A DNA stretch of 63,178 nucleotides from Candidatus Moraniibacteriota bacterium. GTDB taxonomy: Bacteria; Patescibacteriota; Minisyncoccia; Moranbacterales; UBA1568. The position numbers and the translations under genes are program-made. Below are positions 1 through 63,178 of this stretch, piece after piece (positions within the stretch are counted from its first letter, which is position 1; each line of letters opens with the position of its first letter). The stretch is taken from assembly GCA_023261645.1 (NCBI GenBank), contig JAHFOO010000002.1, positions 1 through 63,178 on the forward strand, in the 5' to 3' direction. Under the pieces are notes generated by a model. That model was not told the DNA's origin, did not search any database, and saw nothing but the letters and a program-made list of their open reading frames with translations.

Positions 1-2
1 AT

Positions 3-674
3 TCTGCCCGTCCCTACAAGGTGGGAAATCGCACTATGATGCTTCGGCGTTCAGTGTGGCGTACTGCCTTTTATGGACCTGCTGGCATCGAAGTGTTTGA
101 TGCCGTGCTCAATCCGAGTGAGACAAGCCTCTTCGTACTCCTTCCTCTCGGAAGAGTGGGTGAGTGGAAAAACGGGAGTTGGCTCGTTTGGTTCTCAGAT
201 GGCAGGACTGTGATGACAATGAAGAGCGTTGTCATTCCAGTCGAGGGGAGTGTCGTCGGATTGAGTGATCAGTTCTTCGCTACAAACCCTTCGCCATTTC
301 CGAGGTATACGACGTTTCTCCGAACAGACCCAGATGGACGAAAGTTCTTCGAAAGTCTCGAACGTCGCTTTCCAGCTAGACTGCAAATGTCAGATGGACA
401 GCGGTACTCGACGGAGTCTGAAGTTGTCGATGTCGGAGCTCTCACAAAGGGCGATACGGCAGTTGACAACCTTGTGACGTGCGGAAGTGCTATGGCAGTT
501 CCGAGTGTGACAGGTGTCATTGTCGGAGTGGTATTGTCATTGCCACACAATCTGTCCGTCGCAACAAACGGATGCCGGAACAAGAAAGGTGAGACTGTTA
601 TGAAAAAAAATGAAGTAACCCAAGTTGGGCTGCTTCCGAGCAGCTCATTTCAAACTCAAAGGAGTACACCGTGA
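3..674 (+). CDS. hypothetical protein, 5'-truncated by the window edge
   Basis: Frame is open from position 3; overlaps the next start (GTGA at 671-674); no recognisable family motif. Confidence 0.6.
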   Translation, partial: SARPYKVGNRTMMLRRSVWRTAFYGPAGIEVFDAVLNPSETSLFVLLPLGRVGEWKNGSWLVWFSDGRTVMTMKSVVIPVEGSVVGLSDQFFATNPSPFPRYTTFLRTDPDGRKFFESLERRFPARLQMSDGQRYSTESEVVDVGALTKGDTAVDNLVTCGSAMAVPSVTGVIVGVVLSLPHNLSVATNGCRNKKGETVMKKNEVTQVGLLPSSSFQTQRSTP

Positions 675-2311
675 AAAAATGGATATTACTCTGCATTGCA
701 CTGTTCTTCGGAATAGTGGGTGCGGTACAAGCCGAGGAAGGAGCGTTCTATCAGGTCAAATCTGGTGAAACGCTCTTCGGAAGATTCGGCTCTCATATGG
801 GAGCCACTGTCTGCAAGCTCAATAAGGAGCTTGGAATTATCGTTAATTGTGACCGGATATTGGCCGGACAATGGATTCGTCTGCCGAGCAATGTCGGCGG
901 CCAGAGTGTTGTCTACAAGAATGTCACTTCGGTGAAAGTGCCGAAAAAGCATTTTGAAACGTCTTCTGAAAAAACGTGCATTATGCTTGGTGCCGCTCCA
1001 TTCAATGCGGAGCACAGTATGGCCCGCGCTCTTGTAGGTATCGATCTTTTGACGACACTCTCGCCCGAGCAAAAGGCGATAGCGAAGAAAAAAGTCCTCT
1101 TCGGTGAAACAGCGACAAGCAATGAGCTTGTTGGTCAGCAGATCTTCAAAGAAATGTTGTACCAGAGTAAGTCGACGAAAAAAGTTGTCCACATCTACGA
1201 CAAAATGATATGCAACCCCGAAACGGGTGGTGTACCGGAAGTGATGGATACATATGCTTTGGGTGGAGGAGTATACTTCTCCAATCCGCGTCGTTGTGGC
1301 AATCCATCGACATTCTTCATCAAGCCTGTGTTGTCTCCGGCAGTGGTTTCTCAGAAACCATCGCCAGAGCCGGAAGTCGTGGTTTCATCTGTTGCTGTCG
1401 GTGAACCTGAGCCCGAGGAAGTTGCTCCGAAAGAAGCGATTCGTCGTTGGGATTGGGAGCTGGTAGTGGGTCAAGAGTATGATCGAACCGCACACTCGAC
1501 ATTCGCATCGGGAGCCGTCTATCCGTTCATTGTGGACGAAGACGGCGCCGAACATGCATTCGGTGTCGGTGCCACATATAGTGGCTGGGATGGTAAGACA
1601 GATACGGGTTTCGCTTTCAATGGGAAGCTCAGTGGTTTCGGACCTGCCTATAAGTACAGTTCGTACAAAGGCGGATACGATTTCGGTATCAAACTCTTGC
1701 CATGGGCCACTCTGACCGAAAACGGTGATGGTGGAGCTTATCAGAGTCATCGGCAGTTCGATCTCCAAGGTATTGCGCTCTCATATAACAACTATGAGCG
1801 TGAACTGAAGGGGGAGAAATCTCTCTTCAAATATCAACTCTTCGCTTCGGCTTTCAAGCCTACGAGCGCGGATGTCGGTCATACCTGGGAAGGAAAAACG
1901 ATAAGTGATACGAAAGAGCTCGAAAAGCTCAATCACGTCGTGAATGTCGGGGCGCGCGTCGGTCTCTACGATTTCTCGAAAGAGGATGACAAGATCGGTG
2001 CCAAACTCTGGGCTTCAGTTGGTTGGTTTCAGGAGGACCCTGGTGCGGAAAGTGCAAACTTTCGTATCTCGCTTTCTGATAAGCACGAACGGTTTATGTT
2101 CGGTGTCGGTCGCAACTATGATCTTTTGAATGGCGGTTCTCTCTTCGGCTATGGCTGGAGTTGGGATGTCAGGAAGACGGTCTGGGTAGCGCGTGAAGAA
2201 TCCCGCAAGGAACAATTCATCGCTGCGATCGAGAAAGCCGGCGGATCGCTTGATAAAGATGGTATGGTTCGTCTGCCTCAAAAACAGTACAAAACCGCAC
2301 CGCCTGACTGA
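671..2311 (+). CDS. secreted LysM-domain protein with a C-terminal beta-strand-rich (barrel-like) region
   Basis: Signal peptide MKKWILL...AVQA; LysM-like YQVKSGETL...CDRILAGQWIRLP; Pro/Glu linker; alternating aromatic/Gly strands at ~aa 260-500; AAGGAG upstream of GTG. Confidence 0.75.
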   Translation: MKKWILLCIALFFGIVGAVQAEEGAFYQVKSGETLFGRFGSHMGATVCKLNKELGIIVNCDRILAGQWIRLPSNVGGQSVVYKNVTSVKVPKKHFETSSEKTCIMLGAAPFNAEHSMARALVGIDLLTTLSPEQKAIAKKKVLFGETATSNELVGQQIFKEMLYQSKSTKKVVHIYDKMICNPETGGVPEVMDTYALGGGVYFSNPRRCGNPSTFFIKPVLSPAVVSQKPSPEPEVVVSSVAVGEPEPEEVAPKEAIRRWDWELVVGQEYDRTAHSTFASGAVYPFIVDEDGAEHAFGVGATYSGWDGKTDTGFAFNGKLSGFGPAYKYSSYKGGYDFGIKLLPWATLTENGDGGAYQSHRQFDLQGIALSYNNYERELKGEKSLFKYQLFASAFKPTSADVGHTWEGKTISDTKELEKLNHVVNVGARVGLYDFSKEDDKIGAKLWASVGWFQEDPGAESANFRISLSDKHERFMFGVGRNYDLLNGGSLFGYGWSWDVRKTVWVAREESRKEQFIAAIEKAGGSLDKDGMVRLPQKQYKTAPPD

Positions 2312-2434
2312 ACACAAATGTTTCTCTATGAAAGTCTATAAAAAGGGTACGCGCCACTATGCATTGCATATACGACGTACCGGCTCATAGAGGAAGAAGT
2401 GATCAGATAAGGCGACATCGTTCGCAAAAAACTT

Positions 2435-2470
2435 AGGGCAGAATTCTCCGAAATTCCTGCCCTTTGTCAT
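2435..2470 (+). terminator. probable intrinsic terminator
   Basis: AGGGCAG...CTGCCCT stem followed by a T-rich tract. Confidence 0.55.
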
Positions 2471-2633
2471 TTTTATTACCGAATGAAGTGAGCGAAACGA
2501 AGGTTTATCGTGTCGAAGGCAGACAAACTTTCGTTTCCAAATACCTGCTCGCCTCCGGATGGAGTGCCGGTAAAATCAGGTAAATACACCTGCTATATAC
2601 GATTTTTGCTTTATAATAGGGTATTTTTTCCTC

Positions 2634-2662
2634 TTGACAATATGATAAGAAAAGTGTATACT
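2634..2662 (+). promoter_or_regulatory. sigma70-type promoter
   Basis: TTGACA-17 nt-TATACT. Confidence 0.75.
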
Positions 2663-2787
2663 GGATTGTCCAGTGAATATCTTGCAAAAGGTGTCTGCCG
2701 GACGGTTTCGGATGTACCATAACATTCCAATCTCGGTTGGGCTGTAGACGTACGTCTCGTAACCCAACCAAAAACCAGGAGTTAGAA

Positions 2788-3438
2788 ATGAAAAAGTTGT
2801 TTAAAATCACTGTACTCGTTGCTGCAACGGCACTCATCTCGAGTGCTTTCGCTGCCGACTACAAGGTCAATGGCGCGGTTGTCGCAAAATCGGGCGGTGC
2901 CACGACCCTCTCGGTCGGCGCGGTGACTGCCGACAAGGTGGCTGTTAGTATCAACAACATCGCGGCGGTCTGGAAAGAAGATCCCGGCGCGACCTACGGC
3001 GCCACTTCACTGCAAAGTGAAGATGGTAAAAAGGGCGTGAAGGACTGGGTTCTCACGTATACCGCTAATCCGGAAGTGTTCGCAGGTGCCAAGCAGTGCA
3101 TCTTGAAACGTGGTGCTGACTGGCCAGGGACAGCTAACTTGAAGTCGTTGAAACTTGACGATGCCAAGGTGGTCTGCTCTCCAATCACGGGCGCCGATAG
3201 CACTTACAGTGTCGACATCACCGGGGACTTCAATGTTCTCGGTCTCGTACCGGTCATCGAGTTCAAGGACGGCAGTCGGGCGTGGGGCTCGCATCCGTTT
3301 GGCCAATCGCGTGGTAAAAACATGCGTGGTCAGACCATCACACTTCTCGAGGTCAATCGTGACAAATCGGGCAATGCGGTGAAAGTGGGCCCGGCCAGCA
3401 ATCAGGCCAAGGTCTTCTTTCATGGGCGATTTCAATAA
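2788..3438 (+). CDS. secreted hypothetical protein (216 aa)
   Basis: ATG at 2788 follows AGGAG; signal peptide ending SSAFA; GC-richer codon usage than the core genes. Confidence 0.8.
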   Translation: MKKLFKITVLVAATALISSAFAADYKVNGAVVAKSGGATTLSVGAVTADKVAVSINNIAAVWKEDPGATYGATSLQSEDGKKGVKDWVLTYTANPEVFAGAKQCILKRGADWPGTANLKSLKLDDAKVVCSPITGADSTYSVDITGDFNVLGLVPVIEFKDGSRAWGSHPFGQSRGKNMRGQTITLLEVNRDKSGNAVKVGPASNQAKVFFHGRFQ

Positions 3439-3452
3439 GACCTCCCAAAAAA

Positions 3453-3535
3453 ACCGCGTAAACGGACGCGGTCTCTCAAAAAAGGGTTTCAAAACAATGC
3501 ATAACCGCAACGTTTTGAAACCCTTCTTTTTTTAT
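3453..3535. terminator. tandem hairpins, bidirectional terminator between convergent genes
   Basis: ACCGCGT/ACGCGGT (3453-3472) and a perfect 14-bp stem AAGGGTTTCAAAAC/GTTTTGAAACCCTT (3482-3525), with A- and T-runs flanking. Confidence 0.7.
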
Positions 3536-3551
3536 CCGAACAAGAATGCTT

Positions 3552-4925
3552 CTAGGCATTCTTTTTGTTTTGTGAAGAGAGAGACAGAAGTGCACCGAAA
3601 GCGATGAAGAACAGCCACTGCACAGGAGTGTTTTTGAATATATTGTCCGTGAGGGAAGAGAGTTCAAGAGCGAGGAAGAAAAGAAACAAGACACCAAAAG
3701 CTATCTGAAGGGCACTGTCTTTTCGACTGGAAAAATATTTTTTGAGAATAAGGAATGCAAGAGAGAAAAGATAGAGGAGAAATACTCCGAGACCGACAAG
3801 ACCACCTTCGACAAAAAACTTCACGAAATCGTTGTGCGGGTCATTGGGGCCATTTTTGGTGCCACGGACACTTTCGGATACTTCAGGAAAAGTGTCCATA
3901 CCGGAACCGAGAAGGAGTCCACCATTCTGGAGAGAACGGGTGGTGACATCACTCCACAGCGTTTGTCTCCAGAGGATGGAGCTATCAGGATTGGGATGGA
4001 AACTTTCTACAACACGTGACTGGAAACTCCCCGAGAAAACAAAGAGTATGATCGGAAAAAGAAGAAGTGGGAAAAGGAATATCCGATAACGAAAGAGGGT
4101 GACCAGAAACAGAAAAAAGAACAGCGCCACCCAGGCCACCCGAGCAAAGGTGATGAAGAGCATCAGCGAAAATATACCAAGAACACCGAGCATTATCATA
4201 CGGCTGATGCCTTTTTCTGCAAAAAGGAGGAGGTAGAGTAAGCCGAAAACAACCAGAGCAAAAAGATACATACTGTAGACATTGGGATGGCTGAAGGTGC
4301 CGAAGATGCGAAGGATGGAGACGTTTTCATCCTGAAGTCCGATATGGAAAACAAATTGATAAAGACCAAAAAGAAGAGGAAGGATACTTGAAACGAAAAA
4401 TGCTTGCAAAAGATGTTTGAAATCAATCGTTTCTTTGATGGTGGCGTAAGCGAGAAAACTCAGAGCGAAAAGATCGAAGATGCGAAGAAGTTCTTGGAGT
4501 GTGGAGCGAGGAGCGATGGAATAGAGAATCGTCAGTCCACCCCATATGAAGAGAAGAAAGAATGGGAGCCTGAGGGGAAATTTCATCAGTTCTGCCCGTC
4601 TGAGAAAAAGGAAAACAAAACCGAGGAGAGCGATGCCGATGCCGAGCAGTTGAGAAAGAGAAATGACTGTTTCATAGAGAGTAATACTGAAATATTGTGA
4701 TGAATAGTCGAGTGACATACGTATCACGATAAGCACGAAGAGAAGAAGTTTCGGTTCTCGAAAGAGAAGAATGAAAGCGGTAATAAAGCCAAAAATGAGT
4801 GATGGTAAGAAAAACGAAAGAACAGGAAAAAGAAGAGACAGCACTCCGCTCAGAAAGAGAAGAGTGATAAAAGCAAGAATGAAGGATGGTTTTTCGAGAA
4901 AACTTTTTGTGGCGATGGAGCTCAT
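3552..4925 (-). CDS. O-antigen ligase/polymerase (Wzy/WaaL-like) membrane protein
   Basis: About 12 TM segments; motifs RIFGTFSHPN, TFARVAW, SILWRQTLW, DPHNDFVKFFVEGG. Confidence 0.85.
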   Translation of the reverse strand: MSSIATKSFLEKPSFILAFITLLFLSGVLSLLFPVLSFFLPSLIFGFITAFILLFREPKLLLFVLIVIRMSLDYSSQYFSITLYETVISLSQLLGIGIALLGFVFLFLRRAELMKFPLRLPFFLLFIWGGLTILYSIAPRSTLQELLRIFDLFALSFLAYATIKETIDFKHLLQAFFVSSILPLLFGLYQFVFHIGLQDENVSILRIFGTFSHPNVYSMYLFALVVFGLLYLLLFAEKGISRMIMLGVLGIFSLMLFITFARVAWVALFFFLFLVTLFRYRIFLFPLLLFPIILFVFSGSFQSRVVESFHPNPDSSILWRQTLWSDVTTRSLQNGGLLLGSGMDTFPEVSESVRGTKNGPNDPHNDFVKFFVEGGLVGLGVFLLYLFSLAFLILKKYFSSRKDSALQIAFGVLFLFFLALELSSLTDNIFKNTPVQWLFFIAFGALLSLSSQNKKNA

Positions 4926-4947
4926 AGCATTTCTTTTTATGCGAGGA

Positions 4948-5598
4948 CTACTTCTTCCAGAGAACGGTAAAGGTCATAGGGAGAAGGAGAAAGCGATTTT
5001 TGATGAGTGAATACTCGGTGATTCCGGACTGAGCAAAGAGAAGGCGGAGTTCTTGTTCGGAGAGAAGACGCATATAGTCACCGGTAGCCCATGATTTACC
5101 GATCCAGTCGAGAAACGTGTCAAAATATTTTTTGGAGAGAATGAGATGAAGGAAGGGGACACGAGTATGCACTTCAACGAGGAAGAGACGATTGGGAGTG
5201 GTGAGATAGCCACGTTTTGCCACTCGCACAAGTTCTTTCAAGAATTGGAGTTGTTTCTCGTGATCACCGACGTGTTCGATGACGGCATTGGAATAGGCGA
5301 TGTCGAATGCATCGTCCTCAAAAGGAAGATCGAGACCATCTGCAGAAATTGCATGTACGAGAGGATAGTGTTTCGCAAACATACTCATATCTCCGAGACC
5401 TATCGCGGTAATTTTTTCCGGATGAGAGTAGGATGTCTCGAGATAGTTGTCGGTGTTCGAATACTCAGTGGTATTGACGCCAACATCAAGAATACGCTCT
5501 TCTTTTTGTGGAATGATCTCTTGAAGGAACTGTGAAAACTTCTTTTTTCTGCTTTGTGCCGAAAGAGAGTAAGCGATTTTATCGACGATTGAAGTCAT
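4948..5598 (-). CDS. class I SAM-dependent methyltransferase
   Basis: ILDVGV, ADGLDLPFEDDAFDIAYSNAVIEHV; start moved to ATG 5598 to leave room for divergent promoters. Confidence 0.85.
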   Translation of the reverse strand: MTSIVDKIAYSLSAQSRKKKFSQFLQEIIPQKEERILDVGVNTTEYSNTDNYLETSYSHPEKITAIGLGDMSMFAKHYPLVHAISADGLDLPFEDDAFDIAYSNAVIEHVGDHEKQLQFLKELVRVAKRGYLTTPNRLFLVEVHTRVPFLHLILSKKYFDTFLDWIGKSWATGDYMRLLSEQELRLLFAQSGITEYSLIKNRFLLLPMTFTVLWKK

Positions 5599-5651
5599 AT
5601 TGTGATTGGGGTTACTTTCTTGTATAATGCTATTATAAAGCAAAAAAGTCA

Positions 5652-6881
5652 ATGCGTATTCTGCTTATCAACAAGTATCATTTTCTCAAAGGAGGCGCAG
5701 AACGTGCTTATTTTGATATGGCACGGATCCTCGAATCACAGGGACATGAGGTCGCTTTTTTTTCTATGGAACATCCAAAGAACGAATCTACACAGTGGAA
5801 GAAATACTTCATACAAAATATCGAATATCACGATATACCGATCTCTTTCACAGAGAAACTTTCTCTCATAGGAAAAATTCTCTTCAATTTTGAAGCCAAA
5901 AAAAAACTCGAAAAACTTCTTGATGATTTTCATCCGGATATCGCTCATATTCATAATATTTATCATCAGCTTTCGCCATCTCTTTTTTGGCCTTTACGAA
6001 AACATGACATACCGATCGCGATGACGCTTCATGATTACAAGCTCATCTCACCGAATTACAGTCTCTTCGTGAGGGGGAAAATTTGGGAGCATTCATCCGG
6101 ATTTCGCTGTATTGTCGATCGTTGTGTACAGGATTCTGTATTGAAGAGTATCGTATGTGCTGTCGAAAAATGGCTTCACGCTCTTCTTGGCAGTTATGGA
6201 AAAGTGGATCTTTTTATTTCTCCGAGTCAATTTTTGATAGAGAAATTTCGAGAGTTCGGATTCAAACATGAAATAGTTTTGCTTCCGAATCCTCTTCCAT
6301 CACGGAGAGAAGCGACAGAAAAGGATATTCGCGAGAGAGATACCCTGCTTTTCTTTGGAAGGCTCTCTCCTGAGAAAGGCGTCGATTTGATCATCGAGGC
6401 TTTGGCATTGCTCAAGCAAGAGAAAAAATTATGGCTTGTCGGTGATGGACCGGACCGGAAAAAATTAGAAAAACTTGTTTCGGATAAAAACCTTACTGAC
6501 CGAGTCATCTTTTTTGGCGCTCTCTATGGTGACGATTTGGAAAGACTCAAACAGCGAGCAGAAGCAGTTCTTCTTCCGTCGCGTTGGTATGAGAATTTCC
6601 CGTACGTACTCATCGAAAGCTTGCAAGCTGGTTGTGTCGTGGTTGCCTCCAATAGCGGAGGCATATCCGAACGTATCCACCACGGAGAAAATGGATTTCT
6701 TTTCAAGACAGGGGATGTGGAATCTCTCGTGGAAACCATAGTATCCCTTGACACGTATCCTCTCGATACTGTGAGGGTACGTGCTATGGAAAGCGTTTCT
6801 GATCTTACGGAAAAGTTGTTTATTACGAAATTGCTCTCTTTGTATGAAGAGCTTTTGTCAAAGGAGAGAATGTCGAAATAA
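5652..6881 (+). CDS. glycosyltransferase family 4 (GT-B)
   Basis: KGGAERAY, FFGRLSPEKG, PSRWYENFPYVLIESLQAG. Confidence 0.9.
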   Translation: MRILLINKYHFLKGGAERAYFDMARILESQGHEVAFFSMEHPKNESTQWKKYFIQNIEYHDIPISFTEKLSLIGKILFNFEAKKKLEKLLDDFHPDIAHIHNIYHQLSPSLFWPLRKHDIPIAMTLHDYKLISPNYSLFVRGKIWEHSSGFRCIVDRCVQDSVLKSIVCAVEKWLHALLGSYGKVDLFISPSQFLIEKFREFGFKHEIVLLPNPLPSRREATEKDIRERDTLLFFGRLSPEKGVDLIIEALALLKQEKKLWLVGDGPDRKKLEKLVSDKNLTDRVIFFGALYGDDLERLKQRAEAVLLPSRWYENFPYVLIESLQAGCVVVASNSGGISERIHHGENGFLFKTGDVESLVETIVSLDTYPLDTVRVRAMESVSDLTEKLFITKLLSLYEELLSKERMSK

Positions 6882-6892
6882 AGCCTATACAC

Positions 6893-6921
6893 TGGACAAA
6901 ATATGGAAAAAGTGCTATAGT
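6893..6921 (+). promoter_or_regulatory. sigma70-type promoter
   Basis: TGGACA-17 nt-TATAGT. Confidence 0.6.
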
Positions 6922-6967
6922 GCAGTTTGGTTTTCGTAGGTGTTTTTTAACAAAAAGGAGTAGAGAA

Positions 6968-7387
6968 ATGAAGAAAATGTTCGGAATAGTGCTGGGGTGT
7001 GTTTTGGCGTTTGGTCAGGCTCAAGCCCAGGCTGAATTCGGCCAATTCGGCCAGAAAGTCGATGGGTTGGCTATCACATTCTATCCTGTAGCAGTCCGAG
7101 CGCAGGAGCTGGTGGCGATGGAGCTCATCACATCGGATCAGTATCAGGATCGGTACATCGCGCTCGAACAAAGCGTGATGCAAAATGATTGGCGCCCGAC
7201 ATTGTTGATGGACAATACTGTCTCAAACCCGGGGAAGTGTACGGTTCTCGTACGTCAAAGCGGGTATGGTGTCGATTGTTGGCTCGTAGGTGAAACAAAG
7301 GTGTTCGCGCAATACACCAAAGTGCGGACTATCAGAGAGGTTATCGCAACCGTTCGCGATTTTTCGAAAAATCGACTGAAGCGGTAA
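6968..7387 (+). CDS. secreted hypothetical protein (139 aa)
   Basis: ATG 6968 after AAAGGAG; signal peptide MKKMFGIVLGCVLAFGQAQA. Confidence 0.75.
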   Translation: MKKMFGIVLGCVLAFGQAQAQAEFGQFGQKVDGLAITFYPVAVRAQELVAMELITSDQYQDRYIALEQSVMQNDWRPTLLMDNTVSNPGKCTVLVRQSGYGVDCWLVGETKVFAQYTKVRTIREVIATVRDFSKNRLKR

Positions 7388-7389
7388 AA

Positions 7390-7425
7390 AATAGGCGTAC
7401 AAGAGAATCTTCTTGTGCGCCTATT
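7390..7425. terminator. bidirectional terminator hairpin
   Basis: AGGCGTACAAGA/TCTTGTGCGCCT stem between convergent genes. Confidence 0.65.
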
Positions 7426-7437
7426 GAATTTCAGGAA

Positions 7438-9555
7438 TTATGGAAGAGTATTTTTTTCGAGACGGATGCGAGCATCGAGCACGCGGAAATCCGTTCTTTT
7501 TGAAAAGACGAGAAGCGGGTTGATATCGAGTTCGGCTACTTCGGGGAAGTCAATCGCGAACTGTGCGAGATGCATCAAAAGTTCTTTCAGATACAAAATA
7601 TCGATACCGGCTTCACCACGTACTCCTGAGAGGATTGCAAAGCTTTTTATTTCACGCACCATTTCATCAATATCCGATTCGGAGAGGGGGATGAAGCGCA
7701 TCGTAACGTCTTTCAGTGTCTCGACATAAATACCGCCCAATCCGAAAACGAGGAGTGTTCCGAGTCCCGGTTCTTTCTTGAGTCCGAGAAGGAGTTCCTT
7801 CCCGCCTTTTTTTGCCATTTCGACCACGAGTGCGCCATCGATTTTTGCATCGGGTGCATTTTTCTTTACATTGGTGAGGAGTCGATCGTAGGCTACCTCC
7901 ATATCTTTCGGATCGATGTCGAGAATGACTCCGCCCGCATCGGATTTGTGGATGATGTCGGGTGAAATAATTTTGAGTGCGACGTTTTTCTCTATTTTCT
8001 GAGCAGCTTCTTTCGCCTCTTTTTTATTTCGCACTTCATAGGTGGCGAAAAATGGGAATCCGTATGCTTTGAGTATGTCGCTTGCCTCTTTTTCGGTCGG
8101 TGTTGTACGATTTTCACTCTTCACTTTTTCGATGATAATTCTGGCTTTTTCTTTGTCAATATTTTGCAGTATGATAGGCGGAACAGCAATTTGTTTGCGC
8201 CAATCGGCGACACGTGCCAGTGCTCCGAGTGCCTGCATACCGGGTTCCGGGTAGATGAGAGTCGCTACGCCATTTCGTCGTAAGAGAGCATTTCCTCCCT
8301 CCAATGATTCTTTGCCGGCGAAAACAGCGATAATTGGTTTATTATAATGTTTTTTGATCGTGATGATGGCTTCAGCAGTTTTCACATCTTCTGTCATCGT
8401 CTGTGGAGTCACAATGACGAGCAACATATCTGTTTCTTCGTCAGCCACCACTATTTCGAGAGCGTTCTGGTAGCGAATTGCCAGAGCATCTCCTAATACA
8501 TCGACAGGATTGTTCACGCTGGCAGAAGGAGGGAGTACCGCCCGTAATTTCTTTTTTGTTTCTTCTCCGAATGATGCGATGCGAAGACCATTTTGTACGG
8601 CGGCATCAGTCGCGAGTACTCCCAACCCACCGGCGTTGGTAATGATACTCACCCGATTGTTTTCCGGTAGGGCATTATTGGAAAAAATAGAGAGGAGATT
8701 GAGTAAGTTTTCGAGACTCTCGGCACGGATGATACGAGCTTGTTTGAAGAGCGCTTCATAGGCGTCATCGCTTCCGGCGAGTGCCCCGGTGTGCGAGCTC
8801 GATGCCTGCGTACCGGCTGTAGTCGTGCCTGATTTGAGAGCGATGATCGGTTTCGGTTCTGATCCGGCAAGTACTGCACGACCTGCTTCGATAATTTTTT
8901 TGCTCTCAATCAATCCTTCGGTATAGAAACTGATAACAGAGGTATTCGTATCGGATGCGAAGAAACGAAGGAGCTCGTTCTCGTCTATGATCGCCTTGTT
9001 TCCGATGCTGATGAAGTGAGAAAAACCAAGTGAGTCGTGAGTGAGGTCGAGGAGCGCCGTACAGAGTGCCCCGCTTTGAGAGAAGAAAGCGATTTTCCCA
9101 TTCTCTGGAAGAATCTTGGCGAAAGAAGCATTGAGACCGAGCGATGGACGGAGGAATCCGAGACAATTCGGACCGAGAAGCGCTATATCATATTTTTTGG
9201 ATATTTGTGTTATCTCATCTTCCAATTTTTTTCCTTCAACTCCGGTTTCTTTGAACCCGGAAGAAATGACGATGGTAGCATGGACGCCTTTCTCTCCGAC
9301 TTCGCGTAAGACAAGAGGGACGATGCTGGCCGGAACGATGATGATGGCGAGATCTATCTCATGAGGGATGAGAGAAATGTTTGTATAACAAGGGAGACCA
9401 AAGAGATTGTCGGCTTTGGGATTGATGGGATAGATACTCCCGGTATAGCTATTTTTGAGGAGGTTTTCGGTGAGAGTATATCCGACACTGCCAATTTTTG
9501 TGGATGCACCGATGACGGCGATAGATCGTGGCGAAAAAAGTGTTTCGAGTTGCAT
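7438..9555 (-). CDS. acd: acetate--CoA ligase (ADP-forming), fused alpha-beta
   Basis: CoA-binding N-terminus (PRSIAVIGAS, GPNCLG), SQSGAL, SSHTGALAG phospho-His motif, ATP-grasp C-terminus (HKSDAGGV, ELDINP); start set at MQLETLF. Confidence 0.9.
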   Translation of the reverse strand: MQLETLFSPRSIAVIGASTKIGSVGYTLTENLLKNSYTGSIYPINPKADNLFGLPCYTNISLIPHEIDLAIIIVPASIVPLVLREVGEKGVHATIVISSGFKETGVEGKKLEDEITQISKKYDIALLGPNCLGFLRPSLGLNASFAKILPENGKIAFFSQSGALCTALLDLTHDSLGFSHFISIGNKAIIDENELLRFFASDTNTSVISFYTEGLIESKKIIEAGRAVLAGSEPKPIIALKSGTTTAGTQASSSHTGALAGSDDAYEALFKQARIIRAESLENLLNLLSIFSNNALPENNRVSIITNAGGLGVLATDAAVQNGLRIASFGEETKKKLRAVLPPSASVNNPVDVLGDALAIRYQNALEIVVADEETDMLLVIVTPQTMTEDVKTAEAIITIKKHYNKPIIAVFAGKESLEGGNALLRRNGVATLIYPEPGMQALGALARVADWRKQIAVPPIILQNIDKEKARIIIEKVKSENRTTPTEKEASDILKAYGFPFFATYEVRNKKEAKEAAQKIEKNVALKIISPDIIHKSDAGGVILDIDPKDMEVAYDRLLTNVKKNAPDAKIDGALVVEMAKKGGKELLLGLKKEPGLGTLLVFGLGGIYVETLKDVTMRFIPLSESDIDEMVREIKSFAILSGVRGEAGIDILYLKELLMHLAQFAIDFPEVAELDINPLLVFSKRTDFRVLDARIRLEKNTLP

Positions 9556-9572
9556 AATTTTTGTTTTAGATA

Positions 9573-9776
9573 AGAGCCAGTTCAAAATCTGATGTCGAGA
9601 GAAAGGTTTCTGATTTCGAGACCTGCCTACCGGCAGGCAGGTGCAAATTATGCAGAGTGCGAAGGCCTATCGTGATAAGCCGACAATCGATAAGTAATTT
9701 TCAGCCGAAATCAGAAACTTTTGGCCGACGAGTAGTATTGATTTTAACTTATACGTTCAGATTTTGAATAGGCTCT
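9573..9776. repeat. ~200-nt foldback element with an internal palindromic repeat
   Basis: 9573-9592 pairs with 9757-9776 (12-bp perfect core); 9603-9618 pairs with 9706-9721; ACCTGCCT-ACCGGC-AGGCAGGT at 9621-9642. Confidence 0.8.
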
Positions 9777-9815
9777 AGGGCCGAATATCATCTATTATAG
9801 TGGAAACGGTGACTC

Positions 9816-9844
9816 TTGACAAAAAGCATAAATTTTGCTAGTAT
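9816..9844 (+). promoter_or_regulatory. sigma70-type promoter
   Basis: TTGACA-17 nt-TAGTAT. Confidence 0.65.
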
Positions 9845-9874
9845 GTAACGTTTAAGAACTAATAATATATTTTT

Positions 9875-10831
9875 ATGAATAGTCGCAGATTTTGGCTTTC
9901 GAAAGAGGTTTTTATCGGTTTGGCGGTTGCGTTCATTATCGCAGTACCGGTGCTTGTTTTTGGTAGCACTAAGGTCGTATTTGTCGATAAAGATGCCAAC
10001 GGTTCTCAAGATGGAACTTCCGATCATCCATATCAAAGTATTTCCGAAGCACTCGATCATATCAAAGATGGTACGGAAGTGCATATTGCGAAAGGAACAT
10101 ATAAGGAAAACGTCACTCTTCCAAAAGGTGTGAAACTCATTGGAACGAAAAAAGACAGAGGGGCTGTCGTTATTGAAGCCAAAAACGATAGTCGACCGAC
10201 TATCACTATGAAGCATCAGTCAGAACTCGATCATTTGACCGTCGAAGGTGGTCGTCATGGTGTGCGTATCGTAGAAGATTCTAAAGCGATCATCTATGAT
10301 GTTGTCGTAAAGAACAGCAACCGTGATGGTATTCATATCGATGCTGCTCCGCTCAATAAGAAATATCAGATCTATATCGGAAAGACAGACGTGAAAAACA
10401 ATGACCGCGCAGGTATTTATGCCGAAAAACGAAACATCGTAATCATGGACAGCAACATCATTTCCAATGATAGTGATGGTATAGATTTTGCAGCAGGAAC
10501 CAAAGCGTGGCTTGAAAATGATCGTTTCAATGATAATAAAGGAAGCGGAGCCAAATTCACGCTTGATGGGGCGAATATTTGGAGCAAGAAAAACGGTTTC
10601 CGAAACAACAAGCATGAAGGCGTTGAAGTCAACGCATACGGAGTAGCGGGTATGATCAGTTTCAAGAAAACTACGCTTGTGAATAACGATCAGTATGGTA
10701 TCGCCAAAATTGCACGAACGGTCTCCGGTACCCGTGCTTTCGGAGGAATCGTTCTCGAATCAGGTATGAATGTGAACAATATAAGCAACAATACCTTTGG
10801 AAATATTTCTTCAATTCTTCGAGTATTCTAA
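9875..10831 (+). CDS. membrane-anchored right-handed beta-helix protein (pectate-lyase-like fold)
   Basis: N-terminal TM; DGTSDHPYQSISEAL...GTY motif; repeated N..DGI / NN..GV rungs. Confidence 0.8.
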   Translation: MNSRRFWLSKEVFIGLAVAFIIAVPVLVFGSTKVVFVDKDANGSQDGTSDHPYQSISEALDHIKDGTEVHIAKGTYKENVTLPKGVKLIGTKKDRGAVVIEAKNDSRPTITMKHQSELDHLTVEGGRHGVRIVEDSKAIIYDVVVKNSNRDGIHIDAAPLNKKYQIYIGKTDVKNNDRAGIYAEKRNIVIMDSNIISNDSDGIDFAAGTKAWLENDRFNDNKGSGAKFTLDGANIWSKKNGFRNNKHEGVEVNAYGVAGMISFKKTTLVNNDQYGIAKIARTVSGTRAFGGIVLESGMNVNNISNNTFGNISSILRVF

Positions 10832-10950
10832 TTTCTGTGAATATCTCTCAGAGGAAATTATAGGATTACCCTCGCTTCGTCTGCCGTAATACAAAAAGAA
10901 AGTTCAAGAGAGATCAATCTCCATAATTATTCGAAGCTGTATCACCAGAT

Positions 10951-12120
10951 ATGAAAATCGCTTTCATCGGACAAAAAGGGATCCCGAGTCTTTCCGGCGG
11001 TGTTGAAAAACACGTCGAGAACTTGGCGGTACACATGGTATCACTCGGACACGATGTGACCGTGTATACCAGGCCATCCTATACGGATGAATCCTTGAAA
11101 GAATTCCGGGGTGTGAAACTTGTTTCGCTTCCGAGCATCAGAACGAAGCATCTTGATGCTATCACGCATACATTCGTGGCGACGCTTCATGCGTTGTTTC
11201 AGAATTACGATGTGCTACATTATCACTCCATCGGACCGAGTGTGTTGTCATTTATTCCGATTATCTTTCGTCCGAGTATGCGGGTAGTGGCGACATTCCA
11301 TAGCCGTGACTATATGCATCAGAAGTGGGGGAGTGTGGCACGATTTTGCCTCCAGATCGCTGAAAAAATTATTTGCACCATTCCGGAAAAAACAATCGTC
11401 ATCAGTGAAACATTGAAGCAATATGCAGAAAAGAAATATCATCGTTCATTCACATTGGTTCCCAATGGTGCCGATGTCAGGCTCGAATCTGATACGGAAT
11501 TGCTGAATGCCTGGGGACTCCGTCCCAAGCGTTATATTTTGTCAGTCAGTCGTTTGGTGGCTCACAAAGGTATTCATTATCTTATCAAGGCATTCAATGA
11601 ACTGGAAGACACAAATAAGATTCCGAATAATTTCAAATTGGTCATCGTCGGCTCATCCGCGTATACGGAGGAATATGAAAAATTTCTGAAAGTGCTCGCC
11701 AGTGGACGGAGTAATATCATCTTTACGGGTGAACAGACAGAAAAGGCACTTGAAGAATTGTTTTCACACGCATATCTTTTCGTGCAACCATCAGAAGACG
11801 AAGGATTGTCCTTGGCTCTTCTTGAAGCGATGGGACACGGCCTCCTGCCACTTGTCAGTGATATCCCCGCCAATCGTGAGGCTATCGCTCATACGGGAGT
11901 ATTCTTTCTCAACAAAGATGTGAATAGTCTGAAGAAAGAACTTGCTTATTTCATCAATCGTCCCGATGAGGTGACAGCGTTCGGGAAGATGGCTAGAGAA
12001 CGCATACACACACATTATAGCTGGGAAGCCATAGCGCAGAAGACACTTGAAGTATATGAGGACTCCTTACATAAATATAGTAATACGAAAGAACACTATG
12101 CTCCGTATCATACGAAATAA
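10951..12120 (+). CDS. glycosyltransferase family 4
   Basis: GGVEKHV, SVSRLVAHKG, PSEDEGLSLALLEAMGHG. Confidence 0.9.
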   Translation: MKIAFIGQKGIPSLSGGVEKHVENLAVHMVSLGHDVTVYTRPSYTDESLKEFRGVKLVSLPSIRTKHLDAITHTFVATLHALFQNYDVLHYHSIGPSVLSFIPIIFRPSMRVVATFHSRDYMHQKWGSVARFCLQIAEKIICTIPEKTIVISETLKQYAEKKYHRSFTLVPNGADVRLESDTELLNAWGLRPKRYILSVSRLVAHKGIHYLIKAFNELEDTNKIPNNFKLVIVGSSAYTEEYEKFLKVLASGRSNIIFTGEQTEKALEELFSHAYLFVQPSEDEGLSLALLEAMGHGLLPLVSDIPANREAIAHTGVFFLNKDVNSLKKELAYFINRPDEVTAFGKMARERIHTHYSWEAIAQKTLEVYEDSLHKYSNTKEHYAPYHTK

Positions 12121-13186
12121 ATTGGCGACATCCTCTCTCGGTCGTGCCTTTGTTGTAACATTTTTTTTCGTTACACTGGCAGCGGGTCTTTTTTGGCTCG
12201 ATTTTTTCCGGAGTTACAGTGCAGAAGTGACTGTCCTTATCGTTCCGAAATCCGGTACGACACAGACGTTCGAAGGTGTGGCGGACAATATGGCAGAGCT
12301 GACAGGCACACTTTCATTTTATGATCGAGTACTCGCGGGGAATGATTTGATAGACGATGATTTCGCTTCATATGCTCCGGATAAACGTAAGGAGCAATGG
12401 AACAATATTGTTTCAGTAACAAAACAAAACAAGAGCGGAGTTCTCGTCATTCGAGCGATCGGAGATACGCAGGAGCGGGCGAAATGGCTGGCTTCACAAA
12501 CAGCACAGACGATGTTTTCAGTCGCTGGTTTGTACTACAATGTGAAAACGGATATTGATATGCGCATCGTCGATGGCCCTCTTGTTTCTTATACCGTTGA
12601 GAGACCGTTCTTTTATGCAGGAGTCAGTCTTCTAACAAGTTTTTCCTTGACAGCTCTTTTTTTCTTCCTTTTGCGTGCAGTACCCGAATTGATCTGGAAA
12701 AAGAAAAAAGACATACCTTTTCCAGATACGTATCCTGCACCGGTGCAGTCAGGTTTCGATGAAACTCTTATGAGGCGTGCCTATCCGGAATTCGGCGTGG
12801 GAGAGTCCGTTCCTTGGATTGATCCGAAAAAGTTCATTCCCGAAAAACCACACGTACTTTCATTTGAGAATCAGTCTCAGGAGGGGGCGGATGCTTCTTC
12901 AGTGTACGGATCTCGCACCGTGAAGCATGCGGAAGCTCCGGTCAATCTGCCGACGGCGTATGATGAGATGGATCTTCCTGTGGCTGACGAAGCATCTCTT
13001 CCGTTTGAATTCGAGATACCATCGGACGAAACGAACGCTCCGGAACTGCGGGAAGAAACAATAATGATGACTCCGCAAGAAGAGTTGGTGGCATCTCTTT
13101 CGTCTCCAGAACCTGTGCGAGGCGAACCGACACAGGAAGAATACAGACGACGCTTGAATGTATTACTCGCCCATAAAGGAAAATAA
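12098..13186 (+). CDS. two-TM protein resembling a polysaccharide chain-length determinant, with an acidic Pro-rich tail
   Basis: TM-periplasmic domain-TM layout (YSAEVTVLIV; IDMRIVDGP); located in the glycan cluster. Confidence 0.6.
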   Translation: MLRIIRNKLATSSLGRAFVVTFFFVTLAAGLFWLDFFRSYSAEVTVLIVPKSGTTQTFEGVADNMAELTGTLSFYDRVLAGNDLIDDDFASYAPDKRKEQWNNIVSVTKQNKSGVLVIRAIGDTQERAKWLASQTAQTMFSVAGLYYNVKTDIDMRIVDGPLVSYTVERPFFYAGVSLLTSFSLTALFFFLLRAVPELIWKKKKDIPFPDTYPAPVQSGFDETLMRRAYPEFGVGESVPWIDPKKFIPEKPHVLSFENQSQEGADASSVYGSRTVKHAEAPVNLPTAYDEMDLPVADEASLPFEFEIPSDETNAPELREETIMMTPQEELVASLSSPEPVRGEPTQEEYRRRLNVLLAHKGK

Positions 13187-14562
13187 TGAAAAAATATTCT
13201 ACTCAATTTTGGACAGTTTTTATCATCGGATCGATCATCTTTCTGTCCGGCTGGTTTGCGTATTGGGAAGTGAAAAATCAGGGATTCGAGAGTCTGCAAC
13301 GCCTTCTCGGTTTGGTGCCTCTTCCACAAGAAACGAAAACTGATCTGGAGACGGTGATGTATTTGGCCGATGCAGTACTCCATACCGACGGGAAAGAGAA
13401 GGTATTTTTGATTCTTTTTCAAAATAATTTGGAGTTGCGTCCGGGAGGTGGGTTCATTGGATCATTTGGTATTTTGAAAGTTCGTGATGGTTCCGTCGTC
13501 GATTTTTCCGTACACGATACCGGGAATTTCGACGGACGTATCCCGAGCACGGTCGCTCCTCCGTATCCGATGCAAGAAACGCTTCATATCGATTCGTGGA
13601 AATTGCGTGATTCGAACTATGCCCCTGATTTTTCTGAGAATGCCAAATGGGCGGAAACGTTCTATCAAATGGGACAGGGACAAGAAAAATTTGATGGTGT
13701 TGTCGCGGTGACGACCAATGTACTGACATCGTTTCTTCATGTGACAGGACCGGTAACTATCGATGGTTACCCCGGTACTTACGGTGAAGAGAACGCCATT
13801 TTGGATCTCGAATATCAGGTAGAACAGGGATATCTCAAGCAGAATATCGATTTTGGCGAACGGAAATCGGTTATGACCGTACTCGGATTCGGAATCCTTC
13901 ACCAAGTGAAAGGATTATCGCTCACAAAAAAATACGAATTGTTCAAAGTAGTGCTAGATGATCTGCATAAGAAAGATATCCAATTACAGTTTCAGGACGA
14001 GATACTTCAGAAGCAGGTTTCTGCTTCAGGCTTTGACGGTCGTATGGATGACAGCTGGAAGAGCGATTATCTGTTCCTTACGGATGCTAATCTCGGTTCT
14101 TTCAAGACCGACTACTTTATGAAGCGTTCCTATGCCTATACCATCGATCTCTCCTCGACTGAGGCGCCCAAGGCGACGCTCGCAGTGACATACAAGAATA
14201 CGACTCCGGTACAGGATTGGTTCGCGAAGGATTATCAGACGTTTCTTCGTGTGTATGTTCCGCAAGGAAGTTATCTGACTACGGTAACGGGGGCGGCCAA
14301 GGATCCTGTGTATGGGACATTCCTGAATAAGAAATATTTCGGGGCACTTGTTCACGTACCGATTTTGACGGAAAAAACAGTCGTCTTCGAATATACGTTA
14401 CCGCAGGATTTGAAACGTGAGTGGTATGATTTGAAAATACAAAAACAGCCGGGATTGAATGACGTTCCTGTCACAGTCACGATTATCATGAAAGATGGAT
14501 CCAGAGAAGAGAAACAGTTTGTACTCAACAGGGATACCGTGTTGAGTGAGATCAAAAATTAG
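13186..14562 (+). CDS. DUF4012-like membrane-anchored protein
   Basis: LILFQNNLELRPGGGFIGSFG, LRDSNYAPDF, FDGVVAV motifs typical of this family. Confidence 0.8.
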   Translation: MKKYSTQFWTVFIIGSIIFLSGWFAYWEVKNQGFESLQRLLGLVPLPQETKTDLETVMYLADAVLHTDGKEKVFLILFQNNLELRPGGGFIGSFGILKVRDGSVVDFSVHDTGNFDGRIPSTVAPPYPMQETLHIDSWKLRDSNYAPDFSENAKWAETFYQMGQGQEKFDGVVAVTTNVLTSFLHVTGPVTIDGYPGTYGEENAILDLEYQVEQGYLKQNIDFGERKSVMTVLGFGILHQVKGLSLTKKYELFKVVLDDLHKKDIQLQFQDEILQKQVSASGFDGRMDDSWKSDYLFLTDANLGSFKTDYFMKRSYAYTIDLSSTEAPKATLAVTYKNTTPVQDWFAKDYQTFLRVYVPQGSYLTTVTGAAKDPVYGTFLNKKYFGALVHVPILTEKTVVFEYTLPQDLKREWYDLKIQKQPGLNDVPVTVTIIMKDGSREEKQFVLNRDTVLSEIKN

Positions 14563-14664
14563 CAAAGTTGTTTTTTGCATGTGCACTGTCTGTAAGAATG
14601 CCCGATGTGGGTATTTTTGCTTTTGATAAGAGTTTTTGTGGTACAATAAAGTAAAAGTGTCTGT

Positions 14665-14842
14665 TGTTCCTGAAAATTATCTTTTCTCTCCCTTCTTTCT
14701 CCGTCGAACTTTTCCGACTCAGTCGTCGATAAACGTCACTGTCCTGTCGAGACCATCCGTCACGCTCCGTTTCTAATGACACTTTCATCGCAAAAGTTAC
14801 CGACAGAGAAATAGGAGCAAGAAAAAATAATTTTCAGAAACA
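14665..14842. repeat. ~180-nt foldback (rod) element
   Basis: Terminal 23-nt inverted repeat (21/23) plus nested stems CTCC/GGAG, TTTCTC/GAGAAA, GTCG/CGAC, AACTTTT/AAAAGTT, AAACG/CGTTT. Confidence 0.8.
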
Positions 14843-14877
14843 TCTACTTTTTGTCATAATCTGTGTTCTGAACAAAA

Positions 14878-15573
14878 ATGCATTTCGATATCATCTCACT
14901 TTTTCCGGAAAGCTTCACATCCTATTTTGGTGTGTCTATTCTGAAACGTGCACAGGAGGACGGTTTGATCACTGTTTCCACGCACAATCTGCGTGATTTC
15001 GCTCACGATAAACATAAAACAGTCGATGACACGCCGTATGGCGGTGGAGCGGGGATGCTTCTTAAAGTAGAACCATTGGCGGAGGCTATTGAATCAGTTG
15101 ATAATCGACAGCCGACAGATAGCGAAAAATTAAAGACAAGAATAATCTTGTTCTCAGCAAAGGGGAAAGTCTTTACACAATCAGATGCACGGCGATTGAT
15201 TTCATACGACCGGTTGGTTTTGGTTTGCGGACGCTACGAAGGTGTCGATGAGCGTGTGACGGAGTATTTCATCGATGAGGAATTTTCCATTGGTGAGTAC
15301 GTTCTGACAGGAGGAGAATTGCCGGCGATGATTGTTGTTGATGCGGTGGCACGGCTCATCTCGGGCGTGCTTGGCAATAGAGAGAGTACGGAAGAGGAAT
15401 CACACACCGAAGAGGGTATCGTGGAATATCCACAATATACAAAACCGGAAGACTTTCGCGGATACCGGGTGCCGGAAGTGCTTCTCTCCGGACACCATGG
15501 CAATATCCTGAAATGGCGGAAAGAAGAATCAAAGAAAGAAACAGCGAAGCATACGAGGAAATCTCTTCAATAA
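14878..15573 (+). CDS. trmD: tRNA (guanine37-N1)-methyltransferase
   Basis: VDDTPYGGGAGM, LVCGRYEGVDER, SIGEYVLTGGELPA, EYPQYTKP. Confidence 0.97.
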   Translation: MHFDIISLFPESFTSYFGVSILKRAQEDGLITVSTHNLRDFAHDKHKTVDDTPYGGGAGMLLKVEPLAEAIESVDNRQPTDSEKLKTRIILFSAKGKVFTQSDARRLISYDRLVLVCGRYEGVDERVTEYFIDEEFSIGEYVLTGGELPAMIVVDAVARLISGVLGNRESTEEESHTEEGIVEYPQYTKPEDFRGYRVPEVLLSGHHGNILKWRKEESKKETAKHTRKSLQ

Positions 15574-15582
15574 AACATTCGT

Positions 15583-16698
15583 ATGAACAATCGGAGCAAT
15601 ACCATCGATCGATCTTTTCTCGTCGCTATACTGATTCTTCTTTGTATCGGGCTTCTGATGATTGCAAGTGCGGGAGTACTCTATGGTCGGACTCGTTTTG
15701 GTGATGCCTACTATTTCTTCAAACAGCAACTCGTAGGATTGAGTGTCGGACTCGTGTTGCTGTATGTTTTCTCGCGTATCGACTATCGGGTATGGAGGCG
15801 GTTTGTCACCCCGATATTTTTTGTGGCACTCGGATTGCTTGTTTTGGTATTTGTTCCTGGCTTTGGCACGACAGTATATGGGGCGGCACGCTGGGTACAG
15901 ATCGGACCTTTTTCTTTTCAGCCATCCGAGGTGATGAAGCTCGCCATCATTCTTTATTTGGCTGCATGGCTCTCGAATAAGGAAAAGAGAAAGACAGCAG
16001 ATTTTTTTGAAGGGTTTGTTCCTTTTCTTGCAATTCTTTCAATTGTCGGATTTCTTATCATCAAACAACCGGATACGGGAACTTTGGGACTCATATTCCT
16101 TGTTTCTCTCTCTATTTTTTTCGCATCAGGAGCCAACATAAAACATATGTTGTATCTTTTTCTTGCCGGGCTTTCGTTCCTCTTTATTCTTATCAAAATG
16201 GCTCCATATCGGATGCAACGCTTTTTGGTATATATGAACCCAGGACATGACCCACAAGGACTCGGCTATCAGATGACGCAGGCATTGCTTGCTATCGGAT
16301 CCGGCGGAATCTTCGGTGCAGGTTTGGGACAGAGCCGACAGAAATTCAATTATCTTCCTGAACCGGTGACGGATTCTATCTTTGCCGTTCTCGGTGAAGA
16401 GCTTGGCCTTATAGGCACGATAGTCATCGTCGTACTGTTTCTTTTTGTGGCATACAGAGGGATGCGTATTGCACGTTTCGCATCGGATGAATTCGGTAGG
16501 CTTGTGGCGGTCGGTATCGTATCATGGATCGTTTTTCAAGCATTCATCAATATGTCAGCCATCAGCGGACTCATCCCTTTGACGGGCATTCCTCTGCCGT
16601 TTATCAGCTATGGAGGCACATCGCTCGCAGTACTGCTCGCATCGATTGGAATCTTGCTTAATATAAGCAAATATTCTACACTGAGAGGAGAAAAGTGA
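15583..16698 (+). CDS. ftsW: SEDS peptidoglycan polymerase
   Basis: GAARW, FQPSEVMK, QPDTG, YLPEPVTDSIF, TGIPLPFISYGG. Confidence 0.93.
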   Translation: MNNRSNTIDRSFLVAILILLCIGLLMIASAGVLYGRTRFGDAYYFFKQQLVGLSVGLVLLYVFSRIDYRVWRRFVTPIFFVALGLLVLVFVPGFGTTVYGAARWVQIGPFSFQPSEVMKLAIILYLAAWLSNKEKRKTADFFEGFVPFLAILSIVGFLIIKQPDTGTLGLIFLVSLSIFFASGANIKHMLYLFLAGLSFLFILIKMAPYRMQRFLVYMNPGHDPQGLGYQMTQALLAIGSGGIFGAGLGQSRQKFNYLPEPVTDSIFAVLGEELGLIGTIVIVVLFLFVAYRGMRIARFASDEFGRLVAVGIVSWIVFQAFINMSAISGLIPLTGIPLPFISYGGTSLAVLLASIGILLNISKYSTLRGEK

Positions 16699-16813
16699 TA
16701 AGTGATGCAGGAAGAGATGAAAAGAAAAGTCATCCTGTTTCCATTATTTCGTATCTTTTATCTCTTCCCTCATACCTCTCATTGATTATTTTTTATCGTA
16801 TATCATTTCTCCT

Positions 16814-17962
16814 ATGTCTGACATTACTCGTATAGTATTCACCGGAGGTATTTCAGGAGGGCACACCTTCCCTCTTGTGGCAGTCGCTCGTGCGCTGCGT
16901 AAAAAATTCTCTCTGGCTTCATCTGTCGGTGGGAGAGAGACAGAATTCCTCTTCATCGGTTCACAGGGAAGTTTCGAGAATGATGCGATGGTGCAGGAAA
17001 ATATTCCGACAAAATATGTTCTGACGGGGAAATGGCGACGTTATTTTTCATTATGGAATATTGTCGATCCATTCAAGATACCGATCGGTTTCATCCAAGC
17101 ATTGTGGTATCTCCTCATTTTTATGCCGGACGCCGTATTTTCGAAAGGAGGATCAGCATCGGTCCCGGTCGTTCTTGCAGCCTGGGTATATCGTATTCCG
17201 GTACTTATTCACGATTCAGATGCGGTGGCTGGGCGTGCCAATCGGTTCCTCGCACGTTTTGTATCACGTATCGCCATCGCATATCCGGGCGCCCATAATT
17301 TTTTTCCGATAGAGAAAACGATCCTCACCGGTAATCCGATCCGCGAGGAACTCCTTCTCGGTGAGAGCGACCGATTTGTGAAACAGTTCGGACTCTCTCT
17401 CGAAAAGCCGATCCTTCTTGTGTTGGGTGGCAGTCAGGGAGCTCAGACTCTGAATGTAGCTGTTCTTCGCATCCTTCCGCAACTGCTTGAAAAAAATATC
17501 CAGGTAGTGCATCAGACCGGTAACAAGAACTATGAAAATGTCGTTTCATCAGTGGAAGCATACGGTTTGAAAATCGGTGAAAGCGGTTATGTGCCGAAAG
17601 CGTTTCTTTCCGTTCTTGAATTGGCGGATGTACTCAAGGTAGCGACGCTGGTTCTCTCCCGTGCAGGCGCAGGCTCGATAGCGGAATTGGCTGCCCTGAA
17701 AAAAGCCTCAATTCTTGTTCCTCTTCTTGGTGCGGCGAATGATGAACAGAGGATGAATGCCTATGATGTAGCCGCTCTCGGTGGGGCGCTCGTTTTGGAA
17801 GATACGAATTTGGGCGAACATATTTTATTGGAAAAAATACAAGAACTTCTCTCTCAGCCGGAATTGATGCGATCTATGGGGGAAAAACTTTTTCCTTTCT
17901 ATCACCCTGATGCGGCAGATGCCATAGCCTCAGGTCTGTACGATCTCATCGAGAACAAGTAA
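16814..17962 (+). CDS. murG: undecaprenyldiphospho-muramoylpentapeptide GlcNAc transferase
   Basis: TGGISGGH, TGNPIR, GGSQGA, SRAGAGS. Confidence 0.95.
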   Translation: MSDITRIVFTGGISGGHTFPLVAVARALRKKFSLASSVGGRETEFLFIGSQGSFENDAMVQENIPTKYVLTGKWRRYFSLWNIVDPFKIPIGFIQALWYLLIFMPDAVFSKGGSASVPVVLAAWVYRIPVLIHDSDAVAGRANRFLARFVSRIAIAYPGAHNFFPIEKTILTGNPIREELLLGESDRFVKQFGLSLEKPILLVLGGSQGAQTLNVAVLRILPQLLEKNIQVVHQTGNKNYENVVSSVEAYGLKIGESGYVPKAFLSVLELADVLKVATLVLSRAGAGSIAELAALKKASILVPLLGAANDEQRMNAYDVAALGGALVLEDTNLGEHILLEKIQELLSQPELMRSMGEKLFPFYHPDAADAIASGLYDLIENK

Positions 17963-18056
17963 CCGCCGACAGAGTTGATAGTTCACGATAAAAAATAGAC
18001 AAAACACAATTCTCTCTTTTTGTATCGACTGTTTATCGCTTATTGTTTATTGACGT

Positions 18057-19484
18057 ATGTCTGAATCACGTTTGTCTCATTTCAAAAGCGTTCATATGAT
18101 CGGTATCAAAGGTGCCGGGATGACGGCTCTCGCCGAGCTTTTGACCAAACAAGGGATAGTAGTGACAGGATCTGATACTGAAGAAATTTTCTTTACGGAC
18201 AGTATTTTAAAGAAACTCAATATCAGATATCAGGAGGGTTTCGATGCCAAGAACATTCCAAACGGAGTGCAGGCGATTATTTATTCAACTGCCTATTCGA
18301 AAGAGAAAAATCCTGAATTAGCTGCAGCCTGCATACTCGATATCCCCGTACTCAGTTATCCGCAAGCGCTCGGGATGTTCACTCGTGAAAAACTGACACT
18401 TGCTGTGTGCGGTACGCATGGTAAAACGACCACGAGTGCGCTACTGGCAGAAACGCTCAAGTCAACAGGCATCGACCCGTCTGCCATTGTCGGGAGTCGT
18501 ATTATGAACTGGGAAGGAAATGCGTTGTTCGGTAGTGGAGGGTATTTCGTTCTTGAAGCGGATGAATATCAGAATAAACTTGCGGAGTATGAACCATTTT
18601 GTGTCATTTTGACGAGCGTTGATTTCGATCATCCCGACTTTTTCTCTGATAGAGAGAGTTATGAACAGGTGTTCAGAGATTTCGTTTCACGTATTCCGAA
18701 GCATGGGGTGCTTGTCTACTGGAATGATCAATCATCTGTCGTGAAAATAGCCGAATCGGCGACGTGTCAAAAAATTTCCTATGGTTTTCTTCCGGGAGCG
18801 GATTTTCAGATAAACGAGTATGTCCCTGCGGAGATGGGATTCGTTTTTGATGCGAACGCTCCCAAGCAGACTTTTCAGGTATCACGGAGTAAGCAATCAC
18901 TTGGGACATTCCAACTGAAACTTGCAGGTACTCACAATACGCAGAATGCGACAGCGGTGCTTGCGCTGTGTGTTCATTTGAAGCAGGATATCGAACGGAT
19001 CCGCAAAGCATTTGAGAAATTTTCTGGTACCGAACGACGATTCGAATATATCGGTGAGCGGTATGGCGCGCTCATCTATGATGATTATGCTCACCATCCG
19101 GAAGAAATACGAGCGACGCTGAAAGCCTTTCGAGAACTCTATCCGAAACGACGTCTGCGTGTCATCTTTCACCCACATACGTTCAGCCGAACGAAGGCTT
19201 TCCTGACAGAATTCGCACAAAGTTTTGATGTGGCAGATGAAGTGTCCGTACTCGATATCTATGGAAGTGCACGAGAGATACAAGGAGGAGTATCTTCCCT
19301 CGATCTCGTCAATCTCATCAATCGATTCATACCGGACAAGGCCTCTTACGTACCGTCAGAAAAAGATCTCGTTGCTCATTTCGAGGAGACAATGGGACGA
19401 CAAGATGTTATCATAACACTGGGCGCCGGTAATGTATGGGAAATCTCTCATCATCTGGCGAAGAAGACCGAAAAAAGCGTATAA
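18057..19484 (+). CDS. murC: UDP-N-acetylmuramate--L-alanine ligase
   Basis: GIKGAGM, GTHGKTTT, EADEY, DDYAHHP, FHPHTFSRT. Confidence 0.93.
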   Translation: MSESRLSHFKSVHMIGIKGAGMTALAELLTKQGIVVTGSDTEEIFFTDSILKKLNIRYQEGFDAKNIPNGVQAIIYSTAYSKEKNPELAAACILDIPVLSYPQALGMFTREKLTLAVCGTHGKTTTSALLAETLKSTGIDPSAIVGSRIMNWEGNALFGSGGYFVLEADEYQNKLAEYEPFCVILTSVDFDHPDFFSDRESYEQVFRDFVSRIPKHGVLVYWNDQSSVVKIAESATCQKISYGFLPGADFQINEYVPAEMGFVFDANAPKQTFQVSRSKQSLGTFQLKLAGTHNTQNATAVLALCVHLKQDIERIRKAFEKFSGTERRFEYIGERYGALIYDDYAHHPEEIRATLKAFRELYPKRRLRVIFHPHTFSRTKAFLTEFAQSFDVADEVSVLDIYGSAREIQGGVSSLDLVNLINRFIPDKASYVPSEKDLVAHFEETMGRQDVIITLGAGNVWEISHHLAKKTEKSV

Positions 19485-19511
19485 CGGGCATTATCCGATT
19501 TTATCGGCACT

Positions 19512-19610
19512 CCCTCCAGAGGCGGGCAGTCGCTCGGAAACGAAAGCCTGCCTGCTTTCGGCACAGCATACTTCCGTTTCGCTCATTTCCCTGTCTGCCG
19601 ACAGGCAGGG
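19512..19610. repeat. cluster of short palindromic (REP-like) units in the murC-murB spacer
   Basis: CCCTCCAGAGGCGGGCAG (19512-19529) and CCCTGTCT-GCCGAC-AGGCAGGG (19589-19610). Confidence 0.75.
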
Positions 19611-19631
19611 TTTGGTAATAAAAACAAAAAT

Positions 19632-20561
19632 ATGTTCACTCTACGAAGAAATGTTTCGCTTGCACCACTGACGACTTTTCATATAGGTGGGAAGGCAAGT
19701 TATTTCACAAAAATAGCCGGTGCTCTCGAGCTTGCATCAGCTATCGAATATGCCGAGGAAAACAATCTCCCCGTATTTATTCTCAGCGGGGGAAGTAATG
19801 TTCTTTTTTCGGACAAAGGATTTTCGGGTATGGTGATTCAGATGATGGACGGCGGGATAAAAGTATCGGGAGAGAAACTTCTCTGCGGTGCCGGAGTAGT
19901 GCTTTTGACTGTTGTGAAAACTGCCTGTGATGCGGGGTTGTCCGGCATAGAGAAATTGGCAGGCATTCCGGGATCTCTCGGTGGGGCGGTTCGCGGGAAT
20001 GCCGGAGCTTTCGGAACAGAGATCGGTAACGTGATCAACTCTGTCAAAGTGTACAATACGGATAGCGGGATGGTAAAAGAATATAGTCAGAAAGAATGTG
20101 CATTCAAATACCGCACCAGTATCTTCAAGAAGCATCCTGAACTCATTATTCTCTCCGTGGAGATAAGATTGGTGCCCGGCGACAAAGACTTGCTTCTCAG
20201 AACAGTCGATGAGACGGTTGCGATACGTGAAGCAAAACACCCGCAGACACTTCGTTGTGCCGGATCATTCTTTATGAATCCGATCGTGAAGGACGAGAAA
20301 CTGCGTGAAGAATTCAAGAACGATACGGGTGTCTCCGCGAAAGATGACAAGTTACCGGCAGGGTGGCTCATCGATTATGTCGGATTGCGTGGCAAGAGAA
20401 TCGGCGGAGCGATGATAAGTGATAAGCATCCGAATTATCTTGTGAATGTAGACGATGCCACAGCAGAAGATGTCGTGATGCTCGCAAGCTTCGTCAAGAC
20501 ACGTGTCCGTGATGAACTCGGTATACGACTGAAAGAAGAAGTGCAGTATGTCGGTATGTGA
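19632..20561 (+). CDS. murB: UDP-N-acetylenolpyruvoylglucosamine reductase
   Basis: GGSNVL, GIPGSLGGAVRGNAGAFG, AGSFFMNP, HPNYLVN. Confidence 0.95.
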   Translation: MFTLRRNVSLAPLTTFHIGGKASYFTKIAGALELASAIEYAEENNLPVFILSGGSNVLFSDKGFSGMVIQMMDGGIKVSGEKLLCGAGVVLLTVVKTACDAGLSGIEKLAGIPGSLGGAVRGNAGAFGTEIGNVINSVKVYNTDSGMVKEYSQKECAFKYRTSIFKKHPELIILSVEIRLVPGDKDLLLRTVDETVAIREAKHPQTLRCAGSFFMNPIVKDEKLREEFKNDTGVSAKDDKLPAGWLIDYVGLRGKRIGGAMISDKHPNYLVNVDDATAEDVVMLASFVKTRVRDELGIRLKEEVQYVGM

Positions 20562-20611
20562 TATGCTTATGTCATTTCAGTGTAAATGGGAATTTATTTT
20601 TCAATAAAATT

Positions 20612-20809
20612 ATGGATCAGGAAATGGAGCAGAGGTTCAAAGAACAAGATGAAAAACTCGATCGTATTTATATATCAGTCGAGAAGACGAGGAAATATTT
20701 TTTGTGGACACTTGTCGCCACGATAGTCGCTTTTGTCTTGCCTCTTATCGGTTTGGCCTTCGCCATACCATTTTTTCTCAATACGCTCTCCAGCGCGTAT
20801 GGCCTGTAG
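20612..20809 (+). CDS. small single-TM hypothetical protein
   Basis: 65 aa, coiled N-terminus plus hydrophobic C-terminal helix. Confidence 0.7.
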   Translation: MDQEMEQRFKEQDEKLDRIYISVEKTRKYFLWTLVATIVAFVLPLIGLAFAIPFFLNTLSSAYGL

Positions 20810-20856
20810 AATCGAGTATGGTATAATGGGAATGTAATCCCTTAACATACAAAGAT

Positions 20857-21207
20857 ATGACTATGCGTTTTTTGTTTCGAGGAATAGAGATCGATGAGAA
20901 AACAAGAGATTATATATTGAAGCGGATCGGGAGGATAGAGAAGCTTGTGGACAAAGTAACGATTTTCGAAGTCGAAGTCAGTCAGGACAAAAAAGGAAAA
21001 TTCCGGGTAGAGGTGATGGTGAAGACACCTCACGACACCTATCGAGCCGAAGAGATGACGGAAAGCGTCGAAGGATCTACTGATATAGTCATCGATGCAC
21101 TGGAAATCCAAATCGCGAAGAAGAAAACAAAAAGTCACGATCTGAAACTGCGTGGTAAGCGTTCCATCAAGAAGAAACTCGTGGTGGATAAGGCTGCACG
21201 ATTCTGA
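20857..21207 (+). CDS. hpf: ribosome hibernation factor (short HPF/RaiA family)
   Basis: S30AE-like pattern (YILKRIGRIEK...YRAEE...DALEIQI); upstream of secA. Confidence 0.85.
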   Translation: MTMRFLFRGIEIDEKTRDYILKRIGRIEKLVDKVTIFEVEVSQDKKGKFRVEVMVKTPHDTYRAEEMTESVEGSTDIVIDALEIQIAKKKTKSHDLKLRGKRSIKKKLVVDKAARF

Positions 21208-21348
21208 TTGATTTCGAAAGAGGTATTGTTTGAAAACGAGTATTAAAAAGAACTCTGGTTTTTTTCTGTGCTCGTGGATGTCTTTGACGTTATGATGGAT
21301 TTCTGATACAATATAGTGGTATATTTTCCCTTTTTAAAGCCATAAATT

Positions 21349-24078
21349 ATGTCATTTTTTGAAAAAATATTCGGTTCGAATGAGCGTGAGGTGAATAGAT
21401 TCCGTCCTCTGGTAGAAGCGACGAACGCTTTCGAGCCTGCTCTCCAAACACTCTCGGACGATGCGCTCAAAAACAAGGCACAGGAATTCAAAGATCGTCT
21501 GGCGAAAGGAGAGACATTGGACGATCTTTTGCCGGAAGCTTTTGCTGTTGTACGTGAGGTCGCGAAGCGAGTGATCGGTGAACGCCATTATGATGTGCAG
21601 TTGCTCGGAGGTATCGCTCTTCATCATGGGAAAATCGCTGAAATGAAAACAGGAGAAGGAAAGACACTCACATCGACACTGCCGATTTATCTCAACGCTC
21701 TCGCCGGTAATGGCGTCCACGTCGTGACGGTCAATGATTATCTCGCCAAACGCGATTGCAATTGGATGGGGCAGGTATATGAAGCACTCGGCCTTTCGAC
21801 TGCCTGTATCGTTGGACAGAATACTTCTTATCGATATGTTTCTACTGTTGCCGATACCGATGCGGTGAGTGTCGAGATGGAAAATCTCATTCCAGTGACA
21901 CGTCGCGAAGCATACGAAGCCGATATCACCTACGGCACGAACAATGAATTCGGTTTTGATTATTTGCGTGACAATATGGTGTCTTCGCTCGAAGAGATGA
22001 CACAACGAGAACTCTTTTATGCCGTTGTCGATGAAGTAGACTCCATTCTTATCGATGAGGCTCGTACCCCGCTTATCATTTCCGCACCGGACAGTGAATC
22101 GACGAAATTGTATGAGAAATTCGCTCGGATCGTACCGCAACTGAGGGAGGCGAAGCCGAAGTCCGTTCAAAATCCTTCGAACACGTCTTTGCAGAGCGAT
22201 ATGAGCGGAGATTATATCGTGGATGAAAAGATGAAAGTTGTGACGCTGACCGATGAAGGAATGAATCGTGTCGAGAAACTTCTGGGTATGGGAAATATCT
22301 ACGCCTCCGGCAATGTGGAATATGTCCATCATCTGGAACAGTCACTGAAGGCCCAGGTCATTTTCAATCTGGATCGAGATTATGTCGTGAAAGACGGTCA
22401 GGTGATCATCGTCGATGATTTTACAGGACGTCTTCAGCCGGGACGGAGATATAGCGAGGGATTGCATCAGGCTATCGAGGCCAAAGAAGGCGTGGCGGTA
22501 CAACGTGAATCCCGTACACTGGCAACGATCACTTTTCAGAATTATTTCCGTCTGTATGACAAACTTTCCGGGATGACCGGTACAGCCATCACGTCTGCAG
22601 AAGAACTGGCGAAAGTATACAAACTCGATGTGGTGGAAATTCCGACCAACCGAGTATTGGTGCGACGCGATTTGCCGGATATCGTTTACAAAACCGAAGA
22701 AGCGAAGTATCGGGCTATCGCCGATCGAGTGAAAGAAATTCATGAAAGAGGCCAGCCAGCCCTCATCGGAACAGTCGCTATTGAAAAATCAGAATATCTG
22801 AGTACGCTTCTGACACGTGAAGGAGTTTCTCATGAGGTGCTCAATGCCAAGAATCACGAGCGTGAAGCGACTATCATCGCCAATGCTGGGCAGAAAAATT
22901 CTGTCACTATCGCAACCAATATGGCCGGTCGTGGTACGGACATCAAATTAGGGGACGGTGTGCGTGAAGTAGGCGGTCTTTTCATCATCGGCACCGAACG
23001 TCATGAAGCACGCCGTATCGACAATCAGCTTCGAGGTCGTGCAGGCCGTCAGGGCGATCCAGGTGCGTCACAATTCTATGTTTCTCTCGAAGATGAGTTG
23101 ATGCGTCGTTTCGGCGGTGAGAAGATGAAAAGTATGATGACGACACTCGGGCTTCCTGAAGACGAGCCTATTCAGAACGGACTCATTTCCAAGACAATCG
23201 AGAGCGCTCAGTCAAAAATCGAAGGCTATAACTTTGATATGCGCAAGCACGTCTTGGAATATGATGATGTGATGAACAAACAACGTGAAGTGGTCTATCG
23301 TAAACGAAAGAGTGTCCTCGAGCTCAGTTCTTTCCGTGATGAGACGCTGCACCTGCTTTCTGAGGAATTGGATCATATCATCAGTTTCCATACGGCCAGT
23401 GAGGAATCACAGTGGAATACGAGAGAAATCGTTGCAGAAGCCAATGGAATGTTTCCTGCTCTCGATGAGAAAGAAACGATGAAGCGTTTGGAAATAATCC
23501 GTGAGGATCGTTCCAAAGATGACGTGGAGAAAAAAGGTTTGATTCTCGAGTATCTCATAGGCGAAGCAAAAAAAGCATATATCGAAAAAGAAATATCCTT
23601 CAGCAAGGATATGTGGAATAGTATCCAGAAAGCTCTGTATTTGCGTTCGCTTGATACGTTGTGGATGAACCATCTCGATGCGGTGGATTATCTCCGTCAG
23701 GGTATCGGACTCCGTGGCTATGGGCAACGTGATCCGCTCATCGAATACAAACGCGAAGCCTACGATTTGTTTCTAGGGTTGATGGATGCCGTTCGCAAAA
23801 CTTTCTTGACGACTATCCTGAAGATTGTCCCGAATATGAATATTCCACAGAAAGAAACGCCACGCGAGGTACAGTTTCAGGGAGCGAGTGAAGATATCGA
23901 GCAATTCCAGGACAGTAAACAGCTGACAGCGGGTGGTGAATCACAGAATACAAATACCGAACCGCAGAAACCGATCATCAATGAGAATACGGTCAATCGT
24001 AATGATCCTTGCCCGTGTGGTTCAGGATTGAAATGGAAACGTTGTGGTATGATCAATGCATCAGAGCATAAAAAATAA
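21349..24078 (+). CDS. secA: preprotein translocase ATPase
   Basis: MKTGEGKT, VDEVDSILIDEARTPLIIS, GRAGRQGDPG, C-terminal SEC-C RNDPCPCGSG. Confidence 0.98.
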   Translation: MSFFEKIFGSNEREVNRFRPLVEATNAFEPALQTLSDDALKNKAQEFKDRLAKGETLDDLLPEAFAVVREVAKRVIGERHYDVQLLGGIALHHGKIAEMKTGEGKTLTSTLPIYLNALAGNGVHVVTVNDYLAKRDCNWMGQVYEALGLSTACIVGQNTSYRYVSTVADTDAVSVEMENLIPVTRREAYEADITYGTNNEFGFDYLRDNMVSSLEEMTQRELFYAVVDEVDSILIDEARTPLIISAPDSESTKLYEKFARIVPQLREAKPKSVQNPSNTSLQSDMSGDYIVDEKMKVVTLTDEGMNRVEKLLGMGNIYASGNVEYVHHLEQSLKAQVIFNLDRDYVVKDGQVIIVDDFTGRLQPGRRYSEGLHQAIEAKEGVAVQRESRTLATITFQNYFRLYDKLSGMTGTAITSAEELAKVYKLDVVEIPTNRVLVRRDLPDIVYKTEEAKYRAIADRVKEIHERGQPALIGTVAIEKSEYLSTLLTREGVSHEVLNAKNHEREATIIANAGQKNSVTIATNMAGRGTDIKLGDGVREVGGLFIIGTERHEARRIDNQLRGRAGRQGDPGASQFYVSLEDELMRRFGGEKMKSMMTTLGLPEDEPIQNGLISKTIESAQSKIEGYNFDMRKHVLEYDDVMNKQREVVYRKRKSVLELSSFRDETLHLLSEELDHIISFHTASEESQWNTREIVAEANGMFPALDEKETMKRLEIIREDRSKDDVEKKGLILEYLIGEAKKAYIEKEISFSKDMWNSIQKALYLRSLDTLWMNHLDAVDYLRQGIGLRGYGQRDPLIEYKREAYDLFLGLMDAVRKTFLTTILKIVPNMNIPQKETPREVQFQGASEDIEQFQDSKQLTAGGESQNTNTEPQKPIINENTVNRNDPCPCGSGLKWKRCGMINASEHKK

Positions 24079-24340
24079 GAAATTCTGCCCGTCGAGGTGA
24101 GTGTCTAGGAAGTAAAAATATTTTTGGCAATAAAAAATCCTCGACATTTTATGAAGAGGAAGGGAGAGCGAGGAGGGGTTTTGGGTTGGGGGATAAAAAC
24201 GTTGTTTTATTGTTGTGGTATCTAAAGTAGATACCGACTTCCCTCAAATGTCTCCTCCATCTCCTCGCACATAAAGTATACCACGCTTATCATTCTGTGC
24301 AAGTACACGAATTTGAGGCTTATACAAAGTAATAAATACT

Positions 24341-24643
24341 ATGAAATACAACAAACTCGTGCGAGATAGAATAATTGAAATCATTGAGAGGAAGGGAGAA
24401 AAAGCATCGTATCACACTGCCACTGACGAGGAATACCGACAGAAATTGAATGAGAAATTACGCGAAGAAGTGGATGAATTTTTAGAATCGGAAAATAAAG
24501 AAGAAATGGCAGATATTTTTGAAGTGATAACATCTCTCCTCAAACTGAGTGGCTGGAGCCTCGAGGAAATTGTTTCATTGCAAAAAGAGAAATGTGAGAA
24601 GCGTGGAGGATTCGATAAAAGGATTATTCTTGAAGAATCATAA
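24341..24643 (+). CDS. MazG/PRA-PH-like nucleoside triphosphate pyrophosphohydrolase
   Basis: YNKLVRDRI, EKLREEVDEF, EEMADIFEV, RGGFDKRI. Confidence 0.85.
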   Translation: MKYNKLVRDRIIEIIERKGEKASYHTATDEEYRQKLNEKLREEVDEFLESENKEEMADIFEVITSLLKLSGWSLEEIVSLQKEKCEKRGGFDKRIILEES

Positions 24644-24645
24644 AT

Positions 24646-25116
24646 ATGACAAAGAAAATAATGACACTGTGTTTGATCGTGAAAGATGACAGCGTTTTGC
24701 TCGGTATGAAGAAGCGCGGTTTCGGATCGGGGAGATGGAATGGTTTTGGTGGAAAATTACACGAAGGAGAATCTGTCGAAGATGCTGCCAAGCGTGAAAC
24801 GACCGAAGAATGCGGTATCGTTATTCAAACGATGGAGAGAGTCGGTATCCATGAATTCGAGTTTGAGAAAGAAAGAGGAGCAATCCTCGAAGTGCACGTT
24901 TTTCGTGTGGACGCTTTTTCAGGTGAACCTGAAGAAACAGAAGAAATGCGACCGGAGTGGTTTGGTTTTTCAGACATTCCGTACGACACGATGTGGCCCG
25001 ATGATCGATACTGGTTGCCACTTTTTCTTGCCGGGAAAAAATTCCGGACAAAATTTCTTTTTGGTGAAGGAGACAATGTTCTGGAAAAGGAAGTTTCAGA
25101 GGTGGAGAATATCTGA
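24646..25116 (+). CDS. Nudix hydrolase, 8-oxo-dGTPase (MutT/NUDT1-like)
   Basis: LLGMKKRGFGSGRWNGFGGK, Nudix box AKRETTEECG, MWPDDRYW. Confidence 0.9.
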   Translation: MTKKIMTLCLIVKDDSVLLGMKKRGFGSGRWNGFGGKLHEGESVEDAAKRETTEECGIVIQTMERVGIHEFEFEKERGAILEVHVFRVDAFSGEPEETEEMRPEWFGFSDIPYDTMWPDDRYWLPLFLAGKKFRTKFLFGEGDNVLEKEVSEVENI

Positions 25117-25121
25117 GAAGA

Positions 25122-25150
25122 TTGCTTTCTCACTATCTTTAGTCTATACT
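25122..25150 (+). promoter_or_regulatory. sigma70-type promoter upstream of the tRNA scaffold
   Basis: TTGCTT-17 nt-TATACT. Confidence 0.6.
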
Positions 25151-25174
25151 TGCTTTTGTTTGAGCTGAAATAAT

Positions 25175-25536
25175 GGGCCTGTAGTCTAGCTTGCCCCGTC
25201 ACCTATTTAGGAAAGAATGTTCTATTGAGTGAGTTTTAAGACGTAGTCGCCAAACGGCTTTTGCTAACAACCAGAGAATATTTTTGCTAGAATAGGTGAC
25301 GGGGTGAAGTAAAACAGTGCATTTTCACCCCAGCACCAAAACTTTTTTGTTTGGGCTTGTAGTATAGTGGTAATACGCTGCATTCGCATTGCAGAGACGC
25401 GAGTCCGATTCTCGCCAAGTCCACATAGGATTTTTAAAGAAGTTTTGGTAGCGGGGCACGTTGCACATTTACCTGCCGTAGGCAGGGGCGCGAGTTCCCC
25501 TCCGAAGGCGGGCAGGGATTCCGCCCAGGTCCACCA
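25175..25536 (+). ncRNA. tRNA-Ala-like scaffold with four loop insertions, enclosing a complete tRNA
   Basis: GGGCCTG (25175-81) pairs with CAGGTCC (25526-32) including G3:U70, then A-CCA; GTCT/AAAC D-stem (3/4); GTGCA/TGCAC anticodon-like stem; T arm degenerate. Confidence 0.6.
25353..25423 (+). tRNA. tRNA-Ala(CGC), CCA not encoded
   Basis: Full cloverleaf GGGCTTG/CAAGTCC with G3:U70, GTAT/ATAC, CTGCA-TTCGCAT-TGCAG, GCGAG-TCCGATT-CTCGC, discriminator A. Confidence 0.92.
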
Positions 25537-25659
25537 AAATTTATCAAAGAAGTTTTGATAACATAGCACATTGCTGATTGGTCTGGAGTCTCCTATACTG
25601 TCGACAGACAGGGATTCTTCCTGGATCCACAAAATAAGTTTAATACATATTGAATTCAG

Positions 25660-25965
25660 ATGAACAAGAATTCTCCACATATACTTAATACGTCTTCGAA
25701 TCTTCTTGGATTCACCTTCCTTGTCCTTACTTCGATGAAAGGATTTGGGATTACCCAAGGAAGTTTTATTGGGGAGATAATTTCACTGTGTGTTGCGCTT
25801 TTTGCTCTGAGTAGTTTTTTCTCTTTTTCGTCGATGCATATAAAATCAGGTGAGAGAATCATACGGTACGAAACAATAGCCTCATATATTTTTTTAAGCG
25901 GATTATTTGCAATTACGATTATCTCCGTCCTTTTGGCTTTTGATATCATTATTTTGAAGAAATAG
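25660..25965 (+). CDS. small membrane protein (~3 TM)
   Basis: 101 aa hydrophobic ORF; promoter-like TTGCTG-17-TATACT at 25571-25599. Confidence 0.75.
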   Translation: MNKNSPHILNTSSNLLGFTFLVLTSMKGFGITQGSFIGEIISLCVALFALSSFFSFSSMHIKSGERIIRYETIASYIFLSGLFAITIISVLLAFDIIILKK

Positions 25966-26086
25966 GTCTTTCTTTTGGAAGAAACACGTATCTGAGTCTC
26001 TCGTTCCGCTATTGGAGTGATGGAGTTGCCAAAATGTCTCATTTCGAGTAGACTGGTTCAAGTAATAGGTTAGCGTATATTCAGAT

Positions 26087-26527
26087 ATGAAAGTCATTCT
26101 TTTGCAGGATGTGAAGAATTTTGGTAAGGCCGGTGAAATCAAAGAAGTGCGTAGCGGGTACGGATTCAATTTTCTGTTGCCGAAAGGCTTGGCAGAATTC
26201 GCCACTCCGGTCGCCATCAAGCAGGCGGAGAAATCGGTTGCCAGACATCATGAAGAAATCGGCGTGATGACTGACTCTTTCAAGAAACGAGCAGAAGAGC
26301 TCTCAGGAAAGAAAGTGACCATCAAGACAAAAGCGGAAAAAGGAAAATTGTTCGGTTCCGTCGGACGAGAAGAAATCGTGAGTGCTTTGCAAGAAGCAGG
26401 TATAACGATAGAAACTGAGTTCATAGGTATCGAAAAACCGTTCAAGGAGGTCGGAACGTTTCCTGTAGAGGCAGATTTCGGACACGGGGTAAAGTCTTCT
26501 TTCGAAGTCATCATCAAAGCCGAGTGA
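26087..26527 (+). CDS. rplI: 50S ribosomal protein bL9
   Basis: MKVILLQDV...GYGFNFLLPKG, GKLFGSV. Confidence 0.96.
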   Translation: MKVILLQDVKNFGKAGEIKEVRSGYGFNFLLPKGLAEFATPVAIKQAEKSVARHHEEIGVMTDSFKKRAEELSGKKVTIKTKAEKGKLFGSVGREEIVSALQEAGITIETEFIGIEKPFKEVGTFPVEADFGHGVKSSFEVIIKAE

Positions 26528-26551
26528 CATCACTTGAGAAAGTATTTTGAC

Positions 26552-26590
26552 AAAAGCCACTTCCTTCATCCGGAACAGTGGCTTTTTCTC
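26552..26590 (+). terminator. intrinsic terminator-like hairpin
   Basis: AAAAGCCACT/AGTGGCTTTT. Confidence 0.6.
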
Positions 26591-26612
26591 TGTAAAATAA
26601 TTTTTTCCAAAT

Positions 26613-28268
26613 ATGGCAAAAACAAAGAATAAACATATAAAATATATCTTCGTCGTCGGTGGTGTGATGAGCGGAGTTGGGAAAGGGATCACTACTTCTT
26701 CGATTGGCAAGATCTTACAATCGCGCGGGCTTCACGTCACGGCGTTCAAGATAGATCCGTATATCAATGTCGATGCAGGCACGATGAATCCGACTGAACA
26801 CGGAGAGGTATTCGTGCTCAAGGATGGATATGAAACGGATCAAGATATGGGGAATTATGAGCGTTTCCTCAATATCGAGCTTTCTCGGGATAACTATATG
26901 ACCACGGGAATGGTGTATAAATCTGTCATCGAGCGTGAACGCAATCTCGAATATGCAGGAAAATGTGTCCAGGTGGTGCCACATATTCCACTCGAAGTGA
27001 TAGCACGTATCAAAAAAACAACGAAGAAAGACGGTGCCGATGTGGCCATCATCGAAGTCGGTGGAACGGTCGGCGAGTATGAGAACATCCTTTTTCTTGA
27101 AGCCATTCGGATGATGAAAATTGAAAGCCCTGAAGATGTCATCACGGTGATGGTGAGTTATATCCCCACGCCATCGACCATCGGTGAGATGAAGACCAAA
27201 CCGACACAACACGCTGTCCGCACTTTGAATGGGACAGGAGTCCAGCCGGATATCATCGTGGCTCGTGCCAGCCGTCCGCTTGATGAGAAGCGCAAAGAGA
27301 AGATTGCTGTCTTTTGCAGTGTCCGTAAAGAGGATGTGATCAGTGCGCCGGATGTGGAGAGTATCTATGATGTCCCTTTGAATTTCGAGAAAGACCATCT
27401 GAGTGCCATTCTGTTTCATAAACTTGGATTGAAAATGAGAAGAGAGAACGGTACCTTGAAAGAATGGGAGAAAATCGTGAAGCGTATTCATTCCGCCGAG
27501 GGTGGAGTCCATATCGGTATCGTAGGAAAATATTTCAAAACCGGTGATTATGTTTTGAGTGATGCATACATAAGTGTGATCGAGGCGCTCAAGCACGCAG
27601 CCTGCAAGGTAGGGAGAAAAGCGATTCTCACATGGATCGACAGCACTGATTTCGAGGAAGATCCGAAGAAACTTGCGGAACTGGAACAGTATGATGGAAT
27701 CATTATTCCCGGCGGTTTTGGGAAACGAGGTATCGAAGGCAAGCTTGCTGTCATTCGCTACTGTCGTCTGAAGAAATTGCCATACTTCGGTTTGTGTTAC
27801 GGAATGCAACTTTTGGTCGTGGAATACGCGCGGGATGTTTTGAAGTTGAAAGATGCTCACAGTACGGAAGTCAATCCTGCTACCGTATACCCCGTGGTGG
27901 ATATTATGCCGGAACAGAAGGAAAATATGCGGAAGAAAAATTACGGTGCAACGATGCGTCTGGGGCATTATGAAGCGAAGATCATAGCAAAAACTCTCGC
28001 ACGAGAGGCATATGGGAAAGAGAGTGTTCTGGAACGTCATCGGCATCGCTATGAGGTGAATCCGGAGTATGTTGATGATTTGAAGAAAGGCGGACTCATT
28101 TTTTCCGCGACTTCGCCCGATGGAGTACTGATGGAAATCGCCGAACTGCCGAAAAAGAGACATCCATTTTTCCTCGCTACGCAATTTCATCCGGAATTTC
28201 AATCATCTCTGCTTCATCCTCATCCTTTGTTCGTCGCTTTCCTCAAGGCCTGTATGAAAAAACAATAA
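26613..28268 (+). CDS. pyrG: CTP synthase
   Basis: GGVMSGVGKG, KIDPYINVDAGTMNPTEHGEV, GLCYGMQ, RHRHRYEVN, TQFHPEF. Confidence 0.98.
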   Translation: MAKTKNKHIKYIFVVGGVMSGVGKGITTSSIGKILQSRGLHVTAFKIDPYINVDAGTMNPTEHGEVFVLKDGYETDQDMGNYERFLNIELSRDNYMTTGMVYKSVIERERNLEYAGKCVQVVPHIPLEVIARIKKTTKKDGADVAIIEVGGTVGEYENILFLEAIRMMKIESPEDVITVMVSYIPTPSTIGEMKTKPTQHAVRTLNGTGVQPDIIVARASRPLDEKRKEKIAVFCSVRKEDVISAPDVESIYDVPLNFEKDHLSAILFHKLGLKMRRENGTLKEWEKIVKRIHSAEGGVHIGIVGKYFKTGDYVLSDAYISVIEALKHAACKVGRKAILTWIDSTDFEEDPKKLAELEQYDGIIIPGGFGKRGIEGKLAVIRYCRLKKLPYFGLCYGMQLLVVEYARDVLKLKDAHSTEVNPATVYPVVDIMPEQKENMRKKNYGATMRLGHYEAKIIAKTLAREAYGKESVLERHRHRYEVNPEYVDDLKKGGLIFSATSPDGVLMEIAELPKKRHPFFLATQFHPEFQSSLLHPHPLFVAFLKACMKKQ

Positions 28269-28278
28269 GTTTGATTTA

Positions 28279-28307
28279 TTGACAAATGTATACCCTATTG
28301 ATACTGT
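28279..28307 (+). promoter_or_regulatory. sigma70-type promoter
   Basis: TTGACA-17 nt-TACTGT. Confidence 0.65.
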
Positions 28308-28313
28308 GTTTTC

Positions 28314-28512
28314 ACAGATGAGTAACAACAATTGGTTATGGACCTCGGTACGGTTGAGGCAACTGATTGGTCGAATGCTAGGCTGCTGCGTAGAATAGGT
28401 ACGAGGCTTTGAGGGTTTGCTTTTGGGTAGACCGGAACGGAGCCGACAGTGAAATAGTACTCTGTAGCCGAAAGGGGTTCGAGAGGTTTCCTTGCAGGAG
28501 ATTGTCATCTGT
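28314..28512 (+). ncRNA. putative ~200-nt structured non-coding RNA
   Basis: Own promoter and terminator; 5' ACAGATGA pairs with 3' TCATCTGT; internal hairpins; no convincing ORF. Confidence 0.55.
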
Positions 28513-28514
28513 AG

Positions 28515-28558
28515 AAGGAGTTGTTAAAAACCTTGACAACTCCTTTTCTCTTTTTCAT
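28515..28558 (+). terminator. intrinsic terminator
   Basis: AAGGAGTTGT/ACAACTCCTT perfect 10-bp stem plus T-rich tail. Confidence 0.7.
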
Positions 28559-28642
28559 TCTTCTCTTTCGTATGTTACAATTATGTCAAGAAGAGGAGGA
28601 TGTGTTCGTATGCCGTGTTTTTTTGTATTTGATTCGCCAATA

Positions 28643-28876
28643 ATGCTTACGCAAAATAACTTCAAAAAATTTTACGCCATATCACTTGCTTGGCAACTGG
28701 GATTTTTCATCGTATTGCCTATCGTTGGATTTCTTTTTCTGGGTTTCTGGGTAGACAAGGCGTTCGGGACAACTCCATTTTTTATGTTGGTTGGCTTGCT
28801 CATCGGAATCGTAGGGAGCGTATATGAAACGTATCACTTGCTTATTCCGCTGATAAGAAATAAGGATGATGCTTAA
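28643..28876 (+). CDS. AtpZ/AtpI-family small membrane protein
   Basis: LGFFIVLPIVG...GFWVDKAFGTTPFF...GLLIG pattern; first gene of the atp operon. Confidence 0.8.
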   Translation: MLTQNNFKKFYAISLAWQLGFFIVLPIVGFLFLGFWVDKAFGTTPFFMLVGLLIGIVGSVYETYHLLIPLIRNKDDA

Positions 28877-29615
28877 TATCAGTTTGCAATCGGAATATAT
28901 CGTCTCGTTGTTCGGAGTTGCTCTCACGAATACGTTCGTGACGTCACTTCTCGTTACATTGCTTCTCGGCAGTCTCGGTATCTTCTTCTTTTTCAAACAA
29001 CGGACACACGAGAATGTGTTGGTGAATGGTATCCGTATACTTATCTATGAACTGCTTCTCCTGACTGATATGGTGACACAAGAGCGCGAGCTGTCAAAAA
29101 AAATCCTACCGCTCATAGCGACATTTTTTCTCTTCATTATCACGGCAAATCTTCTGGCTTTAATTCCGGGTTTTTTCGGATCCTTCTATGTTCAGGAATC
29201 CGCTGGCAGGTTCGCATTGCTCCGCTCCCCGAATAGCGATCTTACGACGACGCTTGCTCTCGCATTGTTTTCAGTGCTTTCAATACAGTTCTTTTCATTT
29301 CATGCCCTTGGTATGAAACGGTATGTGCGTCGTTTTCTCGATCTCACGGGGCCGATCAAATTTCTTCTCGGTTTTTTCGAAATGCTTTCCGAAGGAGTCA
29401 AGATACTCTCATTTTCTTTCCGTCTTTTCGGGAATGTGTTCGCCGGAGAGATATTGTTGTTGGTAATCGCTTTCTTGATACCCTATATCATTCCGTTGCC
29501 ATTTATGTTTCTGGAGGTTTTCGTCGGAATCGTGCAAGCATTCATATTTTCTATGCTGACGCTAGTGTTTATCAAGACGAGCACGATTCGTCATGTTGAA
29601 GTCAAAGCAGATTGA
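28866..29615 (+). CDS. atpB: F0 subunit a
   Basis: RSPNSDL, SFSFRLFGNVFAGE, LEVFVGIVQAFIF. Confidence 0.93.
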   Translation: MMLNISLQSEYIVSLFGVALTNTFVTSLLVTLLLGSLGIFFFFKQRTHENVLVNGIRILIYELLLLTDMVTQERELSKKILPLIATFFLFIITANLLALIPGFFGSFYVQESAGRFALLRSPNSDLTTTLALALFSVLSIQFFSFHALGMKRYVRRFLDLTGPIKFLLGFFEMLSEGVKILSFSFRLFGNVFAGEILLLVIAFLIPYIIPLPFMFLEVFVGIVQAFIFSMLTLVFIKTSTIRHVEVKAD

Positions 29616-29657
29616 GTTTATAATGGAAAAGCAGTTAAATTATAAAGACATAAACAT

Positions 29658-29873
29658 ATGACAGAAAACGCTTCTGCCTTTGCGATTGCTATCGGAACTA
29701 TCGGTCCGGCGATTGCTATCGGCATGATTGGTGCCGCAGCCCTTATCGGTATGGCTCGTAACCCTCAAAACTCTGATAAAATTCAGATCTCGATGATTAT
29801 CGCAATCGCCTTCGCTGAAGCCATCGCTATCTATGCTCTCGTAGTTGCGCTGATATTGAAATTCGTTCCCTAA
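29658..29873 (+). CDS. atpE: F0 subunit c
   Basis: GxGxG helix, ARNP loop, AFAEAIAIY with the ion-binding Glu. Confidence 0.95.
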   Translation: MTENASAFAIAIGTIGPAIAIGMIGAAALIGMARNPQNSDKIQISMIIAIAFAEAIAIYALVVALILKFVP

Positions 29874-29899
29874 TTCGAAGGATTGTAACTTTTTTTCTT

Positions 29900-30283
29900 A
29901 TGCATTTTCTTGGAAGTCTGGGAATCGATTGGAAACTGCTGATCGCACAGATGGTGAATTTCGGATTGTTGCTCTGGTTGTTGAAGAAGTTTTTCTATCA
30001 ACCGATTATTGAACGCATCGAGATTGACGAGAAGACTATGCTGGAGGCTCAGACGCTGAAAGAGTCTTTGGAAAAAGATCGGAAAGCCTTTGCGGTGTAT
30101 CAACAGACCGAAACAACCAAGGTGAAAGAGAGGGCGAGCGAAATCATCAAGGAGGCGGAAAATATTGCCAAAGAACTGGAAGCACGCACATTGAAAGAAG
30201 CTGAGACGGAACGGCAGGCAGTCGTAGCGCAAATTCGATCTCGTTTAGAAGACATTGATCATGCAGAAACAAACAAAAAATAA
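29900..30283 (+). CDS. atpF: F0 subunit b (short, 127 aa)
   Basis: LGIDWKLLIAQMVNFGLLLWLLKKFFYQPI plus coiled coil. Confidence 0.88.
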   Translation: MHFLGSLGIDWKLLIAQMVNFGLLLWLLKKFFYQPIIERIEIDEKTMLEAQTLKESLEKDRKAFAVYQQTETTKVKERASEIIKEAENIAKELEARTLKEAETERQAVVAQIRSRLEDIDHAETNKK

Positions 30284-31721
30284 CACACAGGAAGCCGGAC
30301 ACATTCTGTCTTTTTTTTCAGGTGTCGCCAAACTTACTGGACTGCCACATGTATTTTTGCATGAAGTGCTTGTAGATGTTTCAGGAAAACGTGTGGCCCT
30401 CGTACTCGGTTTCAGACAGAATTTCGTAGAAGCGCTTTTTTTCGATGAATCTTTCGATCTGGAACAGCTCGTGTTCCGGAGCGGTGAACTTTTTTCCGTA
30501 CCGATTGCGGAACATACTATCGGACGGATTACTGATGGCTTCGGTCTGGCTTCGGATGGACTCGGAGATATGACCGGAGAGATGGTGAAGGTGTTCCGAC
30601 AGGCACCGCCTATTTTCGATCGTGAGCCCGTGACAACACCGCTTTCGACCGGTATCAAAATCATCGACACGAGCTTACCTCTCGGCCGAGGTCAACGCGA
30701 ACTGATAATAGGAGATCGAAAACTCGGAAAAAGCACGCTAGCGATAGACATCGTACTGAATCAGAGGCATGTTCAATCTCCGGTTTACTGCATCTATGTG
30801 CTCTGTGGACAGAAAGAAAGCAAAGTACAGGAAGTCGTCGCTCTTTTTGAAAAACACAATGCTTTTTTGTATACGACAGTTGTCGCTTCGACAGCGGGAG
30901 CCTCGTTTGCTGAACAATACTTGGCACCGTTTGTCGGATGTTCGATCGGAGAATATTTCCGTGATCGAGGCAAAGATGTCCTTATTATTTATGATGATCT
31001 TTCCAGTCATGCAAAAGCATACCGCGATATCGCGCTTCTTCTCGAGCGTGCACCAGGACGGGAGGCATATCCCGGAGATGTTTTCTCTCTGCATGCCGGC
31101 CTTCTCGAACGAGCAGCGAAACTTTCAGAAGCGAAAGGAGGAGGATCGTTGACTGCGTTACCGATTGTCGAGACTCAAGAGGGCGACATCACTTCTTTTA
31201 TACCGACAAACATAATCTCTATTACGGATGGGCAAATCTATCTGGAACGCGATCTTTTCGAGAAAGGATATTTTCCGGCTATCAACATCGGTCTATCAGT
31301 TTCCCGTATCGGTTCTCAGGCGCAACCAAAAGTATTGAGGAGTGTGGTGGGCGGTATCCGGCTAGGACTGTCTCAACACAAAGAACTGATGAAACTGACG
31401 CAACTTGAGACAGTGGTGAGCGATGAAGCAAAAGAAAAGATTCATCATGGTGAACTGATTCTTGAGTTATTGAAACAGCGGAAGCATACGAATGTCTCTT
31501 GGCCGGAACAAGTTATTTTGTTCTATACTATCAAAGCCGGACTTTTCGATGATATCGAGAAGGAGAAATGGAGCAGTTTTGAGACGCTTCTCTTGGAGTT
31601 GATTCGAAGTGTGTATCCGATTGTTCTTGAGGAGATCGAAATGGACGCATTCGATGCTGTTATCAAAAATAAAATCAAGCAGATTACCGAAGACTTCAAA
31701 CAAGAATTTGAACAACACTAG
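30255..31721 (+). CDS. atpA: F1 subunit alpha (divergent, short N-terminus)
   Basis: GRGQRELIIGDRKLGKS, ERAPGREAYPGDVFSLH, PTNIISITDGQIYL, SVSRIG. Confidence 0.95.
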   Translation: MIMQKQTKNNTQEAGHILSFFSGVAKLTGLPHVFLHEVLVDVSGKRVALVLGFRQNFVEALFFDESFDLEQLVFRSGELFSVPIAEHTIGRITDGFGLASDGLGDMTGEMVKVFRQAPPIFDREPVTTPLSTGIKIIDTSLPLGRGQRELIIGDRKLGKSTLAIDIVLNQRHVQSPVYCIYVLCGQKESKVQEVVALFEKHNAFLYTTVVASTAGASFAEQYLAPFVGCSIGEYFRDRGKDVLIIYDDLSSHAKAYRDIALLLERAPGREAYPGDVFSLHAGLLERAAKLSEAKGGGSLTALPIVETQEGDITSFIPTNIISITDGQIYLERDLFEKGYFPAINIGLSVSRIGSQAQPKVLRSVVGGIRLGLSQHKELMKLTQLETVVSDEAKEKIHHGELILELLKQRKHTNVSWPEQVILFYTIKAGLFDDIEKEKWSSFETLLLELIRSVYPIVLEEIEMDAFDAVIKNKIKQITEDFKQEFEQH

Positions 31722-31724
31722 GCT

Positions 31725-32558
31725 ATGCAGAATTCATTCTCATATAAGGATCAGATAAGCGGATTTCAGAATGTTTCTGAAACTGTGAAGGTTATCGAAA
31801 AGATAGCTGCTTCTTCCGTACATCGCCTCAAGGAAGACGTGCATTGCCTGAAGGAATATACGACCGAATTGGAACTGACGCTTGAAAAATTATCATTGTC
31901 GTATGAGGAACACGAGCATTCTTTTCTCAAACAGCATACCTCTGGCAAGAAAGCATTGATTCTTTTGACCGGAGACCGCGGTCTCGTCGGCGGTTTATGG
32001 CATATGTTGATCAATACATTTCTCGACCATGCATCGGAATATCAGACGTTCATAGTGATTGGCGCTAAAGGTGAATACTATCTGCGTGAAGAAGATATTA
32101 TGATTGAACGGACATTTTCCAGCGCATCGGATGTCGATCAGATGACTGAATATATTTTTTCTGCCTTCGAACAAGGACGCTTTTCTCATGTTGATGTCCT
32201 GTATCCTGAATTTTTTTCTTTGGCCGATCAGAAGCCTCGTCTCGTCCAATTCCTGCCATTCGTATTCGCACAGAAAAAACAGGAAACGGATGATGATGTT
32301 TCATCGGGACTGCAGACCTTCGAACCATCAAAAAGTAAAATTTTCAGTTGGTTCCTGTTGCGGTATATCGAGACATCTTTCCGCAAGCTCTTTATGGAAA
32401 CAAAACTCTCTGAACTTTCTGCAAGAATGATTACCTCGGAACGAGCCAGTACCAAGACGGAAGAATTGATACAACGACTCACGCTTCAAAATATGAAAGA
32501 ACGTCGTCGTATACTCACACAAAAACAGCTTGAAAGTTTTACTGTTCATATGTTGTAG
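31725..32558 (+). CDS. atpG: F1 subunit gamma
   Basis: LTGDRGLVGG, SELSARM, RRRILTQ; between alpha and beta. Confidence 0.88.
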   Translation: MQNSFSYKDQISGFQNVSETVKVIEKIAASSVHRLKEDVHCLKEYTTELELTLEKLSLSYEEHEHSFLKQHTSGKKALILLTGDRGLVGGLWHMLINTFLDHASEYQTFIVIGAKGEYYLREEDIMIERTFSSASDVDQMTEYIFSAFEQGRFSHVDVLYPEFFSLADQKPRLVQFLPFVFAQKKQETDDDVSSGLQTFEPSKSKIFSWFLLRYIETSFRKLFMETKLSELSARMITSERASTKTEELIQRLTLQNMKERRRILTQKQLESFTVHML

Positions 32559-34186
<1,628 letters not shown>

Positions 34187-34280
34187 GCGAGATCGAATCT
34201 GTACAGCGAACAGAGATCATTTCTCGAAAAAAACTCTCCTTTCAAAGAGAGTTTTTTTGTAGATTCAGAGAGCGAGTCTG

Positions 34281-34580
34281 TTATTTCTTGGCTTTCGTCA
34301 TTTTTTCCGGGATGACGTTGACAAATGTTCGCAAAGCGAGTTTTCCTGTGAAATCTTTCATTTTCTTCGACTGAAACTCCACAATGCCATTCACGAGAGC
34401 AAAAAGAGTATCGTCTTCACCACGTTTCACGTTTCTTCCTGGGTGGAATTTGGTGCCACGCTGACGGACGATGATATTGGATGTTTCGACTGTTTGACCA
34501 CCATAAATCTTGACGCCAAGACGTTTGGAAATCGAATCACGGCCGAGGGCGGTAGTTCCGCCTGCTTTTTTATGTGCCAT
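34281..34580 (-). CDS. rpmA: 50S ribosomal protein bL27
   Basis: MAHKKAGG...[11 protein letters not shown]...[10 protein letters not shown]. Confidence 0.97.
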
Positions 34581-34624
34581 ACGAGGAGAGCTTACAAATT
34601 ACCGATGATTTGATATACTGAATG

Positions 34625-34653
34625 AATATAGCAATAATAGACGGCTTTGTCAA
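34625..34653 (-). promoter_or_regulatory. sigma70-type promoter of rpmA
   Basis: Minus strand TTGACA-17 nt-TATATT. Confidence 0.65.
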
Positions 34654-34738
34654 TCCCGCACTGATTTTCTGTTTAAGCTCAAGTGTATGATAATATCTAT
34701 GGAGACTGGGGGATTTAATAAAAATTAGTGTGGGACCA

Positions 34739-35164
34739 ATGTTTCATTTCACTTTTTTTCATAATGGGAAAGACTGGCTGATAAGCCATCGGAAGAATCT
34801 GTTTCTTTTGGCGGGTATTTCTGTTTTTGGAACACTTACCTTTGAAAGTGGTTTTTTACGAGGAGAAATCTCTCAATCCAAACCACTTGTCGTATCGATT
34901 CCCGCATTGATAGAGCCATCTGGTACAACTGATACAGCTGGTCCTCGTCAAGAGGTGGAGGCAGGAGGAGTAGAGAGAGTCGCCTCACAATCAAACGAGA
35001 AACAGGTTGTCGGAAGTTGCCCTTTGGTAGGAAGTCGTAATTCGAACAAGTATCATCTTTCTACGTGCGCCGTTGCCAAAAGGATCAAGCCGGAAAACAA
35101 AGTGTGCTTTTCATCGAAAGAAGATGCTGAGAAACGTGGTTATATCGCCGGCTGTGTGAAATAA
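34739..35164 (+). CDS. membrane-anchored protein with a C-terminal Ada-like metal-binding domain
   Basis: One TM; VGSRNSNKYHLSTC...CFSSKEDAEKRGY..C. Confidence 0.78.
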   Translation: MFHFTFFHNGKDWLISHRKNLFLLAGISVFGTLTFESGFLRGEISQSKPLVVSIPALIEPSGTTDTAGPRQEVEAGGVERVASQSNEKQVVGSCPLVGSRNSNKYHLSTCAVAKRIKPENKVCFSSKEDAEKRGYIAGCVK

Positions 35165-35244
35165 TTGTAGGAAAGATGGAAGGAGTGTGTCTGCTCGCAA
35201 GAGAATACTTTTTGTGACATAATAGGAGAGGATAAAACAAAAAA

Positions 35245-36432
35245 ATGCACAAAGAAAAGCTTAATTATAAGAAGGTACATCTCATCAGCATCATCTCCTT
35301 TCTGCTTGGTTTCGTTGATGCCTTCTGGATTTATACGCTTTCGACATATTTTTCGGAAATTTCCGGTACGGATAATGTGAGTATTTTTTACTTCACCGCT
35401 TTTACGGGCGTACTCATTTCCCTTTTTTATCTGCAATCGCTTATTCGTCGAATCGGAAGGGCAAGAATGCTCTATTTTTCACTTGGATTGACGATTCTTC
35501 TCAGTGTGCTCCTGACGCGTCTTCCTGCAACATGGCTTTCTGTTCTTGTCGTCCTCTTATTCATTGTAGCGAATGGTACCGTGTGGGTATCGCTTGATGT
35601 CTTGCTCGAAGGATTTTCATCTGATGGAATGGCTGGAAGGATCCGAGGGCTTTATCTGACTATTATGAATACCGGTATTCTTGTCGCTCCATTTCTCGCA
35701 TCCAAAGTATTGAATCATTTTCGCTTTGAAGGAATATTTTTCGTTATCAGTGTCGGATATATGATCGTTTTCCTGATTTCACTCCTCGGATTTCGTAATG
35801 ACAATGTGATTCCCCGTGAGAGTTTGAAGCCGTGGCAAACGATACGAAAGATGATGCGTGAGAAAAACCTTCTCTATATATACTGCATTTCCTTCGCTAT
35901 GGAATTTTTCTATGCTTTGATGATTGTCTATACGCCAATCTATCTTCTTAACCTTGGTTTTTCATGGGATCAGATCGGTATCATTTTTACAATTATGCTC
36001 ATCCCATTCGTACTTTTGGAATATCCTCTCGGTATTATAGCCGACCGGCATCTGGGGGAGAAGGAATTGCTCATCGTGAGCATTATGATAGTCATTTTTT
36101 CGACAAGTCTGTTACCGTTCATCGGCCCGCACAGTCTGTGGATATGGGCAAGCATACTCTTTATGACACGTGTCGGAATCGCAGGTATTGAGGTGTTGCG
36201 TGACGCTTACTTCTATAAACAGATAGATGGGGATGATTCGGATGTCATAGCCTTTTTCCGTACTTCACGACCGGTAGCCAATATCATCGGAGCTGGTATT
36301 TCCGCCATGGCACTTCTTTTTTGGCCACTCCAAAGTGTTTTTTTTATCATCGTTGTTGTGATGATTTTTGCTCTCGTTATCGCTCTTTTCCTCGAAGATA
36401 CGGAGAGCGAACGGGAAGCCTCGAGACGGTAA
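35245..36432 (+). CDS. MFS transporter
   Basis: About 12 TM segments; GIIADRHLGEK loop motif. Confidence 0.88.
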   Translation: MHKEKLNYKKVHLISIISFLLGFVDAFWIYTLSTYFSEISGTDNVSIFYFTAFTGVLISLFYLQSLIRRIGRARMLYFSLGLTILLSVLLTRLPATWLSVLVVLLFIVANGTVWVSLDVLLEGFSSDGMAGRIRGLYLTIMNTGILVAPFLASKVLNHFRFEGIFFVISVGYMIVFLISLLGFRNDNVIPRESLKPWQTIRKMMREKNLLYIYCISFAMEFFYALMIVYTPIYLLNLGFSWDQIGIIFTIMLIPFVLLEYPLGIIADRHLGEKELLIVSIMIVIFSTSLLPFIGPHSLWIWASILFMTRVGIAGIEVLRDAYFYKQIDGDDSDVIAFFRTSRPVANIIGAGISAMALLFWPLQSVFFIIVVVMIFALVIALFLEDTESEREASRR

Positions 36433-36633
36433 GAAACGCCGAAATGTTTCTTGTTTGGAGAATGAGCCAAAAAATGTTAAAATAAGGAAGAAATGAGAGT
36501 CGTATTTTCCGGTTTCGTTGTGCTCAAGAGAGAGATTTCAGCTGAGTCCGAAGGGAAGCGACAATCGAAGAGGTAGGAGGAGAATAAAAAAATGACTGAA
36601 TTTCTATGGCTCGCAAGAGAGTCGTCGGAGTTC
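36433..36633. repeat. ~200-nt foldback (rod) element between the MFS gene and scpA
   Basis: Nested stems CCGA/TCGG, TCTTG/CAAGA, GAGCC/GGCTC, AGAAAT/ATTTCT, AGTC/GACT, TATTTTCC/GGAGAATA, TTCG/CGAA, TTGT/ACAA, GCT/AGC. Confidence 0.7.
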
Positions 36634-36646
36634 CTCTGATCTTTGT

Positions 36647-37354
36647 ATGGCTTATCAAATACATTTAGAACAATTCGAAGGACCGCTTGACCTTCTATTG
36701 TCTCTCATCGAAAAAGAGAAACTTGATATCACACATGTGAGTCTCGCAAAAGTTGCTGACCAGTATCTGGAATATCTCAAAGGGGAAGAAACTATTACGC
36801 TGTATAATCTCGCATCGTTCCTTTCCATCGCAGCACGTCTTCTTCTCATCAAATCACGGGCTCTCCTTCCGATTCTCGAGTTCAGTGATGAGGAAGAAGA
36901 ATCGATGGATGATTTGGAAGTGCGCTTGAAAGAATATAAACGTTTCCGTGAAGTGGCCCTGAAGTTGGATGTGTCACTTCGTCGTGGACGAAGCGCTCAT
37001 GCGAGGGAAAGCTTTTTGGGAACACAGGTAGTATTCTACCCACCGAGAGGATTGACGGTTGCGGATCTGCATTTTCACTTTACGGATGTACTTGGAGAGA
37101 TTCCTATACTTGAGATACTGCCGGAGAAAGAGATACAAGCAGTCATCACATTGGAAGAGAGAATTATCGAATTGAAGCGAACACTGACGGAACGAGCGGA
37201 GACTTCTTTCGCTGATCTGATTCGTTTGAGTACGGATCGGATCGAGGTCATCGTTTCATTCCTTGCCATCCTTGAAATGGTGAAACAGCGTGTCGTTTTC
37301 GTGCATCAAGAAAAGGTTTGGAGTGATATCCGTATCAATCGTTTTGCCTCATAA
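36647..37354 (+). CDS. scpA: segregation/condensation protein A
   Basis: FEGPLDLLLSLI, RLLLIKSRALLP, FLAILEMVK. Confidence 0.95.
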   Translation: MAYQIHLEQFEGPLDLLLSLIEKEKLDITHVSLAKVADQYLEYLKGEETITLYNLASFLSIAARLLLIKSRALLPILEFSDEEEESMDDLEVRLKEYKRFREVALKLDVSLRRGRSAHARESFLGTQVVFYPPRGLTVADLHFHFTDVLGEIPILEILPEKEIQAVITLEERIIELKRTLTERAETSFADLIRLSTDRIEVIVSFLAILEMVKQRVVFVHQEKVWSDIRINRFAS

Positions 37355-37359
37355 AGAAT

Positions 37360-37983
37360 ATGCCCTCCACACATCTTATATCAGCTTTGGAATCCGTATT
37401 GTTCATAAGTGGTGAACCGCTTGCTTCTGTGCGTCTGGCGAAGATCATAGGCACCGATGAGTCGACGGTGACCGATTTGCTTCAAGTGCTTATGGAGAGA
37501 TATGCCAATGATGAGACGTGCGGACTGATGCTTATTGTGAAGGATAGCAAAGTGACACTGGCTACCAAGCCGGAAAATGCCATATTCGTTGAGGCGTTGA
37601 CCAAAAGTTCTCTCCAAGAAAATCTCAGTAAAGCCGCTCTTGAAGTACTTTCTATCGTCGCTTATCGTTCACCAATTTCCCGTGCCGAGATTGAGGCTAT
37701 CCGCGGTGTCAATTGTAGTTTTACATTACGTAATCTTCTTCTCCGCGATCTTATCGAACGACAAGATAATCCCGATGATCAGAGAGAATATGTGTATTTC
37801 CCGACATTTCGTCTTCTGGAATCTCTCGGATTACAGAGTACGGGAGACCTTCCTGATTACCAGACATTGTCCGTCGATGAACGTTTGAAAATGATTACAG
37901 ACCTGCCTGAAATAGCACGGATGGGAGAGAAAAATCAGACAGGACAAGAGAAGAGTGATCGAGAAAATGAAATAAAAGAATAA
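37360..37983 (+). CDS. scpB: segregation/condensation protein B
   Basis: LESVLFISGEP, LSKAALEVLSIVAYRSPISRAEIEAIRGVN. Confidence 0.95.
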   Translation: MPSTHLISALESVLFISGEPLASVRLAKIIGTDESTVTDLLQVLMERYANDETCGLMLIVKDSKVTLATKPENAIFVEALTKSSLQENLSKAALEVLSIVAYRSPISRAEIEAIRGVNCSFTLRNLLLRDLIERQDNPDDQREYVYFPTFRLLESLGLQSTGDLPDYQTLSVDERLKMITDLPEIARMGEKNQTGQEKSDRENEIKE

Positions 37984-37988
37984 AGAGT

Positions 37989-39017
37989 ATGCGGAAATCA
38001 ATCATTTTTTTGTCTGCAATCGGAATCATCTCCGTTCTTCTTATAGGCAATGGAGCTCATTTTTCTGCACGTGGAGAAAGTTTGCTTCATTTTTTCTCTA
38101 ATGATAAAGGGCGCTTTTCAGATTCTCCGGATGGTTTGAATTGGGTTGAAAGAGCACCTTTTGTTACAGAAGACCGTAGTCTGACGAGCGGATTCGTTCC
38201 GGAATTGAAGCTTTATGCTCCGCATCTGAGTATTCCGTCGGCACATGCCTCGGTCATTTTGGATGTCGATTCAGGAAAAATACTCTATGCGCAGAATGCC
38301 GATGCCGAACGACAGATAGCCTCTCTTACGAAACTCTTTACTGCTACCATCGTGATGGAACGTATCAAGAATCTCGATGAACTTGTGACAATTGATGAGG
38401 AAGCCGTGTATGCGGAGGGTACCCGTATCGGCTGTCCACGTTCCGGTTTCTGTAACGGGGAGCGTCTCAAAGTGGGGGAACAGCTGGCTGCACGTGATCT
38501 TCTGAAAGCGGCACTTATGAATAGCGCCAATGACTCGGCTATCGCCTTGGGCAAACATATCGGCAAGACGCAGGACGGCTTTGCGAGTATTATGAATGAA
38601 CGAGCCAAAGAATTGGGATTGACGCACACACATTTTTGTACGCCGTCAGGATTGGAGCCTGATGGACGTGAATCAGAATGTTACTCTTCCGCACTCGATG
38701 TGGCGAAAATCGCCGCTCATGCTCTGGAGTTTCCAAAATTATGGGAAATTATGCGCTTGGACAAACAAACCATCACTTCTTCCGATGGGAAATGGAGCCA
38801 CGAACTTTTCAATACGGATCAGCTCCTCGGTCAATTGCCGAATCTTATCGGAACGAAGACGGGATTCACACCTTTGGCAGGGTATTCTCTTTTGGCAGTA
38901 GCGACGGATCAGAGTCAGAAGCATAGAGTTGTTGCTGTTTTGCTCGATGACCCGTATCGTTGGCAGAACATCCAATCGATGTTCGGTTGGAGTTTTCAGG
39001 CAATTGATTGGAAATAA
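37989..39017 (+). CDS. serine D-alanyl-D-alanine carboxypeptidase (peptidase S11)
   Basis: ASLTK (SxxK), SAND (SxN), KTG motifs. Confidence 0.9.
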   Translation: MRKSIIFLSAIGIISVLLIGNGAHFSARGESLLHFFSNDKGRFSDSPDGLNWVERAPFVTEDRSLTSGFVPELKLYAPHLSIPSAHASVILDVDSGKILYAQNADAERQIASLTKLFTATIVMERIKNLDELVTIDEEAVYAEGTRIGCPRSGFCNGERLKVGEQLAARDLLKAALMNSANDSAIALGKHIGKTQDGFASIMNERAKELGLTHTHFCTPSGLEPDGRESECYSSALDVAKIAAHALEFPKLWEIMRLDKQTITSSDGKWSHELFNTDQLLGQLPNLIGTKTGFTPLAGYSLLAVATDQSQKHRVVAVLLDDPYRWQNIQSMFGWSFQAIDWK

Positions 39018-39028
39018 AAAATGAAAGT

Positions 39029-40144
39029 ATGGATGTTCAAGTTTCACAGATACAAAGTATTCCCTTGGTGATCAACATCCTTAAGGTTCTTACGACCGGA
39101 TTTCTGGCATTTTTTCTGGCATTTTTCCTTACACCACTTTGGACACACATCTTGTTCAAGTATAAGATCGGTATCAAAATCAAGGAGAAATCCGTTGATG
39201 GTAATCAGTTGACATTCGTCAATAAGCTCCACGCACGCAAACAAGGAACGCCGACGATGGGTGGTGTCATCGTGTGGGTGGCAGTACTTCTTTTGGTGCT
39301 CTTATCACATTATATTTTTCCATTTATCGCAGAATGGACCGGTATGAACTTCATCGCGCGTCTGGATTTTTTCAGTCGTGCTCAAGTGTGGTTACCTCTC
39401 TTCGCATTGGTGACAGCAGGTATTTTGGGATTGTTTGATGACTATATGAGTGTCCGTGGGTGTGGCACCAACAAGGGTGGCGGTATGCGCTTCGCATTTC
39501 GTTTTTGGTGGCTCTTTGTGATTGCCGGAGCAGGAGCTTGGTGGTTCTACTCGAAACTTGGCTGGGATCGTATCCATATTCCGGCTATCGGCGACTTCTC
39601 CATCGGCCTGTGGTATATCCCGCTTTTTATTTCCATTATTCTTTTCACGGCTATTTCTTCCAACGAAACTGACGGTTTAGACGGTCTTGACGGAGGCGTA
39701 CTTCTTACCGCTTTCAGTTCATTCATATTGATTTCTTTCTTGCAGAACAAGATTGATTTGGCAGCATTCTGCGCCGCTATTGCCGGAGCACTTTTGGCTT
39801 TTCTCTGGTTCAATATCTATCCCGCACGTTTTTTTATGGGTGATACCGGAGCCATATCGCTCGGTACGACGCTCGGTGTCGTGGCGATGCTCACCAACTC
39901 TTCTTTGATTCTTTTTATCATCGTATTCATCTATGTTCTCGAGTCAGGAAGTGCTGCCATACAGTTATTCAGCAAGCGTTTCTTCGGACGTAAGGTTTTT
40001 CTCGCAGCACCGCTCCATCATCATTTCGAGGCCAAAGGATGGGTTGAACCGAAGATTGTTATGCGAGCATGGATTTTCACGGCATTTACCGCCTTGATCG
40101 GACTTATAATCGGCATCCTGGGTATGGGAAGATTACACTTCTAA
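39029..40144 (+). CDS. mraY: phospho-N-acetylmuramoyl-pentapeptide transferase
   Basis: KQGTPTMGG, GLFDDY, NETDGLDGL, FMGDTG, APLHHHFE. Confidence 0.96.
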   Translation: MDVQVSQIQSIPLVINILKVLTTGFLAFFLAFFLTPLWTHILFKYKIGIKIKEKSVDGNQLTFVNKLHARKQGTPTMGGVIVWVAVLLLVLLSHYIFPFIAEWTGMNFIARLDFFSRAQVWLPLFALVTAGILGLFDDYMSVRGCGTNKGGGMRFAFRFWWLFVIAGAGAWWFYSKLGWDRIHIPAIGDFSIGLWYIPLFISIILFTAISSNETDGLDGLDGGVLLTAFSSFILISFLQNKIDLAAFCAAIAGALLAFLWFNIYPARFFMGDTGAISLGTTLGVVAMLTNSSLILFIIVFIYVLESGSAAIQLFSKRFFGRKVFLAAPLHHHFEAKGWVEPKIVMRAWIFTAFTALIGLIIGILGMGRLHF

Positions 40145-40164
40145 TTCTTCTAATTTTAAAAAAT

Positions 40165-41211
40165 ATGTCACTGAAACATATTGAACAAGGCAATTTCGAA
40201 AATGCACGTGTCTTGATGAGAGTGGATTTCAATGTCGAATTCAAAAATGTAAACGAGGTGCAGGAACACTTCCGTTTCGACATAGTGAAGAAGACAGTGG
40301 ACTTCGTTCTCGGATTTCCAGGAACGAAACTGGCACTCCTGACACATTTTGGTCGTCCGGAGGGGAAAGATGCGAATTTTTCCGTGAAGCAGATCGTCTC
40401 GACAGTAGAAGCGACACTTGGTCGCAGAGTCGTTTTCGTTGATGATTGTATCGGTGATACGGTAGAATCGGCACTTGAAAACCTCGCTCCAGGGGAAGTG
40501 CTTCTTTTGGAAAATGTTCGTTTTTATGAAGGAGAAGAAAAAAATGATCCGCAGTTTGCCGAAAAACTGGCCGAACACTTCACTGTTTTCGTAAATGAGG
40601 CGTTCAGCGTCTGTCATAGAGAACATGCTTCGATTGTCGGTGTACCGAAATTATTGCCATCGTATGCCGGATTTCATATTCTTGAAGAAGTAGAGAAACT
40701 TGATGATGCTATCTCTGCCCCGAAACACCCTGCGGTAGCAATCATCGGTGGAGCAAAAATCGAGACAAAATTGCCTCTCATCCGTATGTTCGAAGAGAAA
40801 TATGATTGTATTCTCGTTGGAGGAAAAGTCGCCAATGAGGCTCTTGATCAGAATATTGCTTTTTCTGAAAAAGTGCTTCTGCCTCAAGATTTTGACTCCT
40901 CGCTTCGTCTGGATATCGGACCGAAAACGATTTCTTATTTCATCCAAATCATCAAAGTAGCGAAAACGATCGTGTGGAACGGACCGATGGGGAAATTTGA
41001 AGAGAAGCCGTATGATATCGGTACGGAGGCTATCCTTTATGCTATCCTCGAAAGCAATGCATATGTCATTATTGGTGGAGGAGAATCGTTGGCCGTGCTT
41101 GAGAAAGCAGGTGTGATGAACAAGATCGGATTTGTTTCTTCTGGAGGCGGGGCGATGCTCGAATATTTGAGCGGGAAGAAATTGCCGGGTTTGGAAGCGT
41201 TGGAGAGCTGA
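40165..41211 (+). CDS. pgk: phosphoglycerate kinase (compact, 348 aa)
   Basis: RVDFNV, HFGRPEG, LLENVRF, IGGAK, WNGPMG, SSGGGAMLEYL. Confidence 0.95.
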   Translation: MSLKHIEQGNFENARVLMRVDFNVEFKNVNEVQEHFRFDIVKKTVDFVLGFPGTKLALLTHFGRPEGKDANFSVKQIVSTVEATLGRRVVFVDDCIGDTVESALENLAPGEVLLLENVRFYEGEEKNDPQFAEKLAEHFTVFVNEAFSVCHREHASIVGVPKLLPSYAGFHILEEVEKLDDAISAPKHPAVAIIGGAKIETKLPLIRMFEEKYDCILVGGKVANEALDQNIAFSEKVLLPQDFDSSLRLDIGPKTISYFIQIIKVAKTIVWNGPMGKFEEKPYDIGTEAILYAILESNAYVIIGGGESLAVLEKAGVMNKIGFVSSGGGAMLEYLSGKKLPGLEALES

Positions 41212-41257
41212 GATATGACGGAGAGAAAAAGATAAATGAGATATGATAAGAAAAAAT

Positions 41258-42535
41258 ATGGCAAAAATCACTGAAATACGTGGGAGAGAGATCCTGGATT
41301 CACGTGGCAATCCGACCGTGGAGGTACGAGTGAGGCTGGATGATGGGACGGAGGCGTTTGCTGGCGTGCCATCAGGAGCTTCGACGGGAGCATTCGAAGC
41401 GGTGGAGCTTCGTGATAATGACCCGAATCGTTATGGTGGTCTGGGTGTTTTGAACGCCATAGAGAATGTAAATGAGGAACTTGCTCAGGCAGTCATCGGT
41501 ATGGAAGCAGATGATCAAAAGACGTTGGACAAGAGGATGATTGCACTCGACGGCACAGAAAACAAAGCTCGTTTGGGCGCCAATGCTATTTTGGGAGTTT
41601 CTTTGGCCGTCTGTCGAGCTGCTGCCAAGAGTAAGAATCTGCCTCTTTATATGCATATTTCGACACTTCTTTCTAAAAAGAAGAAAACGTTCACACTGCC
41701 TGTTCCGATGTTCAATATTTTAAACGGTGGTAAACATAGTGACTCCGGACTTTCCGTGCAAGAGTTCAAGATTATTCCTGCCGGAATCAAAGAATACAAA
41801 GAGCAATTACGTGCAGGTGCTGAGATTTTTCATACTTTGAAAAAACTGTTGGAACGAGAACGACTGGCAGTAGGAGTAGGTGATGAAGGGGGTTTCGCTC
41901 CGCATCTGGAAAGCCACGCGCAGGCACTGGAAATGATTATTCGAGCCATAACAGAGGCCGGATACGCTCCTGGCAAGCAGATATTCATCGGTCTCGATGT
42001 CGCCGCCAATTCTTTCTATGATGCGAGTGAAGATCAGTATGTTCTCAAGCCGGAAGGCGTCTCTCTTTCGCGCGAAAGTCTTATCAACGTGTATCGTGAA
42101 TGGATACAGAAATATTTCGTAGTCTCCATCGAAGACGGATTGCACGAAGAGGATTGGACCGGCTGGGCTTTGATGCAAGAAAAGTTGGGTAAAGAAGAGA
42201 CTGCGTGGAAAAAACCGCTTTTGTTCATCGGTGATGATCTCTTGGTGACGAATGTAAAACGCTTGAAGAAGGCTATCACGATGCACTCTTGTAATTCTGT
42301 TCTGATCAAACTGAATCAGATCGGCACAGTCACAGAAACGATTGTCTGTATGGAGTTGGCGGAGAAGCAGAAGATGAAGCGTATGATATCGCATCGTTCC
42401 GGTGAGACCACTGATGATTTCATCACGGATTTTGCCGTCGGAACTCATGCGGAATTTATCAAATCAGGATCGCTCTCGCGTGGTGAACGTATCGTCAAAT
42501 ACAATCGGCTATCGGAGATCTTTGACGTGGTATAA
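41258..42535 (+). CDS. eno: enolase
   Basis: REILDSRGNPTVE, VPSGASTG, VGDEGGFAP, SHRSGET. Confidence 0.98.
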   Translation: MAKITEIRGREILDSRGNPTVEVRVRLDDGTEAFAGVPSGASTGAFEAVELRDNDPNRYGGLGVLNAIENVNEELAQAVIGMEADDQKTLDKRMIALDGTENKARLGANAILGVSLAVCRAAAKSKNLPLYMHISTLLSKKKKTFTLPVPMFNILNGGKHSDSGLSVQEFKIIPAGIKEYKEQLRAGAEIFHTLKKLLERERLAVGVGDEGGFAPHLESHAQALEMIIRAITEAGYAPGKQIFIGLDVAANSFYDASEDQYVLKPEGVSLSRESLINVYREWIQKYFVVSIEDGLHEEDWTGWALMQEKLGKEETAWKKPLLFIGDDLLVTNVKRLKKAITMHSCNSVLIKLNQIGTVTETIVCMELAEKQKMKRMISHRSGETTDDFITDFAVGTHAEFIKSGSLSRGERIVKYNRLSEIFDVV

Positions 42536-42646
42536 TGAGGATGCTCTGTGAAAGAAGGTGGAATCATTTTTTGAGGATTCAGAAAACCTTTCAGATGCTG
42601 TCGAGGGATACTCAAAGAAATCATAAAAAACAGACAAGATAAAAAT

Positions 42647-43675
42647 ATGTTTTTCATCGCTCCATCGTATAGAGTCATCTGTGTCGGATCGACATCAAAA
42701 GATATCTTTTTTCCAACGGATGAAGGTATTATTATAGCGACACCGGAAGACATCACCTCTCAGCAGAAGATTGCTTTCGAATTGGGCGGTAAATATCGTG
42801 TAGAGAATCGCTATGAGGCTGTAGGCGGGGTGGCTACCAATGTTTCGCACGGTCTTGTTCGTCTGGGGCATCGTGCCGCTTGCTATAGCAAGATAGGGAA
42901 CGATGAAACAGGAGACTGGATTTTAGATGAATTCAAGCAAGAGAAAGTACCCACTGACTTATTGTCCGTTGATACTCTCGCAAAAACCGATCTGTCCGCT
43001 ATCATCGTTCTGACACAGAATGGCGAACGGACTATTTTTCACAATCGTGATGCTAATGAAAAATTGGAAATTATCGATGAAAAATTCAAGAATACTGAAT
43101 GGGTTTTTGTCAGTGCTTTGAATGGTGATTGGCGGAGAAATATGAAGAAAATTCTTCTGCTCAAGGAAAGATACGGCTTCTCTCTCGCGGTCAATCCAGG
43201 ACAGCACAATATCAAAGAAGATGTTTCGGCCGTATCGGCAATGATAGCGGTCAGTGATGTGCTCGTACTGAACAAAGATGAGGCGATTGAACTCGTTATG
43301 CAAACAAAGAAAGATCTGCCGAAAGAACGTCTCGAGGATGAATTGTTTTTATTGGAAACTCTGCATCGTGCCGGTGCGAAAATTGTCGGTATGACAGATG
43401 GCAAGCGAGGCGCCTGGAGTTTTGATGGAAAGGAATATTGGTTCTGTTCCATTCATACACGAAACAAGGTGATCGATACGACGGGGGCAGGAGACGCCTT
43501 TGGATCCGGATTCTTTTCGGCGCTCCTGGAAGGCCGATCCATCGAATATGGACTCAAATACGGTATAGCCAATAGCGGAAGCGTCGTTGGTGAATATGGA
43601 GCCATCAAGGGTCTCCTCTCGCAGGATATTCTGAAGACTTTTCTGGGAAAGATTGTTCCTGAGCGTTTAAATTGA
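42647..43675 (+). CDS. PfkB-family carbohydrate kinase
   Basis: GGVATNV, DTTGAGDAFGSGF. Confidence 0.9.
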   Translation: MFFIAPSYRVICVGSTSKDIFFPTDEGIIIATPEDITSQQKIAFELGGKYRVENRYEAVGGVATNVSHGLVRLGHRAACYSKIGNDETGDWILDEFKQEKVPTDLLSVDTLAKTDLSAIIVLTQNGERTIFHNRDANEKLEIIDEKFKNTEWVFVSALNGDWRRNMKKILLLKERYGFSLAVNPGQHNIKEDVSAVSAMIAVSDVLVLNKDEAIELVMQTKKDLPKERLEDELFLLETLHRAGAKIVGMTDGKRGAWSFDGKEYWFCSIHTRNKVIDTTGAGDAFGSGFFSALLEGRSIEYGLKYGIANSGSVVGEYGAIKGLLSQDILKTFLGKIVPERLN

Positions 43676-43683
43676 AATTTTTT

Positions 43684-44952
43684 ATGGGAATTTTCTCAAA
43701 ATTGTCGTGGAAAAAAGATGCAAATCTGATTCTCGCTCTTGATATAGGCACCGAGGTCGTCAAAGCCCTCATTTTTCGTGTCGATAAGGATCAAAAGCAC
43801 GGTGTGGTCATCGGAGTCGGACGCGTACCTCAGAAAATCGGCAATATGCAAAGTGGTGCCGTTTCGGATATCAGCGGTGTCATACGATCTTCACGTGAAG
43901 CCATTGCGCTGGCCAAAGAGAAAGCACAAGTGAAACGAGTCGAAAAAAGCATCATCGGTATTGCAGGTGAGCTCGTGAAAGGGACGACGACGACCGTACA
44001 TTATGAGCGAGTCAATCCTGAAATGCATATCGGTATCTCCGAGTTGAAGATGATCATTCAGAAGGTCCAAGAAAAAGCATACCAGCGTATCAAGCAACAA
44101 CTGACCTGGGAGACGGGGCAGGACGATATCGATGTGAAACTTATCAATGCGGCTATCGTGGATGTGCGCATCGATGGATATCATATATTGAATCCGGTCA
44201 ATTTTCAGGGACGTGACGTTTCGATGAGCGTTTTCAATGCGTATGCACCGATGATTCATCTGGGTGCCTTACAGACGATTGCCGATGAACTCGATTTGGA
44301 TCTTCTTTCCATTGCGGCGGAACCATATGCGGTGGCGCGTTCTATCGAGGTTGAAGATATGATTGATTTCAGCGCTATTTTCATCGACATCGGAGGAGGG
44401 ACGACTGATATCGCTGTTGTCCGGAATGGTGGTTTGGAAGGAACGAAGATGTTTGCGCTCGGAGGGAGGGCTTTCACTAAACGGTTGGCACAAGAATTCA
44501 GTGTGAGTTTTGATATTGCTGAACAGATGAAAATCGATTATTCCAATGGTCAGCTAAAGAATGAGGATGGTACGCGTATCGCACTCCTTTATGAGGATGA
44601 TTGCCGTGTCTGGCTTGGCGGAGTGGAACTGTCACTTTTGGAATTTGCGGAGACTGACTTACTGCCGTCGCGTATTTTCCTCTGTGGTGGAGGTTCAGCA
44701 TTGCCAGGGATCAAGCAGGCTCTGCTTTCCACGGAATGGGCACAGAAACTTCCTTTTGCCAAACAGCCACAAGTAGGTTTCTTACAGCCACGCGATATCG
44801 TCCGGATTGTTGATGCGACCGGTGAACTGAATAACCCTCAGGATATCACTCCGATCGGACTCGCCAATCTTGCTTTATTGGATCATATTGAGGAAGAGAA
44901 AATGCTTTCGAGTATTTTACGGAGAAGCGTGGAGTCTCTCGGAAAAAAATAG
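43684..44952 (+). CDS. ftsA: cell division protein FtsA-like actin ATPase
   Basis: ALDIGTE, IDIGGGTTD, LCGGGSAL. Confidence 0.8.
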   Translation: MGIFSKLSWKKDANLILALDIGTEVVKALIFRVDKDQKHGVVIGVGRVPQKIGNMQSGAVSDISGVIRSSREAIALAKEKAQVKRVEKSIIGIAGELVKGTTTTVHYERVNPEMHIGISELKMIIQKVQEKAYQRIKQQLTWETGQDDIDVKLINAAIVDVRIDGYHILNPVNFQGRDVSMSVFNAYAPMIHLGALQTIADELDLDLLSIAAEPYAVARSIEVEDMIDFSAIFIDIGGGTTDIAVVRNGGLEGTKMFALGGRAFTKRLAQEFSVSFDIAEQMKIDYSNGQLKNEDGTRIALLYEDDCRVWLGGVELSLLEFAETDLLPSRIFLCGGGSALPGIKQALLSTEWAQKLPFAKQPQVGFLQPRDIVRIVDATGELNNPQDITPIGLANLALLDHIEEEKMLSSILRRSVESLGKK

Positions 44953-45059
44953 CAAGAGATTTCAGAGAGAGGATGAGTAGTTACAAATCATCAAAAATGT
45001 TCTAGAATGAGAAGAGTTGCAGGGTATTTCCATTGAATTTTTTAAATTTTTTACTTCAT

Positions 45060-46970
45060 ATGCCACAGACCTTCTATATCGAATCTGATGAGGAGATCAT
45101 CTCTGTTATCGGACATTTGCGGAAATCTTCTCAAGAAGAGAATATTTTCGTTTTTCCGAAACGTGCTCTTGTCTTGCAGAGCATCATCAATCTGAGGCTT
45201 TTAGAGCGTGAAGCGGAAAAATTGGGAAAGAAAATAGTTGTTGTCAGTCAGGACGAGGTCGGAAGAATGTTGGCTGAAAAGGCAGGTATCGAGACAGAAA
45301 ATTATTCGGAGGATTTCTCTCAAAAAGCCTATCATATGGAACTCATTCCCGAAGAATCTACAGGAACATCGGCACAGCCTCTTTCGGGAGAAGTCGTATC
45401 GAAAGAAGGAAATATGCCACATTTCGACGCTATCGGGAGCAGTAATTTTTATACGGCGCGTGAACCGGTGTCAAGTGTCAAAGATACACCGACACCTACA
45501 GTTCCGATTCGATCCGCTGTACCGCTTCGTGTACGGAATACGACTCCGGAAAAATTGACCAGCTTGAATTCCAAGCGTTTCGATCGGATGCCGGCGTCAT
45601 CAGAAATGAAGTCTCCATCTCGCATTTCGGATGTCGCAACTTTTCCTGCTCCGCCCACTCAGTCGTCCTTTCCAGAACCAAAACGCACATCGGAATCAGG
45701 TCGCAGTGAACGATTGAAGAATTTCTATGGCGGTACGACGGAAGCGGCAGTGACCACTCGTGCAGAAGAACCAAGACCGGTATCGAGCACGGCTGTCGGT
45801 AAGCGGGCACATATGATTTTCTTTGCTCTCGGGGGGATTTCGCTTCTTTCTCTCGTCGCTGTTATTCTTTTCTTCTTTCTTCCGAAAGCAGAAGTGCGGG
45901 TGACACCGTATAGGATAGTGCAGACCGTCGATAAAGAATTTGATGGTACAGCCGGTGATTCTTCTTCAGATGGGAATCCTCTCGCAATCCGTATCCTTGA
46001 GAAGGAAAAAGAAGTTTCCGTAACCGTCACCACTACCGGTACATCAGGGGGGACGAGCCAAAAAGCGCGCGGAGCGGTTATTATTTATAACAATTATAGT
46101 ACGGACCCACAGTCTCTCGTGGCTACTACCCGATTCGAAACAACAGATGGAAAGGTTTTTCGATTGGAGAGTGGTGTGACAGTACCAGCTATGACGACTA
46201 TCAATGGTAAGCAGGAACCGGGAGCGATCGAAGCGCAGGTTATCGCTGATCAGGCGGGAGAAACATATAACGTCGATGCTACAACATTCACCATTCCTGG
46301 ATTCAAGGGTGGTTCGAAATATGACAAGTTTTCCGCCAAATCAACCAAGGCGATGGTTGGTGGTGGCAGTAGCGGAGTATCTGATGTTGCTATCGTTGCA
46401 AAAGTCGATCTGGACACTGCTCTCCGTGAAGCCAAAGAAAAAGCGAAAGAAGAATTCTTGAATGAAGTTCGTGATGGATTGGCCGAGGGAGAAAAAATAT
46501 TGGAAGATCAAATCGATATTGTTCCGCTTGTTTCACCCGATCTGCCGTCAGTTGGCACGGTGGCGAATGCACTCGACTACAAAGGTTCATTCACAGTGCG
46601 TGCGTTTATTTTTTCGGAGAAATCCGTGAAAGAGAAGGTGCAAGATGCAAGCGAGAAGAACGTTCAAAACATACTTTTTCAGCCGATATCTTCAAGCGTC
46701 ACGTATACCGATTCTTCGACAGATTTTTCTCAAGGAGTAGCCCGTATCAAGGCGCATGCACTTGTGACTATGGAATCTGACATCGATGAAGAAAAACTTC
46801 GAGAGATGCTCTTGGGGAAAAACGAAGAAGGTATTAAGCAGGTAATGGAGAGTTTTCCAGAAATAAAGAATATTCAAGTACTCTTTCATCCGGAGTGGTT
46901 TGTGTCGAGTGTTCCAAACTCTCTAAAGCGGGTTTCCATCGTGACTTTGCCAGGAGAAGAGAAGCCATAG
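45060..46970 (+). CDS. single-TM protein with a disordered N-terminal half and a baseplate-J-like C-terminal domain
   Basis: FYIESDEEIISVI N-terminus; TM at FFALGG...FFLP; KARGAVIIYN, QSLVATTRF, YNVDATTFTIPG. Confidence 0.7.
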   Translation: MPQTFYIESDEEIISVIGHLRKSSQEENIFVFPKRALVLQSIINLRLLEREAEKLGKKIVVVSQDEVGRMLAEKAGIETENYSEDFSQKAYHMELIPEESTGTSAQPLSGEVVSKEGNMPHFDAIGSSNFYTAREPVSSVKDTPTPTVPIRSAVPLRVRNTTPEKLTSLNSKRFDRMPASSEMKSPSRISDVATFPAPPTQSSFPEPKRTSESGRSERLKNFYGGTTEAAVTTRAEEPRPVSSTAVGKRAHMIFFALGGISLLSLVAVILFFFLPKAEVRVTPYRIVQTVDKEFDGTAGDSSSDGNPLAIRILEKEKEVSVTVTTTGTSGGTSQKARGAVIIYNNYSTDPQSLVATTRFETTDGKVFRLESGVTVPAMTTINGKQEPGAIEAQVIADQAGETYNVDATTFTIPGFKGGSKYDKFSAKSTKAMVGGGSSGVSDVAIVAKVDLDTALREAKEKAKEEFLNEVRDGLAEGEKILEDQIDIVPLVSPDLPSVGTVANALDYKGSFTVRAFIFSEKSVKEKVQDASEKNVQNILFQPISSSVTYTDSSTDFSQGVARIKAHALVTMESDIDEEKLREMLLGKNEEGIKQVMESFPEIKNIQVLFHPEWFVSSVPNSLKRVSIVTLPGEEKP

Positions 46971-47020
46971 GTGTCTTGCTGTGATGGAGAATTATTGATA
47001 GAATATTTTTTAAGAAATAT

Positions 47021-47296
47021 ATGATTATGAGAGACGATACCACTGAAGAAAAGGCACATCGACAGACGGAGATGAGGAATTCTCAAGCAGCCTTGTTTTC
47101 TTTGCAGTCTGACAGAAAACGTTTGGAGCATAAGCAAAGCGATGTACAGACAGAAATCCGTCGAATACGTTCAGAAATCTCTCATCTCAAAGCCAGTTTG
47201 GAAGACAAGGAGATAGCCTTGCAATCATTTACCAGGGAAGGAGAACTTATGGATGAGGAAATCGCCCGCGTGAAGAAGCAGATGAACAGCCTTTGA
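47021..47296 (+). CDS. coiled-coil hypothetical protein
   Basis: 91 aa with heptad-like charged sequence. Confidence 0.7.
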   Translation: MIMRDDTTEEKAHRQTEMRNSQAALFSLQSDRKRLEHKQSDVQTEIRRIRSEISHLKASLEDKEIALQSFTREGELMDEEIARVKKQMNSL

Positions 47297-47315
47297 TACA
47301 CCTATATATTCGAGT

Positions 47316-47555
47316 ATGAGTAACGATACTTTTGTGAAGGATGTGTGCGAGCTGGTTGTCAAAGAAGCCGGTGTGGATATTTCTGTATCGCATATGAGAA
47401 AATTGAACGATACTCGACGGGATTATTATGAAAAAGGGGTGATGGAATCTCCTTCTGATGTCATAGAGAGAGTGGAAGATATTTTTTCCGATGTCGTTTT
47501 CGATTCTACGAAGCGTCGCCATATCCGTCAAGGATTAGTACGAGTGTTAAGATAG
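47316..47555 (+). CDS. hypothetical protein
   Basis: 79 aa ORF filling the gap before alaS, same strand. Confidence 0.65.
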   Translation: MSNDTFVKDVCELVVKEAGVDISVSHMRKLNDTRRDYYEKGVMESPSDVIERVEDIFSDVVFDSTKRRHIRQGLVRVLR

Positions 47556-47569
47556 TAAGATTTTTTATC

Positions 47570-49450
47570 ATGCAAATGTTCGATATCCGAAAAAAATACC
47601 TAGAATTTTTCAAAAAACAGGGTCATACGATTATCGCTTCGGCGCCACTTGTGCCGGAAAATGATTCGACAACACTCTTTACCGGTTCTGGAATGCAACC
47701 TATTCTGCCATACCTCCTGGGTACAGTACACCCATCCGGTACGCGCATCACGGATTCACAGAAATGTTTCCGTGCCCAAGATATCGAAGAAGTCGGTGAT
47801 AATCGCCATACGACTTTTTTTGAGATGCTTGGAAATTGGTCATTCGGAGATTATTTCAAACAAGAACAGCTTGCCTGGATGTGGGAGTTTCTGACAGAAG
47901 AAATACAACTTGATCCGAATCATCTTTATTTTACCTGTTTCAGGGGGAATGAAGATCTTGGTATTCCGAAGGATACCGAATCAGCTTCGCTCTGGCAAAA
48001 CTTTTTTTTGAAGAGAGGAATAGAGGCAAAAATAGGGGAGGATCCGGAACGGAACGGCATTCGTCCAGATGAGAAAATATTTTATTATTCTGAAAAGAAG
48101 AATTGGTGGAGTCGTTCAGGTATTCCGGAAACTATGCCGGAAGGCGAGCCGGGAGGCCCCGATACAGAAATGTTCTGGGATTTCGGAGCAGAACGAGAGT
48201 TGCACGAGAAATCTCTCTGGAAAGACAAACCGTGCCACGTGAATTGTGATTGTGGTCGATTTATGGAAATCGGCAACAATGTTTTTATGGAATACAAGAA
48301 GACAGCCGGTGGATTCGAGAAATTGGCTCAGATAAATGTTGATTTTGGAGGAGGATTGGAACGCTTTATCGCTGCCAAGGGAAATAATCCGGATATGTTT
48401 TTGGGATATATTTTCGATACATTGCGTACGTCTGTAGAAAGTCTTGCTCACAAGAGATATGGAGAAAATGAAGAACACACCTATGCTTTCCGTGTGTTGA
48501 TGGACCATATGCGTGCAGCGACATTCCTCATTGCCGATGGAGTCTTGCCATCGAATACGGATCAAGGCTATGTCTTACGGAGGTTGCTCAGGCGGGCAGT
48601 GCGTTATGCCGATATACTTGATATTGCACCGCAATCGCTCTCTTCGTGTGTTTTGGCTCTTGTGTCGGAGTATGAGAATGCGTATCCATATTTTTCAGAA
48701 AAAGAGCAGAACATCGTTTCAGTCATTGACAGAGAAGAAGCGAAGTTCCGTGAGACGCTCACACGTGGTATGAAAGAGCTGGAAAAACGTTTGGGCGGTG
48801 GAGACATATTGAACGGAATAGATGCTTTCGAGCTGTTTTCCACGTATGGGTTTCCTCTTGAAATGACAGAAGAGATTGTCAAGGAGAAAGGCGGGAAAAT
48901 AGATGAAGAAGAGTTCAAGAAGGAATTTATGAAACACCAGGACCTTTCACGGGCGGGAAGTGTTGGTAAATTCAAGGGCGGGCTTGTCGATCAGAGTGAA
49001 ATATCCGTCAAATATCATACTGCGACGCATCTTCTGCAACAAGCTCTGAGGGAAGTACTCGGTAAACACGTATTCCAGAAAGGGAGCAATATTACACCGG
49101 AACGCCTACGCTTCGATTTCTCTCATCCGACGAAGATGACGGAGGAGCAGAAAAAGGAGGTGGAACAAATCATCAATCAAAAAATTGCTGAAAGTTTGAC
49201 AGTTACTTTTGAAGATTTACCTCTTGCTGAGGCGGAGAAACTCGGTGCCATAGGACTCTTTGAAGAGAGGTATGGCGATACGGTACGTGTATATAAAATA
49301 GGCCCTTCGACAGACTCAGAACAAGCGTACTCACTCGAGTTTTGTGGCGGACCGCATGTGACGAATACCGGCGAGCTGGGACATTTCAGAATTACGAAGG
49401 AAGAGGCTTGTTCGGCCGGTATCCGCCGTATCAAGGCTATTCTGGAATAG
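47570..49450 (+). CDS. alaS: alanine--tRNA ligase (short form, no C-Ala domain)
   Basis: LFTGSGMQP, RHTTFFEMLGNWSFGDYFK, HTATHLL, EFCGGPH, AGIRRIKA at the extreme C-terminus. Confidence 0.97.
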   Translation: MQMFDIRKKYLEFFKKQGHTIIASAPLVPENDSTTLFTGSGMQPILPYLLGTVHPSGTRITDSQKCFRAQDIEEVGDNRHTTFFEMLGNWSFGDYFKQEQLAWMWEFLTEEIQLDPNHLYFTCFRGNEDLGIPKDTESASLWQNFFLKRGIEAKIGEDPERNGIRPDEKIFYYSEKKNWWSRSGIPETMPEGEPGGPDTEMFWDFGAERELHEKSLWKDKPCHVNCDCGRFMEIGNNVFMEYKKTAGGFEKLAQINVDFGGGLERFIAAKGNNPDMFLGYIFDTLRTSVESLAHKRYGENEEHTYAFRVLMDHMRAATFLIADGVLPSNTDQGYVLRRLLRRAVRYADILDIAPQSLSSCVLALVSEYENAYPYFSEKEQNIVSVIDREEAKFRETLTRGMKELEKRLGGGDILNGIDAFELFSTYGFPLEMTEEIVKEKGGKIDEEEFKKEFMKHQDLSRAGSVGKFKGGLVDQSEISVKYHTATHLLQQALREVLGKHVFQKGSNITPERLRFDFSHPTKMTEEQKKEVEQIINQKIAESLTVTFEDLPLAEAEKLGAIGLFEERYGDTVRVYKIGPSTDSEQAYSLEFCGGPHVTNTGELGHFRITKEEACSAGIRRIKAILE

Positions 49451-49472
49451 ATTTTTTCTGCAGAAAAAAATT

Positions 49473-49512
49473 GAGCCCTACGACGCAGTTGCGTGGTAGG
49501 GCTCTCTTTTTT
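49473..49512. terminator. bidirectional terminator
   Basis: GAGCCCTAC/GTAGGGCTC plus T-run. Confidence 0.7.
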
Positions 49513-49513
49513 G

Positions 49514-50104
49514 TTAGGCACAGAGTCGAGAGAGGAGGCCGAGGGCTTGTTGATAGCCCTTGATTCCAATCCAGACTGGTAAGAAAAATTCTTTGTTACC
49601 AGTCAGGCTCATCTTCTCCAATGCTCTTCCTGGAAGGGTTTCATAGCAATCGAATCCGCTATGTTTGTATCTCTCCAAAAGGCGTTTACGAATGGTTACA
49701 TAAAAACCTGGTACACCTCGTTCACTCAGATACCCGAGGAGGTGTCCGAGGAATTGAAGCGAATAAGGCGTTGCTTCGGGCGTGCTTGTCATCCGAGAAA
49801 TTTCCACGGAACCGAGTGGCACCGTTTGAGGGTTTTCCAGGAACGTTGCAACCGGGAGAGGAAATACTGATGTGCTCCAGATGAGACGACATCCAGCACT
49901 GACTCTCCCGTCGTGACGAGCAAGCAGAATGTAGTCGCAACGACTGAAGCGGTCATAGCCATCCTGCTCCATTCCATCGGCAGAAATCGGTTCCCAACCG
50001 TATTTGACAGCGAATTGCTCATGCCGACGCCTGAAATGATCTTCTACAAGTCTCATTTGTTCTGTGTTTTTGTGACCAGCCGGGACGAGAAGAGGACTAT
50101 ACAT
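49514..50104 (-). CDS. LuxI-family acyl-homoserine-lactone synthase-like N-acyltransferase
   Basis: FRRRHEQF...YGWE, GMEQDGYD, AGCRL, VEISRM match the invariant LuxI residues. Confidence 0.78.
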   Translation of the reverse strand: MYSPLLVPAGHKNTEQMRLVEDHFRRRHEQFAVKYGWEPISADGMEQDGYDRFSRCDYILLARHDGRVSAGCRLIWSTSVFPLPVATFLENPQTVPLGSVEISRMTSTPEATPYSLQFLGHLLGYLSERGVPGFYVTIRKRLLERYKHSGFDCYETLPGRALEKMSLTGNKEFFLPVWIGIKGYQQALGLLSRLCA

Positions 50105-50278
50105 CCTTTCATTCGAGCCTTCGATGAAACTTTCTTCTGATGAACAGATTTTTTCCATTTTTTACTCCAATGCGAGCCGTATTCCTTCCCCGGGTAAGGG
50201 GATACGAAATAGAAGAGCCCACCGGGAGCAAAAATAAAAAAGAAACAATGGTAACTATTGTTAATGATCTAACGGAAC

Positions 50279-50307
50279 ATTTTACACCGAGAAGATGATT
50301 CTGTCAA
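50279..50307 (-). promoter_or_regulatory. sigma70-type promoter for the LuxI-like gene
   Basis: Minus strand TTGACA-17 nt-TAAAAT. Confidence 0.6.
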
Positions 50308-50346
50308 TAGTCCAAAACTACCGGTTCTCGGAGCCACTCCTGGTAT

Positions 50347-50375
50347 TTGACAGCTCAGAAGAAATACCGTATAGT
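50347..50375 (+). promoter_or_regulatory. sigma70-type promoter of rplU
   Basis: TTGACA-17 nt-TATAGT. Confidence 0.7.
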
Positions 50376-50407
50376 GAATAGGTTCAATAAGTTGATATTT
50401 TTGGTGT

Positions 50408-50716
50408 ATGCTCGCGATTATCAGAACTGGTGGAAAGCAGTACAAGGTTTCCGAAGGTCAGAAAGTGAAGATTGAAAAGCTTGAAAAAGAAGTCGGTGAT
50501 ACCGTTGCTTTCGAAGTGCTCTTTACCGGTGACGAAAAAGATGTGCAGGTAGGAACTCCTGTCTTGGAAAAAGCGGTTGTGGAAGGCAAAGTGATCGCAC
50601 AAGACCGTCATGACAAAGTGAAGGGTATCAAACACAAAGCCAAAAAGCGTTATCTCGTACGTTTTGGTCATCGTCAGACTTATACTGAAGTGGAGATCAC
50701 AAAAATTACCGCATAG
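50408..50716 (+). CDS. rplU: 50S ribosomal protein bL21
   Basis: AIIRTGGKQYKV, FGHRQTYTEVEI. Confidence 0.97.
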   Translation: MLAIIRTGGKQYKVSEGQKVKIEKLEKEVGDTVAFEVLFTGDEKDVQVGTPVLEKAVVEGKVIAQDRHDKVKGIKHKAKKRYLVRFGHRQTYTEVEITKITA

Positions 50717-50733
50717 ATTCCTCTAAAAATTTC

Positions 50734-50768
50734 AAAGCCCGTATGGATGATACCGTACGGGCTTTTTA
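50734..50768. terminator. bidirectional terminator
   Basis: AAAGCCCGTATGG/CCGTACGGGCTTT. Confidence 0.7.
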
Positions 50769-50787
50769 TGGATCGATTTTCTCACTC

Positions 50788-50964
50788 TTATTTTTCTTCC
50801 TGCTTAGACGAAATCGGATGCTCGTCGATTGCAGATGGCTGTTGTTGGTGCGAGCGTGCGAGTAGTGTGACTTTTTGAGAAGCAGATTCCATTGCTGCCT
50901 CAATGACTTCATAGGGAATAAAATTATTTCCCATCCTTGGTTCAAATGGTATAAGCTCGAGCAT
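50788..50964 (-). CDS. small hypothetical protein (58 aa)
   Basis: ATG 50964 preceded by AAGGAG; ends at the rplU terminator. Confidence 0.55.
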   Translation of the reverse strand: MLELIPFEPRMGNNFIPYEVIEAAMESASQKVTLLARSHQQQPSAIDEHPISSKQEEK

Positions 50965-51044
50965 TTGCTTCTCCTTGGGTTCGGTGATGAACAAAAAACA
51001 AGCCTGATAGCTTGTTGATACGAAGGTACTCACTAGCTTCCGTA

Positions 51045-51641
51045 TTATACCAGTTCCTTGCGATTTGTCAATGAGGCTGTGAGTGTCATCTCATCGGCAT
51101 ATTCGATATCACCGCCGGTTGCCATACCTCTTCCGATACGAGTCACTTTGATATCAAATGGTTCAAGTTTTTTCTTCAGATAGAGGGCGGTCATATCACC
51201 TTCGGTAGTTGGGTTGGTGGCGAGGATGACTTCTTTGATATGGTCGTTTTCTACTCGATGGAGGAGTTCGCTTATGCGGAGATTGCTACTGTTATCGTTT
51301 TTTCCACTTTCGAGTAAACCTCCCAAGACGTGATAGAGTCCCTGATATATTCCCGTACGTTCGATAGCGATGACATCCAGAGGTTCTTCGACGAGACAGA
51401 GGGTATCTTGTATACGTTTCGTATCGGTACAAATCATACACAATTCGCCTTCAGCGATATGGAAGCAACGCGTACAGCTTTTCAGATGGTGGAGTTCTTC
51501 GAGACTTTCGGAAAAACTTTGCAGTCTTTCTTCATCTTGTTTGAAGAGATACAGCACGATACGTTCGGCCATTTTCGGCCCAACAGAAGGAAGGGTGGAA
51601 AAATGCGCGATCAGGGATTGAAATACTTTCGGATAATGCAT
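51045..51641 (-). CDS. recR: recombination mediator
   Basis: LPSVGPKMAER, C4 zinc finger, YHVLGG, ATNPTTEG, EYADEMTL. Confidence 0.96.
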   Translation of the reverse strand: MHYPKVFQSLIAHFSTLPSVGPKMAERIVLYLFKQDEERLQSFSESLEELHHLKSCTRCFHIAEGELCMICTDTKRIQDTLCLVEEPLDVIAIERTGIYQGLYHVLGGLLESGKNDNSSNLRISELLHRVENDHIKEVILATNPTTEGDMTALYLKKKLEPFDIKVTRIGRGMATGGDIEYADEMTLTASLTNRKELV

Positions 51642-51660
51642 ATTTCTTCAATAGAGCATT

Positions 51661-53019
51661 TTAATCGTTGTGGAGTTTTTCAAGCGACTTGAATGTAGCG
51701 GCGTTTTCGTCAAAGAAGAGCTGGATTTTCCCCACGGGTCCGTTGCGATGTTTGGCGATGATGATGTCGGCGATGTTTTTGTTCGGTGTATCAGGTTTCA
51801 CACGGTCTTCACGATAGAGGAAAAGTACGACGTCAGCATCCTGTTCGATAGAACCTGATTCACGCAAATCGGAAAGTTTCGGGATCTGATCGGGACGGGA
51901 TTCTACGGCACGAGAGAGTTGCGAAAGAGCGATGAGCGGAATATTGAGTTCGCGAGCGAGTTGTTTCAATCCACGGGAGATTTCTGATATTTCCTGGACA
52001 CGATTGTCACCTTTACTGCTCCGGCCTTCCATCAACTGGAGATAGTCGACGATGATGAGTCCGAGATTGTGTTCTGCCTGCAGGCGACGGGCCATCGTAC
52101 GCATTTCCATAATATTGAGCGAACCGGAATCGTCGATGAAAATAGGAGCCTCTGAGAGCACTCCCATAGCGTCTGAGATGCGTTCAAAATCGTTATCTGG
52201 GCCTTCACTGGAGAGTTTGCCGGTACGCAGTTTCCAGAGGTCGACTCCTGCCTGGGAAGCGATCATACGGTCAACCAATTGATCGGAGCCCATTTCAAGT
52301 GAGAAGATACCTACCGGTACTTTGGAATGAACACCGACTTGTCGGGCGATGTCGAGGGCCAATGATGTCTTTCCGACAGAAGGCCGAGCGGCCAATATGA
52401 TAAGATCGGATTTCTGCAATCCTGCCAGGATATTATCGAGATCCGGATAGTGTGTCTGTACACCGCGGAAAGCGTGGTCGCTTTTGTGGAGTTCATCGAT
52501 ACGATTGAACGCCACTTCGAGGATGGATTTGATCGGAACGAAATCTTGTTTGATGTATTTCTGAGAAACGGCGAATATTTTCTGTTCGGCTTCATCGAGA
52601 ATCTTTTGGACGTCCTCTGATTCATCATAACCGATTTCGACGATATCGCTTGCCGCACTGATGAGACGGCGCAAGAGAACTTTCTTCTGAACCACTTTGG
52701 CATAATGAACGACGTTGGTAGCGGATGGAACGGAATTGACGAGAGAAGCGAGATAATTCGAACCGCCGACTTTTTCGAGCTTGCCTTTTTCTTCGAGCTT
52801 GTTGGCAAGCGATAAGACATCGATCGGTTCGCGATCTTCGTAGAGCGCGAGCATCGTTTCGTAGATCAGATTGTGATCATCTTTGTAGAAATCGCCCACT
52901 TTGATCAGATCGGCGATTTTGATGATGGCATCCTTATCGAGCATCAAAGAGCCAAGAACGGATGTTTCGGCTTCGAGGTTATGCGGGGGAACACGGAGAT
53001 GTTCTGCTATTTTTGCCAT
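51661..53019 (-). CDS. dnaB: replicative DNA helicase
   Basis: PPHNLEAE, AARPSVGKT, VDYLQL, SQLSR, DLRESGSIEQDAD; no intein. Confidence 0.98.
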   Translation of the reverse strand: MAKIAEHLRVPPHNLEAETSVLGSLMLDKDAIIKIADLIKVGDFYKDDHNLIYETMLALYEDREPIDVLSLANKLEEKGKLEKVGGSNYLASLVNSVPSATNVVHYAKVVQKKVLLRRLISAASDIVEIGYDESEDVQKILDEAEQKIFAVSQKYIKQDFVPIKSILEVAFNRIDELHKSDHAFRGVQTHYPDLDNILAGLQKSDLIILAARPSVGKTSLALDIARQVGVHSKVPVGIFSLEMGSDQLVDRMIASQAGVDLWKLRTGKLSSEGPDNDFERISDAMGVLSEAPIFIDDSGSLNIMEMRTMARRLQAEHNLGLIIVDYLQLMEGRSSKGDNRVQEISEISRGLKQLARELNIPLIALSQLSRAVESRPDQIPKLSDLRESGSIEQDADVVLFLYREDRVKPDTPNKNIADIIIAKHRNGPVGKIQLFFDENAATFKSLEKLHND

Positions 53020-53111
53020 TGCGGTATGATTATCGTGTTTATATCCTATTATACCCGAGTATCGAAGAGAATTCAAATGAGAGATATCTTTTGGAAAGAG
53101 GTGCTTCATTA

Positions 53112-53140
53112 TTGACAGTAGAGCCATTTTTTAGTATACT
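53112..53140 (+). promoter_or_regulatory. sigma70-type promoter
   Basis: TTGACA-17 nt-TATACT, pointing into the dnaB-cysS gap. Confidence 0.65.
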
Positions 53141-53193
53141 GCGCCCATACTGAATTTCTGGTTCTTTTTTCATCACATTTTTGGAGATTCGAA

Positions 53194-53391
53194 ATGTTTC
53201 ATACAACAGTTGAGTTTTCCGGTAACACCCGGTCTGTCCAATGAGATGTCGATCGTTGGAAGGAATCCAATAGAGACCCCCGTTCGGTCAGAAGCGAGAT
53301 GCGGATTTCTTCTGGCGAGGATGTGAAAATGACGATTTTTTTCACCGAGAAAGAAGTAGATAATAACAGCGGGCCGAACAATGGGAGCTGA
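53194..53391 (+). pseudogene. 65-codon ORF interrupted by an in-frame TGA at codon 17
   Basis: Promoter, GGAG 7 nt before ATG, TGA at 53242-44, frame continues for 48 codons to TGA 53389-91 just before a terminator. Confidence 0.5.
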
Positions 53392-53404
53392 ATTGCTCGA
53401 ACAC

Positions 53405-53440
53405 AAGGGGCAGGAGTACGGATGTACACTGCCCCTTTAA
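53405..53440. terminator. bidirectional terminator
   Basis: AAGGGGCAG/CTGCCCCTT with an inner GTAC/GTAC stem. Confidence 0.65.
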
Positions 53441-53457
53441 ATTTCCAGAGAATATCT

Positions 53458-54873
53458 TTAGAGCTTTTTGATACGGTAGCTTCCTGGGATATCTTCTATT
53501 TTGTACCCACGCTCGATAATGAGGTCACGCAGACGATCAGATTCGGCAAAGTCTTTTTTGTTACGAGCTTTTTCGCGAGCTTCTGCGAACGCACTGATCT
53601 CTTCCGGTATGATGGTTTCTTCTTGTTTCAATCCGAAAAGGAAGAATATTTTTTCAAAAACGAGAGTGAGTGCCGTACGATTTATCGGTTCATTCTTATC
53701 CAAGAGCGTATGTATCTTTTTCGCCAGTTCCAATGTCACTGCCAGGGCTTCCGGTGAATTGAGATCATCTTGCATCGCTTCACGCACACGGATAAGGAAA
53801 TCTTCGCCATCAAATGCAGTATCATTGTCTTGTCCATTCGGAATGGCGGAAAGTTTTTCTGTGACGACGAAAAGCGTCTCTTTGTTTTTCTTCGCCTGTT
53901 CCAGCGATTCCCAAGTGAAATTCATCTGACTGCGATAATGAGTGCTTACGAGGAGCATCCGGAAATCCATCGGAGAAAACCCTTTGTCTATGATATCTTC
54001 GAGTGTGTAGAAGTTGCCTTTGGATTTGGACATTTTTTCACCGCTGACGAGGATGTGACGCGTATGCATGAAGTAGCGAACGAAAGGTTTCTCGGTGACA
54101 CCTTCGGACTGGACGATCTCCGCTTCGTGATGAGGAAAGATGTTGTCTTCTCCACCGGTATGAATATCCAGTGTATCGCCGAGATATTCCATACTCATCG
54201 CACTGCATTCGATGTGCCAGCCAGGATAGCCTTCACTCCACGGCGATGTCCAGTGCATCAGATGCCCCTCCGGTGCCTTGAGCCAGAGAGCGAAGTCCCA
54301 TGGATTCTTTTTGTCAGGATGTTTCTCCAAGCGGGCACCGACTTTCAGATTTCCGAGTGTGTTGCCAGACAGTTTTCCATAGTCGGGAAATGTCGTCACA
54401 TCGAGAAACACATTGCCATTTTTCTCGTAAGCATGCCCCTTTTGTATGAGTTCTTCGATAAGATGGATCATCTGTTTCACATGCGCCGTGGCACGAGGGA
54501 AATAGTGAGCCGGCTCGATATTCATCAATGCCTCTTTCTGATGAAAATAGTCTTCATAGAAAAGAGCGATTTCTGCCGGAGTTTTTTTCTCTGCGAGAGC
54601 CTTTTTTTCGATTTTGTCTTCCCCGCTGTCTCCTTGAGCGATATCATCATCAGTCAAGTGGCCGACATCAGTGATGTTTTTGATCATCCGTACTTCATAG
54701 CCGGCGTCTTCGAGGACACGCCGAAGTGTATCAGCAAACGTGTATGCCCGAATATTGCCGATGTGGATATATCCGTAGACCGTCGGACCACAGACATACA
54801 TCCCGACCTTGCCGGGATTAAGAGATTCAAAAATTTCTTTTTTCTTTGAAAGAGTATTGTAGAGAGTGATCAT
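53458..54873 (-). CDS. cysS: cysteine--tRNA ligase
   Basis: YVCGPTVY, HIGN, GWHIECSAM, KMSKSKGN. Confidence 0.97.
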   Translation of the reverse strand: MITLYNTLSKKKEIFESLNPGKVGMYVCGPTVYGYIHIGNIRAYTFADTLRRVLEDAGYEVRMIKNITDVGHLTDDDIAQGDSGEDKIEKKALAEKKTPAEIALFYEDYFHQKEALMNIEPAHYFPRATAHVKQMIHLIEELIQKGHAYEKNGNVFLDVTTFPDYGKLSGNTLGNLKVGARLEKHPDKKNPWDFALWLKAPEGHLMHWTSPWSEGYPGWHIECSAMSMEYLGDTLDIHTGGEDNIFPHHEAEIVQSEGVTEKPFVRYFMHTRHILVSGEKMSKSKGNFYTLEDIIDKGFSPMDFRMLLVSTHYRSQMNFTWESLEQAKKNKETLFVVTEKLSAIPNGQDNDTAFDGEDFLIRVREAMQDDLNSPEALAVTLELAKKIHTLLDKNEPINRTALTLVFEKIFFLFGLKQEETIIPEEISAFAEAREKARNKKDFAESDRLRDLIIERGYKIEDIPGSYRIKKL

Positions 54874-54875
54874 AC

Positions 54876-55784
54876 TTAGAGCCATTTCTTGATTCTGAAG
54901 ATTGTAATCGTTATAAGAGAGAGGAGCATCATAAACCCGGCGTGAATCCAGAAGGCATGAGGATTGTTAGCGAAAGGAATCGTGGCGCTCATAGCGAGCA
55001 TATTGGAGTACACTGTCATCGGAAGAAGAATAGCCGAGAAAATCGTCAACACCTTCATTGTCAAATCGAGTTTATTGGAGAGGAGCGAATTGTTGGTGGC
55101 TTCGAGAGCTTCGATGGTTTCCTTCTGACTTTCCAGGATATTCCAGAGGCGGATATTGGTTCCGATCAAATCTTGGAAATATACTTTTATGTCGGTAGGA
55201 ATGAACGGATGATTTTTTTGGAGGATGGATTCGAGAATCGAGCGTTGAGGTTTCAAGGTTCGGCGAAAATTGAGAATATCACGTTTGAGGACGGAAATTT
55301 CAAAAACCATTTCTTTTTCCTTGCCTGCAAAAACCTGTGCTTCGATGGTATCGAGTTTTTCGCTGATGTGGTTCAGTCGTGGGAAACAGGAATCGAGGAG
55401 TATTTCAATCAGATCATGCAAGAGATGTGTCGGCGTTTTTTCGAGTGACGTTCGTCTTTTTCCTTCACTCTTTTCGAGGTCTTCAAGAAATTTGTTGATT
55501 TGATAGATGCTTTGCCTGTGACTGGTGATGAGATGGTGTTCCGTAAGAATGATGTCGAGTTCACCGGGATAGGTCGTCCTGTGTTCCACATCAAACAGAG
55601 GAATATGGATGGAAAGGAACAAACAGTTGTCATATTGGACGACTTTGGGCTGATATGTAGGTGTGACAAGCTCTTCTATCGCGAGTGGATGGATATCGAA
55701 GTTCTCCTGCAGATAGGTGATATCATCATTTTTTGGATCCTCAAAATCAATCCAGGTTATCTTTTTGTGTTGGATAATTTTCAT
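54876..55784 (-). CDS. corA: CorA-family divalent cation transporter
   Basis: HPLAIEE, MKVLTIFSAILLP, two C-terminal TM; the GMN signature reads MYSNM/AMS here. Confidence 0.85.
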   Translation of the reverse strand: MKIIQHKKITWIDFEDPKNDDITYLQENFDIHPLAIEELVTPTYQPKVVQYDNCLFLSIHIPLFDVEHRTTYPGELDIILTEHHLITSHRQSIYQINKFLEDLEKSEGKRRTSLEKTPTHLLHDLIEILLDSCFPRLNHISEKLDTIEAQVFAGKEKEMVFEISVLKRDILNFRRTLKPQRSILESILQKNHPFIPTDIKVYFQDLIGTNIRLWNILESQKETIEALEATNNSLLSNKLDLTMKVLTIFSAILLPMTVYSNMLAMSATIPFANNPHAFWIHAGFMMLLSLITITIFRIKKWL

Positions 55785-55870
55785 CTCTCTTTATGTTAGT
55801 TTCTGTCTGTTTAGTATATCAAGCAAAAACGGAATTGACAAAGTCATCAGGATAGGACTATGATTTCGAT

Positions 55871-56107
55871 ATGATGAAGAAATTTCTTCTTTCGCTTATT
55901 CGATTGTATCAGAAAACCCTCTCACTCGAGCATGGGTTTATGGGCAAGGTGTTTGGAGAACGTTTTTGTCGTTTTCATCCGACGTGTAGCGCTTATACAT
56001 ATGAAGCCATCGAACGCTATGGTGTCGTACGGGGAGGTTTTATGGGATTGAAACGTATTCTTCGTTGCCATCCATGGAATGATGGGGGGTATGACCCAGT
56101 AAAATAG
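55871..56107 (+). CDS. yidD: membrane protein insertion efficiency factor
   Basis: [10 protein letters not shown]...[14 protein letters not shown]. Confidence 0.93.
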
Positions 56108-56122
56108 ATTCGTAGTAGCTTA

Positions 56123-56376
56123 ACAACCGAAAGGAGTAAAAAATGTTTTCTCTTGAATTTTTTCTGGATGAATTGCGTGCAATTCCACCTCTTTCCTTGG
56201 ACACCGCACTCTTGTCTGTCAAAATAGAAAGAGAGCGTTCTTTCTGTAAGGAAGATGAGAAACGGGAATATATGAATCGTTTTAACAAACCTCGATTCGA
56301 ACGTCATGTAGCAGAATCAAAACTGAGAAAGGGATAGTATACGATGAGAGTAGCACTGTTACACAACCGAAAGGAG
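56123..56376 (+). repeat. 14-bp direct repeat ACAACCGAAAGGAG flanking the 64-aa ORF
   Basis: Exact copies at 56123-56136 and 56363-56376. Confidence 0.85.
56143..56337 (+). CDS. small hypothetical protein (64 aa)
   Basis: AAAGGAG Shine-Dalgarno; followed by a terminator. Confidence 0.6.
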   Translation: MFSLEFFLDELRAIPPLSLDTALLSVKIERERSFCKEDEKREYMNRFNKPRFERHVAESKLRKG

Positions 56377-56400
56377 CTTCAAATAAGCTCCTTTTTTTCT
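56370..56400 (+). terminator. intrinsic terminator
   Basis: AAAGGAGCTT/AAGCTCCTTT plus T-run. Confidence 0.75.
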
Positions 56401-56414
56401 TTATCTTTTCTAGA

Positions 56415-56455
56415 TTGGCACTCTACTTGACAGAGTGCCAATCACTATTTATAAT
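56415..56455 (+). promoter_or_regulatory. CIRCE operator overlapping the sigma70 promoter of hrcA-grpE-dnaK
   Basis: TTGGCACTC-N9-GAGTGCCAA (56415-41); TTGACA (56427-32)-17-TATAAT (56450-55). Confidence 0.92.
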
Positions 56456-56504
56456 AGAAACACAGAGTAAATTATCAAACATTTCGTACCTCTCATTTTC
56501 ATAT

Positions 56505-57290
56505 ATGAATGATCGTCAAAAACAACTTCTCTCAGCGATTGTCGAACTCTACAACGAGACGGCAATACCGGTTGGTTCGCAAGCGCTTGTCAATCGCTAT
56601 GATTTCAAAGTGAGTTCTGCAACTCTCAGGAGCGATATGGCGATACTTGAAGAAGAGGGGTACTTATATCAACCGCACGTATCCGCCGGACGTATCCCTA
56701 CTGATGTCGGCTATCGTATATATGTGGAAGAGATGATGAGGGATCAGGACCTCTCGCGAGATGATCAACGACATCTCCAGACGGAACTCCTGACACTCAA
56801 AGCGAAACATATGCGTCTCGGACGGAGCACTGCCAAACTCCTCTCAGCGCTTTCTGGCAATCTCGCCGTCTCAGGCATTTTGAGAAAACCTGCCAGAAAC
56901 ACTTCTGACGGTACAGAGGATATTGGCGTGGATGAATTCTATGATTTCGGAATGAAAGAATTGATTGAGAAACCGGAATTCAAGGAAATTGATGAATTGT
57001 GCCGATTGGTAGAAACGCTTGATTCTCTTGACGAGCAGGTAGACGGCATAATGCTCAAACTCAAAGACGATGAGACCCGTATTTTCATCGGAAGTGAGAA
57101 TCCGATTACCGGTATCAATAATTGCTCGATGATTGTCGCACCGTATCAGACAGGGGAAGGACGAGGAATACTTGCGATTATCGGGCCGAAACGTATGGAC
57201 TATGCCAAGAACAAATCCCTCATCGAATATATGAAGAAACTGCTTTCCTCTTCCTCGATCGTTATGGTTCTCTTGGTCTCTCTCTCATAA
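56505..57290 (+). CDS. hrcA: heat-inducible transcription repressor (short form)
   Basis: RQKQLLSAIV..Y, SSATLRSDM, PHVSAGRIPTDVGYR, IGPKRMDY. Confidence 0.93.
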   Translation: MNDRQKQLLSAIVELYNETAIPVGSQALVNRYDFKVSSATLRSDMAILEEEGYLYQPHVSAGRIPTDVGYRIYVEEMMRDQDLSRDDQRHLQTELLTLKAKHMRLGRSTAKLLSALSGNLAVSGILRKPARNTSDGTEDIGVDEFYDFGMKELIEKPEFKEIDELCRLVETLDSLDEQVDGIMLKLKDDETRIFIGSENPITGINNCSMIVAPYQTGEGRGILAIIGPKRMDYAKNKSLIEYMKKLLSSSSIVMVLLVSLS

Positions 57291-57293
57291 ATT

Positions 57294-57419
57294 ATGAAAT
57301 CAGGGGAAAAAGAAAAACAGAAAGAAAGCGATGGAGAGAAGGATCAGGAAGCATTGTCAGCAGAAGAAAGACAGAAGCAGTTTGAACGTATAAAAAATAG
57401 ATTAACCCATTCGTCATAA
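57294..57419 (+). CDS. candidate 41-aa charged small protein
   Basis: MKSGEKEKQKESDGEKDQEALSAEERQKQFERIKNRLTHSS fills the hrcA-grpE gap, with a TATG start like the neighbours. Confidence 0.5.
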   Translation: MKSGEKEKQKESDGEKDQEALSAEERQKQFERIKNRLTHSS

Positions 57420-57439
57420 TACGATAATCATATAAAAAT

Positions 57440-58033
57440 ATGACTCAAAAAAAACAGCAAAAATCAGATATCGAATCAGAAGAAACTACAATCGAACCAT
57501 CTGAGCCGACAGAAATCACCGAAGAGATGGAAGAACGATCCGAATGGCAAGTAAAGGCGGAAGAATACTTGGCAGATCTGCAGAGAGCACAAGCAGACTT
57601 CGAGAATTACAAGAAACGACAAGAAGAGTCACAAAAAGATTTACGAGGGATTCTCATAGAGAGATTGATACTTGATATCGTCCCTGTCCTCGATAACTTC
57701 CGTTCAGCGACACAGCATGTACCGCCCGAACAGAAAGAGAGTCCCTGGGTGATCGGCATCCAGTATATCGAGAAACAACTCGAAACAGTCCTCACTGACA
57801 ATGGCGTGCAAACGGTAGAAGTGAAAGAAGGAGATGTATTCGATCCCAGTATTCATGAAGCTGTAAGCAAAGCTGAAAGCCCTGAGCCTGTCGAAGGGGC
57901 AAGTAAAGAAGAAGCCGAAGGCAGTGAGCCTGTCGAACTGAAAAATGAGGGAAACAAAATAGTGAAAGTCCTCCAAAATGGATTCAAACTCGGAGGCAAA
58001 GTCATCAGACCAGTCAAAGTTATTATTCAATAA
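57440..58033 (+). CDS. grpE: nucleotide exchange factor
   Basis: RAQADFENYKKR, FDPSIHEAV, GFKLGGKVIRP. Confidence 0.96.
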   Translation: MTQKKQQKSDIESEETTIEPSEPTEITEEMEERSEWQVKAEEYLADLQRAQADFENYKKRQEESQKDLRGILIERLILDIVPVLDNFRSATQHVPPEQKESPWVIGIQYIEKQLETVLTDNGVQTVEVKEGDVFDPSIHEAVSKAESPEPVEGASKEEAEGSEPVELKNEGNKIVKVLQNGFKLGGKVIRPVKVIIQ

Positions 58034-58059
58034 GTAATTAAGCAAATAACAATAATCAT

Positions 58060-60003
58060 ATGGCAAAGATACTCGGAATCGATTTGGGGACGACGAACTC
58101 GGCGATGGCATTCGTCGAAGGTGGTTCTCCATCAATCATCGAAAACAAGGAAGGCAATCGTACGACACCATCTATGGTGGCCGTATCAAAGACAGGAGAA
58201 CGATTAGTAGGACTTTTGGCCAAGCGCCAGGGTGTGACCAATCCGGAGAACACGCTTTTCTCCGTGAAGCGTCTCATCGGTCGTCATTTCGGCGACGATG
58301 AAGTGAAGCGTGATATGAAAACGCTTCCCTACAAGGTGGTCCAATCCGGAGAAGGTGTGAAGATCGTGATGGGAGGCAAGGAGTATTCACCGCAGGAAGT
58401 TTCTGCGATGATCCTCGGTAAATTGAAAGCCGATGCTGAAGAAAAACTCGGTGAGAAAATCACGGATGCGGTCATTACCGTGCCTGCCTATTTCGATGAC
58501 TCACAACGCAAAGCCACCAAAGAAGCGGGGGAGATCGCTGGATTCAATGTCCGTCGTATCATCAACGAGCCGACCGCAGCCGCTCTCGCTTATGGTTTCA
58601 ACAAAAAGAAAGACGAGAAAATCGCTGTTTATGACTTGGGAGGTGGAACATTCGATATTTCTATTCTCGAAGTCGCCGAAGATACGGTCGAAGTGAAATC
58701 GACCAACGGTGATACGCACTTGGGTGGAGATGATTTCGACCAACGTATCATTCATTGGATACTCGATGAATTCAAGAAACAAGAAGGCATCGATCTTTCC
58801 AAAGACCCTCTCTCACTGCAACGCATCAAGGAGTCTGCTGAAAAAGCCAAGATCGAACTTTCGACAGCCAATGAAACAGAAATCAATCAGCCGTTCATCA
58901 CAGCCGATGCGACCGGCCCGAAGCATATGCTCATCAAGCTAACGCGAGCCAAGCTCGAAGAATTGGTCGGTGATCTCGTCGAAGCCTCATTTGAACCGGT
59001 GAAGAAAGCTCTCGCTGATGCGAAACTCTCTGTTGCTGATATAAGTGAAGTGGTGCTCGTCGGTGGTATGACTCGTATGCCTCTCGTTCTTGCGAAAGTG
59101 GAAGCATTCTTTGGCAAGAAACCGAACATCACCGTGAACCCTGATGAAGTCGTCGCTCTCGGCGCCGCTATTCAGGGAGGTGTACTCGAAGGATCTGTGA
59201 AAGACGTTCTGTTGCTCGATGTCACTCCACTGACATTCGGTATCGAAACTATGGGAGGGGTCCGTACACCACTCATCGATAGAAACACAACTGTACCAGT
59301 ATCTCGTTCTCAAGTCTTTTCAACTGCATCTGACAATCAACCATCAGTGCAGATCCACGTTCTCCAAGGTGAGCGTGAAATGGCAGGGGATAACAAGTCC
59401 CTCGGACAGTTCATCTTAGATGGTATTCCACCGGCACCACGCGGTATTCCGCAGATCGAAGTGACATTTGACATCGATGCTTCCGGCATCCTCTCGGTCA
59501 CTGCGAAAGACAAAGCCACCAACAAGACTCAGTCCATCCGGATCGAATCATCCACAGGTTTGTCCAAAGATGAAATCGAACGGATGAAGAAAGACGCCGA
59601 GATGCATGCCGATGAAGACAAACACAAGAAGGAACTTATCGAAGCACGCAATATGGCTGATTCTCTTTCATACACCACAGAAAAGTCTATGAAAGATGCT
59701 GGTGACAAACTCACTGCAGAAGAGAAAGCCCCGGTAGAAGAGGCCATCACGGAACTCAACAAAGTGAAGAATGGTGATGATCTCGAAGCGATTAAGAAAG
59801 CCACCGAGACTCTCTCCACCTCTGCCCAAAAGATTGGTGAGAAGCTCTACAAGGCGGCTCAGGAAGCTGAAGCTACCAAGCAAGGCACAACAGCTGAAGC
59901 CAAACCAGAAGGTGAAGCAGGTACAACCGAAGCTCCAAAGGAAGCTGAAACCGAACCCGCTCCAGCCGAAGCTGAAGGCGACAAACCAGCAGATGAGAAG
60001 TAA
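58060..60003 (+). CDS. dnaK: Hsp70 chaperone
   Basis: [32 protein letters not shown]. Confidence 0.99.
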
Positions 60004-60017
60004 GGAAAGGAAAGTTA

Positions 60018-60068
60018 AAAGGCCCGGGCGAATGATATCGCTTCGGGCCTTTGTGTGTTTGTTTTTTT
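60018..60068. terminator. bidirectional terminator
   Basis: AAAGGCCCG/CGGGCCTTT. Confidence 0.72.
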
Positions 60069-60095
60069 GATGGTCGGGAGAGAAAATAGTTGTCA

Positions 60096-60512
60096 TCAAT
60101 GGGTGACCGGATCACTTCGGAAGTCCAGAAATCTTTCCGGGAATGTCTCCGGACCTTCAAATGGATAAAATGACACATTCACGCCAAGAATATCACCCCA
60201 TTCAGTCTTGGTGTTGTTGTTTGTCAGAATGTCGAAAGGTTCTTCGCGATAACAGTACGTGTGCAGTTTGGATCGGAACGTCGCGGTAATCATGCCAGGG
60301 TGTTTCAAATCGTTGTAAACATCGATGGATACTGAAGATGATTGAAAGTAAATATCAGTCTCGAGCAGGAGCTTGCAGAAGGTACTGACCTTGTCGTATC
60401 TTGATAGTGCTAGACAGACGATTTCATTGTCTGTATATCCGACATAAATGTTGTATCGGAAGCCTTCTCGGATCTGTTTGTCACCGATGATGGAGATTCT
60501 GGGAAGCGTCAT
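60096..60512 (-). CDS. hypothetical protein (138 aa)
   Basis: Own promoter (minus TTGACA-17-TATACC, 60545-60573) and AAAGG leader. Confidence 0.72.
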   Translation of the reverse strand: MTLPRISIIGDKQIREGFRYNIYVGYTDNEIVCLALSRYDKVSTFCKLLLETDIYFQSSSVSIDVYNDLKHPGMITATFRSKLHTYCYREEPFDILTNNNTKTEWGDILGVNVSFYPFEGPETFPERFLDFRSDPVTH

Positions 60513-60639
60513 AATAAACCTTTCGATTGTTAAAGAACACCTTTGGTATAGTGTTTTTTCGTACTCTTGTCAATGAAAGCTCTCTATGAGAGGTGTCTTT
60601 GGAATATGTGCTAGAATATGAAAATGATTCAATGATGAT

Positions 60640-61344
60640 ATGGTTATGAGAAAAGTACTGAAAGGATTTTCTGAGAAGGGAGATGGTTCGATGTATCTTC
60701 CTCCAGTGAATGCATTACCGGAGAATATCGCCAATCGAAAACAGTATTTTGAGATGAATGGTCTGAGTGGAAAGAAAATTGTCATCGCCAATCTCGTTCA
60801 CGGAACGAATGTCGAGAAAGTCGGAGTTTCATCGGAATATTTCATTCCTGTCACGGATGCACTCGTTACCAAGGAGTCAGGAATTATTCTTACACTCACC
60901 GGTGCGGACTGTTTCCCTGTGTATTTCGAAGACAAAACAACCGGCGTCATCGGAATCGCTCACTGTGGGTGGAGAGGAATTGTCGGAGGAATCATCGGGA
61001 AGACGATCGCATCTGTCATCGAGATAGGCGGAAAAGCAGAAAATATCGTTCTCACTATCGGTCCTGGAATCTGCACAAAACATTTCGAAATCAAAGAAGA
61101 TGTACTTTCTTATTTTTTGCCGTATACTGAGTTCATACAGAGAGACAAAGATATCCGAGTAGATTTGAAGGGAATTATAAGAAAGCAGGCATCCGAAGCT
61201 GATGTTTTGTCAGAAAATATTATTGATACGGATGAATGTACCTACTGCTTGCCCGAGAAATATTTCTCCTATCGACGAGATAAGCCGGAGCATCTCGAAG
61301 CACAGATAGCCTTTATCATCCAATTTCCTCATCGAAAATTCTAG
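60640..61344 (+). CDS. pgeF: YfiH/PgeF-family purine nucleoside phosphorylase (laccase-like domain)
   Basis: LVHG, DALVT, TGADCFPV, AHCGWRG, FSYRRD. Confidence 0.9.
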   Translation: MVMRKVLKGFSEKGDGSMYLPPVNALPENIANRKQYFEMNGLSGKKIVIANLVHGTNVEKVGVSSEYFIPVTDALVTKESGIILTLTGADCFPVYFEDKTTGVIGIAHCGWRGIVGGIIGKTIASVIEIGGKAENIVLTIGPGICTKHFEIKEDVLSYFLPYTEFIQRDKDIRVDLKGIIRKQASEADVLSENIIDTDECTYCLPEKYFSYRRDKPEHLEAQIAFIIQFPHRKF

Positions 61345-61365
61345 AATAATTCATTCTCTAAATAT

Positions 61366-61659
61366 ATGAACGAACAATCACCCGGGCAGGGGCAAATGCA
61401 AATCAAGGCGACAGACGAAATATTGAAAGGGGTCTATGCGAACACGATGCAGGTCTTGCATACCAAACAAGAATTCGTTTTGGATTTTATGAATACATTT
61501 CCACCCGCGGGGACTTTGAATGCGCGCATCATTGTCTCCCCAGCTCATTTGAAACAGATAGTCGCCGTTCTTGCGGACAATTTGAATAGATATGAAGCCA
61601 GCTTCGGAAAAGTAGAAGCATCAGAGGCTTCAACAAATACCATCGGTTTTCAAGCATAA
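61366..61659 (+). CDS. DUF3467-like protein
   Basis: GVYAN...EFVLDF...ARIIVSPAHLK. Confidence 0.8.
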   Translation: MNEQSPGQGQMQIKATDEILKGVYANTMQVLHTKQEFVLDFMNTFPPAGTLNARIIVSPAHLKQIVAVLADNLNRYEASFGKVEASEASTNTIGFQA

Positions 61660-61671
61660 AAAATAAAAAAT

Positions 61672-61911
61672 ATGTACGAAGGATTATCAAATGAAAAAGA
61701 TGAAGAAGAGCCGTTGGAAGAGGAAATAGCAGATGAAGTCATCGCTCACGTACAGGAACTGCTCGATGATGGTCTGTACGACGGAGAAGCTCGTAATGAA
61801 GCTATTTCGATGCTCAACAAAGCTCGACTGTCGACAGAGAATTCTCAGGTGATAGCGCAAATAGATGTCTTGCTTGAAGATATCGAGACTCGTTACGGTG
61901 ATGATAAGTGA
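61672..61911 (+). CDS. small acidic hypothetical protein
   Basis: 79 aa, helical, Asp/Glu-rich. Confidence 0.65.
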   Translation: MYEGLSNEKDEEEPLEEEIADEVIAHVQELLDDGLYDGEARNEAISMLNKARLSTENSQVIAQIDVLLEDIETRYGDDK

Positions 61912-61973
61912 AAATTTCTTAACGGGAGGAATTTGTCTGTTTTTCCGAAATGAAGTAGGGTACGATACGACGT

Positions 61974-62555
61974 ATGGAGATACACACAGTACAATTCGTG
62001 AAAGGTGTCATCGGTTCAGAGGGATTGCCGAAACCATCGCTTCCTGTGATCGCTTTTTTTGGACGTTCCAATGTAGGGAAATCCAGCGTCATCAATTCTC
62101 TCGTTCGACAGAAAGGAATGGCACGCTCGAGTTCTTCTGCGGGACGAACGACAGAAATCAACTACTATCTCGTGAATGATGTCTGGTACCTCGTTGATCT
62201 GCCGGGCTATGGCTATGCCAATCGTTCGGCAGAAGTACGAGCCAAACTCGAGAAGCATCTTTCCTGGTATGCCGGAACGGAAGAAGTGGATTTTCTCTGG
62301 GTGGTGCTCATCGTCGATGCGGAAATAGGCGCCAAGGATTCAGACAAGAAAACGTTTGAACTTTTCCGTGAATATGGACGGAACGTGATTATTCTCGCCA
62401 ATAAGGCTGACAAAGGCGGTCGCAATGATATGATGAAAAGTATACAGAAACTCCGCGAAGAATTCCCTCTCTGTCCTGTTATCCGTTATTCGGCTAAGAC
62501 AGGCGAAGGAAGAAACGAACTTCTGCAAACACTCTGGCCTGCGGAAAGGAAATGA
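61974..62555 (+). CDS. engB: ribosome biogenesis GTPase YihA/YsxC
   Basis: GRSNVGKSS, GRT, DLPGYGY, NKADK, SAKTG. Confidence 0.95.
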   Translation: MEIHTVQFVKGVIGSEGLPKPSLPVIAFFGRSNVGKSSVINSLVRQKGMARSSSSAGRTTEINYYLVNDVWYLVDLPGYGYANRSAEVRAKLEKHLSWYAGTEEVDFLWVVLIVDAEIGAKDSDKKTFELFREYGRNVIILANKADKGGRNDMMKSIQKLREEFPLCPVIRYSAKTGEGRNELLQTLWPAERK

Positions 62556-62582
62556 GAGAAAAAAGCGAGTGCCGTGCGAAAG

Positions 62583-62615
62583 AAAAAAGCTCCCGGTGAA
62601 GAGAGCTTTTTTTGT
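62583..62615. terminator. bidirectional terminator
   Basis: AAAAAAGCTC/GAGCTTTTTT. Confidence 0.7.
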
Positions 62616-62637
62616 TGCTTGTTTTCTCTATGTTTAC

Positions 62638-62883
62638 TTAGCGTAAAGCTTTTACAACAAAGATGAGAACAACAGCACCGATGAGGGCGACGACGAAACT
62701 GTAAAGATTGAATCCTGAAACGCCGGATTGACCGAAGAACGTCATAATCCAACCGCCGACAACGGCACCGACGATACCGACGATGACATTGAGCAAAATA
62801 CCTTGCTGGTTGTCAGTATGCATCAGAAGCGATGCGACCCAACCGACGAGACCTCCGAAGATGATCCAAATAAGAATACTCAT
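62638..62883 (-). CDS. GlsB/YeaQ/YmgE-family stress membrane protein
   Basis: WIIFGGLVGWVAS...NVIVGIVGAVVGG...SFVVALIGAVVL. Confidence 0.88.
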   Translation of the reverse strand: MSILIWIIFGGLVGWVASLLMHTDNQQGILLNVIVGIVGAVVGGWIMTFFGQSGVSGFNLYSFVVALIGAVVLIFVVKALR

Positions 62884-62910
62884 AAGATATTTAGTGTTAG
62901 TGATTATTTT

Positions 62911-63177
62911 TTATTTGTCCTGCTGATCGAGTTTCATTGCCGCCTCAGGAGTGGAAACCGTTTTTCCCATCACGAGGAGCTTGATGATTCCCCAAGCGAT
63001 TACCCAGTAGACGAACATCGCGAGGATGGTTGTCCATTCGAAAATACTTCCCTGTGCTTTGGATACTCGAAAAACAGTGACAAATGGTGAGGCGAATGGC
63101 CCTGTTACCGAATAGATAAAATTCGTGAATCCTGCTCCGGCATTGGCGCCGAGAAGCTTGAGTACGAAACGAAACGC
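62911..63177 (-). CDS. YggT-family membrane protein, 5'-truncated by the window edge
   Basis: Manual translation AFRFVLKLLGAN...FIYSVTGPFASPF...FEWTTILAMFVY...DQQDK*; not in the ORF track. Confidence 0.78.
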   Translation of the reverse strand, partial: AFRFVLKLLGANAGAGFTNFIYSVTGPFASPFVTVFRVSKAQGSIFEWTTILAMFVYWVIAWGIIKLLVMGKTVSTPEAAMKLDQQDK

Positions 63178-63178
63178 G

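Follow-up and report, generated by a model that had tools for sequence, protein, structure and literature searches.

MITEs and modular intergenic repeats known in bacteria include the Correia elements of Neisseria, the BOX and RUP elements of Streptococcus pneumoniae, the ERIC elements of enterobacteria, and the Rickettsia palindromic elements. In E. coli, REPs act as 3′-exonuclease barriers or weak terminators once they are transcribed. REP/REPIN elements, with their RAYT Y1 transposases, provide one comparison system for the hairpins considered here (Bertels et al. 2017, PMC5581495). Another is the Ssn system, in which GIY-YIG single-strand nucleases occur with SRM/NTS (dRS3) hairpin repeats; its palindrome, ATTCCC-N8-GGGAAT, has copies in the hundreds, and mobility of the repeats was not shown in that study (Chenal et al. 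2025, PMC11893778).

The locus compared with these systems lies in a 63,178-nt stretch of DNA (the window) from an 840-kb MAG of Candidatus Moranbacteria (CPR). With a probability of about 0.75, we consider that hairpins of several ordinary bacterial kinds are mixed in its spacers and that they did not arise from a single special process. The large rods (FAM4, FAM2, and FAM19) would be multi-copy DNA elements, short and non-coding, that enter spacers in both possible orientations and have a rapid turnover between species. A 20-nt palindrome, PAL, which is conserved across the order and occurs nested in the rods and in tRNA-like fragments as well as in free spacers, would be the hairpin that flanks tiny genes for single-domain GIY-YIG nucleases adjoining tRNA genes, in the manner of Ssn and SRM/NTS, and a single-copy Y1 (HUH) transposase would have its own cognate palindrome, in the manner of RAYT and REP. 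The remaining hairpins would be single-copy structures at gene 3′ ends, about one third of the strongly folded ones having a T-tail.

Repeat rods and single-copy hairpins in the window

The genes originally named around the hairpins, FtsW, MurG, MurC, MurB, SecA, enolase, and a PfkB-family kinase, were all confirmed. When the named hairpins were folded against 200 dinucleotide shuffles, all large rods and three of the five small hairpins surpassed the shuffled sequences (z -3 to -8), so that the predicted structures stand for the ftsW-murG, murC-murB, and secA 3′ spacers (z -3.06, -3.2, and -3.47) but not for murG-murC and eno-pfkB. The claimed murG-murC hairpin (17986-18038, plus strand; -5.5 kcal/mol) is at chance level, with z -1.0, 30 of 200 shuffles equal to it, and z -0.2 for the whole spacer, as is the claimed eno-pfkB hairpin in the same folding test (42549-42593, plus strand; z +0.08, 95 of 200 shuffles equal, whole spacer -0.1).

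Self-BLAST of the genome gave six intergenic repeat families with 6-10 copies of 95-220 nt each, among them FAM0, FAM1, FAM3, and FAM5 (6-10 copies each); members of repeat families occupy 9570-9778, 2485-2583, 19491-19623, and 14678-14804 of the window. FAM4 is a MITE-like foldback of 204 nt (9573-9776) with terminal inverted repeats AGAGCCAGTTCAAAATCTGA, whose 20-nt arms (9573-9592 and 9757-9776) are 90% complementary. An acyl-CoA ligase gene on the minus strand lies on one side of it and the gene that opens the cell-wall cluster on the other; the genome has 6 copies with 85-94% identity, and the element folds with z -5.5 (9593-9735). The flanks of five copies give no consistent target-site duplication, and no autonomous or full-length transposon with FAM4 ends was found among 151 genomes of the order, in which short pairs of these ends occur in this genome and once in another (G123). 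The MAGs may have lost full-length copies.

FAM2 is a modular repeat of three hairpins with extra nested inserts, has 9 copies in both orientations, and fills the murC-murB spacer (19485-19620), where no shuffle out of 200 folded as well (19490-19610; z -3.2). A second copy in the window (2485-2583), outside the range 9573-42600 covered originally, is inverted, has 77% identity to 19491-19589, and is devoid of PAL. The element may duplicate ATAA/TAA at its target. FAM19 is a foldback rod of 178 nt (14665-14842; z -5.4 over 14663-14840) with imperfect inverted arms of 42 nt (14665-14706 and 14801-14842) that are 81% complementary, and it has only 2 copies, the second at C4:134414-134556 with 72% identity.

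The three elements at 9573-9776, 19485-19620, and 14665-14842 are missing at the corresponding sites of G041, a relative about 84% identical, with which 16 kb of synteny was compared. The FAM4 site (9575-9784) holds 210 nt here and 5 nt in G041; the murC-murB FAM2 site holds 136 nt here and 0 nt in G041, where the empty site reads ..GCGTATAA|AACAAAAATATG; and the FAM19 spacer (14644-14876) exceeds its G041 counterpart by 143 nt. Across 20 relatives the murC-murB spacer varies from 0 to 164 nt with different hairpins, and it measures 0-27 nt in 7 relatives other than G041. All indels of at least 60 nt within the compared synteny lie in spacers, and hairpin-forming sequence accounts for five of the six, with four present only here and one only in G041; a rod of 126 nt is found only in G041, at a place that is empty in the window (20814-20817). 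The sixth indel, +107 nt in G041, contains a small ORF. At the level of DNA, the insertion of hairpins into spacers proposed originally is thus borne out.

The ftsW-murG hairpin (16705-16773, plus strand; arms of 18 nt, 83% complementary) is single-copy and has no paralogue elsewhere in the genome; over 16710-16768, 2 of 200 shuffles fold as well. Its spacer measures 130 nt, compared to 57 nt in G041 (16683-16812; +73 nt), which carries a smaller hairpin at the corresponding place. Two hairpins 3′ of secA (24091-24145 and 24162-24265, plus strand) are likewise single-copy, with neither a paralogue in the genome nor a T-tail, and none of 200 shuffles matched their folding (24091-24268). Owing to a break in synteny, an orthologous site for them was not located in G041. 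As had been stated for most of them, the named hairpins are not stem-loops with a U-tract; only a neighbouring one is (14592-14620, plus strand; 13 pairs, tail TTTTGATAAG), which lies 30 nt past the stop codon of the gene at 13186-14562 and is conserved in G041.

A nested palindrome and the genes beside it

The three rods had been regarded as unrelated in sequence, yet they belong to dispersed families with a common nested palindrome. PAL (CCTGCCTGCCGGCAGGCAGG) has 28 copies in the genome, 25 of them intergenic, for an expectation of zero by chance, and its exact pattern is found in 25 of 41 relatives, compared to 0 for the reversed-sequence control. The copy nested in the window FAM4 (CCTGCCTACCGGCAGGCAGG, 9622-9641) is present in four FAM4 copies and missing from two as an exact 20-nt block, and that nested in FAM2 (CCTGTCTGCCGACAGGCAGG, 19590-19609; z -4.4) is missing from the FAM2 copies at 2485-2583 and C10:24045. 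This exact gain and loss among repeat copies indicates that the hairpins grow by nested DNA insertion, in line with the growth that had been predicted.

A long hairpin lies in a tRNA-like fragment (25194-25304, plus strand; arms of 30 nt, 80% complementary; z -8.3 over 25190-25310), upstream of tRNA-Ala(CGC) at 25353-25424. Even at E <= 10, its tRNA-like flanks were not called as tRNA. A short form of PAL (CCTGCCGTAGGCAGG, 25472-25486) lies in a tRNA-like fragment downstream of tRNA-Ala, and the same 15-mer occurs in the D-loop of a tRNA-Gly copy that adjoins a GIY-YIG gene in a relative (G016).

Four ORFs of 81-84 residues in the present genome match Pfam GIY-YIG at 49-61 bits. Two of these genes (G000 C3:18667-18921 and C4:160252-160506) have PAL at most 75 nt upstream and a tRNA gene immediately downstream, an arrangement with a chance probability of about 7e-5 given one PAL per 30 kb; the remaining two have no PAL nearby. 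In G029 the GIY-YIG gene (C1:319905) is enclosed by inverted arms of 45 nt, each holding PAL, and in G016 (C24) PAL occupies the D-loop and anticodon loop of tRNA-Gly copies on both sides of the gene. The small proteins show only weak NCBIfam matches, to the N-terminus of a group I intron endonuclease, and in the PDB only a weak UPF0213 match. Judged by analogy, PAL with the tRNA-adjacent GIY-YIG genes resembles the Ssn/SRM system.

The survey for HUH transposases suggested originally did yield one gene. It is the only Pfam Y1_Tnp match in the genome (32 bits, cut-off 23), and its product has H84, H86, and Y144 invariant across 15 homologues, scoring 18 bits against NCBIfam REP_Tyr_transpos (cut-off 80). 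On its flanks lies ACAGCGGAGAGACCGCTGT, of which there are 6 perfect copies in the genome; the ACAGCGG hairpin is its own palindrome and is also found inside the gene in 11 of the 15 homologues, mostly about 175-205 nt from the start. PAL is the flanking palindrome of this gene family in 0 of 15 genomes. The suspected link to a nuclease therefore holds at the level of DNA, where GIY-YIG genes are flanked by PAL and the Y1 gene by its own palindrome, and we infer that the elements are mobilised by the GIY-YIG nucleases or the Y1 transposase.

A bolder and distinctly tentative idea is that PAL itself could be the minimal mobile unit, copied by the tRNA-adjacent, Ssn-like GIY-YIG nucleases into unpaired hairpin loops as an exact 20-nt block without target duplication. 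Its targets would be MITE interiors, its own loop, and the D- and anticodon loops of tRNA genes, and the 20-mer would move between this CPR order and unrelated high-GC phage contigs. If so, spacer rods would grow literally by hairpin-in-hairpin insertion.

Spacer folding and alternative origins of the hairpins

Genome-wide folding was examined for 393 spacers of 60-450 nt, with length-matched coding DNA as controls and genes taken from a simple caller written for the analysis. The spacers fold more strongly than coding DNA: 31% of them have z below -3, compared to 0.5% of the controls, and the mean z is -2.02 against -0.15 (Mann-Whitney p = 2e-37). They show no excess over E. coli, however, as the spacers of strain K-12 in the same pipeline have a mean z of -2.53 with 36% below -3 in a small control of 200 kb and 70 spacers. 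Two Moranbacteria relatives gave -1.93 (29% below -3) and -1.84 (26%). With folding in E. coli no weaker than here, the habit of filling spacers with hairpins is an ordinary one by the refuting test that had been set for it originally, and it is not specific to CPR bacteria. Folding is strongest in convergent spacers (mean z -3.2), weaker in co-directional (-2.0) and weakest in divergent ones (-0.8), a gradient common to E. coli and both relatives. A hairpin with a T-tail is found in 21% of the 3′ spacers of this genome, compared to 28% for E. coli, so the lack of U-tails does not extend to the genome; among spacers with z below -3 the share is 32% in both. A repeat or PAL lies inside 43 of 123 spacers with z below -3, compared to 18 of 219 with z above -2, and about 65% of the strongly folded spacers have no detectable repeat. 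Mobility of these, among them 16705-16773 and 24091-24265, would be hypothetical.

Could the hairpins follow simply from chance and the composition of AT-rich spacers of such length? The chance-level folding at murG-murC and eno-pfkB and z values near 0 in several other spacers of the window would fit, but rods with z from -5 to -8, a palindrome expected zero times by chance, and the difference between 31% and 0.5% leave this explanation hardly credible. For the rods, as for the excess across the genome, it is refuted, and it stands only for the two weak hairpins. A better candidate, though an improbable one, is that the hairpins are mainly functional RNA elements evolved in place to tune expression of the cell-wall and secA operons, as factor-dependent or tail-less terminators, attenuators, or mRNA-stability elements, their repetition being secondary. 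The orientation gradient would be expected from such elements, as would the smaller ftsW-murG hairpin of G041, the conserved T-tailed hairpin at 14592-14620, and the repeat-free majority of strongly folded spacers. The sense strand also folds slightly better than the antisense strand (mean z -2.04 and -1.71; p = 5e-4), from which some RNA-level selection is likely. Tolerance of insertions predicts the same gradient, however, and E. coli has it too, with a contribution from its REPs. Moreover, family members lie in both orientations, and the largest structures are missing at the orthologous sites of close relatives and are hence not conserved regulators.

The sense-strand bias could equally be claimed for an RNA-level system, a structure-specific RNase or splicing activity by which hairpins at transcribed non-coding positions would be created, excised, or cleaved, as a counterpart to the rRNAs of CPR bacteria with their many insertions. 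Hairpins do lie inside a co-directional operon, the named ones without T-tails, and insertions in structured RNAs do exist here: the 23S rRNA gene measures 3.9 kb, compared to a model of 2.9 kb, and both it and tRNA-Asn carry group I introns that match Rfam RF00028. These introns are canonical, however, and unrelated in sequence to the spacer hairpins, none of which matched an Rfam family; they are a separate matter. The insertions are DNA-level indels between species, formed by dispersed repeats in both orientations relative to transcription, and their structure is mostly strand-symmetric; in silico removal of PAL rebuilds no tRNA, and folding is equal in strength to that of E. coli. As nothing points to excision or splicing of hairpins in RNA, such a system appears very unlikely. 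For the mixed population of ordinary elements, we infer that accumulation at gene 3′ ends and inside operons is due to the tolerance of insertions there, and by analogy with REPs the transcribed elements may act as 3′-exonuclease barriers or weak terminators.

Likeness to described systems

Like rho-independent terminators, the hairpins lie at gene 3′ ends with the same orientation gradient, and T-tailed ones are nearly as frequent as in E. coli, with 14592-14620 as a conserved example; unlike them, the named rods are far longer, have no T-tails, and are missing at orthologous sites. CPR bacteria have insertion-rich rRNAs as well as group I introns, and this genome is alike in its intron-bearing 23S gene of 3.9 kb and tRNA-Asn intron, but these introns are catalytic and have an Rfam match, whereas the spacer hairpins lack one and behave as DNA repeats.

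The REP/RAYT system is approached in the Y1 HUH transposase, which is single-copy and has its HUH and tyrosine motifs conserved, and in the palindrome that directly flanks its gene and recurs elsewhere in the genome. The cognate palindrome, however, has only 6 copies and in most homologues also lies inside the gene, the REP_Tyr_transpos match is far below its cut-off, and the abundant PAL does not flank the Y1 gene in the 15 genomes.

Bacterial MITEs and modular intergenic repeats are matched by the large rods, which are short (about 100-220 nt), non-coding, and dispersed in 6-10 copies, fold through terminal inverted repeats, and occupy spacers, including those inside operons, in both orientations with presence or absence between close relatives. 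They differ in their low copy numbers, in the nested and independently varying 20-nt palindrome, in that no unambiguous target-site duplication was read from the flanks and no autonomous partner was found, and in being species-specific, the FAM4 ends occurring in 1 of 151 genomes with a related pair in G123.

With Ssn/SRM, finally, the likeness is one of genes and repeats. The GIY-YIG genes here sit tightly against tRNA genes, where partial duplications of tRNA occur, and the palindrome differs in sequence and has tens of copies, not hundreds. Common to both are GIY-YIG proteins with a single domain and about 80-100 residues, a GC-rich 20-nt palindrome repeated genome-wide that flanks the genes, sometimes on both sides, and copy numbers that differ widely among related species.

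Spacer folding in the window, in the genome and in control genomes

The assembly comprises 840 kb in 12 contigs with a GC content of ~45%, and its contig C1 opens with the 63 kb of the window. Retrieval on the basis of MurC assigns it to Candidatus Moranbacteria (Patescibacteria/CPR); the closest public record, PFVP01000021, encodes a MurC that is 90% identical. NCBIfam matches bear out the gene names assigned from the sequence, namely FtsW, MurG, MurC, MurB, SecA, enolase, and a PfkB-family kinase. The original prediction held that the spacers of such core operons are filled by hairpins, and each named hairpin was compared with 200 dinucleotide-preserving shuffles, in which a negative z denotes folding stronger than that of shuffled sequence. 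Three small hairpins, ftsW-murG (16710-16768, z -3.06), murC-murB (19490-19610, z -3.2), and secA 3′ (24091-24268, z -3.47), beat chance, as do the rods, or long spacer hairpins, at 9593-9735 (z -5.5) and 14663-14840 (z -5.4) and the hairpin at 25190-25310 (z -8.3). The murG-murC hairpin (17986-18038; z -1.0, with 30 of the 200 shuffles equally good) and the eno-pfkB hairpin (42549-42593; z +0.08) are within chance.

In a consensus terminator scan of 9573-49572, hairpin-plus-T-tail sites numbered 20 versus 18.6 and 14 versus 16.8 in shuffles, showing no excess. None of the named hairpins was listed, in agreement with the earlier statement that most of them lack U-tails, and the sole qualifying T-tailed hairpin adjoining the named structures is found beside one rod, at 14592-14620.

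Spacer folding was also examined genome-wide, with genes taken from a home-made dicodon log-odds caller, tRNA and rRNA genes masked, and spacers of 60-450 nt used. The 393 spacers show a mean z of -2.02 (31% below -3), compared to -0.15 (0.5% below -3) for length-matched coding segments (p = 2e-37), and the mean z is -3.2 for convergent, -2.0 for co-directional, and -0.8 for divergent spacers. The identical pipeline applied to 200 kb of each control genome gave -2.53 (36% below -3) for E. coli K-12 and -1.93 (29%) and -1.84 (26%) for the relatives G010 and G029, respectively. The orientation gradient is common to all four genomes, and the intergenic fraction is alike across them at 8-11%. According to an explicit stem-plus-tail scan, a hairpin with a T-tail occurs in 21% of 3′ spacers here versus 28% in E. 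coli, and among strongly folded spacers the share is 32% in both. The original prediction counted folding no stronger than that of non-CPR genomes as evidence against itself, and the 200-kb E. coli sample shows just that; the tempting but unsupported idea of a special RNA-level hairpin habit in CPR can be dismissed.

Over all 289 co-directional spacers the mean z is -2.04 for the sense and -1.71 for the antisense strand (p = 5e-4), and of 104 strongly folded spacers, 68 fold better as the sense strand. Such a slight gap indicates that most of the structure is strand-symmetric palindromy. The modest sense bias is consistent with hairpins that transcripts tolerate or benefit from.

Repeat families and their filled and empty sites

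In an all-against-all BLAST, the intergenic repeats grouped into six families with 6-10 copies each plus several smaller families; three families have members in the window. FAM4 (9573-9776) recurs five more times, at 85-94% identity, and its terminal inverted repeats, AGAGCCAGTTCAAAATCTGA, are 20 nt long. FAM2, with nine copies, is found at 2485-2583 and at 19485-19620, where it fills the murC-murB spacer. FAM19 (14665-14842) folds through inverted arms of 42 nt, and its one other copy, on contig C4, is diverged. Three of the rods, described earlier as unrelated in sequence, thus belong to dispersed repeat families. Relative to the neighbouring genes, family members point either way, as would be expected for DNA elements. 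A repeat or a copy of the 20-nt palindrome PAL is present in 43 of 123 spacers with z below -3 versus 18 of 219 with z above -2, and ~65% of the strongly folded spacers contain no detectable repeat.

Comparison with the relative G041 over 16 kb of synteny at ~84% nucleotide identity showed six indels of at least 60 nt, all in spacers and five of them hairpin-forming. The window has 210 nt at 9575-9784 (FAM4) versus 5 nt in G041, 136 nt at 19485-19620 (FAM2) versus 0 nt, the empty site reading GCGTATAA|AACAAAAATATG, 233 nt at 14644-14876 versus 90 nt (+143 nt, FAM19), and 130 nt at 16683-16812 versus 57 nt (+73 nt, the ftsW-murG hairpin). Conversely, at 20814-20817 the window has 4 nt versus 126 nt in G041, which carries its own rod of -47 kcal/mol there. 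The sixth indel, at 7376-7385 (10 nt versus 117 nt in G041), is a small ORF with no hairpin; the 107 extra bases (G041:C21, reverse-complement 10817-10933) encode a 23-residue hydrophobic peptide, MNREEKFLIGVVIVVLLMLALMP. Synteny with G041 is broken at the secA 3′ and tRNA region, for which no orthologous site was found in that genome.

The length of the murC-murB spacer varies between 0 and 164 nt among 20 relatives; it is 27 nt or shorter in seven, and in G013 the spacer holds an unrelated 164-nt rod. Of 151 genomes of the order, this one alone has the FAM4 ends, except for one related pair in G123; no autonomous partner of FAM4 was detected among these 151 genomes, and comparison of the flanks of its copies revealed no consistent target-site duplication. 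Taken together, the filled and empty sites, the variation of the murC-murB spacer, and the rarity of the FAM4 ends indicate that the proposed insertion or growth of hairpins was right, but that it takes place in DNA. Even in sub-megabase symbiont-type genomes, small mobile palindromic DNA of several families persists, including within the essential cell-wall operon, and there is turnover of these families between species at 84% identity.

As a separate observation, the murC-murB spacer of G007 (locus L015), whose MurC is 72% identical, has the FAM2 core without palindromes, yet the site is empty in the nearer relatives G041, G003, and G011. This distribution implies that the element either was lost several times or entered a single target more than once.

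The PAL palindrome, small GIY-YIG genes and tRNA fragments

Ranked by repetition, the leading non-trivial 12-mers in this genome include PAL, CCTGCCTGCCGGCAGGCAGG, and near variants of it. Allowing up to 4 mismatches, 28 copies were counted, 25 of them intergenic, with none expected by chance. In the window, PAL lies inside FAM4 (9622-9641) and FAM2 (19590-19609), and a 15-nt short form is located at 25472-25486. Copies of FAM4 and FAM2 either have or lack PAL as a block of precisely 20 nt, without flanking duplication, and two FAM2 copies have a further insert within it. A degenerate PAL pattern was found in 25 of 41 relatives, representing 13 of 16 genera, at 0-22 copies, versus 0 for the reversed control. 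By hand count, the G-U-compatible strand is sense in ~13 copies and antisense in ~6, which is not significant. One copy (C3:38958-38977) lies within a long minus-strand ORF (~2.1 kb) whose reading frame stays open.

Among IMG/VR viral contigs, 35 stretches carry the perfect 20-mer as well; both of those inspected are high-GC. Contigs unrelated to CPR include L173 (10596-11273), L202 (4880-5557), and L179 (2773-3848); PAL pairs exactly 658 nt apart were seen twice, and the pair in L173 encloses a 174-residue ORF that is not GIY-YIG.

Four ORFs of 81-84 residues in this genome match Pfam GIY-YIG at 49-61 bits. In two of them (C3:18667-18921 and C4:160252-160506), PAL lies 25-75 nt upstream of the gene and a tRNA gene follows directly downstream, an arrangement with a chance of ~7e-5 for two such PAL adjacencies among four genes, given one PAL every 30 kb. 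Each of the two is also preceded by an incomplete duplicate of the 5′ portion of the adjacent tRNA, which PAL interrupts within the D-loop in the case of tRNA-Leu and at the anticodon loop in that of tRNA-Gly. Related layouts are seen in relatives: in G029 a GIY-YIG gene sits between 45-nt inverted arms with PAL in each arm, and in G016 a GIY-YIG gene is surrounded by copies of tRNA-Gly that bear PAL at their anticodon loop, the D-loop of a tRNA-Gly there holding a 15-nt short form identical to window 25472-25486. The suspected tie to a structure-specific nuclease is thus borne out at the DNA level, by PAL beside small GIY-YIG genes, and not as RNA excision.

The tRNA scaffold at 25175-25536 is probably debris of PAL/GIY-YIG-type insertions around tRNA-Ala(CGC). 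Its fragments were not recognised as tRNA in a low-threshold Rfam scan of 25050-26100, which returned the known tRNA-Ala alone, as did an Rfam scan of the whole window. The simpler possibility that the tRNA-like fragments are a tRNA plus one palindrome was rejected: in-silico removal of every PAL-like hairpin followed by an ARAGORN rerun restored no tRNA. For annotation, the rods, PAL copies, and surrounding tRNA-like fragments should be treated as repeat debris rather than as new RNA genes.

A standard ARAGORN scan gave 35 tRNA genes (35-36 overall) in the assembly, which is 96% complete, and found none for His, Arg(ACG/TCT), Ser(TGA/GCT), Glu(TTC), or Leu(CAA). These may reside in unassembled parts or be interrupted beyond detection by ARAGORN. 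The genuine introns of the genome are two group I introns unrelated to the spacer hairpins. One of 548 nt splits tRNA-Asn(GTT) (Rfam RF00028, 72 bits; C2:75584-76206, locus L208), and the second (62 bits; C3:9287-9459, locus L209) lies in the 23S rRNA gene, which is 3.9 kb versus 2.9 kb for the model. A different palindrome of 18 nt, ATGTTCCACGTGGAACAT, forms 11 copies, mostly ~50 nt apart, at C4:48737-49577 (locus L210), in a 1.4-kb gene-free stretch upstream of tRNA-Ala(GGC). The region has no Rfam match, and from its sequence the array looks like iterons, or like an origin or regulatory array.

The Y1 transposase gene and comparison with known hairpin systems

One HUH transposase gene, of the class that the original prediction had proposed to look for, is present in the genome (Y1_Tnp; C3:464-1123, 219 residues). 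The palindrome ACAGCGGAGAGACCGCTGT flanks it on both sides and also lies inside it (locus L005, C3:339-1150); four of its six perfect copies in the genome are within 3.5 kb of the gene. The same plan is shared by 14 homologues in relatives (L116-L129). This Y1 transposase was considered as a partner of PAL and rejected, because each of the 15 homologues stands beside its own lineage-specific perfect palindrome and never beside PAL. Among the better assemblies, genomes with a Y1 gene tend toward many PAL copies, which is a correlation only. Of the 15 Y1 genes, 11 contain an internal copy of their palindrome, in most cases ~175-205 nt into the coding sequence, and this copy coincides with a loop that is hypervariable. 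The HUH histidines and the tyrosine do not vary among the homologues. To our knowledge, a RAYT-like gene carrying its own hairpin internally has not been described. In a same-genus relative (G022:C2; L117, 1007-1026), the Y1 gene is preceded at a distance of ~280 nt by the palindrome ATTCCCGCCTGCGCGGGAAT, which conforms to ATTCCC-N8-GGGAAT, the dRS3 consensus of Neisseria.

Collectively, the observation of hairpin-filled spacers is partly confirmed, and its interpretation survives in part, as insertion and growth in DNA with a nuclease link at that level; neither unrelatedness of the hairpins, nor a CPR speciality, nor excision from RNA is borne out. No description of the PAL/GIY-YIG and Y1/palindrome pairs in CPR was found in the searchable literature, and these pairs offer compact, testable systems for the spread of hairpin repeats. 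The PAL/GIY-YIG layout is that reported for Ssn nucleases and SRM/NTS hairpins (PMC11893778), from which it differs in its palindrome and in its tRNA context. The Y1 gene with its palindrome resembles RAYT/REP systems (PMC5581495), here at low copy number. The spacer hairpins are accordingly of known kinds, comprising MITE-like repeats, Ssn/SRM-like and RAYT/REP-like hairpins, and ordinary 3′ hairpins.

Follow-up and report, generated by a model that had tools for sequence, protein, structure and literature searches.

The window considered here is a stretch of 63,178 nucleotides of contig JAHFOO010000002.1, from a Candidatus Moraniibacteriota bacterium whose 840-kb genome is called G000 in what follows. 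One locus within it consists of a DUF4012 gene with its intrinsic terminator, a promoter with an extended -10 element, a long foldback (the rod) and trmD (Table 1). The identity of the last gene, already proposed in a first-pass annotation made from the letters alone, is borne out by its PF01746 match (E 8.6e-60). The motif TGnTAnAAT recurs at the -10 position in the inspected trmD upstream regions of relatives. As the rod lies downstream of this conserved extended -10 element, it is located inside the trmD 5' UTR. A second promoter-like site has 9 of 12 matches, with a TG before its second hexamer, and, judged by its sequence, could drive trmD without read-through of the rod.

Table 1. Features of the trmD locus and parts of the rod; positions are those of the window.
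Feature	Position	Strand	Evidence or remark
DUF4012 gene	13186-14562		upstream of the rod; ORF list, Pfam
Intrinsic terminator of the DUF4012 gene	14592-14620	+	conserved in relatives
Extended -10 element TGGTACAAT of the trmD promoter	14639-14647	+	found at the equivalent position in relatives
Whole foldback element, 178 nt	14665-14842	- ('sense')	RNA and DNA folds, CM R1
Outer helix, 3' arm	14665-14679	-	copy-specific
Apical internal loop, 3' strand, CAGGACAG	14739-14746	-	at least 90% conserved
Apical segment GGAUGGUCUCGA	14747-14758	-	tip variable among copies
Apical internal loop, 5' strand, GAGCGUGAC	14759-14767	-	columns at least 90% conserved
Nearly invariant bulged lower helix, GUCGGUAAC	14796-14804	-	pairs with 14703-14720 (GAGUCGGAAAAGUUCGAC); 43-copy alignment
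Polypyrimidine tract UUUUUUCUUGC	14817-14827	-	pairs with purine tract 14680-14692; semi-conserved clamp, outer helix to core
Outer helix, 5' arm	14828-14842	-	pairs with 14665-14679; copy-specific
Second promoter-like site, TTTTCA / TTCAGA ... TG-CATAAT	14831-14860	+	spans the right end of the rod and its flank
trmD	14878-15573	+	ORF; PF01746, 202 bits

The first-pass annotation had described the rod as near-continuous, with a terminal inverted repeat of 23 nt, and both its coordinates and its sequence are as claimed. The whole 178 nt fold as one rod, and the arms of the terminal repeat pair at 21 of 23 positions. A repeat finder delimits arms of 42 nt (14665-14706 and 14801-14842) that are 81% complementary with 94 nt between them, and the rod is the longest of the 17 inverted repeats that it reports in the window. 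When folded as RNA, the plus strand reaches -49.5 kcal/mol (shuffles -28.6 ± 3.7; z -5.6) and the minus strand -74.0 kcal/mol (shuffles -43.2 ± 3.9; z -7.9). None of 200 shuffles was as good on either strand, and the folding energy is thus better than that of dinucleotide-shuffled controls by a wide margin. With DNA parameters, the plus strand gives -29.0 kcal/mol (z -5.4) and the minus strand -39.8 kcal/mol (z -8.0). Inspection of the flanks agrees with the first reading in that no target-site duplication is present at the rod.

The two mismatches of the terminal arms, together with most of the other mismatches, are C-A on the plus (trmD) strand and G-U (or G-T) on the minus strand. Therefore, the better-folding strand is the one antisense to trmD. 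The wobble pairs and bulges noticed earlier do exist, but the wobble pairs are formed on the antisense strand, and the trmD strand has C-A in their place.

Upstream regions of trmD were fetched from 30 genomes, and 16 of them were inspected. A rod is present in G000, G060 and G071 and, in inverted form, in G030; the remaining 12 regions, among them that of the sister genome G084, are without it. An element-less strain is known from a contig of run X3, which differs from the window at one position in the 549 nt to the left and at five in the 198 nt to the right. The homology stops at 14648, and 59 other letters replace 14649-14875; the whole UTR differs, not the palindrome alone. When the element-less allele was sought in metagenome_contigs with an exact 26-mer of the promoter region, no match was obtained.

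Through a BLAST search, a second copy was found in the same genome, at G000:C4:134414-134556, with a ferredoxin gene on one side and a Dus gene on the other. Its relative polarity and its strand preference (-81.2 vs -64.4 kcal/mol) agree with those of the rod. A covariance model (CM R1) built from 43 copies finds four loci in G000, at 136.4, 132, 53.9 and 25.9 bits, the last of which is a candidate only (E 0.02); each of the two weak loci also forms a rod in which the bulged-helix motif is present. On the rod itself, the model scores 136.4 bits on the minus strand vs 36.4 bits on the plus strand. Across the bacterial family, CM R1 has matches in 38 of 107 genomes, with more than 200 homologous copies in total. 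The genus of G000 (g1) accounts for 35 of its 49 genomes, g6 for 1 of 4 and g11 for 1 of 10, and nine other genera have none. There are up to 22 matches per genome, counts that are perhaps inflated by weak opposite-strand matches. The census took one genome per species, and many of these are fragmented, with contig breaks often falling inside the element.

When all GTDB species genomes were searched for the exact apex 29-mer, 14 loci in 8 MAGs were found. These MAGs are labelled Moranbacteria, Moraniibacteriota or Patescibacteria, bar one that is labelled Bdellovibrionales. The same 29-mer has no exact match in viral contigs. An Rfam scan of 14000-15500 at E <= 10 gave no family and three sub-threshold matches to unrelated families, the best being MIR4208 (25.1 bits vs a cut-off of 140); all three reflect the rod shape only. 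In the literature on CPR/Patescibacteria repeats, hairpins and MITEs, supplementary files aside, no description of this foldback family was found.

Members of the family adjoin unrelated genes such as Dus, MreB, RecR and PrfA, and can lie within a handful of bases of a stop or start codon, whichever way they point. The genes between closely spaced copies look like housekeeping genes (MreB-, RecR- and RF1-like by their translations, not by Pfam) and not like transposases. No ORF is conserved in the family; the only ORF of the rod, 78 codons on the minus strand, has its ATG kept in 21 of 43 copies.

The anatomy of a copy was established from alignments of 19 and 43 copies. The unit measures about 170-210 bp, in which a conserved core of about 120-150 nt is clamped by an outer helix that is specific to each copy. 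Outer helix and clamp together contribute a median of 27.5 bp paired outside the BLAST-defined core (range 12-42). Among 821 outer-helix pairs in 31 copies, 736 (90%) are Watson-Crick, while the sequence differs from copy to copy, and at the outer end the complementarity ceases sharply. The lower helix is nearly invariant, with CGGU(A/C)AC ... GUUCG and a two-base bulge, and its G-U pair (pair 31:222) is kept in 43 of 43 copies. Two subfamilies of the element are set apart by coordinated changes in the inner helices. The apical internal loop surrounds a variable tip, where hairpins of 9 nt and 25 nt, a 12-nt segment and a GC-rich insertion of about 55 nt have been seen in different copies. The termini have no conserved motif: a TTCC/TCCC run occurs in only 11 of 30 clean arms, and a terminal TTCC/GGAA motif resembling dRS3/NTS was rejected as too loose on the same count.

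Some rods contain short GC-rich palindromic insertions of about 14-55 nt, either at the apex or within an arm. These were seen in the trmD copy of G060 (L010, ~1590-1650), in the 3' arm of G096a (L014), in L111 (G060:C8) and in the G085 copies L022, L113, L116 and L117. A perfect GC-rich palindrome of 30 bp with similar letters stands alone at G000:C4:141728-141787. The insertions suggest the nesting of another tiny hairpin element within the rods. A supposed split element with cargo at G060:C9 ~3088-3132 was rejected, as it is a degenerate short derivative, that is, a deletion product.

The strand preference of the rod is a property of the family. In the first set, 18 of 19 copies have the more stable fold on the sense strand, and in the larger one 47 of 50 do, with a mean advantage of 11.3 kcal/mol. 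The outer helices of 31 copies contain 41 G-U vs 17 A-C among their 821 pairs, although part of this region is conserved and not all of these counts are independent. Orientation relative to co-directional neighbour genes, as given by simple longest-ORF gene calls, is 15 antisense vs 9 sense, with no significant bias. An antisense bias seen in the first sample (13 vs 4 sense) was not upheld in the second (2 vs 5). A replichore rule based on dnaA positions was also rejected, since 11 copies fit it and 6 do not (five genomes).

The pairing itself is maintained by covariation. In the 43-copy alignment, 94.4% of the cells are paired, against 81.6 ± 0.6% in shuffles, and controls in which the partners were slid are paired at 32-44%. 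Changes on both sides have occurred in 15 of 24 pairs, a count that includes related sequences and is not one of independent events; it is reached by 1 of 500 shuffles. Five measures were compared in all, and for the other four the observed value was not attained in any of the 500 shuffles. Covariation also holds at a single locus: four orthologous copies between the ferredoxin and Dus genes have 78 predicted pairs, 25 of them with compensatory double changes. Between the orthologues G080a and G098a, whose flanks are 94% identical, the outer arms differ by four substitutions and two one-base indels, each of which is mirrored on the opposite arm. In other orthologous pairs, mirrored changes are mixed with G-U intermediates and mismatches. 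The idea that outer helices are unrelated between orthologues and made anew at insertion was discarded, as the arms prove homologous in the base-level alignment and their changes are mirrored. Mutation by template switching is known from quasi-palindromes. The mirrored changes of the arms may reflect either strong selection for pairing or the correction of one arm from the other via the hairpin.

Covariation and strand specificity, as expected of a structured RNA, are thus both present, and both are equally true of a folded single strand of DNA. Since the strand asymmetry survives DNA parameters, RNA and single-stranded DNA are not distinguishable here. The first-pass annotation had proposed selection on RNA structure or an aged foldback element. 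The dispersed foldback family and the compensatory changes that keep its pairing agree with this, but the RNA nature does not follow, for single-stranded DNA fits equally.

Comparisons in relatives, as had been advised at the outset, show that the presence of a copy varies even between close relatives and strains. At the ferredoxin/Dus locus, G000, G060, G076 and G073 have a copy, and so does G084, where a contig break interrupts it. No copy is there in G036, in which 5 nt separate the stop codon from the ATG, or in G056, in which the two overlap (ATGA); G095 is empty by coordinates only. At another locus, G080 and G098 have a copy and G096, G086 and G084 have none. A tree of the single gene TrmD covered the 30 genomes from which loci had been fetched but not the 14 more distant ones. 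The four genomes without the element are dispersed among those with it, G036 being the sister of G076 (98/92) and G056 that of G071 (100/100). Losses of copies certainly occur, and loss by deletion explains part of the presence/absence pattern. The polymorphism expected of a mobile element such as a MITE is therefore visible in the filled and empty loci, in the run X3 strain and in the patchy TrmD tree. In every close comparison (run X3; G080 vs G098), the whole spacer differs and no clean empty site is found, so that insertion is deduced from the pattern and not directly seen.

Three copies of G080 and one of G098 have a common 120-nt core with 99-100% identity and different outer helices. 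Such identical cores within different outer helices fit either recent duplication or gene conversion from core to core. Between G080 and G098, intergenic spacers are swapped wholesale while the flanks remain 92-97% identical. For instance, at G098:C100 ~1085-1130 (L137), the place of a G080 rod locus is taken by a different 121-nt spacer with an 11-bp perfect hairpin of its own, CATGTATTATG...CATAATACATG. In G078:C14 and G085:C46 (L133, L134), the rod occupies orthologous positions beside the same two-gene operon in opposite orientation, as would result from two separate insertions or from a recombination between the arms that flipped the element.

The search for a partner enzyme covered several protein families. 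Five transposase/RT families were examined for conserved termini that the element might hold in common with an autonomous IS, and none of the loci has such ends. Y1_Tnp (PF01797) is found in 13 of 50 genomes and in none of the high-copy genomes G080, G085, G104, G081 and G086, which have 9-22 matches each. In these five, RVT_1 is present in one, DDE_Tnp_1 in one and rve in two. TnpB (PF07282) is absent from all 50 genomes, and with it the sign of an IS200/IS605-derived element or omega RNA. The flanks of 50 copies contain no recurring direct repeat of the kind left by target-site duplication. Of the MITE characters for which a check had been suggested, small size without coding capacity (170-210 bp), dispersal in many copies (four loci in G000) and polymorphism are thus present, but target duplication, conserved termini and a partner transposase are not.

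Stand-alone GIY-YIG ORFs of 80-130 aa occur genus-wide at 1-15 copies per genome of at most 1 Mb, a striking load for CPR; examples in G000 are C2:311-517, C3:18670-18870, C3:61158-61370 and C4:160255-160464. None of 12 small GIY-YIG loci of the genus, which may not belong to the Ssn clade, holds the element at E <= 1e-3, and the GIY-YIG gene counts do not track the copy number of the element. At G000:C3:668-901 and in nine other genomes of the genus, a conserved ORF was noticed whose product of about 215-310 aa matches Y1_Tnp weakly and in part (29-36 bits). It is single in each genome and also present in rod-free genomes; from its sequence, it may be a domesticated HUH protein.

The family has likenesses to several known systems. 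REPs are 20-40 bp long with a conserved GTAG/CGTC head, and a RAYT gene is accompanied by tens to hundreds of them. Like REP/REPIN elements, which go with RAYT (Y1) transposases (PMC3733652), the rods are palindromic extragenic repeats that would act as single-stranded hairpins, and they are free of target duplication. They differ in their unit of 170-210 bp without a conserved head and in the absence of Y1_Tnp from the five high-copy genomes; a cognate Y1 gene is not apparent, as Y1_Tnp is uncorrelated with the presence of the element.

The bcr1 repeat of the Bacillus cereus group is about 155 bp long (Okstad 2004 and Klevan 2007, via Delihas 2011, PMC3184786). As set out in the sections of Delihas 2011 that concern it, bcr1 is likewise a small dispersed non-coding repeat whose distribution is not conserved among close strains, and compensatory base-pair changes keep its single-strand (RNA-level) fold (PMC3184786). 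In the same sections, bcr1 is described as transcribed, with flanking 5-bp direct repeats and a cruciform-like fold of two hairpins, whereas the rod family is known from genome sequence, has no such repeats and forms a single long rod, conserved in the centre and variable at the ends. The hairpin MITEs treated there, Correia/nemis of Neisseria and ERIC of enterobacteria, resemble the rods in size (about 100-170 bp), inverted-repeat architecture and intergenic position, as well as in insertion polymorphism and possible promoter activity at the element end (PMC3184786). By the definition given there, MITEs have conserved termini bound by a related transposase together with target duplications; in the rod family, by contrast, variability is highest at the termini, duplications are missing, and the search revealed no related IS.

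A further likeness is to the NTS/SRM hairpin repeats, a single strand of which is read by Ssn (GIY-YIG) nucleases (Chenal et al. 2025, PMC11893778). SRMs, as portrayed in the relevant portion of this paper, are also dispersed hairpin repeats with a polarity given by an oriented non-palindromic part, but they are about 30 bp long and usually flank the cognate ssn gene, while 0 of 12 GIY-YIG loci hold a rod. The 6S RNA (RF00013) is also a rod of RNA size, about 180 nt, with an internal loop; in the rod family, the loop lies beside a very short tip and not in the centre, and the family is multi-copy and dispensable. The RF00013 model has no match in G000. Pre-existing host hairpins were considered as targets and set aside: the 27 long short-loop hairpins of G000 are mostly AAAA...TTTT terminators, none of which resembles the outer helices. 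On balance, the rod family is most like bcr1 and the hairpin MITEs (Correia, ERIC), and with REP/RAYT and NTS/SRM-Ssn it has in common the proposed reading of a single strand by a protein. It fails the defining tests of MITEs, REPINs, SRMs and 6S RNA alike. Its distinctive traits are a conserved centre with free ends and the long-term compensatory maintenance of resident copies.

We regard the rods as a dispersed, duplicative foldback repeat, mobile in a broad sense, that depends on a folded single strand of fixed polarity and whose apical loop and bulged helix would be a putative protein recognition site; a probability of about 0.7 is assigned to this reading. Because it is multi-copy, lies at differing sites, is present or absent between relatives and has identical cores at several loci, the element duplicates and is lost in the way of a mobile element. 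The form under selection would be the single strand of sense polarity, be it ssDNA or RNA, and the invariant apical loop with the bulge would be recognised by the putative protein. As the termini are the least conserved part and target duplications are missing, a classical DDE transposase that binds terminal repeats is probably not involved. The rod would have come to lie in the trmD 5' UTR by accident of insertion. RNase III (PF14622) is encoded in 13 of 13 genomes tested, including G000, where its gene lies at C8:32791-33183. A read-through transcript would carry a nearly perfect duplex of more than 25 bp. RNase III cuts such duplexes, and Correia hairpins in mRNA are among its targets; here also it should cut, which would uncouple trmD from the upstream promoter. 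Given such a duplex and its cleavage, the promoter-like site at the right edge of the rod may drive trmD.

There are points against mobility as such. The identical cores with different outer helices could be due to gene conversion and not to recent transposition, and inert selfish DNA would not be expected to keep up the pairing of orthologous copies by compensatory change over long times. It is conceivable, if unlikely, that the rods are instead the nucleic-acid half of an undescribed CPR system. A putative protein would then read the apical loop and bulged helix on one strand, the outer helix would be kept by hairpin-templated correction, as suggested by the mirrored substitutions and indels, and resident copies would be retained because they serve the cell, for example as punctuation of operons or as marks on the DNA, and not because they spread themselves. 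The strand in question would be either RNA or ssDNA, the latter at the replication fork or in DNA uptake.

Independently expressed genes for a trans-acting structured small RNA, for instance a protein-sequestering rod RNA made from the minus strand and often duplicated and lost, would explain the strongly conserved core with invariant unpaired motifs, the one strand favoured in 47 of 50 copies, the model score about 100 bits higher on that strand, the covariation with its conserved G-U pairs and the persistence of orthologues over long divergence. We nevertheless hold this to be quite unlikely, because no conserved promoter or terminator was seen beside the copies in the inspected flanks, and at the rod the minus strand has only a weak 9-of-12 site from which the start would fall inside the rod. 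The copy number also ranges from 0 to about 20 between close relatives, with some genomes having none; the copies are wedged within a few bases of stop and start codons in either orientation; and neither Rfam nor the 6S model gives a match. A domesticated hairpin at the level of DNA, either a cruciform or an ssDNA hairpin formed in replication or DNA uptake and bound or cut at its apex by a host protein, is doubtful to a still greater degree. Among the protein families searched, no candidate co-occurs with it, the orientation relative to dnaA is mixed (11 vs 6 copies), and some genomes of the genus live without any copy. The persistence of the strand asymmetry with DNA parameters (-39.8 vs -29.0 kcal/mol), the lack of an orientation preference relative to transcription and the mirrored arm indels, which fit hairpin-templated DNA correction, do speak for it, and there is a precedent in the dispersed NTS/SRM hairpin repeats that, in the portion of the paper concerned, are read as ssDNA by a dedicated nuclease, Ssn (PMC11893778).

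The first-pass framing of the rod as an RNA feature belonging to trmD amounts to a gene-specific cis-regulatory leader, such as an attenuator or riboswitch-like element. Its position between the conserved trmD promoter and the start codon would suit this, and so would the good fold of the plus strand (z -5.6). Yet only 4 of 16 inspected genomes of the genus have it upstream of trmD, one of them inverted; the sister genome G084 and the near-identical strain are without it; the same element lies beside unrelated genes; and the better fold is antisense to trmD. Such a leader is very improbable, and in practice it is refuted by the distribution. A chance palindrome, or one freshly made and without history, has the palindromic shape in its favour and nothing beyond that. 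It is negligible against more than 200 homologues in 38 genomes, bulges and compensatory changes that are conserved, and 200 shuffles without an equal; on this point, the earlier judgement that the rod is no fresh DNA palindrome was correct.

CPR/Patescibacteria genomes are tiny and are thought to be poor in repetitive or mobile DNA. In the genus of G000, a structured repeat of 180 bp is present in up to about 20 copies per genome of less than 1 Mb. The usual logic of MITEs is inverted in it, as the centre is conserved, the ends run free and no target is duplicated, and compensatory change preserves the fold, also in copies that have remained in place since the species split. The family is hence a useful case for asking how a palindromic repeat persists without a transposase, and which strand or molecule is seen by selection. 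It is also a recurrent cause of contig breaks in MAGs of the genus. Among the public runs listed as holding the stretch, none is recorded as RNA. Annotation of the rod as a trmD riboswitch or as a small RNA gene should wait for expression data.

A few other features of the intergenic DNA were noted. Runs of GAATCAnGAAT-like heptamers (GAATCAA, GAATCAT, GAATCAG and their complements) occur in intergenic spacers of the genus, often next to rods; they were seen at L102 (G086:C29) ~1440-1480, upstream of trmD in G086 and G063, and at L097 (G080:C17) ~1500. They look like a separate family of short tandem repeats. The intrinsic terminators of G000 are often perfect palindromes of 14-16 bp with loops of 0-1 nt and flanking A/T runs, bidirectional by design, as at C3:48029-48058, C3:76735-76762 and C2:93089-93119. 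Also in G000, two perfect palindromes at C4:48899-48926 and C4:49121-49158, about 200 bp apart and unrelated to the rod family, have the common centre ATGTTCCAC|GTGGAACAT.

Follow-up and report, generated by a model that had tools for sequence, protein, structure and literature searches.

Organization of the tRNA-Ala locus

The window, a 63,178-nt stretch of contig JAHFOO010000002.1 (GCA_023261645.1) from a Candidatus Moraniibacteriota bacterium, has a bacterial gene content (SecA, MurB, L9, PyrG, and ATP synthase). At positions 25175-25536 it contains all parts of a second tRNA-Ala arranged around an intact tRNA-Ala(CGC) at 25353-25424. This tRNA-in-tRNA layout was proposed in an earlier, sequence-only reading, and its coordinates and letters were confirmed by re-reading the sequence; the nested layout is real at the DNA level. 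The following features were assigned:

25122..25150, plus strand: promoter-like site read from the sequence, TTGCTT (25122-27), a 17-nt spacer, and TATACT (25145-50)
25175..25189, plus strand: outer tRNA piece 1, acceptor 5' strand, nt 8-9, D-stem 5' strand, and the first 2 D-loop nt (GGGCCTGTAGTCTAG)
25190..25309, plus strand: D-loop hairpin insert of 120 nt without an ORF; inverted repeat I1, a hairpin in the minimum free energy (MFE) structure
25310..25323, plus strand: outer tRNA piece 2, D-loop end, D-stem 3' strand, nt 26, GTGCA (25317-21), and loop TT
25328..25456, plus strand: cassette A, 129 bp; its arms form inverted repeat I2 (21 nt, 81% complementary)
25353..25424, plus strand: inner tRNA-Ala(CGC), called by ARAGORN and Rfam (RF00005, 66.7 bits)
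25462..25467, plus strand: outer anticodon-stem 3' strand TGCAC plus A, from sequence, fold, and comparison with L003
25472..25486, plus strand: palindrome CCTGCC-GTA-GGCAGG at the variable-loop position, of a dispersed palindrome family
25487..25536, plus strand: outer T-arm region, with an 18-nt insert (25499-25516), GATT, CCGCC, CAGGTCC (25526-32), A73, and CCA (25534-36)
25546..25631, plus strand: second copy of the cassette right arm and a third, decayed 3' half; direct repeats D1, D2 (26 nt, 77%), and D10

Two ORFs over the locus (25264-25758, minus strand; 25367-25558, plus strand) were rejected as genes, being read-through of tRNA sequence.

The inner tRNA-Ala(CGC) is the sole functional tRNA called at the locus, and its CCA is not encoded. 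It is carried by cassette A, which consists, in order, of a left arm at 25328-25348 (CCCCAGCACCAAAACTTTTTT), a 4-nt leader, the tRNA, an 11-nt trailer, and a right arm at 25436-25456 (AAAGAAGTTTTGGTAGCGGGG). Bounded by CCCC...GGGG ends, the cassette interrupts the resident tRNA-Ala(CGC) gene at its anticodon loop and so divides it into an upstream 5' half and a downstream 3' half. A repeat search (families D2, D5, D6, and D7) returned the outer pieces as diverged copies of the inner tRNA, and the likeness of the two is thus one of homology and not of chance. All inserts lie within the four loops of the outer tRNA, with none in its stems; those of the variable and T loops are short palindromes.

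The D-loop insert has an inverted-repeat core, CCCCGTCACC (25194-25203) and GGTGACGGGG (25295-25304), and the 31 positions of its arms comprise 24 Watson-Crick and 5 G-T pairs with no A-C mismatch, which suggests that folding of this hairpin matters in RNA. Downstream of cassette A, the junction CACGT (25457-61) precedes the outer TGCAC and does not match the native loop CGCAT. The motif of the variable-loop palindrome, CTGCC-N2-6-GGCAG, occurs three times in the window (9623, 19595, 25473) against 0.05 expected, and is also found in many CPR loci. As for the outer T-stem, described in the sequence-only reading as poorly paired, GCGAG/CCGCC does pair at only 2 of 5 positions, but a perfect alternative exists, GGCGG (25507-11) with CCGCC (25521-25), pairing 5/5 around a 9-nt loop. 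What had been taken for a 19-nt repeat splitting the T-loop is an 18-nt segment and not a repeat. This insert (GGCGGGCAGGGATT) also occurs in L004, L019, and L021/L086, where the T-stem strands differ and are partly mismatched. The region beyond the outer CCA, at 25546-25631, contains in order a right arm (AAAGAAGTTTTGATAAC), GCACATTGCTG, a palindrome-like insert, and GGGATTCTTCCTGGATCCACA; its third 3' half (about 25567-25631) is more decayed and carries a T-loop insert resembling that of L035. This segment is the remnant of an earlier round of insertion.

The promoter-like site at 25122-25150 falls short of the threshold of a generic promoter scan, although the same position is conserved in relatives: TTGCTT/TTGACT-N17-TATACT/TAAAAT precedes the 5' end of the outermost tRNA in simple and nested loci alike. 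This site probably drives the whole tRNA complex.

Folding of the region and the coding capacity of the outer tRNA

The MFE calculated with RNAfold for 25175-25536 was -151.2 kcal/mol, compared to -106.6 +/- 6.2 for shuffled sequences (z = -7.19), and none of 100 shuffles folded as well as the native region. The MFE structure contained the outer acceptor helix of 7 bp, GGGCCUG/CAGGUCC, which includes G3:U70 (probabilities of 0.955-1.0), the 120-nt hairpin (25189-25310), the pairing GUGCA/UGCAC (25317-21/25462-66; probabilities of 0.96-0.99), a stem of CCCC/GGGG plus 14 bp around the inner tRNA, and CCUGCC/GGCAGG. All outer helices proposed earlier were reproduced in this way.

A stable fold of this kind would be expected if, once the inner tRNA had been excised, the outer halves stayed paired through the acceptor, anticodon, and 21-bp arm stems as a tRNA-like molecule charged by AlaRS for a non-ribosomal use, or if the inserts were removed and the pieces ligated into a decoding tRNA. 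Consistent with such a function are the confinement of the inserts to loops, the presence of G-U but not A-C mismatches in the D-loop hairpin, conservation of the non-tRNA parts far beyond neutral expectation, and an outer acceptor (GGGCCTG/CAGGTCC) with 7 intact base pairs, G3:U70, A73, and encoded CCA, in which 41 of 42 pairs are kept over six loci. By comparison with relatives, these acceptor features are inherited from the ancestral gene. Several lines of evidence argue against a functional outer RNA, and we consider it very improbable. The closest relatives have a plain tRNA and many loci a single half; outer T and anticodon stems are chimeric or truncated at several loci; and in L184, a strain 99.7% identical, the inner tRNA is immediately followed by a mobile element of >6.6 kb whose genes run on the opposite strand, which puts the outer 3' half, if present there, far from the 5' half. 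The covariation of outer and inner tRNAs, cited earlier for the outer helices, was inherited from functional ancestors: it is the difference between two once-functional paralogues and no sign of selection on the outer helices.

The anticodon loop provides a further argument. A 7-nt Ala (NGC) anticodon loop is absent from the outer tRNA, in which only the remnants TTTTCA and CACGT are present. The sequence-only reading had already found the spliced anticodon to be ambiguous and not that of Ala; indeed, depending on the junction, the window yields CAC, UAC, or UUC (CAC, TAC, or TTC in the DNA). Elsewhere CGA, UGA, UUA, and UUU are possible, with differences in L004, L013, and L019, such that an Ala anticodon never occurs and none is conserved. 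A spliced outer tRNA would miscode, since G3:U70 would be joined with non-Ala anticodons. ARAGORN, with and without intron mode and at a lowered threshold, and Rfam RF00005 at E up to 10 called only 25353-25424. Among versions with the inserts removed, one of five was called a tRNA by ARAGORN and the other four were not recognized; the version called, with the hand-spliced loop TTCACGT (tRNA-Val(CAC)), was rejected as evidence because its junction was chosen by hand and its anticodon is not conserved. It is unlikely, as judged from stem pairing, that the outer tRNA becomes functional after insert removal, and the earlier proposals of a spliced, multiply interrupted tRNA or of an AlaRS-charged mimic were not borne out.

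Other classes of RNA were also considered. No bulge-helix-bulge, group I intron, or ribozyme was found, and Rfam intron and ribozyme families had no match in the window or in 11 related loci. A group I intron was rejected on the grounds that the insert is 129 nt and mostly tRNA, the exons fail to restore TTCGCAT, and Rfam gives no match. An archaeal origin with bulge-helix-bulge introns was rejected in view of the bacterial gene content and of long stems with symmetric internal loops, not of the 3-4-3 form. A tmRNA, suggested by the length of about 360 nt, G3:U70, and CCA, had no ARAGORN or Rfam match, tag frame, or P2-like helix. Two weak Rfam matches were set aside: SpF41 (E = 0.06) was driven by the tRNA itself, and DUF3800-XI (E = 6.5) was far under the gathering threshold.

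The outer tRNA as the resident gene in related genomes

The identity of the outer tRNA was assessed by comparison with related loci. At the corresponding syntenic site, L003 and L036 have an intact tRNA-Ala(CGC) that agrees with outer piece 1 (25175-25189) at 15/15 positions; the local alignment score of this piece is 15 against these tRNAs and 11 against the inner tRNA. Piece 2 (25310-25323) agrees with them at 14/14. Together the 5' pieces match at 29/29 positions the tRNA-Ala(CGC) of L003, which is uninterrupted and lies behind the NUDIX gene, and over all scorable positions the outer tRNA is 50/53 (94%) identical to the L003 tRNA, compared to 75% identity with the inner tRNA. A plain tRNA lies behind the same promoter in L001-L003, L006, L007, L014, L016-18, L020, L026, L036, L043, and L075. 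These identities mark the outer tRNA as the tRNA-Ala(CGC) gene resident in a Moranbacteria-like (CPR) lineage and the inner tRNA as the newcomer. The earlier suggestion of a decayed duplicate colonized by hairpins holds as regards decay and hairpin colonization, whereas the decayed copy is the original resident gene and not a duplicate.

Nesting recurs in approximately 12 related genomes and reaches up to three levels; relatives frequently retain a single outer half or neither. A complete tRNA lies between a 5' and a 3' half in the window, L004, L013, L019, L031, and L086. Only 5' halves are present in L008, L010, L024 (three levels), and L033, and also in L015, which is cut by the contig end, and only 3' halves in L005, L034, and L035. 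All 5' fragments lie upstream and all direct 3' fragments downstream of the live tRNA, the exception being an inverted 3' fragment in L006; this strict polarity excludes a decayed tandem tRNA array. Among the relatives, outer halves are often missing, chimeric, or truncated. The acceptor stem is intact in 6/6 two-sided loci. Outer anticodon stems pair at 20/30 positions and T stems at 23/30, compared to 96% in intact tRNAs. T-stems are chimeric in the window, L019, and L086; L031 has lost 5 nt, and L086 is without the anticodon 3' strand. On this comparative evidence, the outer halves are dispensable.

The inserts themselves are unexpectedly similar between these genomes. Four-fold degenerate sites in the neighbouring NUDIX gene have reached saturation (20-47% identity), whereas cassette A is 90-93%, the D-hairpin ends 89-96%, and the T-insert region 92% identical in the same genomes, and the same inserts are found in different tRNA variants. 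This conservation of non-tRNA parts above neutral could reflect function instead of recent transfer.

Chance similarity, or mis-joining of tRNA-like repeats by metagenome assemblers, would also produce nested tRNA sequences, and the records of L021 and L011 do contain scaffolding artefacts in which duplicated tRNA sequence borders N-gaps; contigs often break at nested loci. For the window this explanation is barely credible. The repeats are short, not exceeding 35 nt, and just 77-88% identical, the identical arrangement was recovered from two independent samples (L183 at 100% and L184 at 99.7%), homologous arrangements occur in about 12 other genomes, L086 reproduces L021 without the gap, and the fold surpasses shuffled sequences as described above. 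A search of metagenome contigs for closer relatives gave none above 77%, and only L086, which matches L021 but has no gap, proved useful.

Cassettes, hairpins, and GIY-YIG elements at tRNA genes

Cassette A belongs to one of several cassette families, the inverted-repeat arms of each of which abut the anticodon loop. In L024 and L021/L086 its left part and its tRNA recur at 90-93% identity within different outer tRNA variants. The cassette A junctions, TTTTCA|CCCC...GGGG|CACGT, cannot be simply derived from the native loop TTCGCAT. The junction of L031 (TTCG|TCCC...GGGA|CAT) is a clean insertion between anticodon bases 35 and 36, and matching right junctions occur in L005/L035. In four independent cassette families (window, L004/L013, L019, and L031) both arms lie within 4-31 nt of the tRNA. 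The D-loop hairpin insert likewise recurs, at the identical D-loop site, in L010, L015, and L008. Neither 1.36 Mb of related DNA nor viral contigs yielded a copy of the cassette or hairpin outside tRNA-Ala loci, and a phage or plasmid source was rejected, as scans of viral contigs with the inner tRNA and the T-insert found nothing.

A second type of insertion was found in tRNA genes across Patescibacteria. In L009 the same tRNA gene is interrupted by an insert in which perfect inverted repeats, CCCCTCAC.../...GTGAGGGG, enclose a GIY-YIG gene (Pfam E = 9e-18). This insert represents a family of elements of approximately 290 bp with a fixed position in tRNA genes: in 7/7 homologue clusters examined, the element lies at nt 10/11 of the tRNA gene with a 7-bp direct repeat (tRNA nt 4-10). 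The family protein has about 85 aa, and ORF-less copies exist (L166, 69 bp). Element-borne tRNA alleles depart from native ones at nt 5-10, and the cassette-borne alleles begin GGGCTTG or GGGCCTATGG.

The ends of the D-loop hairpin resemble the GIY-YIG element ends (CCCCTCACCTAT), and in L008 the left end of the anticodon-loop insert (TCCCTCACTTGGAA) matches the GIY-YIG element end of that genome at 13/14 bases. The window hairpin and the cassette arms have CCCC-NN-CACC in common. The window ends (hairpin CCCCGTCACCTAT.../...GGTGACGGGG; cassette CCCCAGCACC.../...GGTAGCGGGG) are similar, not identical, to those of the family. The window inserts occupy the D-loop and anticodon loop rather than nt 10/11 and show no 7-bp direct repeat (TAGCTTG vs TGAAGTA; ATTTTCA vs CACGTTG); a tblastn search of the window found no GIY-YIG gene. 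From the similarity of their ends, we infer that the hairpin is related to the tRNA-targeting GIY-YIG elements.

Origin of the nested locus

The obtained results make it likely that an old tRNA-Ala gene was split by small mobile hairpin elements, one of which brought a working replacement tRNA, producing a mobile-element "matryoshka" locus. The whole complex would be transcribed from the promoter of the old gene (25122-25150), and RNase P, 3' trimming, and CCA addition would free the inner tRNA, perhaps with the aid of a cut in the stem between the arms, with the outer halves serving merely as leader and trailer. The comparisons suggest that the cassette is a mobile or horizontally exchanged unit; its mobility is deduced from comparisons only, as the tRNA complex of the window contains no nuclease or recombinase gene. 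Because its own replacement tRNA comes along, such a cassette could invade a live tRNA gene harmlessly. Candidates for moving it are a GIY-YIG nuclease acting in trans, another recombinase, or homologous recombination via the conserved tRNA halves.

The nested arrangement might instead have been left by larger serine or tyrosine recombinase islands that integrated, displaced tRNA parts, and were then mostly deleted, the arms being attP half-sites and the cassette itself never mobile. The arms of serine-integrase attP sites are imperfect inverted repeats of approximately 20 bp, which the cassette arms resemble. The locus is moreover an active integration hot spot, with an element carrying a large serine recombinase and a tyrosine integrase abutting the tRNA 3' end in L008, L029, L030, L033, and L184, and L082 has a classical 34-nt 3' att repeat 950 nt downstream. 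This recombinase element, however, enters after the tRNA 3' end and not in the anticodon loop, and it neighbours many different tRNA variants; since it always starts at that point, a large serine recombinase was rejected for now as the agent behind the anticodon-loop cassettes. Classical integration leads to tandem 3' repeats rather than upstream 5' plus downstream 3' halves. In the window there are two displaced 3' parts with no island or integrase between them and a displaced 5' part as well; in L184 a genuine island occupies the site. Random deletions would rarely leave both arms as close to the tRNA as they are in the four cassette families (4-31 nt), and the arm sequences resemble the ends of GIY-YIG elements. 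We therefore regard the island reading as unlikely.

Beyond the splitting of the old gene by mobile hairpins, we tentatively propose, as a possibility we would not favor at present, that the cassettes and hairpins form a single selfish family specialized on Patescibacteria tRNA genes. Autonomous members would encode the nuclease of about 85 aa and restore the tRNA 5' end with a GGG at their own terminus and the 7-bp repeat; a derived form would carry a nuclease-resistant replacement tRNA and enter the anticodon loop of a live tRNA gene free of cost, and repeated rounds would give rise to "matryoshka" tRNA genes. If correct, the proposal would describe a new strategy by which mobile elements neutralize their own insertion, namely gene replacement and not splicing, and possibly a new transposition or homing chemistry of stand-alone GIY-YIG proteins. 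The full-text literature searched contained no description of GIY-YIG elements at tRNA position 10/11 or of nested bacterial tRNA genes.

The analysis removes the attractive reading of a giant bacterial tRNA that is spliced, nested, or mimics an AlaRS substrate, for which there is no evidence. For annotation, the consequences of nested loci are leaders and trailers that are long and structured, pseudo-halves of tRNAs, spurious ORFs, and contigs that break; tRNA-based counts and island finders will misread such loci.

Comparison with known systems

Islands and prophages in tRNA genes, in an account attributed to Williams in 2002, reportedly rebuild the gene from an element-borne copy, using the anticodon loop, the T-loop, or the 3' end as sublocations. 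The nested loci share with them the tRNA target, entry at the anticodon loop or T-loop, a working tRNA kept by the element, and the accumulation of displaced fragments, and a true island with a serine recombinase plus a tyrosine integrase uses this very locus in relatives. Such islands, however, replace the 3' part only and leave direct 3' repeats kilobases apart, whereas here a whole tRNA with inverted arms of about 20 nt lies inside the old gene, both halves are displaced, and no recombinase lies between them.

The GIY-YIG elements resemble homing endonucleases (phage T4 Seg/Mob and the GIY-YIG enzyme I-TevI; compare UPF0213, PDB 1zg2 and 1ywl) in having a small gene for a putative GIY-YIG nuclease at a fixed site of a highly conserved gene. 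As in intronless homing, the same insert is found in different alleles, with chimeric flanks reminiscent of co-conversion (T-stems of the window, L019, and L086). Unlike homing systems, these elements are bounded by perfect inverted repeats and accompanied by a 7-bp direct repeat, both hallmarks of transposons. The fixed tRNA position in 7/7 clusters, together with these repeats, points to a testable role for the widespread, uncharacterized UPF0213 GIY-YIG proteins.

In common with MITEs and REP-like repeats (ERIC, Correia, REP/RAYT), the inserts lack ORFs and consist of imperfect palindromes, 15-120 nt long, which form hairpins in the transcript, and CTGCC..GGCAG is dispersed in the window. 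Unlike MITEs, the 120-nt hairpin and the tRNA cassette occur in tRNA-Ala loci only (window plus 1.36 Mb of loci) and lack a target-site duplication.

Disrupted tRNA genes with multiple introns, split and permuted genes, and mobile introns have been described in Archaea and red algae (Fujishima and Kanai, 2014, PMC4033280; Kanai, 2015, PMC4390854). There too the D-loop, anticodon loop, variable region, and position 56/57 are interrupted, long leader and trailer helices join the halves, and mobility of the inserts has been argued. Those tRNAs are functional and are processed at a bulge-helix-bulge by splicing endonuclease and ligase; in contrast, the present locus belongs to a bacterium, the motif is absent, no route back to the mature sequence exists, and another tRNA, which is intact, serves in its place.

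Many of the insertion sequences in CPR rRNA genes are ORF-less, measure <200 bp, and belong to neither the group I nor the group II introns; the 23S intervening sequences are cleaved by RNase III, and inserts encoding GIY-YIG proteins are likewise non-introns (Tsurumaki et al., 2024, J Bacteriol, PMC11270868). That study does not treat tRNA genes. The window inserts lie at loop sites of a tRNA gene, are not group I or II introns, and have ends that pair, as expected for CPR structural-RNA insertion sequences. They agree with the rRNA inserts in host group, in the use of structural-RNA loops, in their non-intron nature, and in having inverted ends that could pair in the transcript. The heavy colonization of structural-RNA genes known from CPR rRNA genes thus reaches tRNA genes, where the cost of insertion would be met differently, the element supplying a spare tRNA or rebuilding the tRNA 5' end rather than splicing itself out. 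The difference from the rRNA inserts lies in the host molecule, a tRNA that is useless in pieces: the interrupted copy is dead, and it is the insert-borne tRNA that functions.

Gene Neighborhood and tRNA Calls

The genes around the locus are ordered MurB, HPF, SecA, a MazG-like ORF, a NUDIX hydrolase, the tRNA region, a small membrane ORF, L9, CTP synthase and ATP synthase. This neighborhood is bacterial and typical of CPR/Patescibacteria, and the nearest relatives of the NUDIX protein all come from Moranbacteria-type genomes. The sole recognizable tRNA is the intact inner gene: ARAGORN and Rfam call one tRNA in the whole 63 kb, and a permissive Rfam scan of 24900-25900 gave no credible extra match. 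The pieces of the disrupted outer copy surround this gene.

Features of the locus in the window
24341-24643: upstream of NUDIX, 100-aa MazG/HisE-like ORF with a weak TIGR03188 match (E = 0.006) and no Pfam family
24646-25116: NUDIX hydrolase (Pfam E = 1.2e-15)
25122-25150: promoter, TTGCTT-N17-TATACT
25175-25536: extent of the outer copy
25190-25309: D-loop hairpin
25328-25456: cassette A, inverted arms around the inner tRNA
25353-25424: inner tRNA-Ala(CGC), 66.7 bits
25472-25486: variable-loop palindrome
25499-25516: T-loop insert
~25567-25631: third 3' half, more decayed, preceded by a second copy of the cassette right arm (repeat families D1, D2, D10)
25660-25965: downstream of the tRNA complex, 101-aa ORF, predicted membrane protein, no Pfam family

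Two mechanical ORFs that cross the complex, 25264-25758 (minus strand, 164 aa) and 25367-25558 (plus strand, 63 aa), are not genes, though gene callers could still annotate them; the translation of the former includes GLGENRTRVSAMRMQ, a peptide typical of antisense tRNA.

The Outer Copy as the Probable Resident Gene

The sequence-only reading had described a tRNA nested within a tRNA, and every sequence element that it listed is present at its coordinates. The fold that it proposed was also borne out by RNAfold on 25175-25536, with an MFE of -151.2 kcal/mol against -106.6 ± 6.2 for shuffles (z = -7.19). The MFE structure contains the 7-bp outer acceptor stem with G3:U70, the 120-nt hairpin, GUGCA/UGCAC, CCUGCC/GGCAGG and a long stem around the inner tRNA, with pair probabilities of 0.955-1.0 in both the acceptor and the anticodon stem of the outer copy. 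Repeat families D5, D6, D7 and D2 link the outer pieces to the inner tRNA, of which they are diverged copies.

In related loci (L001-L003, L006, L007, L014, L016-L018, L020, L026, L036, L043, L075) a plain tRNA-Ala(CGC) stands behind NUDIX and a conserved promoter. The stretch 25175-25189 matches the intact tRNAs of L003 and L036 at 15/15 positions and 25310-25323 at 14/14; when every scorable position is counted, identity of the outer copy is 94% with the L003 tRNA and 75% with the inner tRNA. Because its pieces match the intact tRNA of relatives better than they match the inner tRNA, the outer molecule is the original gene and the inner tRNA the newcomer. The promoter belongs to the old resident gene.

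Downstream of some plain genes, further tRNA remnants were seen: in L006 (6600-6666) a long perfect hairpin with an inverted tRNA 3' part behind it, in L002 (6593-6655) a T-arm-like remnant whose insert lies within a hairpin, and in L082 (5925-5958) a classical 34-nt 3' att repeat ~950 nt downstream of tRNA-Ala, beyond a small ORF.

Nesting Across Related Loci

We surveyed 160 related loci with a profile search for tRNA-Ala fragments and also read the sequences by eye. At least four cassette families were found, each with its own tRNA variant and its own inverted arms.

Distribution of tRNA halves and cassette families
5' half, tRNA cassette and 3' half: window, L004, L013, L019, L031, L086 (= L021)
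Only 5' halves: L008, L010, L024 (three nested levels), L033; also L015, cut at the contig end
Only 3' halves: L005 (two), L034, L035
Cassette family: window, L024, L086
Cassette family: L010, L019, L033
Cassette family: L004, L013
Cassette family: L031

Relative to the live tRNA, 5' fragments are all upstream and direct 3' fragments all downstream, the sole oddity being the inverted 3' fragment in L006. Such polarity rules out a decayed tandem tRNA array and agrees with entry into the anticodon loop and later deletions between the repeated parts. The L031 junction reads TTCG/TCCCGCACC...GGTGCGGGA/C (slashes mark the boundaries), and its right side, ...GGGA/CAT, has matches in L005 and L035. 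The insertion thus falls precisely between bases 35 and 36 of the anticodon.

At L024 (7484-7678) three levels of nested tRNA-Ala 5' halves precede one intact tRNA, and the 3' halves are all gone; the D-loop of the outermost 5' half contains a 16-nt palindrome, TCCGCCGGCTGGCGGA, that L004 also has at this site. The GenBank MAG records of L021 (9389-9488) and L011 (5403-5502) have N-gaps with duplicated tRNA sequence on both sides, and the true ungapped sequence of L021 is seen in L086.

Maintenance of the Outer Copy

In the six loci with both halves, 41/42 positions pair in the acceptor stem, but only 20/30 in the anticodon stem and 23/30 in the T stem, compared to 96% in intact genes. The outer copy of L031 is without 5 nt of the anticodon arm, that of L086 is without the 3' strand of this arm, and that of L013 combines halves from two tRNA variants; T stems are reciprocally chimeric (GCGAG/CCGCC in the window, GGCGG/CTCGC in L019 and L086). 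These broken and chimeric stems argue against function. The covariation between outer and inner tRNA, noted in the sequence-only reading, equals differences already found among intact tRNA variants and is uninformative on selection for the outer helices; differences of the outer copy between genomes are likewise pre-existing variant differences and provide no evidence of such selection. No Ala anticodon can be regained from the bases left in the loop, and the would-be anticodon varies by locus. ARAGORN accepted one of five hand-made splice versions, calling it tRNA-Val(CAC).

Strain comparison bears on the same question. L184, a strain that derives from a different sample, shares 99.7% identity with the window over 3.4 kb (window 22028-25438), and L183 is 100% identical over 3,250 nt. 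In L184 (3398-10068) an integrative element of >6.6 kb directly follows the inner tRNA, with the junction ..AAGTCCACCA/AGTCGGATTTTTGAACGCC, and carries on the opposite strand genes for a large serine recombinase, a tyrosine integrase and an Xis-like HTH protein. The window has the empty site (..AAGTCCACATAGGATTTTTAAAG), indicating a strain-level presence/absence polymorphism of the element. The outer 3' half was not found on the L184 contig and, if retained, lies >6.6 kb from the 5' half, which also counts against a functional outer tRNA. The nested arrangement is polymorphic and dispensable. The outer copy is not maintained as a tRNA, and a functional nested, spliced or mimic tRNA is unsupported and very improbable.

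Recombinase elements right after the tRNA also occur in L008 (7882 onward), L029, L030 and L033; in L008 the large serine recombinase ORF reaches antisense into the tRNA.

Inserts as Putative Mobile DNA

The adjoining NUDIX gene has reached saturation at its four-fold degenerate sites, where identity between these genomes is 20-47%.

Identity of window inserts between genomes
Cassette A including non-tRNA flanks: 90-93% (L024, L021/L086)
D-loop hairpin ends: 89-96% (L015)
T-loop insert region: 92% (L004)

Each insert has one constant site, in different tRNA variants. No second copy was found in the window, in 1.36 Mb of related loci or in viral contigs; the inserts are site-specific rather than dispersed. 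The exception is the variable-loop palindrome CTGCC-N2-6-GGCAG, which occurs three times in the window (9621-9643, 19590-19611 and 25472-25486, two of them intergenic) against 0.05 expected and looks like a REP-like dispersed palindrome. Its relatives occur in many CPR loci and in T-loops of displaced tRNA 3' halves (L035; window 25595-25613). By their conservation and placement, the inserts seem to behave like mobile DNA.

A GIY-YIG Element Family at tRNA Genes

In L009 the same tRNA gene harbors a 288-bp element (6522-6810) with perfect inverted ends CCCCTCACATGG.../...CCATGTGAGGGG, whose sole ORF encodes an 87-aa GIY-YIG protein (Pfam E = 9.3e-18; UPF0213-like, PDB 1zg2 E = 3e-9). This protein has 198 homologues at E <= 1e-10, and those with a source name are nearly all from Patescibacteria. 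Contigs fetched for seven homologue clusters place the gene directly 5' of a tRNA gene in 7/7 cases, and the target tRNAs (Ala-CGC, Ala-UGC, Val-CAC, Val-GAC, Lys-UUU) all start with GGG. Family members are ~285-300 bp long, with a single ~85-aa UPF0213-type ORF and perfect inverted ends CCCCTCAC.../...GTGAGGGG (left end form CCCCTC(A/T)), and are inserted at tRNA nt 10/11. Each is bordered by a 7-bp direct repeat matching tRNA nt 4-10, identical in 8/10 loci; this repeat and the terminal GGG of the element rebuild the tRNA 5' end. All seven clusters show this layout.

Locations of GIY-YIG elements
L009 6522-6810; L162 3023-3310; L165 2972-3268
L166 3272-3340: ORF-less hairpin copy, 69 bp
~1480-1775 in L169, L171, L172, L175-L179

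The contigs with L009-type elements, L161-L164, break ~30-70 nt past the GIY-YIG gene in 4/4 cases. L171 and L172 share the same GIY-YIG protein and downstream tRNA-Val(GAC), and in L172 (1480-1500) the upstream fragment GGGCCCCTAG adjoins the Ddl gene, the context of tRNA-Ala(UGC) copies; the comparison suggests a chromosomal rearrangement via recombination between two element copies.

The left end of the L008 anticodon-loop insert, TCCCTCACTTGGAA, matches the element end of the same genome (L165) at 13/14 bases, and the window hairpin (CCCCGTCACCTAT...) and cassette arms (CCCCAGCACC..AAAACTT) resemble the element ends of L175 and L169. Within the window, the motif CCCCNNCACC is confined to this tRNA complex. 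The window inserts have no 7-bp repeat and occupy positions other than tRNA nt 10/11; the likeness of ends is suggestive of kinship to the GIY-YIG elements, not proof of it.

Proposed Mechanism and Comparison with Known Systems

A tRNA-bearing cassette with inverted arms splits the old gene, which hairpins have colonized further. The probable explanation, and one with good support, is a mobile-element matryoshka built on the resident tRNA-Ala gene. The cassette could enter a live gene because the replacement tRNA comes along. Transcription would start from the promoter of the old gene, and RNase P together with 3' processing would remove the 178-nt leader (outer 5' half and hairpin) and the trailer; because CCA is not encoded, it would have to be added to the inner tRNA. 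The arm-to-arm stem may shield folding of the inner tRNA from the near-identical outer halves, or act as a processing site. Mismatches in the D-loop hairpin comprise five G-T and no A-C, which would fit selection for a compact transcript fold. For specialists in mobile DNA and tRNA, the chief draw is the self-complementing cassette together with the tRNA-specific GIY-YIG element family.

The locus fails the defining tests of a canonical tRNA, tmRNA, group I intron, bulge-helix-bulge intron and MITE. The full-text literature searched describes neither nested bacterial tRNA genes nor GIY-YIG elements at tRNA position 10/11, an absence that is no proof of novelty. The likeness to archaeal disrupted tRNA genes (PMC4033280, PMC4390854) is superficial. 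The locus resembles intronless homing, as well as tRNA-targeting islands that rebuild the gene, and such an island occupies this same locus in strain L184. The closest described phenomenon is that of the non-intron insertion sequences in CPR rRNA genes, a group of inserts with some GIY-YIG-encoding members (PMC11270868).

Follow-up and report, generated by a model that had tools for sequence, protein, structure and literature searches.

The stretch of Candidatus Moraniibacteriota DNA analysed here (63,178 nucleotides, hereafter the window) carries a small RNA gene, at positions 28314-28512 of the plus strand, between pyrG and the atpZ-atpBEFAGDC operon. The promoter of this gene can be read from the sequence: the elements TTGACA (28279-28284) and TACTGT (28302-28307) are separated by a 17-nt spacer, and a TGn motif at 28299-28301 turns the downstream hexamer into an extended -10 element, TGATACTGT (28299-28307). 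The site is missing from the output of the promoter scan because its -10 hexamer matches the consensus at only three of six positions. The TTGACA-17-TGATACTGT arrangement is shared by the window and two related sequences from groundwater runs (X8 record 3 and X7 record 2), and the first 9-10 bases of the spacer are unrelated among the three (AATGTATAC in the window, GCTCTCTGTT in X8 and ACCGAACAT in X7). Since the hexamers and the 17-nt spacing were kept while the spacers diverged, we regard the arrangement as the phylogenetic footprint of a promoter. The geometry of this promoter would place the start of the transcript near 28314, in agreement with the original prediction, which had proposed both the promoter and the start point.

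At the opposite end, the RNA is followed by an intrinsic terminator whose hairpin (28513-28547) has a 15-bp stem and a 5-nt loop and runs into CTCTTTTTC; with its 3′ tail, CUCUUUUUC, the terminator extends to position 28556. A terminator had been expected here, though with a stem of 10 bp, which proved too short. No terminator was found between pyrG and the RNA gene, and read-through from pyrG into the RNA may therefore occur. Of five metatranscriptomes of the same studies, the four compared with the locus (X11, X12, X13 and X15) contained no reads there, a result of little weight given that they were prepared from different samples.

Conserved translation of a 26-codon ORF that covers the beginning of the gene had been named as an argument against a noncoding RNA. 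The ORF has no ribosome-binding site, and it is not conserved: in a close variant of the RNA (variant A; runs X7, X9 and X16), which aligns with positions 28350-28555 of the window at ~93% identity, the 28321-28349 segment is 2 nt shorter (the 28318-28349 stretch reads ATGGAAAACAACAGCCGGATCGGACTCATC), so that the frame is lost and the ORF is judged to be non-coding. A search for ORFs overlapping homologous RNAs, with a 101-aa minus-strand ORF as the query, returned no candidates. The features of the locus are collected in Table 1.

Table 1. Features of the small RNA locus and helix substitutions in variant A (positions are those of the window)
Feature	Positions	Strand	Basis or remark
Promoter	28279-28307	+	Sequence; hexamers and spacing common to three variants
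P1, 5′ strand ACAGAUGA, predicted transcript start	28314-28321	+	Pairs with 28505-28512 in the minimum-free-energy and homology-constrained folds
26-codon ORF	28318-28398	+	Judged not coding
Linker GUAACAA, single-stranded	28322-28328	+	Fold
P1a hairpin (5′ domain)	28329-28369	+	No 23S rRNA counterpart; most variable part among variants
Long arm, equivalent of the whole L1 stalk	28371-28482	+	nhmmer envelope 28365-28481
L1-stalk head homologue	28381-28469	+	blastn, nhmmer, covariance model, pair count
H76 top	28381-86 with 28464-69, plus 28388 with 28462	+	
T-loop A	28389-28397	+	
H77	28398-28402 with 28457-28461	+	
H78	28405-10 with 28439-44; 28414-21 with 28426-33	+	
T-loop B	28445-28456	+	
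P3 hairpin	28485-28503	+	H79-like in position only; sequence not rRNA-like
P1, 3′ strand UCAUCUGU	28505-28512	+	Fold
Intrinsic terminator	28513-28556	+	15-bp stem, 5-nt loop
Variant A, A>G	28321		A-U to G-U (P1)
Variant A, U>C	28364		G-U to G-C
Variant A, C>U	28433		G-C to G-U
Variant A, U>C	28461		G-U to G-C (H77)
Variant A, G>A	28477		U-G to U-A
Variant A, A>G	28513		A-U to G-U (terminator)
Variant A, A>G	28515		A-U to G-U (terminator)

The plus strand between positions 28314 and 28550 folds with an energy of -85.5 kcal/mol (z = -4.28), a stability not reached by any of 200 dinucleotide shuffles; for the minus strand (the reverse complement), the z value was -0.62. G-U pairs abound in the helices, in keeping with an RNA made from the plus strand. 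The minimum-free-energy fold is closed by the first and last eight nucleotides of the gene, ACAGATGA and TCATCTGT, which are fully complementary. When the canonical helices of the ribosomal L1 stalk (see below) are imposed, the closing stem P1, the hairpin P1a, the stalk arm and the hairpin P3 meet in a four-way junction, with an energy of -62.8 kcal/mol compared to -66.7 kcal/mol for the unconstrained fold. Canonical H77, which costs 3.9 kcal/mol, thereby took the place of the pairing that the minimum-free-energy fold had proposed within the stalk head (28390-92 with 28458-60 and 28400-02 with 28449-51). The motif AACAACA (28324-28330, with its last 2 nt in P1a) is kept in variant A (loose end ATGGAAAACAACAGCC). 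The original prediction of a free-standing RNA, some 200 nt long, that is structured on one strand and has paired ends, a promoter and a terminator of its own, is thus borne out by the fold statistics, the promoter hexamers, the complementary ends and the terminator stem. Most of the inner stems that it listed exist as well, with a different meaning; the best fold does without the pairing GGACCTC/GAGGTTT.

Comparison with Rfam 15 at gathering scores retrieved only a tRNA-Ala from the whole window, and at E ≤ 10 the region 28200-28700 gave nothing but noise on the terminator; the LSU model was not reported there either. This agrees with the original remark that no tmRNA, RNase P or canonical SRP signatures are visible. 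The same result bears on the two identities that had been suggested instead. A divergent 6S RNA would likewise be about 200 nt long, with paired termini and its own promoter and terminator, and would likewise be a ligand mimic of a core machine; however, no 6S match was found at E ≤ 10, the helices of the RNA meet in a four-way junction and do not form a rod with a central bubble, and the RNA mimics rRNA and not open promoter DNA. Domain V of a group II intron fares no better, since no group II model matched and the GAGCC string that had been assigned to its basal stem is the 3′ strand of H78 in a copy of the L1 stalk. We give next to no credence to the RNA being a divergent form of these or other housekeeping RNAs. 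The further suggestion of an undescribed class of noncoding RNA stands in that no Rfam family matches and fails in that the fold is not wholly new, its core being a homologue of the L1 stalk.

The first lead to rRNA was provided by a contig from a landfill metagenome, which aligned with positions 28386-28427 and ran on into GGGAAAAGTGAAATACCACCC, a well-known 23S rRNA string. In a blastn comparison with E. coli rrlB, positions 28384-28412 correspond to 23S rRNA positions 2106-2134 (24 identities out of 29) and positions 28439-28456 to 2156-2173 (16 out of 18), in the same order as in the RNA. A profile HMM of 16 LSU segments matched 28385-28465 in an nhmmer search with an E value of 2.4e-12, the sole match in the 63-kb window. 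The covariance model R1, built exclusively from ten real 23S genes and the textbook H76/H77/H78 structure, gave a score of 56.1 bits (E 7.2e-12) for 28381-28469; the 26 pairs of this alignment are canonical without exception, and the loops match the consensus except at variable positions. The HMM and covariance scores are somewhat inflated, since a pattern taken from the window RNA had served to retrieve nine of the rRNAs used for comparison; the comparison with E. coli is independent of this pattern. In an alignment of the window RNA with E. coli and these nine metagenomic 23S genes, 18 canonical pairs are formed in 96% of cases, and the window RNA forms every one of the 18. When the partners were displaced by 1 to 3 columns in either direction, pairing dropped to 44-59%, which indicates that the register is specific. 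The long-arm head of the RNA is, therefore, homologous to the head of the 23S rRNA L1 stalk, that is, to the top of H76, H77, H78 and both T-loops.

Alignment columns of T-loops A and B that are invariant in rRNA are all kept, including the equivalents of G2112 (28391) and A2169 (28452), two nucleotides whose pair provides the stacking surface for the elbow of the E-site tRNA. The blocks GUAGnAUAGG, GAGGCUUUGA and GGAGCCGAC..UGAAAUA are identical to those of the rRNAs, and the H78 base (GGAGCC at 28439-28444 paired with GGCUUU at 28405-28410), GUAGAAUAGG and GCCGAC..UGAAAUA are unchanged as well. H77, in turn, reads GGUAC/GUACU in the window RNA and GGYGG/CCRCC in the rRNAs: two of its five pairs carry double changes, G-C to A-U and G-C to C-G, which occur in none of the compared rRNAs. 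The pair flipped from G-C to C-G is adjacent to the junction, and the flip could lower the affinity for protein uL1. A 5-nt insertion is present in H78, and overall identity to the 23S genes L101, L098 and L093 is ~76%.

Similarity to rRNA is limited to positions 28384-28466, about 85 nt, and the flanks are not rRNA-like. The lower stem of the arm (28371-28379 with 28474-28482) resembles H76 in position only, nhmmer finds no similarity to rRNA in P1a, and invariant junction nucleotides of rRNA, such as UCUAAC after H76, are not kept. Collinearity of the whole RNA with 23S rRNA positions 2040-2250, as produced by a forced MAFFT alignment, was rejected, being supported by neither nhmmer nor blastn. 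Compared with the L1 stalk proper (H76-H78 of 23S rRNA, E. coli ~2093-2196), the RNA thus has the same sequence blocks, the same helices with a 5-bp H77 and the same two T-loops, which agree with the T-loop consensus, but the lower part of H76 and the H75/H79 junction are not conserved in it, and it has an extra 5′ hairpin in addition to the altered H77 and H78. Moreover, whereas the stalk is embedded in an LSU rRNA gene, the RNA is flanked by pyrG and atpZ, with no LSU gene or other rRNA-like fragment in the window. Judged from its sequence, the RNA is the paralogue of an rRNA domain, encoded by a gene of its own.

In run X1, a wood-decay metagenome, a 6.9-kb contig with a depth of 181 spans pyrG, the RNA and the atp genes with zero differences from the window, and the same sequence is present in runs X2 to X6. 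As this is the sole X1 contig that is at least 80% alike to the locus, the RNA is not a recent copy of a 23S gene; nor is the locus a chimera. A scan of metagenomes with the conserved blocks gave 15 loci, all within genuine 23S genes, and scans of viral contigs with two patterns gave no matches. The homologues seen are only two or three close variants (~86-93% identical), all from groundwater runs. Variant B (X7 record 2) aligns with 28294-28422, continues with 74 divergent letters and aligns again with 28500-28535. Beyond the promoter and the terminator the variants cannot be aligned, variant A running on as TGTATCAAAAAAACTCTTCTGAATGAAGAG.

The helix substitutions of variant A listed in Table 1 keep pairing in seven cases out of seven, several of them through G-U pairs that are valid on the plus strand only. 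Assuming that about half of random transitions keep a pair, we estimate p at roughly 0.01-0.03, which is modest support. Within P1a, U33-G65 is changed to C-G and G34-U64 to G-C, and there is one break, at 28332; no substitutions are listed for P3. Outside the helices, changes are found at 28424 (the H78 tetraloop), at 28438 (within the 5-nt H78 insertion) and at 28447, where C>U alters an otherwise invariant base of loop B.

These data bear on the possibility that the element is a non-functional fragment of 23S rRNA, brought in by rearrangement or ectopic insertion and since then drifting or tolerated. The short length of the rRNA-like part, the very narrow phylogenetic spread and the lack of reads in the four metatranscriptomes would all be expected of such a relic, and mobile insertions are common in the rRNA genes of this radiation (PMC11270868; L101, L093, L098). 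However, the element has diverged by more than 20% from everything else in the host sample and yet has 26 of 26 canonical pairs and intact T-loops. The two double changes in H77 are compensatory, the substitutions in variant A preserve pairing, and the promoter hexamers are conserved next to a spacer that is not. Besides, the element is framed by a neat closing stem and a terminator. We consider a relic distinctly unlikely.

The surroundings of the gene were compared in related genomes. The best matches of pyrG (57-72% identity) come from Moraniibacteriota, Paceibacterota and Parcubacteria. The pyrG-atp intergenic regions of relatives had been suggested as a place to look for homologues, but such regions were not found: atp genes follow pyrG in none of 80 related genomes, and an nhmmer search of the 80 pyrG loci with the RNA revealed no homologue. 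AtpZ has 19 homologues that are 56-64% identical; the atp operons of three of these relatives (L081, L084 and L085) have only ~100-150 nt upstream, beyond which lie unrelated, divergent neighbours. The stalk covariance model had no match in the loci of relatives (587 kb). No gene for uL1 or uL11 is present in the window. As a separate observation, an SD-like motif is found in only five of its 34 genes, and such scarcity overlaps with a trait described for uL1-less Parcubacteria (PMC9297842; bioRxiv 10.1101/2024.11.29.625318).

The position of the RNA makes it necessary to consider a cis-acting leader, in which the L1-stalk mimic and the terminator would form a protein- or tRNA-responsive attenuator of atpZ-atpBEFAGDC. 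The layout is leader-like, with a structured RNA, an intrinsic terminator, 63 nt and an operon on the same strand, and the same succession of structured RNA, terminator and operon is used by the leaders of ribosomal protein operons and by T-boxes. Stem I of T-boxes has, in addition, the same T-loop platform (PMC4810234). However, nothing competes with the terminator for pairing: in the nascent transcript its 5′ strand finds no other partner and is left single-stranded up to the emergence of the matching 3′ strand. Between the terminator and atpZ lies a promoter-like site, TTTTCA-18-TGnTACAAT (28552-28581), the three relatives do not carry the element in front of their atp operons, and the sequence 3′ of variant A is unrelated. 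We therefore regard a leader as unlikely. Since relatives lack the element, no antiterminator is formed and a promoter-like site precedes atpZ, the RNA is best read as a gene of its own.

A T-box riboswitch was considered specifically and rejected, as there was no Rfam match, T-box sequence, identifiable specifier loop, antiterminator or downstream aminoacyl-tRNA synthetase gene. T-box Stem I and RNase P RNA remain relevant as other non-ribosomal RNAs that present an elbow-stacking motif, which T-boxes, too, carry at the tip of a long arm followed by a terminator (PMC4810234). The motifs of T-box and RNase P RNAs are convergent, whereas that of the window RNA is homologous to the L1 stalk.

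One can also imagine that the host 23S rRNA lacks its L1 stalk and that the RNA is the actual stalk, joining the 50S subunit as a separate piece. In its layout of closing stem, long arm and short hairpin, the RNA mirrors the three-way junction of H75, H76 and H79, and some lineages have a truncated or missing H78 or no uL1 (PMC9297842; bioRxiv 10.1101/2024.11.29.625318). In X1, with metagenomic 23S genes as references, contigs at host-like depth (181-203) lie on the H74/H75 and H79 sides, and no host-depth contig covers the L1-stalk region, where depth is at most 118; the X1 contigs are short and mixed, and 'skips' in read alignments can hide divergent letters, so that missing coverage is weak evidence. 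Against a split rRNA, the junction nucleotides by which the stalk docks are not kept, and P1 is intramolecular, which leaves no strand available for a 23S remnant to pair with. In X1, no deletion joint was detected at host depth, and contigs coming from H75 continue into a normal stalk start, GCGTAGCATAGATG. It is very unlikely, in our judgement, that the RNA is a missing piece of the ribosome.

The ligand-holding head is thus kept and the foot that docks it to the 50S subunit is not, which makes a free mimic the most likely reading. Specifically, we propose that the locus encodes an independently transcribed small RNA that acts in trans as a mimic of the L1 stalk and binds the partners of the stalk, a proposal that we rate at close to an even chance, if slightly short of it. 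The product would consist of a folded body of about 200 nt and the terminator hairpin, the stalk-head arm being mounted on a non-ribosomal base made of the 8-bp closing stem, the extra 5′ hairpin and the short 3′ hairpin. As a free-floating decoy or platform, it would capture stalk partners away from the ribosome; a head that lacks the ribosomal foot should be in competition with the ribosome for uL1, the tRNA elbow or both. The main weaknesses of the proposal are the narrow phylogenetic sampling, the predicted nature of the transcript and the candidate status of the ligands.

There are two candidate partners. One is the protein uL1, for which rRNA and regulatory mRNA offer the same binding motif (PMC2175363). 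The regulatory sites, on the L11/L1-operon mRNA of bacteria and the L1-operon mRNA of Methanococcus, are likewise extra-ribosomal copies of the H77/H78 junction (PMC2175363). They are minimal, about 36-49 nt long and without T-loops, and they are cis elements located where translation of the regulated operon begins, whereas the window RNA, which also contains a mimic of this junction, keeps the whole head, forms a separate transcription unit and is followed by atpZ rather than located beside rplK or rplA. By analogy with the L11/L1-operon site, the RNA might titrate uL1 or sense it for feedback in trans, an assignment that we make with considerable doubt. If uL1 is present in the host, a trans decoy or sensor would be the most economical assumption, and a regulatory site of lower affinity would be consistent with the altered H77.

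The other candidate is the tRNA elbow. An isolated T-loop platform is expected to bind tRNA weakly, as in T-box Stem I. With tRNA as the only ligand, a second contact would probably be needed, perhaps through AACAACA or P1a. In the ribosome, it is the interdigitated T-loops of the L1 stalk that hold the elbow (PMC4810234). If uL1 is absent from the host, it would be excluded as a partner, and the elbow would be the remaining known ligand. In the radiation to which the host belongs, uL1 was lost more than once and the L1 stalk was remodelled. In the class Paceibacteria, H78 is reported to be kept while uL1 and Der are absent (bioRxiv 10.1101/2024.11.29.625318). Capture of the elbow, a doubtful prospect in which we place slightly less trust than in uL1, becomes likelier if the host belongs to the Parcubacteria without uL1. 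An 'alternative ribosome regulation' has been proposed for the latter (PMC5220378), and the small RNA could be part of it.

A search of the literature on L1-stalk mimics and on fragmented 23S rRNA in Patescibacteria gave nothing comparable, and a part of the ribosome kept as a separate small RNA is, as far as could be found, not described. To our knowledge, mimicry of rRNA by other RNAs is limited to short cis-acting sites on ribosomal protein mRNAs. We see a substantial chance that small RNAs derived from rRNA domains constitute a new class, with this RNA as its first member. In the fuller form of this idea, the class would comprise selectively maintained paralogues of a functional rRNA domain that capture uL1 or the elbow of deacylated tRNA off the ribosome; this we advance tentatively, as a serious possibility that falls short of even odds.

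If the proposal is true, the known ways in which rRNA is mimicked would be joined by a trans-acting one, a free-standing copy of the entire L1-stalk head with its own promoter, and the elbow-binding motif would be found in a fourth context, reached by descent rather than by convergence. More generally, structured RNAs that fail all Rfam models can be recognised through local homology to rRNA domains. The ribosomes of the host group are unusual at the very site that the RNA copies, uL1 being often missing and H78 often shortened, and the RNA offers a testable handle on the release of E-site tRNA or on uL1 homeostasis in this group.

A motif resembling the Shine-Dalgarno sequence (GGAG, GAGG or AGGA, 4-20 nt 5' of the start codon) precedes only five of the 34 genes of the window whose starts lie between 671 and 60003; atpZ (start 28610), with the motif GAGGAGG, is one of the five. 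This count suggests that the host organism largely does without Shine-Dalgarno pairing, and scarce use of this pairing is a trait that reportedly overlaps with the uL1-less Parcubacteria (PMC9297842; bioRxiv 10.1101/2024.11.29.625318).

The metagenomic 23S genes retrieved with the conserved blocks of the RNA had peculiarities of their own. In contigs L093 and L098, the 23S rRNA match begins at model position 2046 without being cut by the contig end; the sequence ahead of it, 733 nt in L093 and 315 nt in L098, is not rRNA. Either a large insertion or intron is present at this position, or else the 23S gene is split. The 3.6-kb 23S gene of contig L101 contains two extra segments that are skipped by contigs of other organisms; such segments are typical of rRNA insertion sequences in the candidate phyla radiation. 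Upstream of this gene lies rplJ-rplL, which neither rplK nor rplA precedes on L101. Several contigs from the groundwater sequencing runs X2 and X3 match the L101 gene to the left and to the right of its L1 stalk (8108-8265) but skip 125-156 nt of the stalk, a skip being an unaligned stretch whose intervening letters are not displayed; other community members may have highly divergent or shortened stalks.

Features located in the window and in metagenomic contigs
Feature	Source	Coordinates	Strand	Description
Promoter-like site	window	28552-28581	+	TTTTCA-18-TACAAT, TG before -10; between the terminator of the RNA and atpZ
214-aa protein	window	49514-50158	-	weak match to PF00765
23S rRNA match	L093	734-1936
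23S rRNA match	L098	316-1911
23S gene	L101	5665-9282
Extra segments	L101	~7626-7715, ~7759-7958
rplJ-rplL	L101	2513-3569

Elsewhere in the window, a 214-aa protein matches the autoinducer (acyl-homoserine lactone) synthase family (E 7.5e-6) over only 58 of 183 profile positions. A synthase of this kind would not be expected in the candidate phyla radiation; the similarity could be spurious.

In the window's ATP synthase operon (29900-31721), the b subunit (127 aa) is directly followed by alpha, which starts with a TTG codon (30255) inside the last part of the b gene; a delta (OSCP) subunit with a gene of its own cannot be recognised. The operon of relative L084 has the same arrangement, whereas the b-like protein of relatives L081 and L085 is 249-271 aa long. 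The promoter-like site ahead of atpZ, if used, would give this gene a very short leader.
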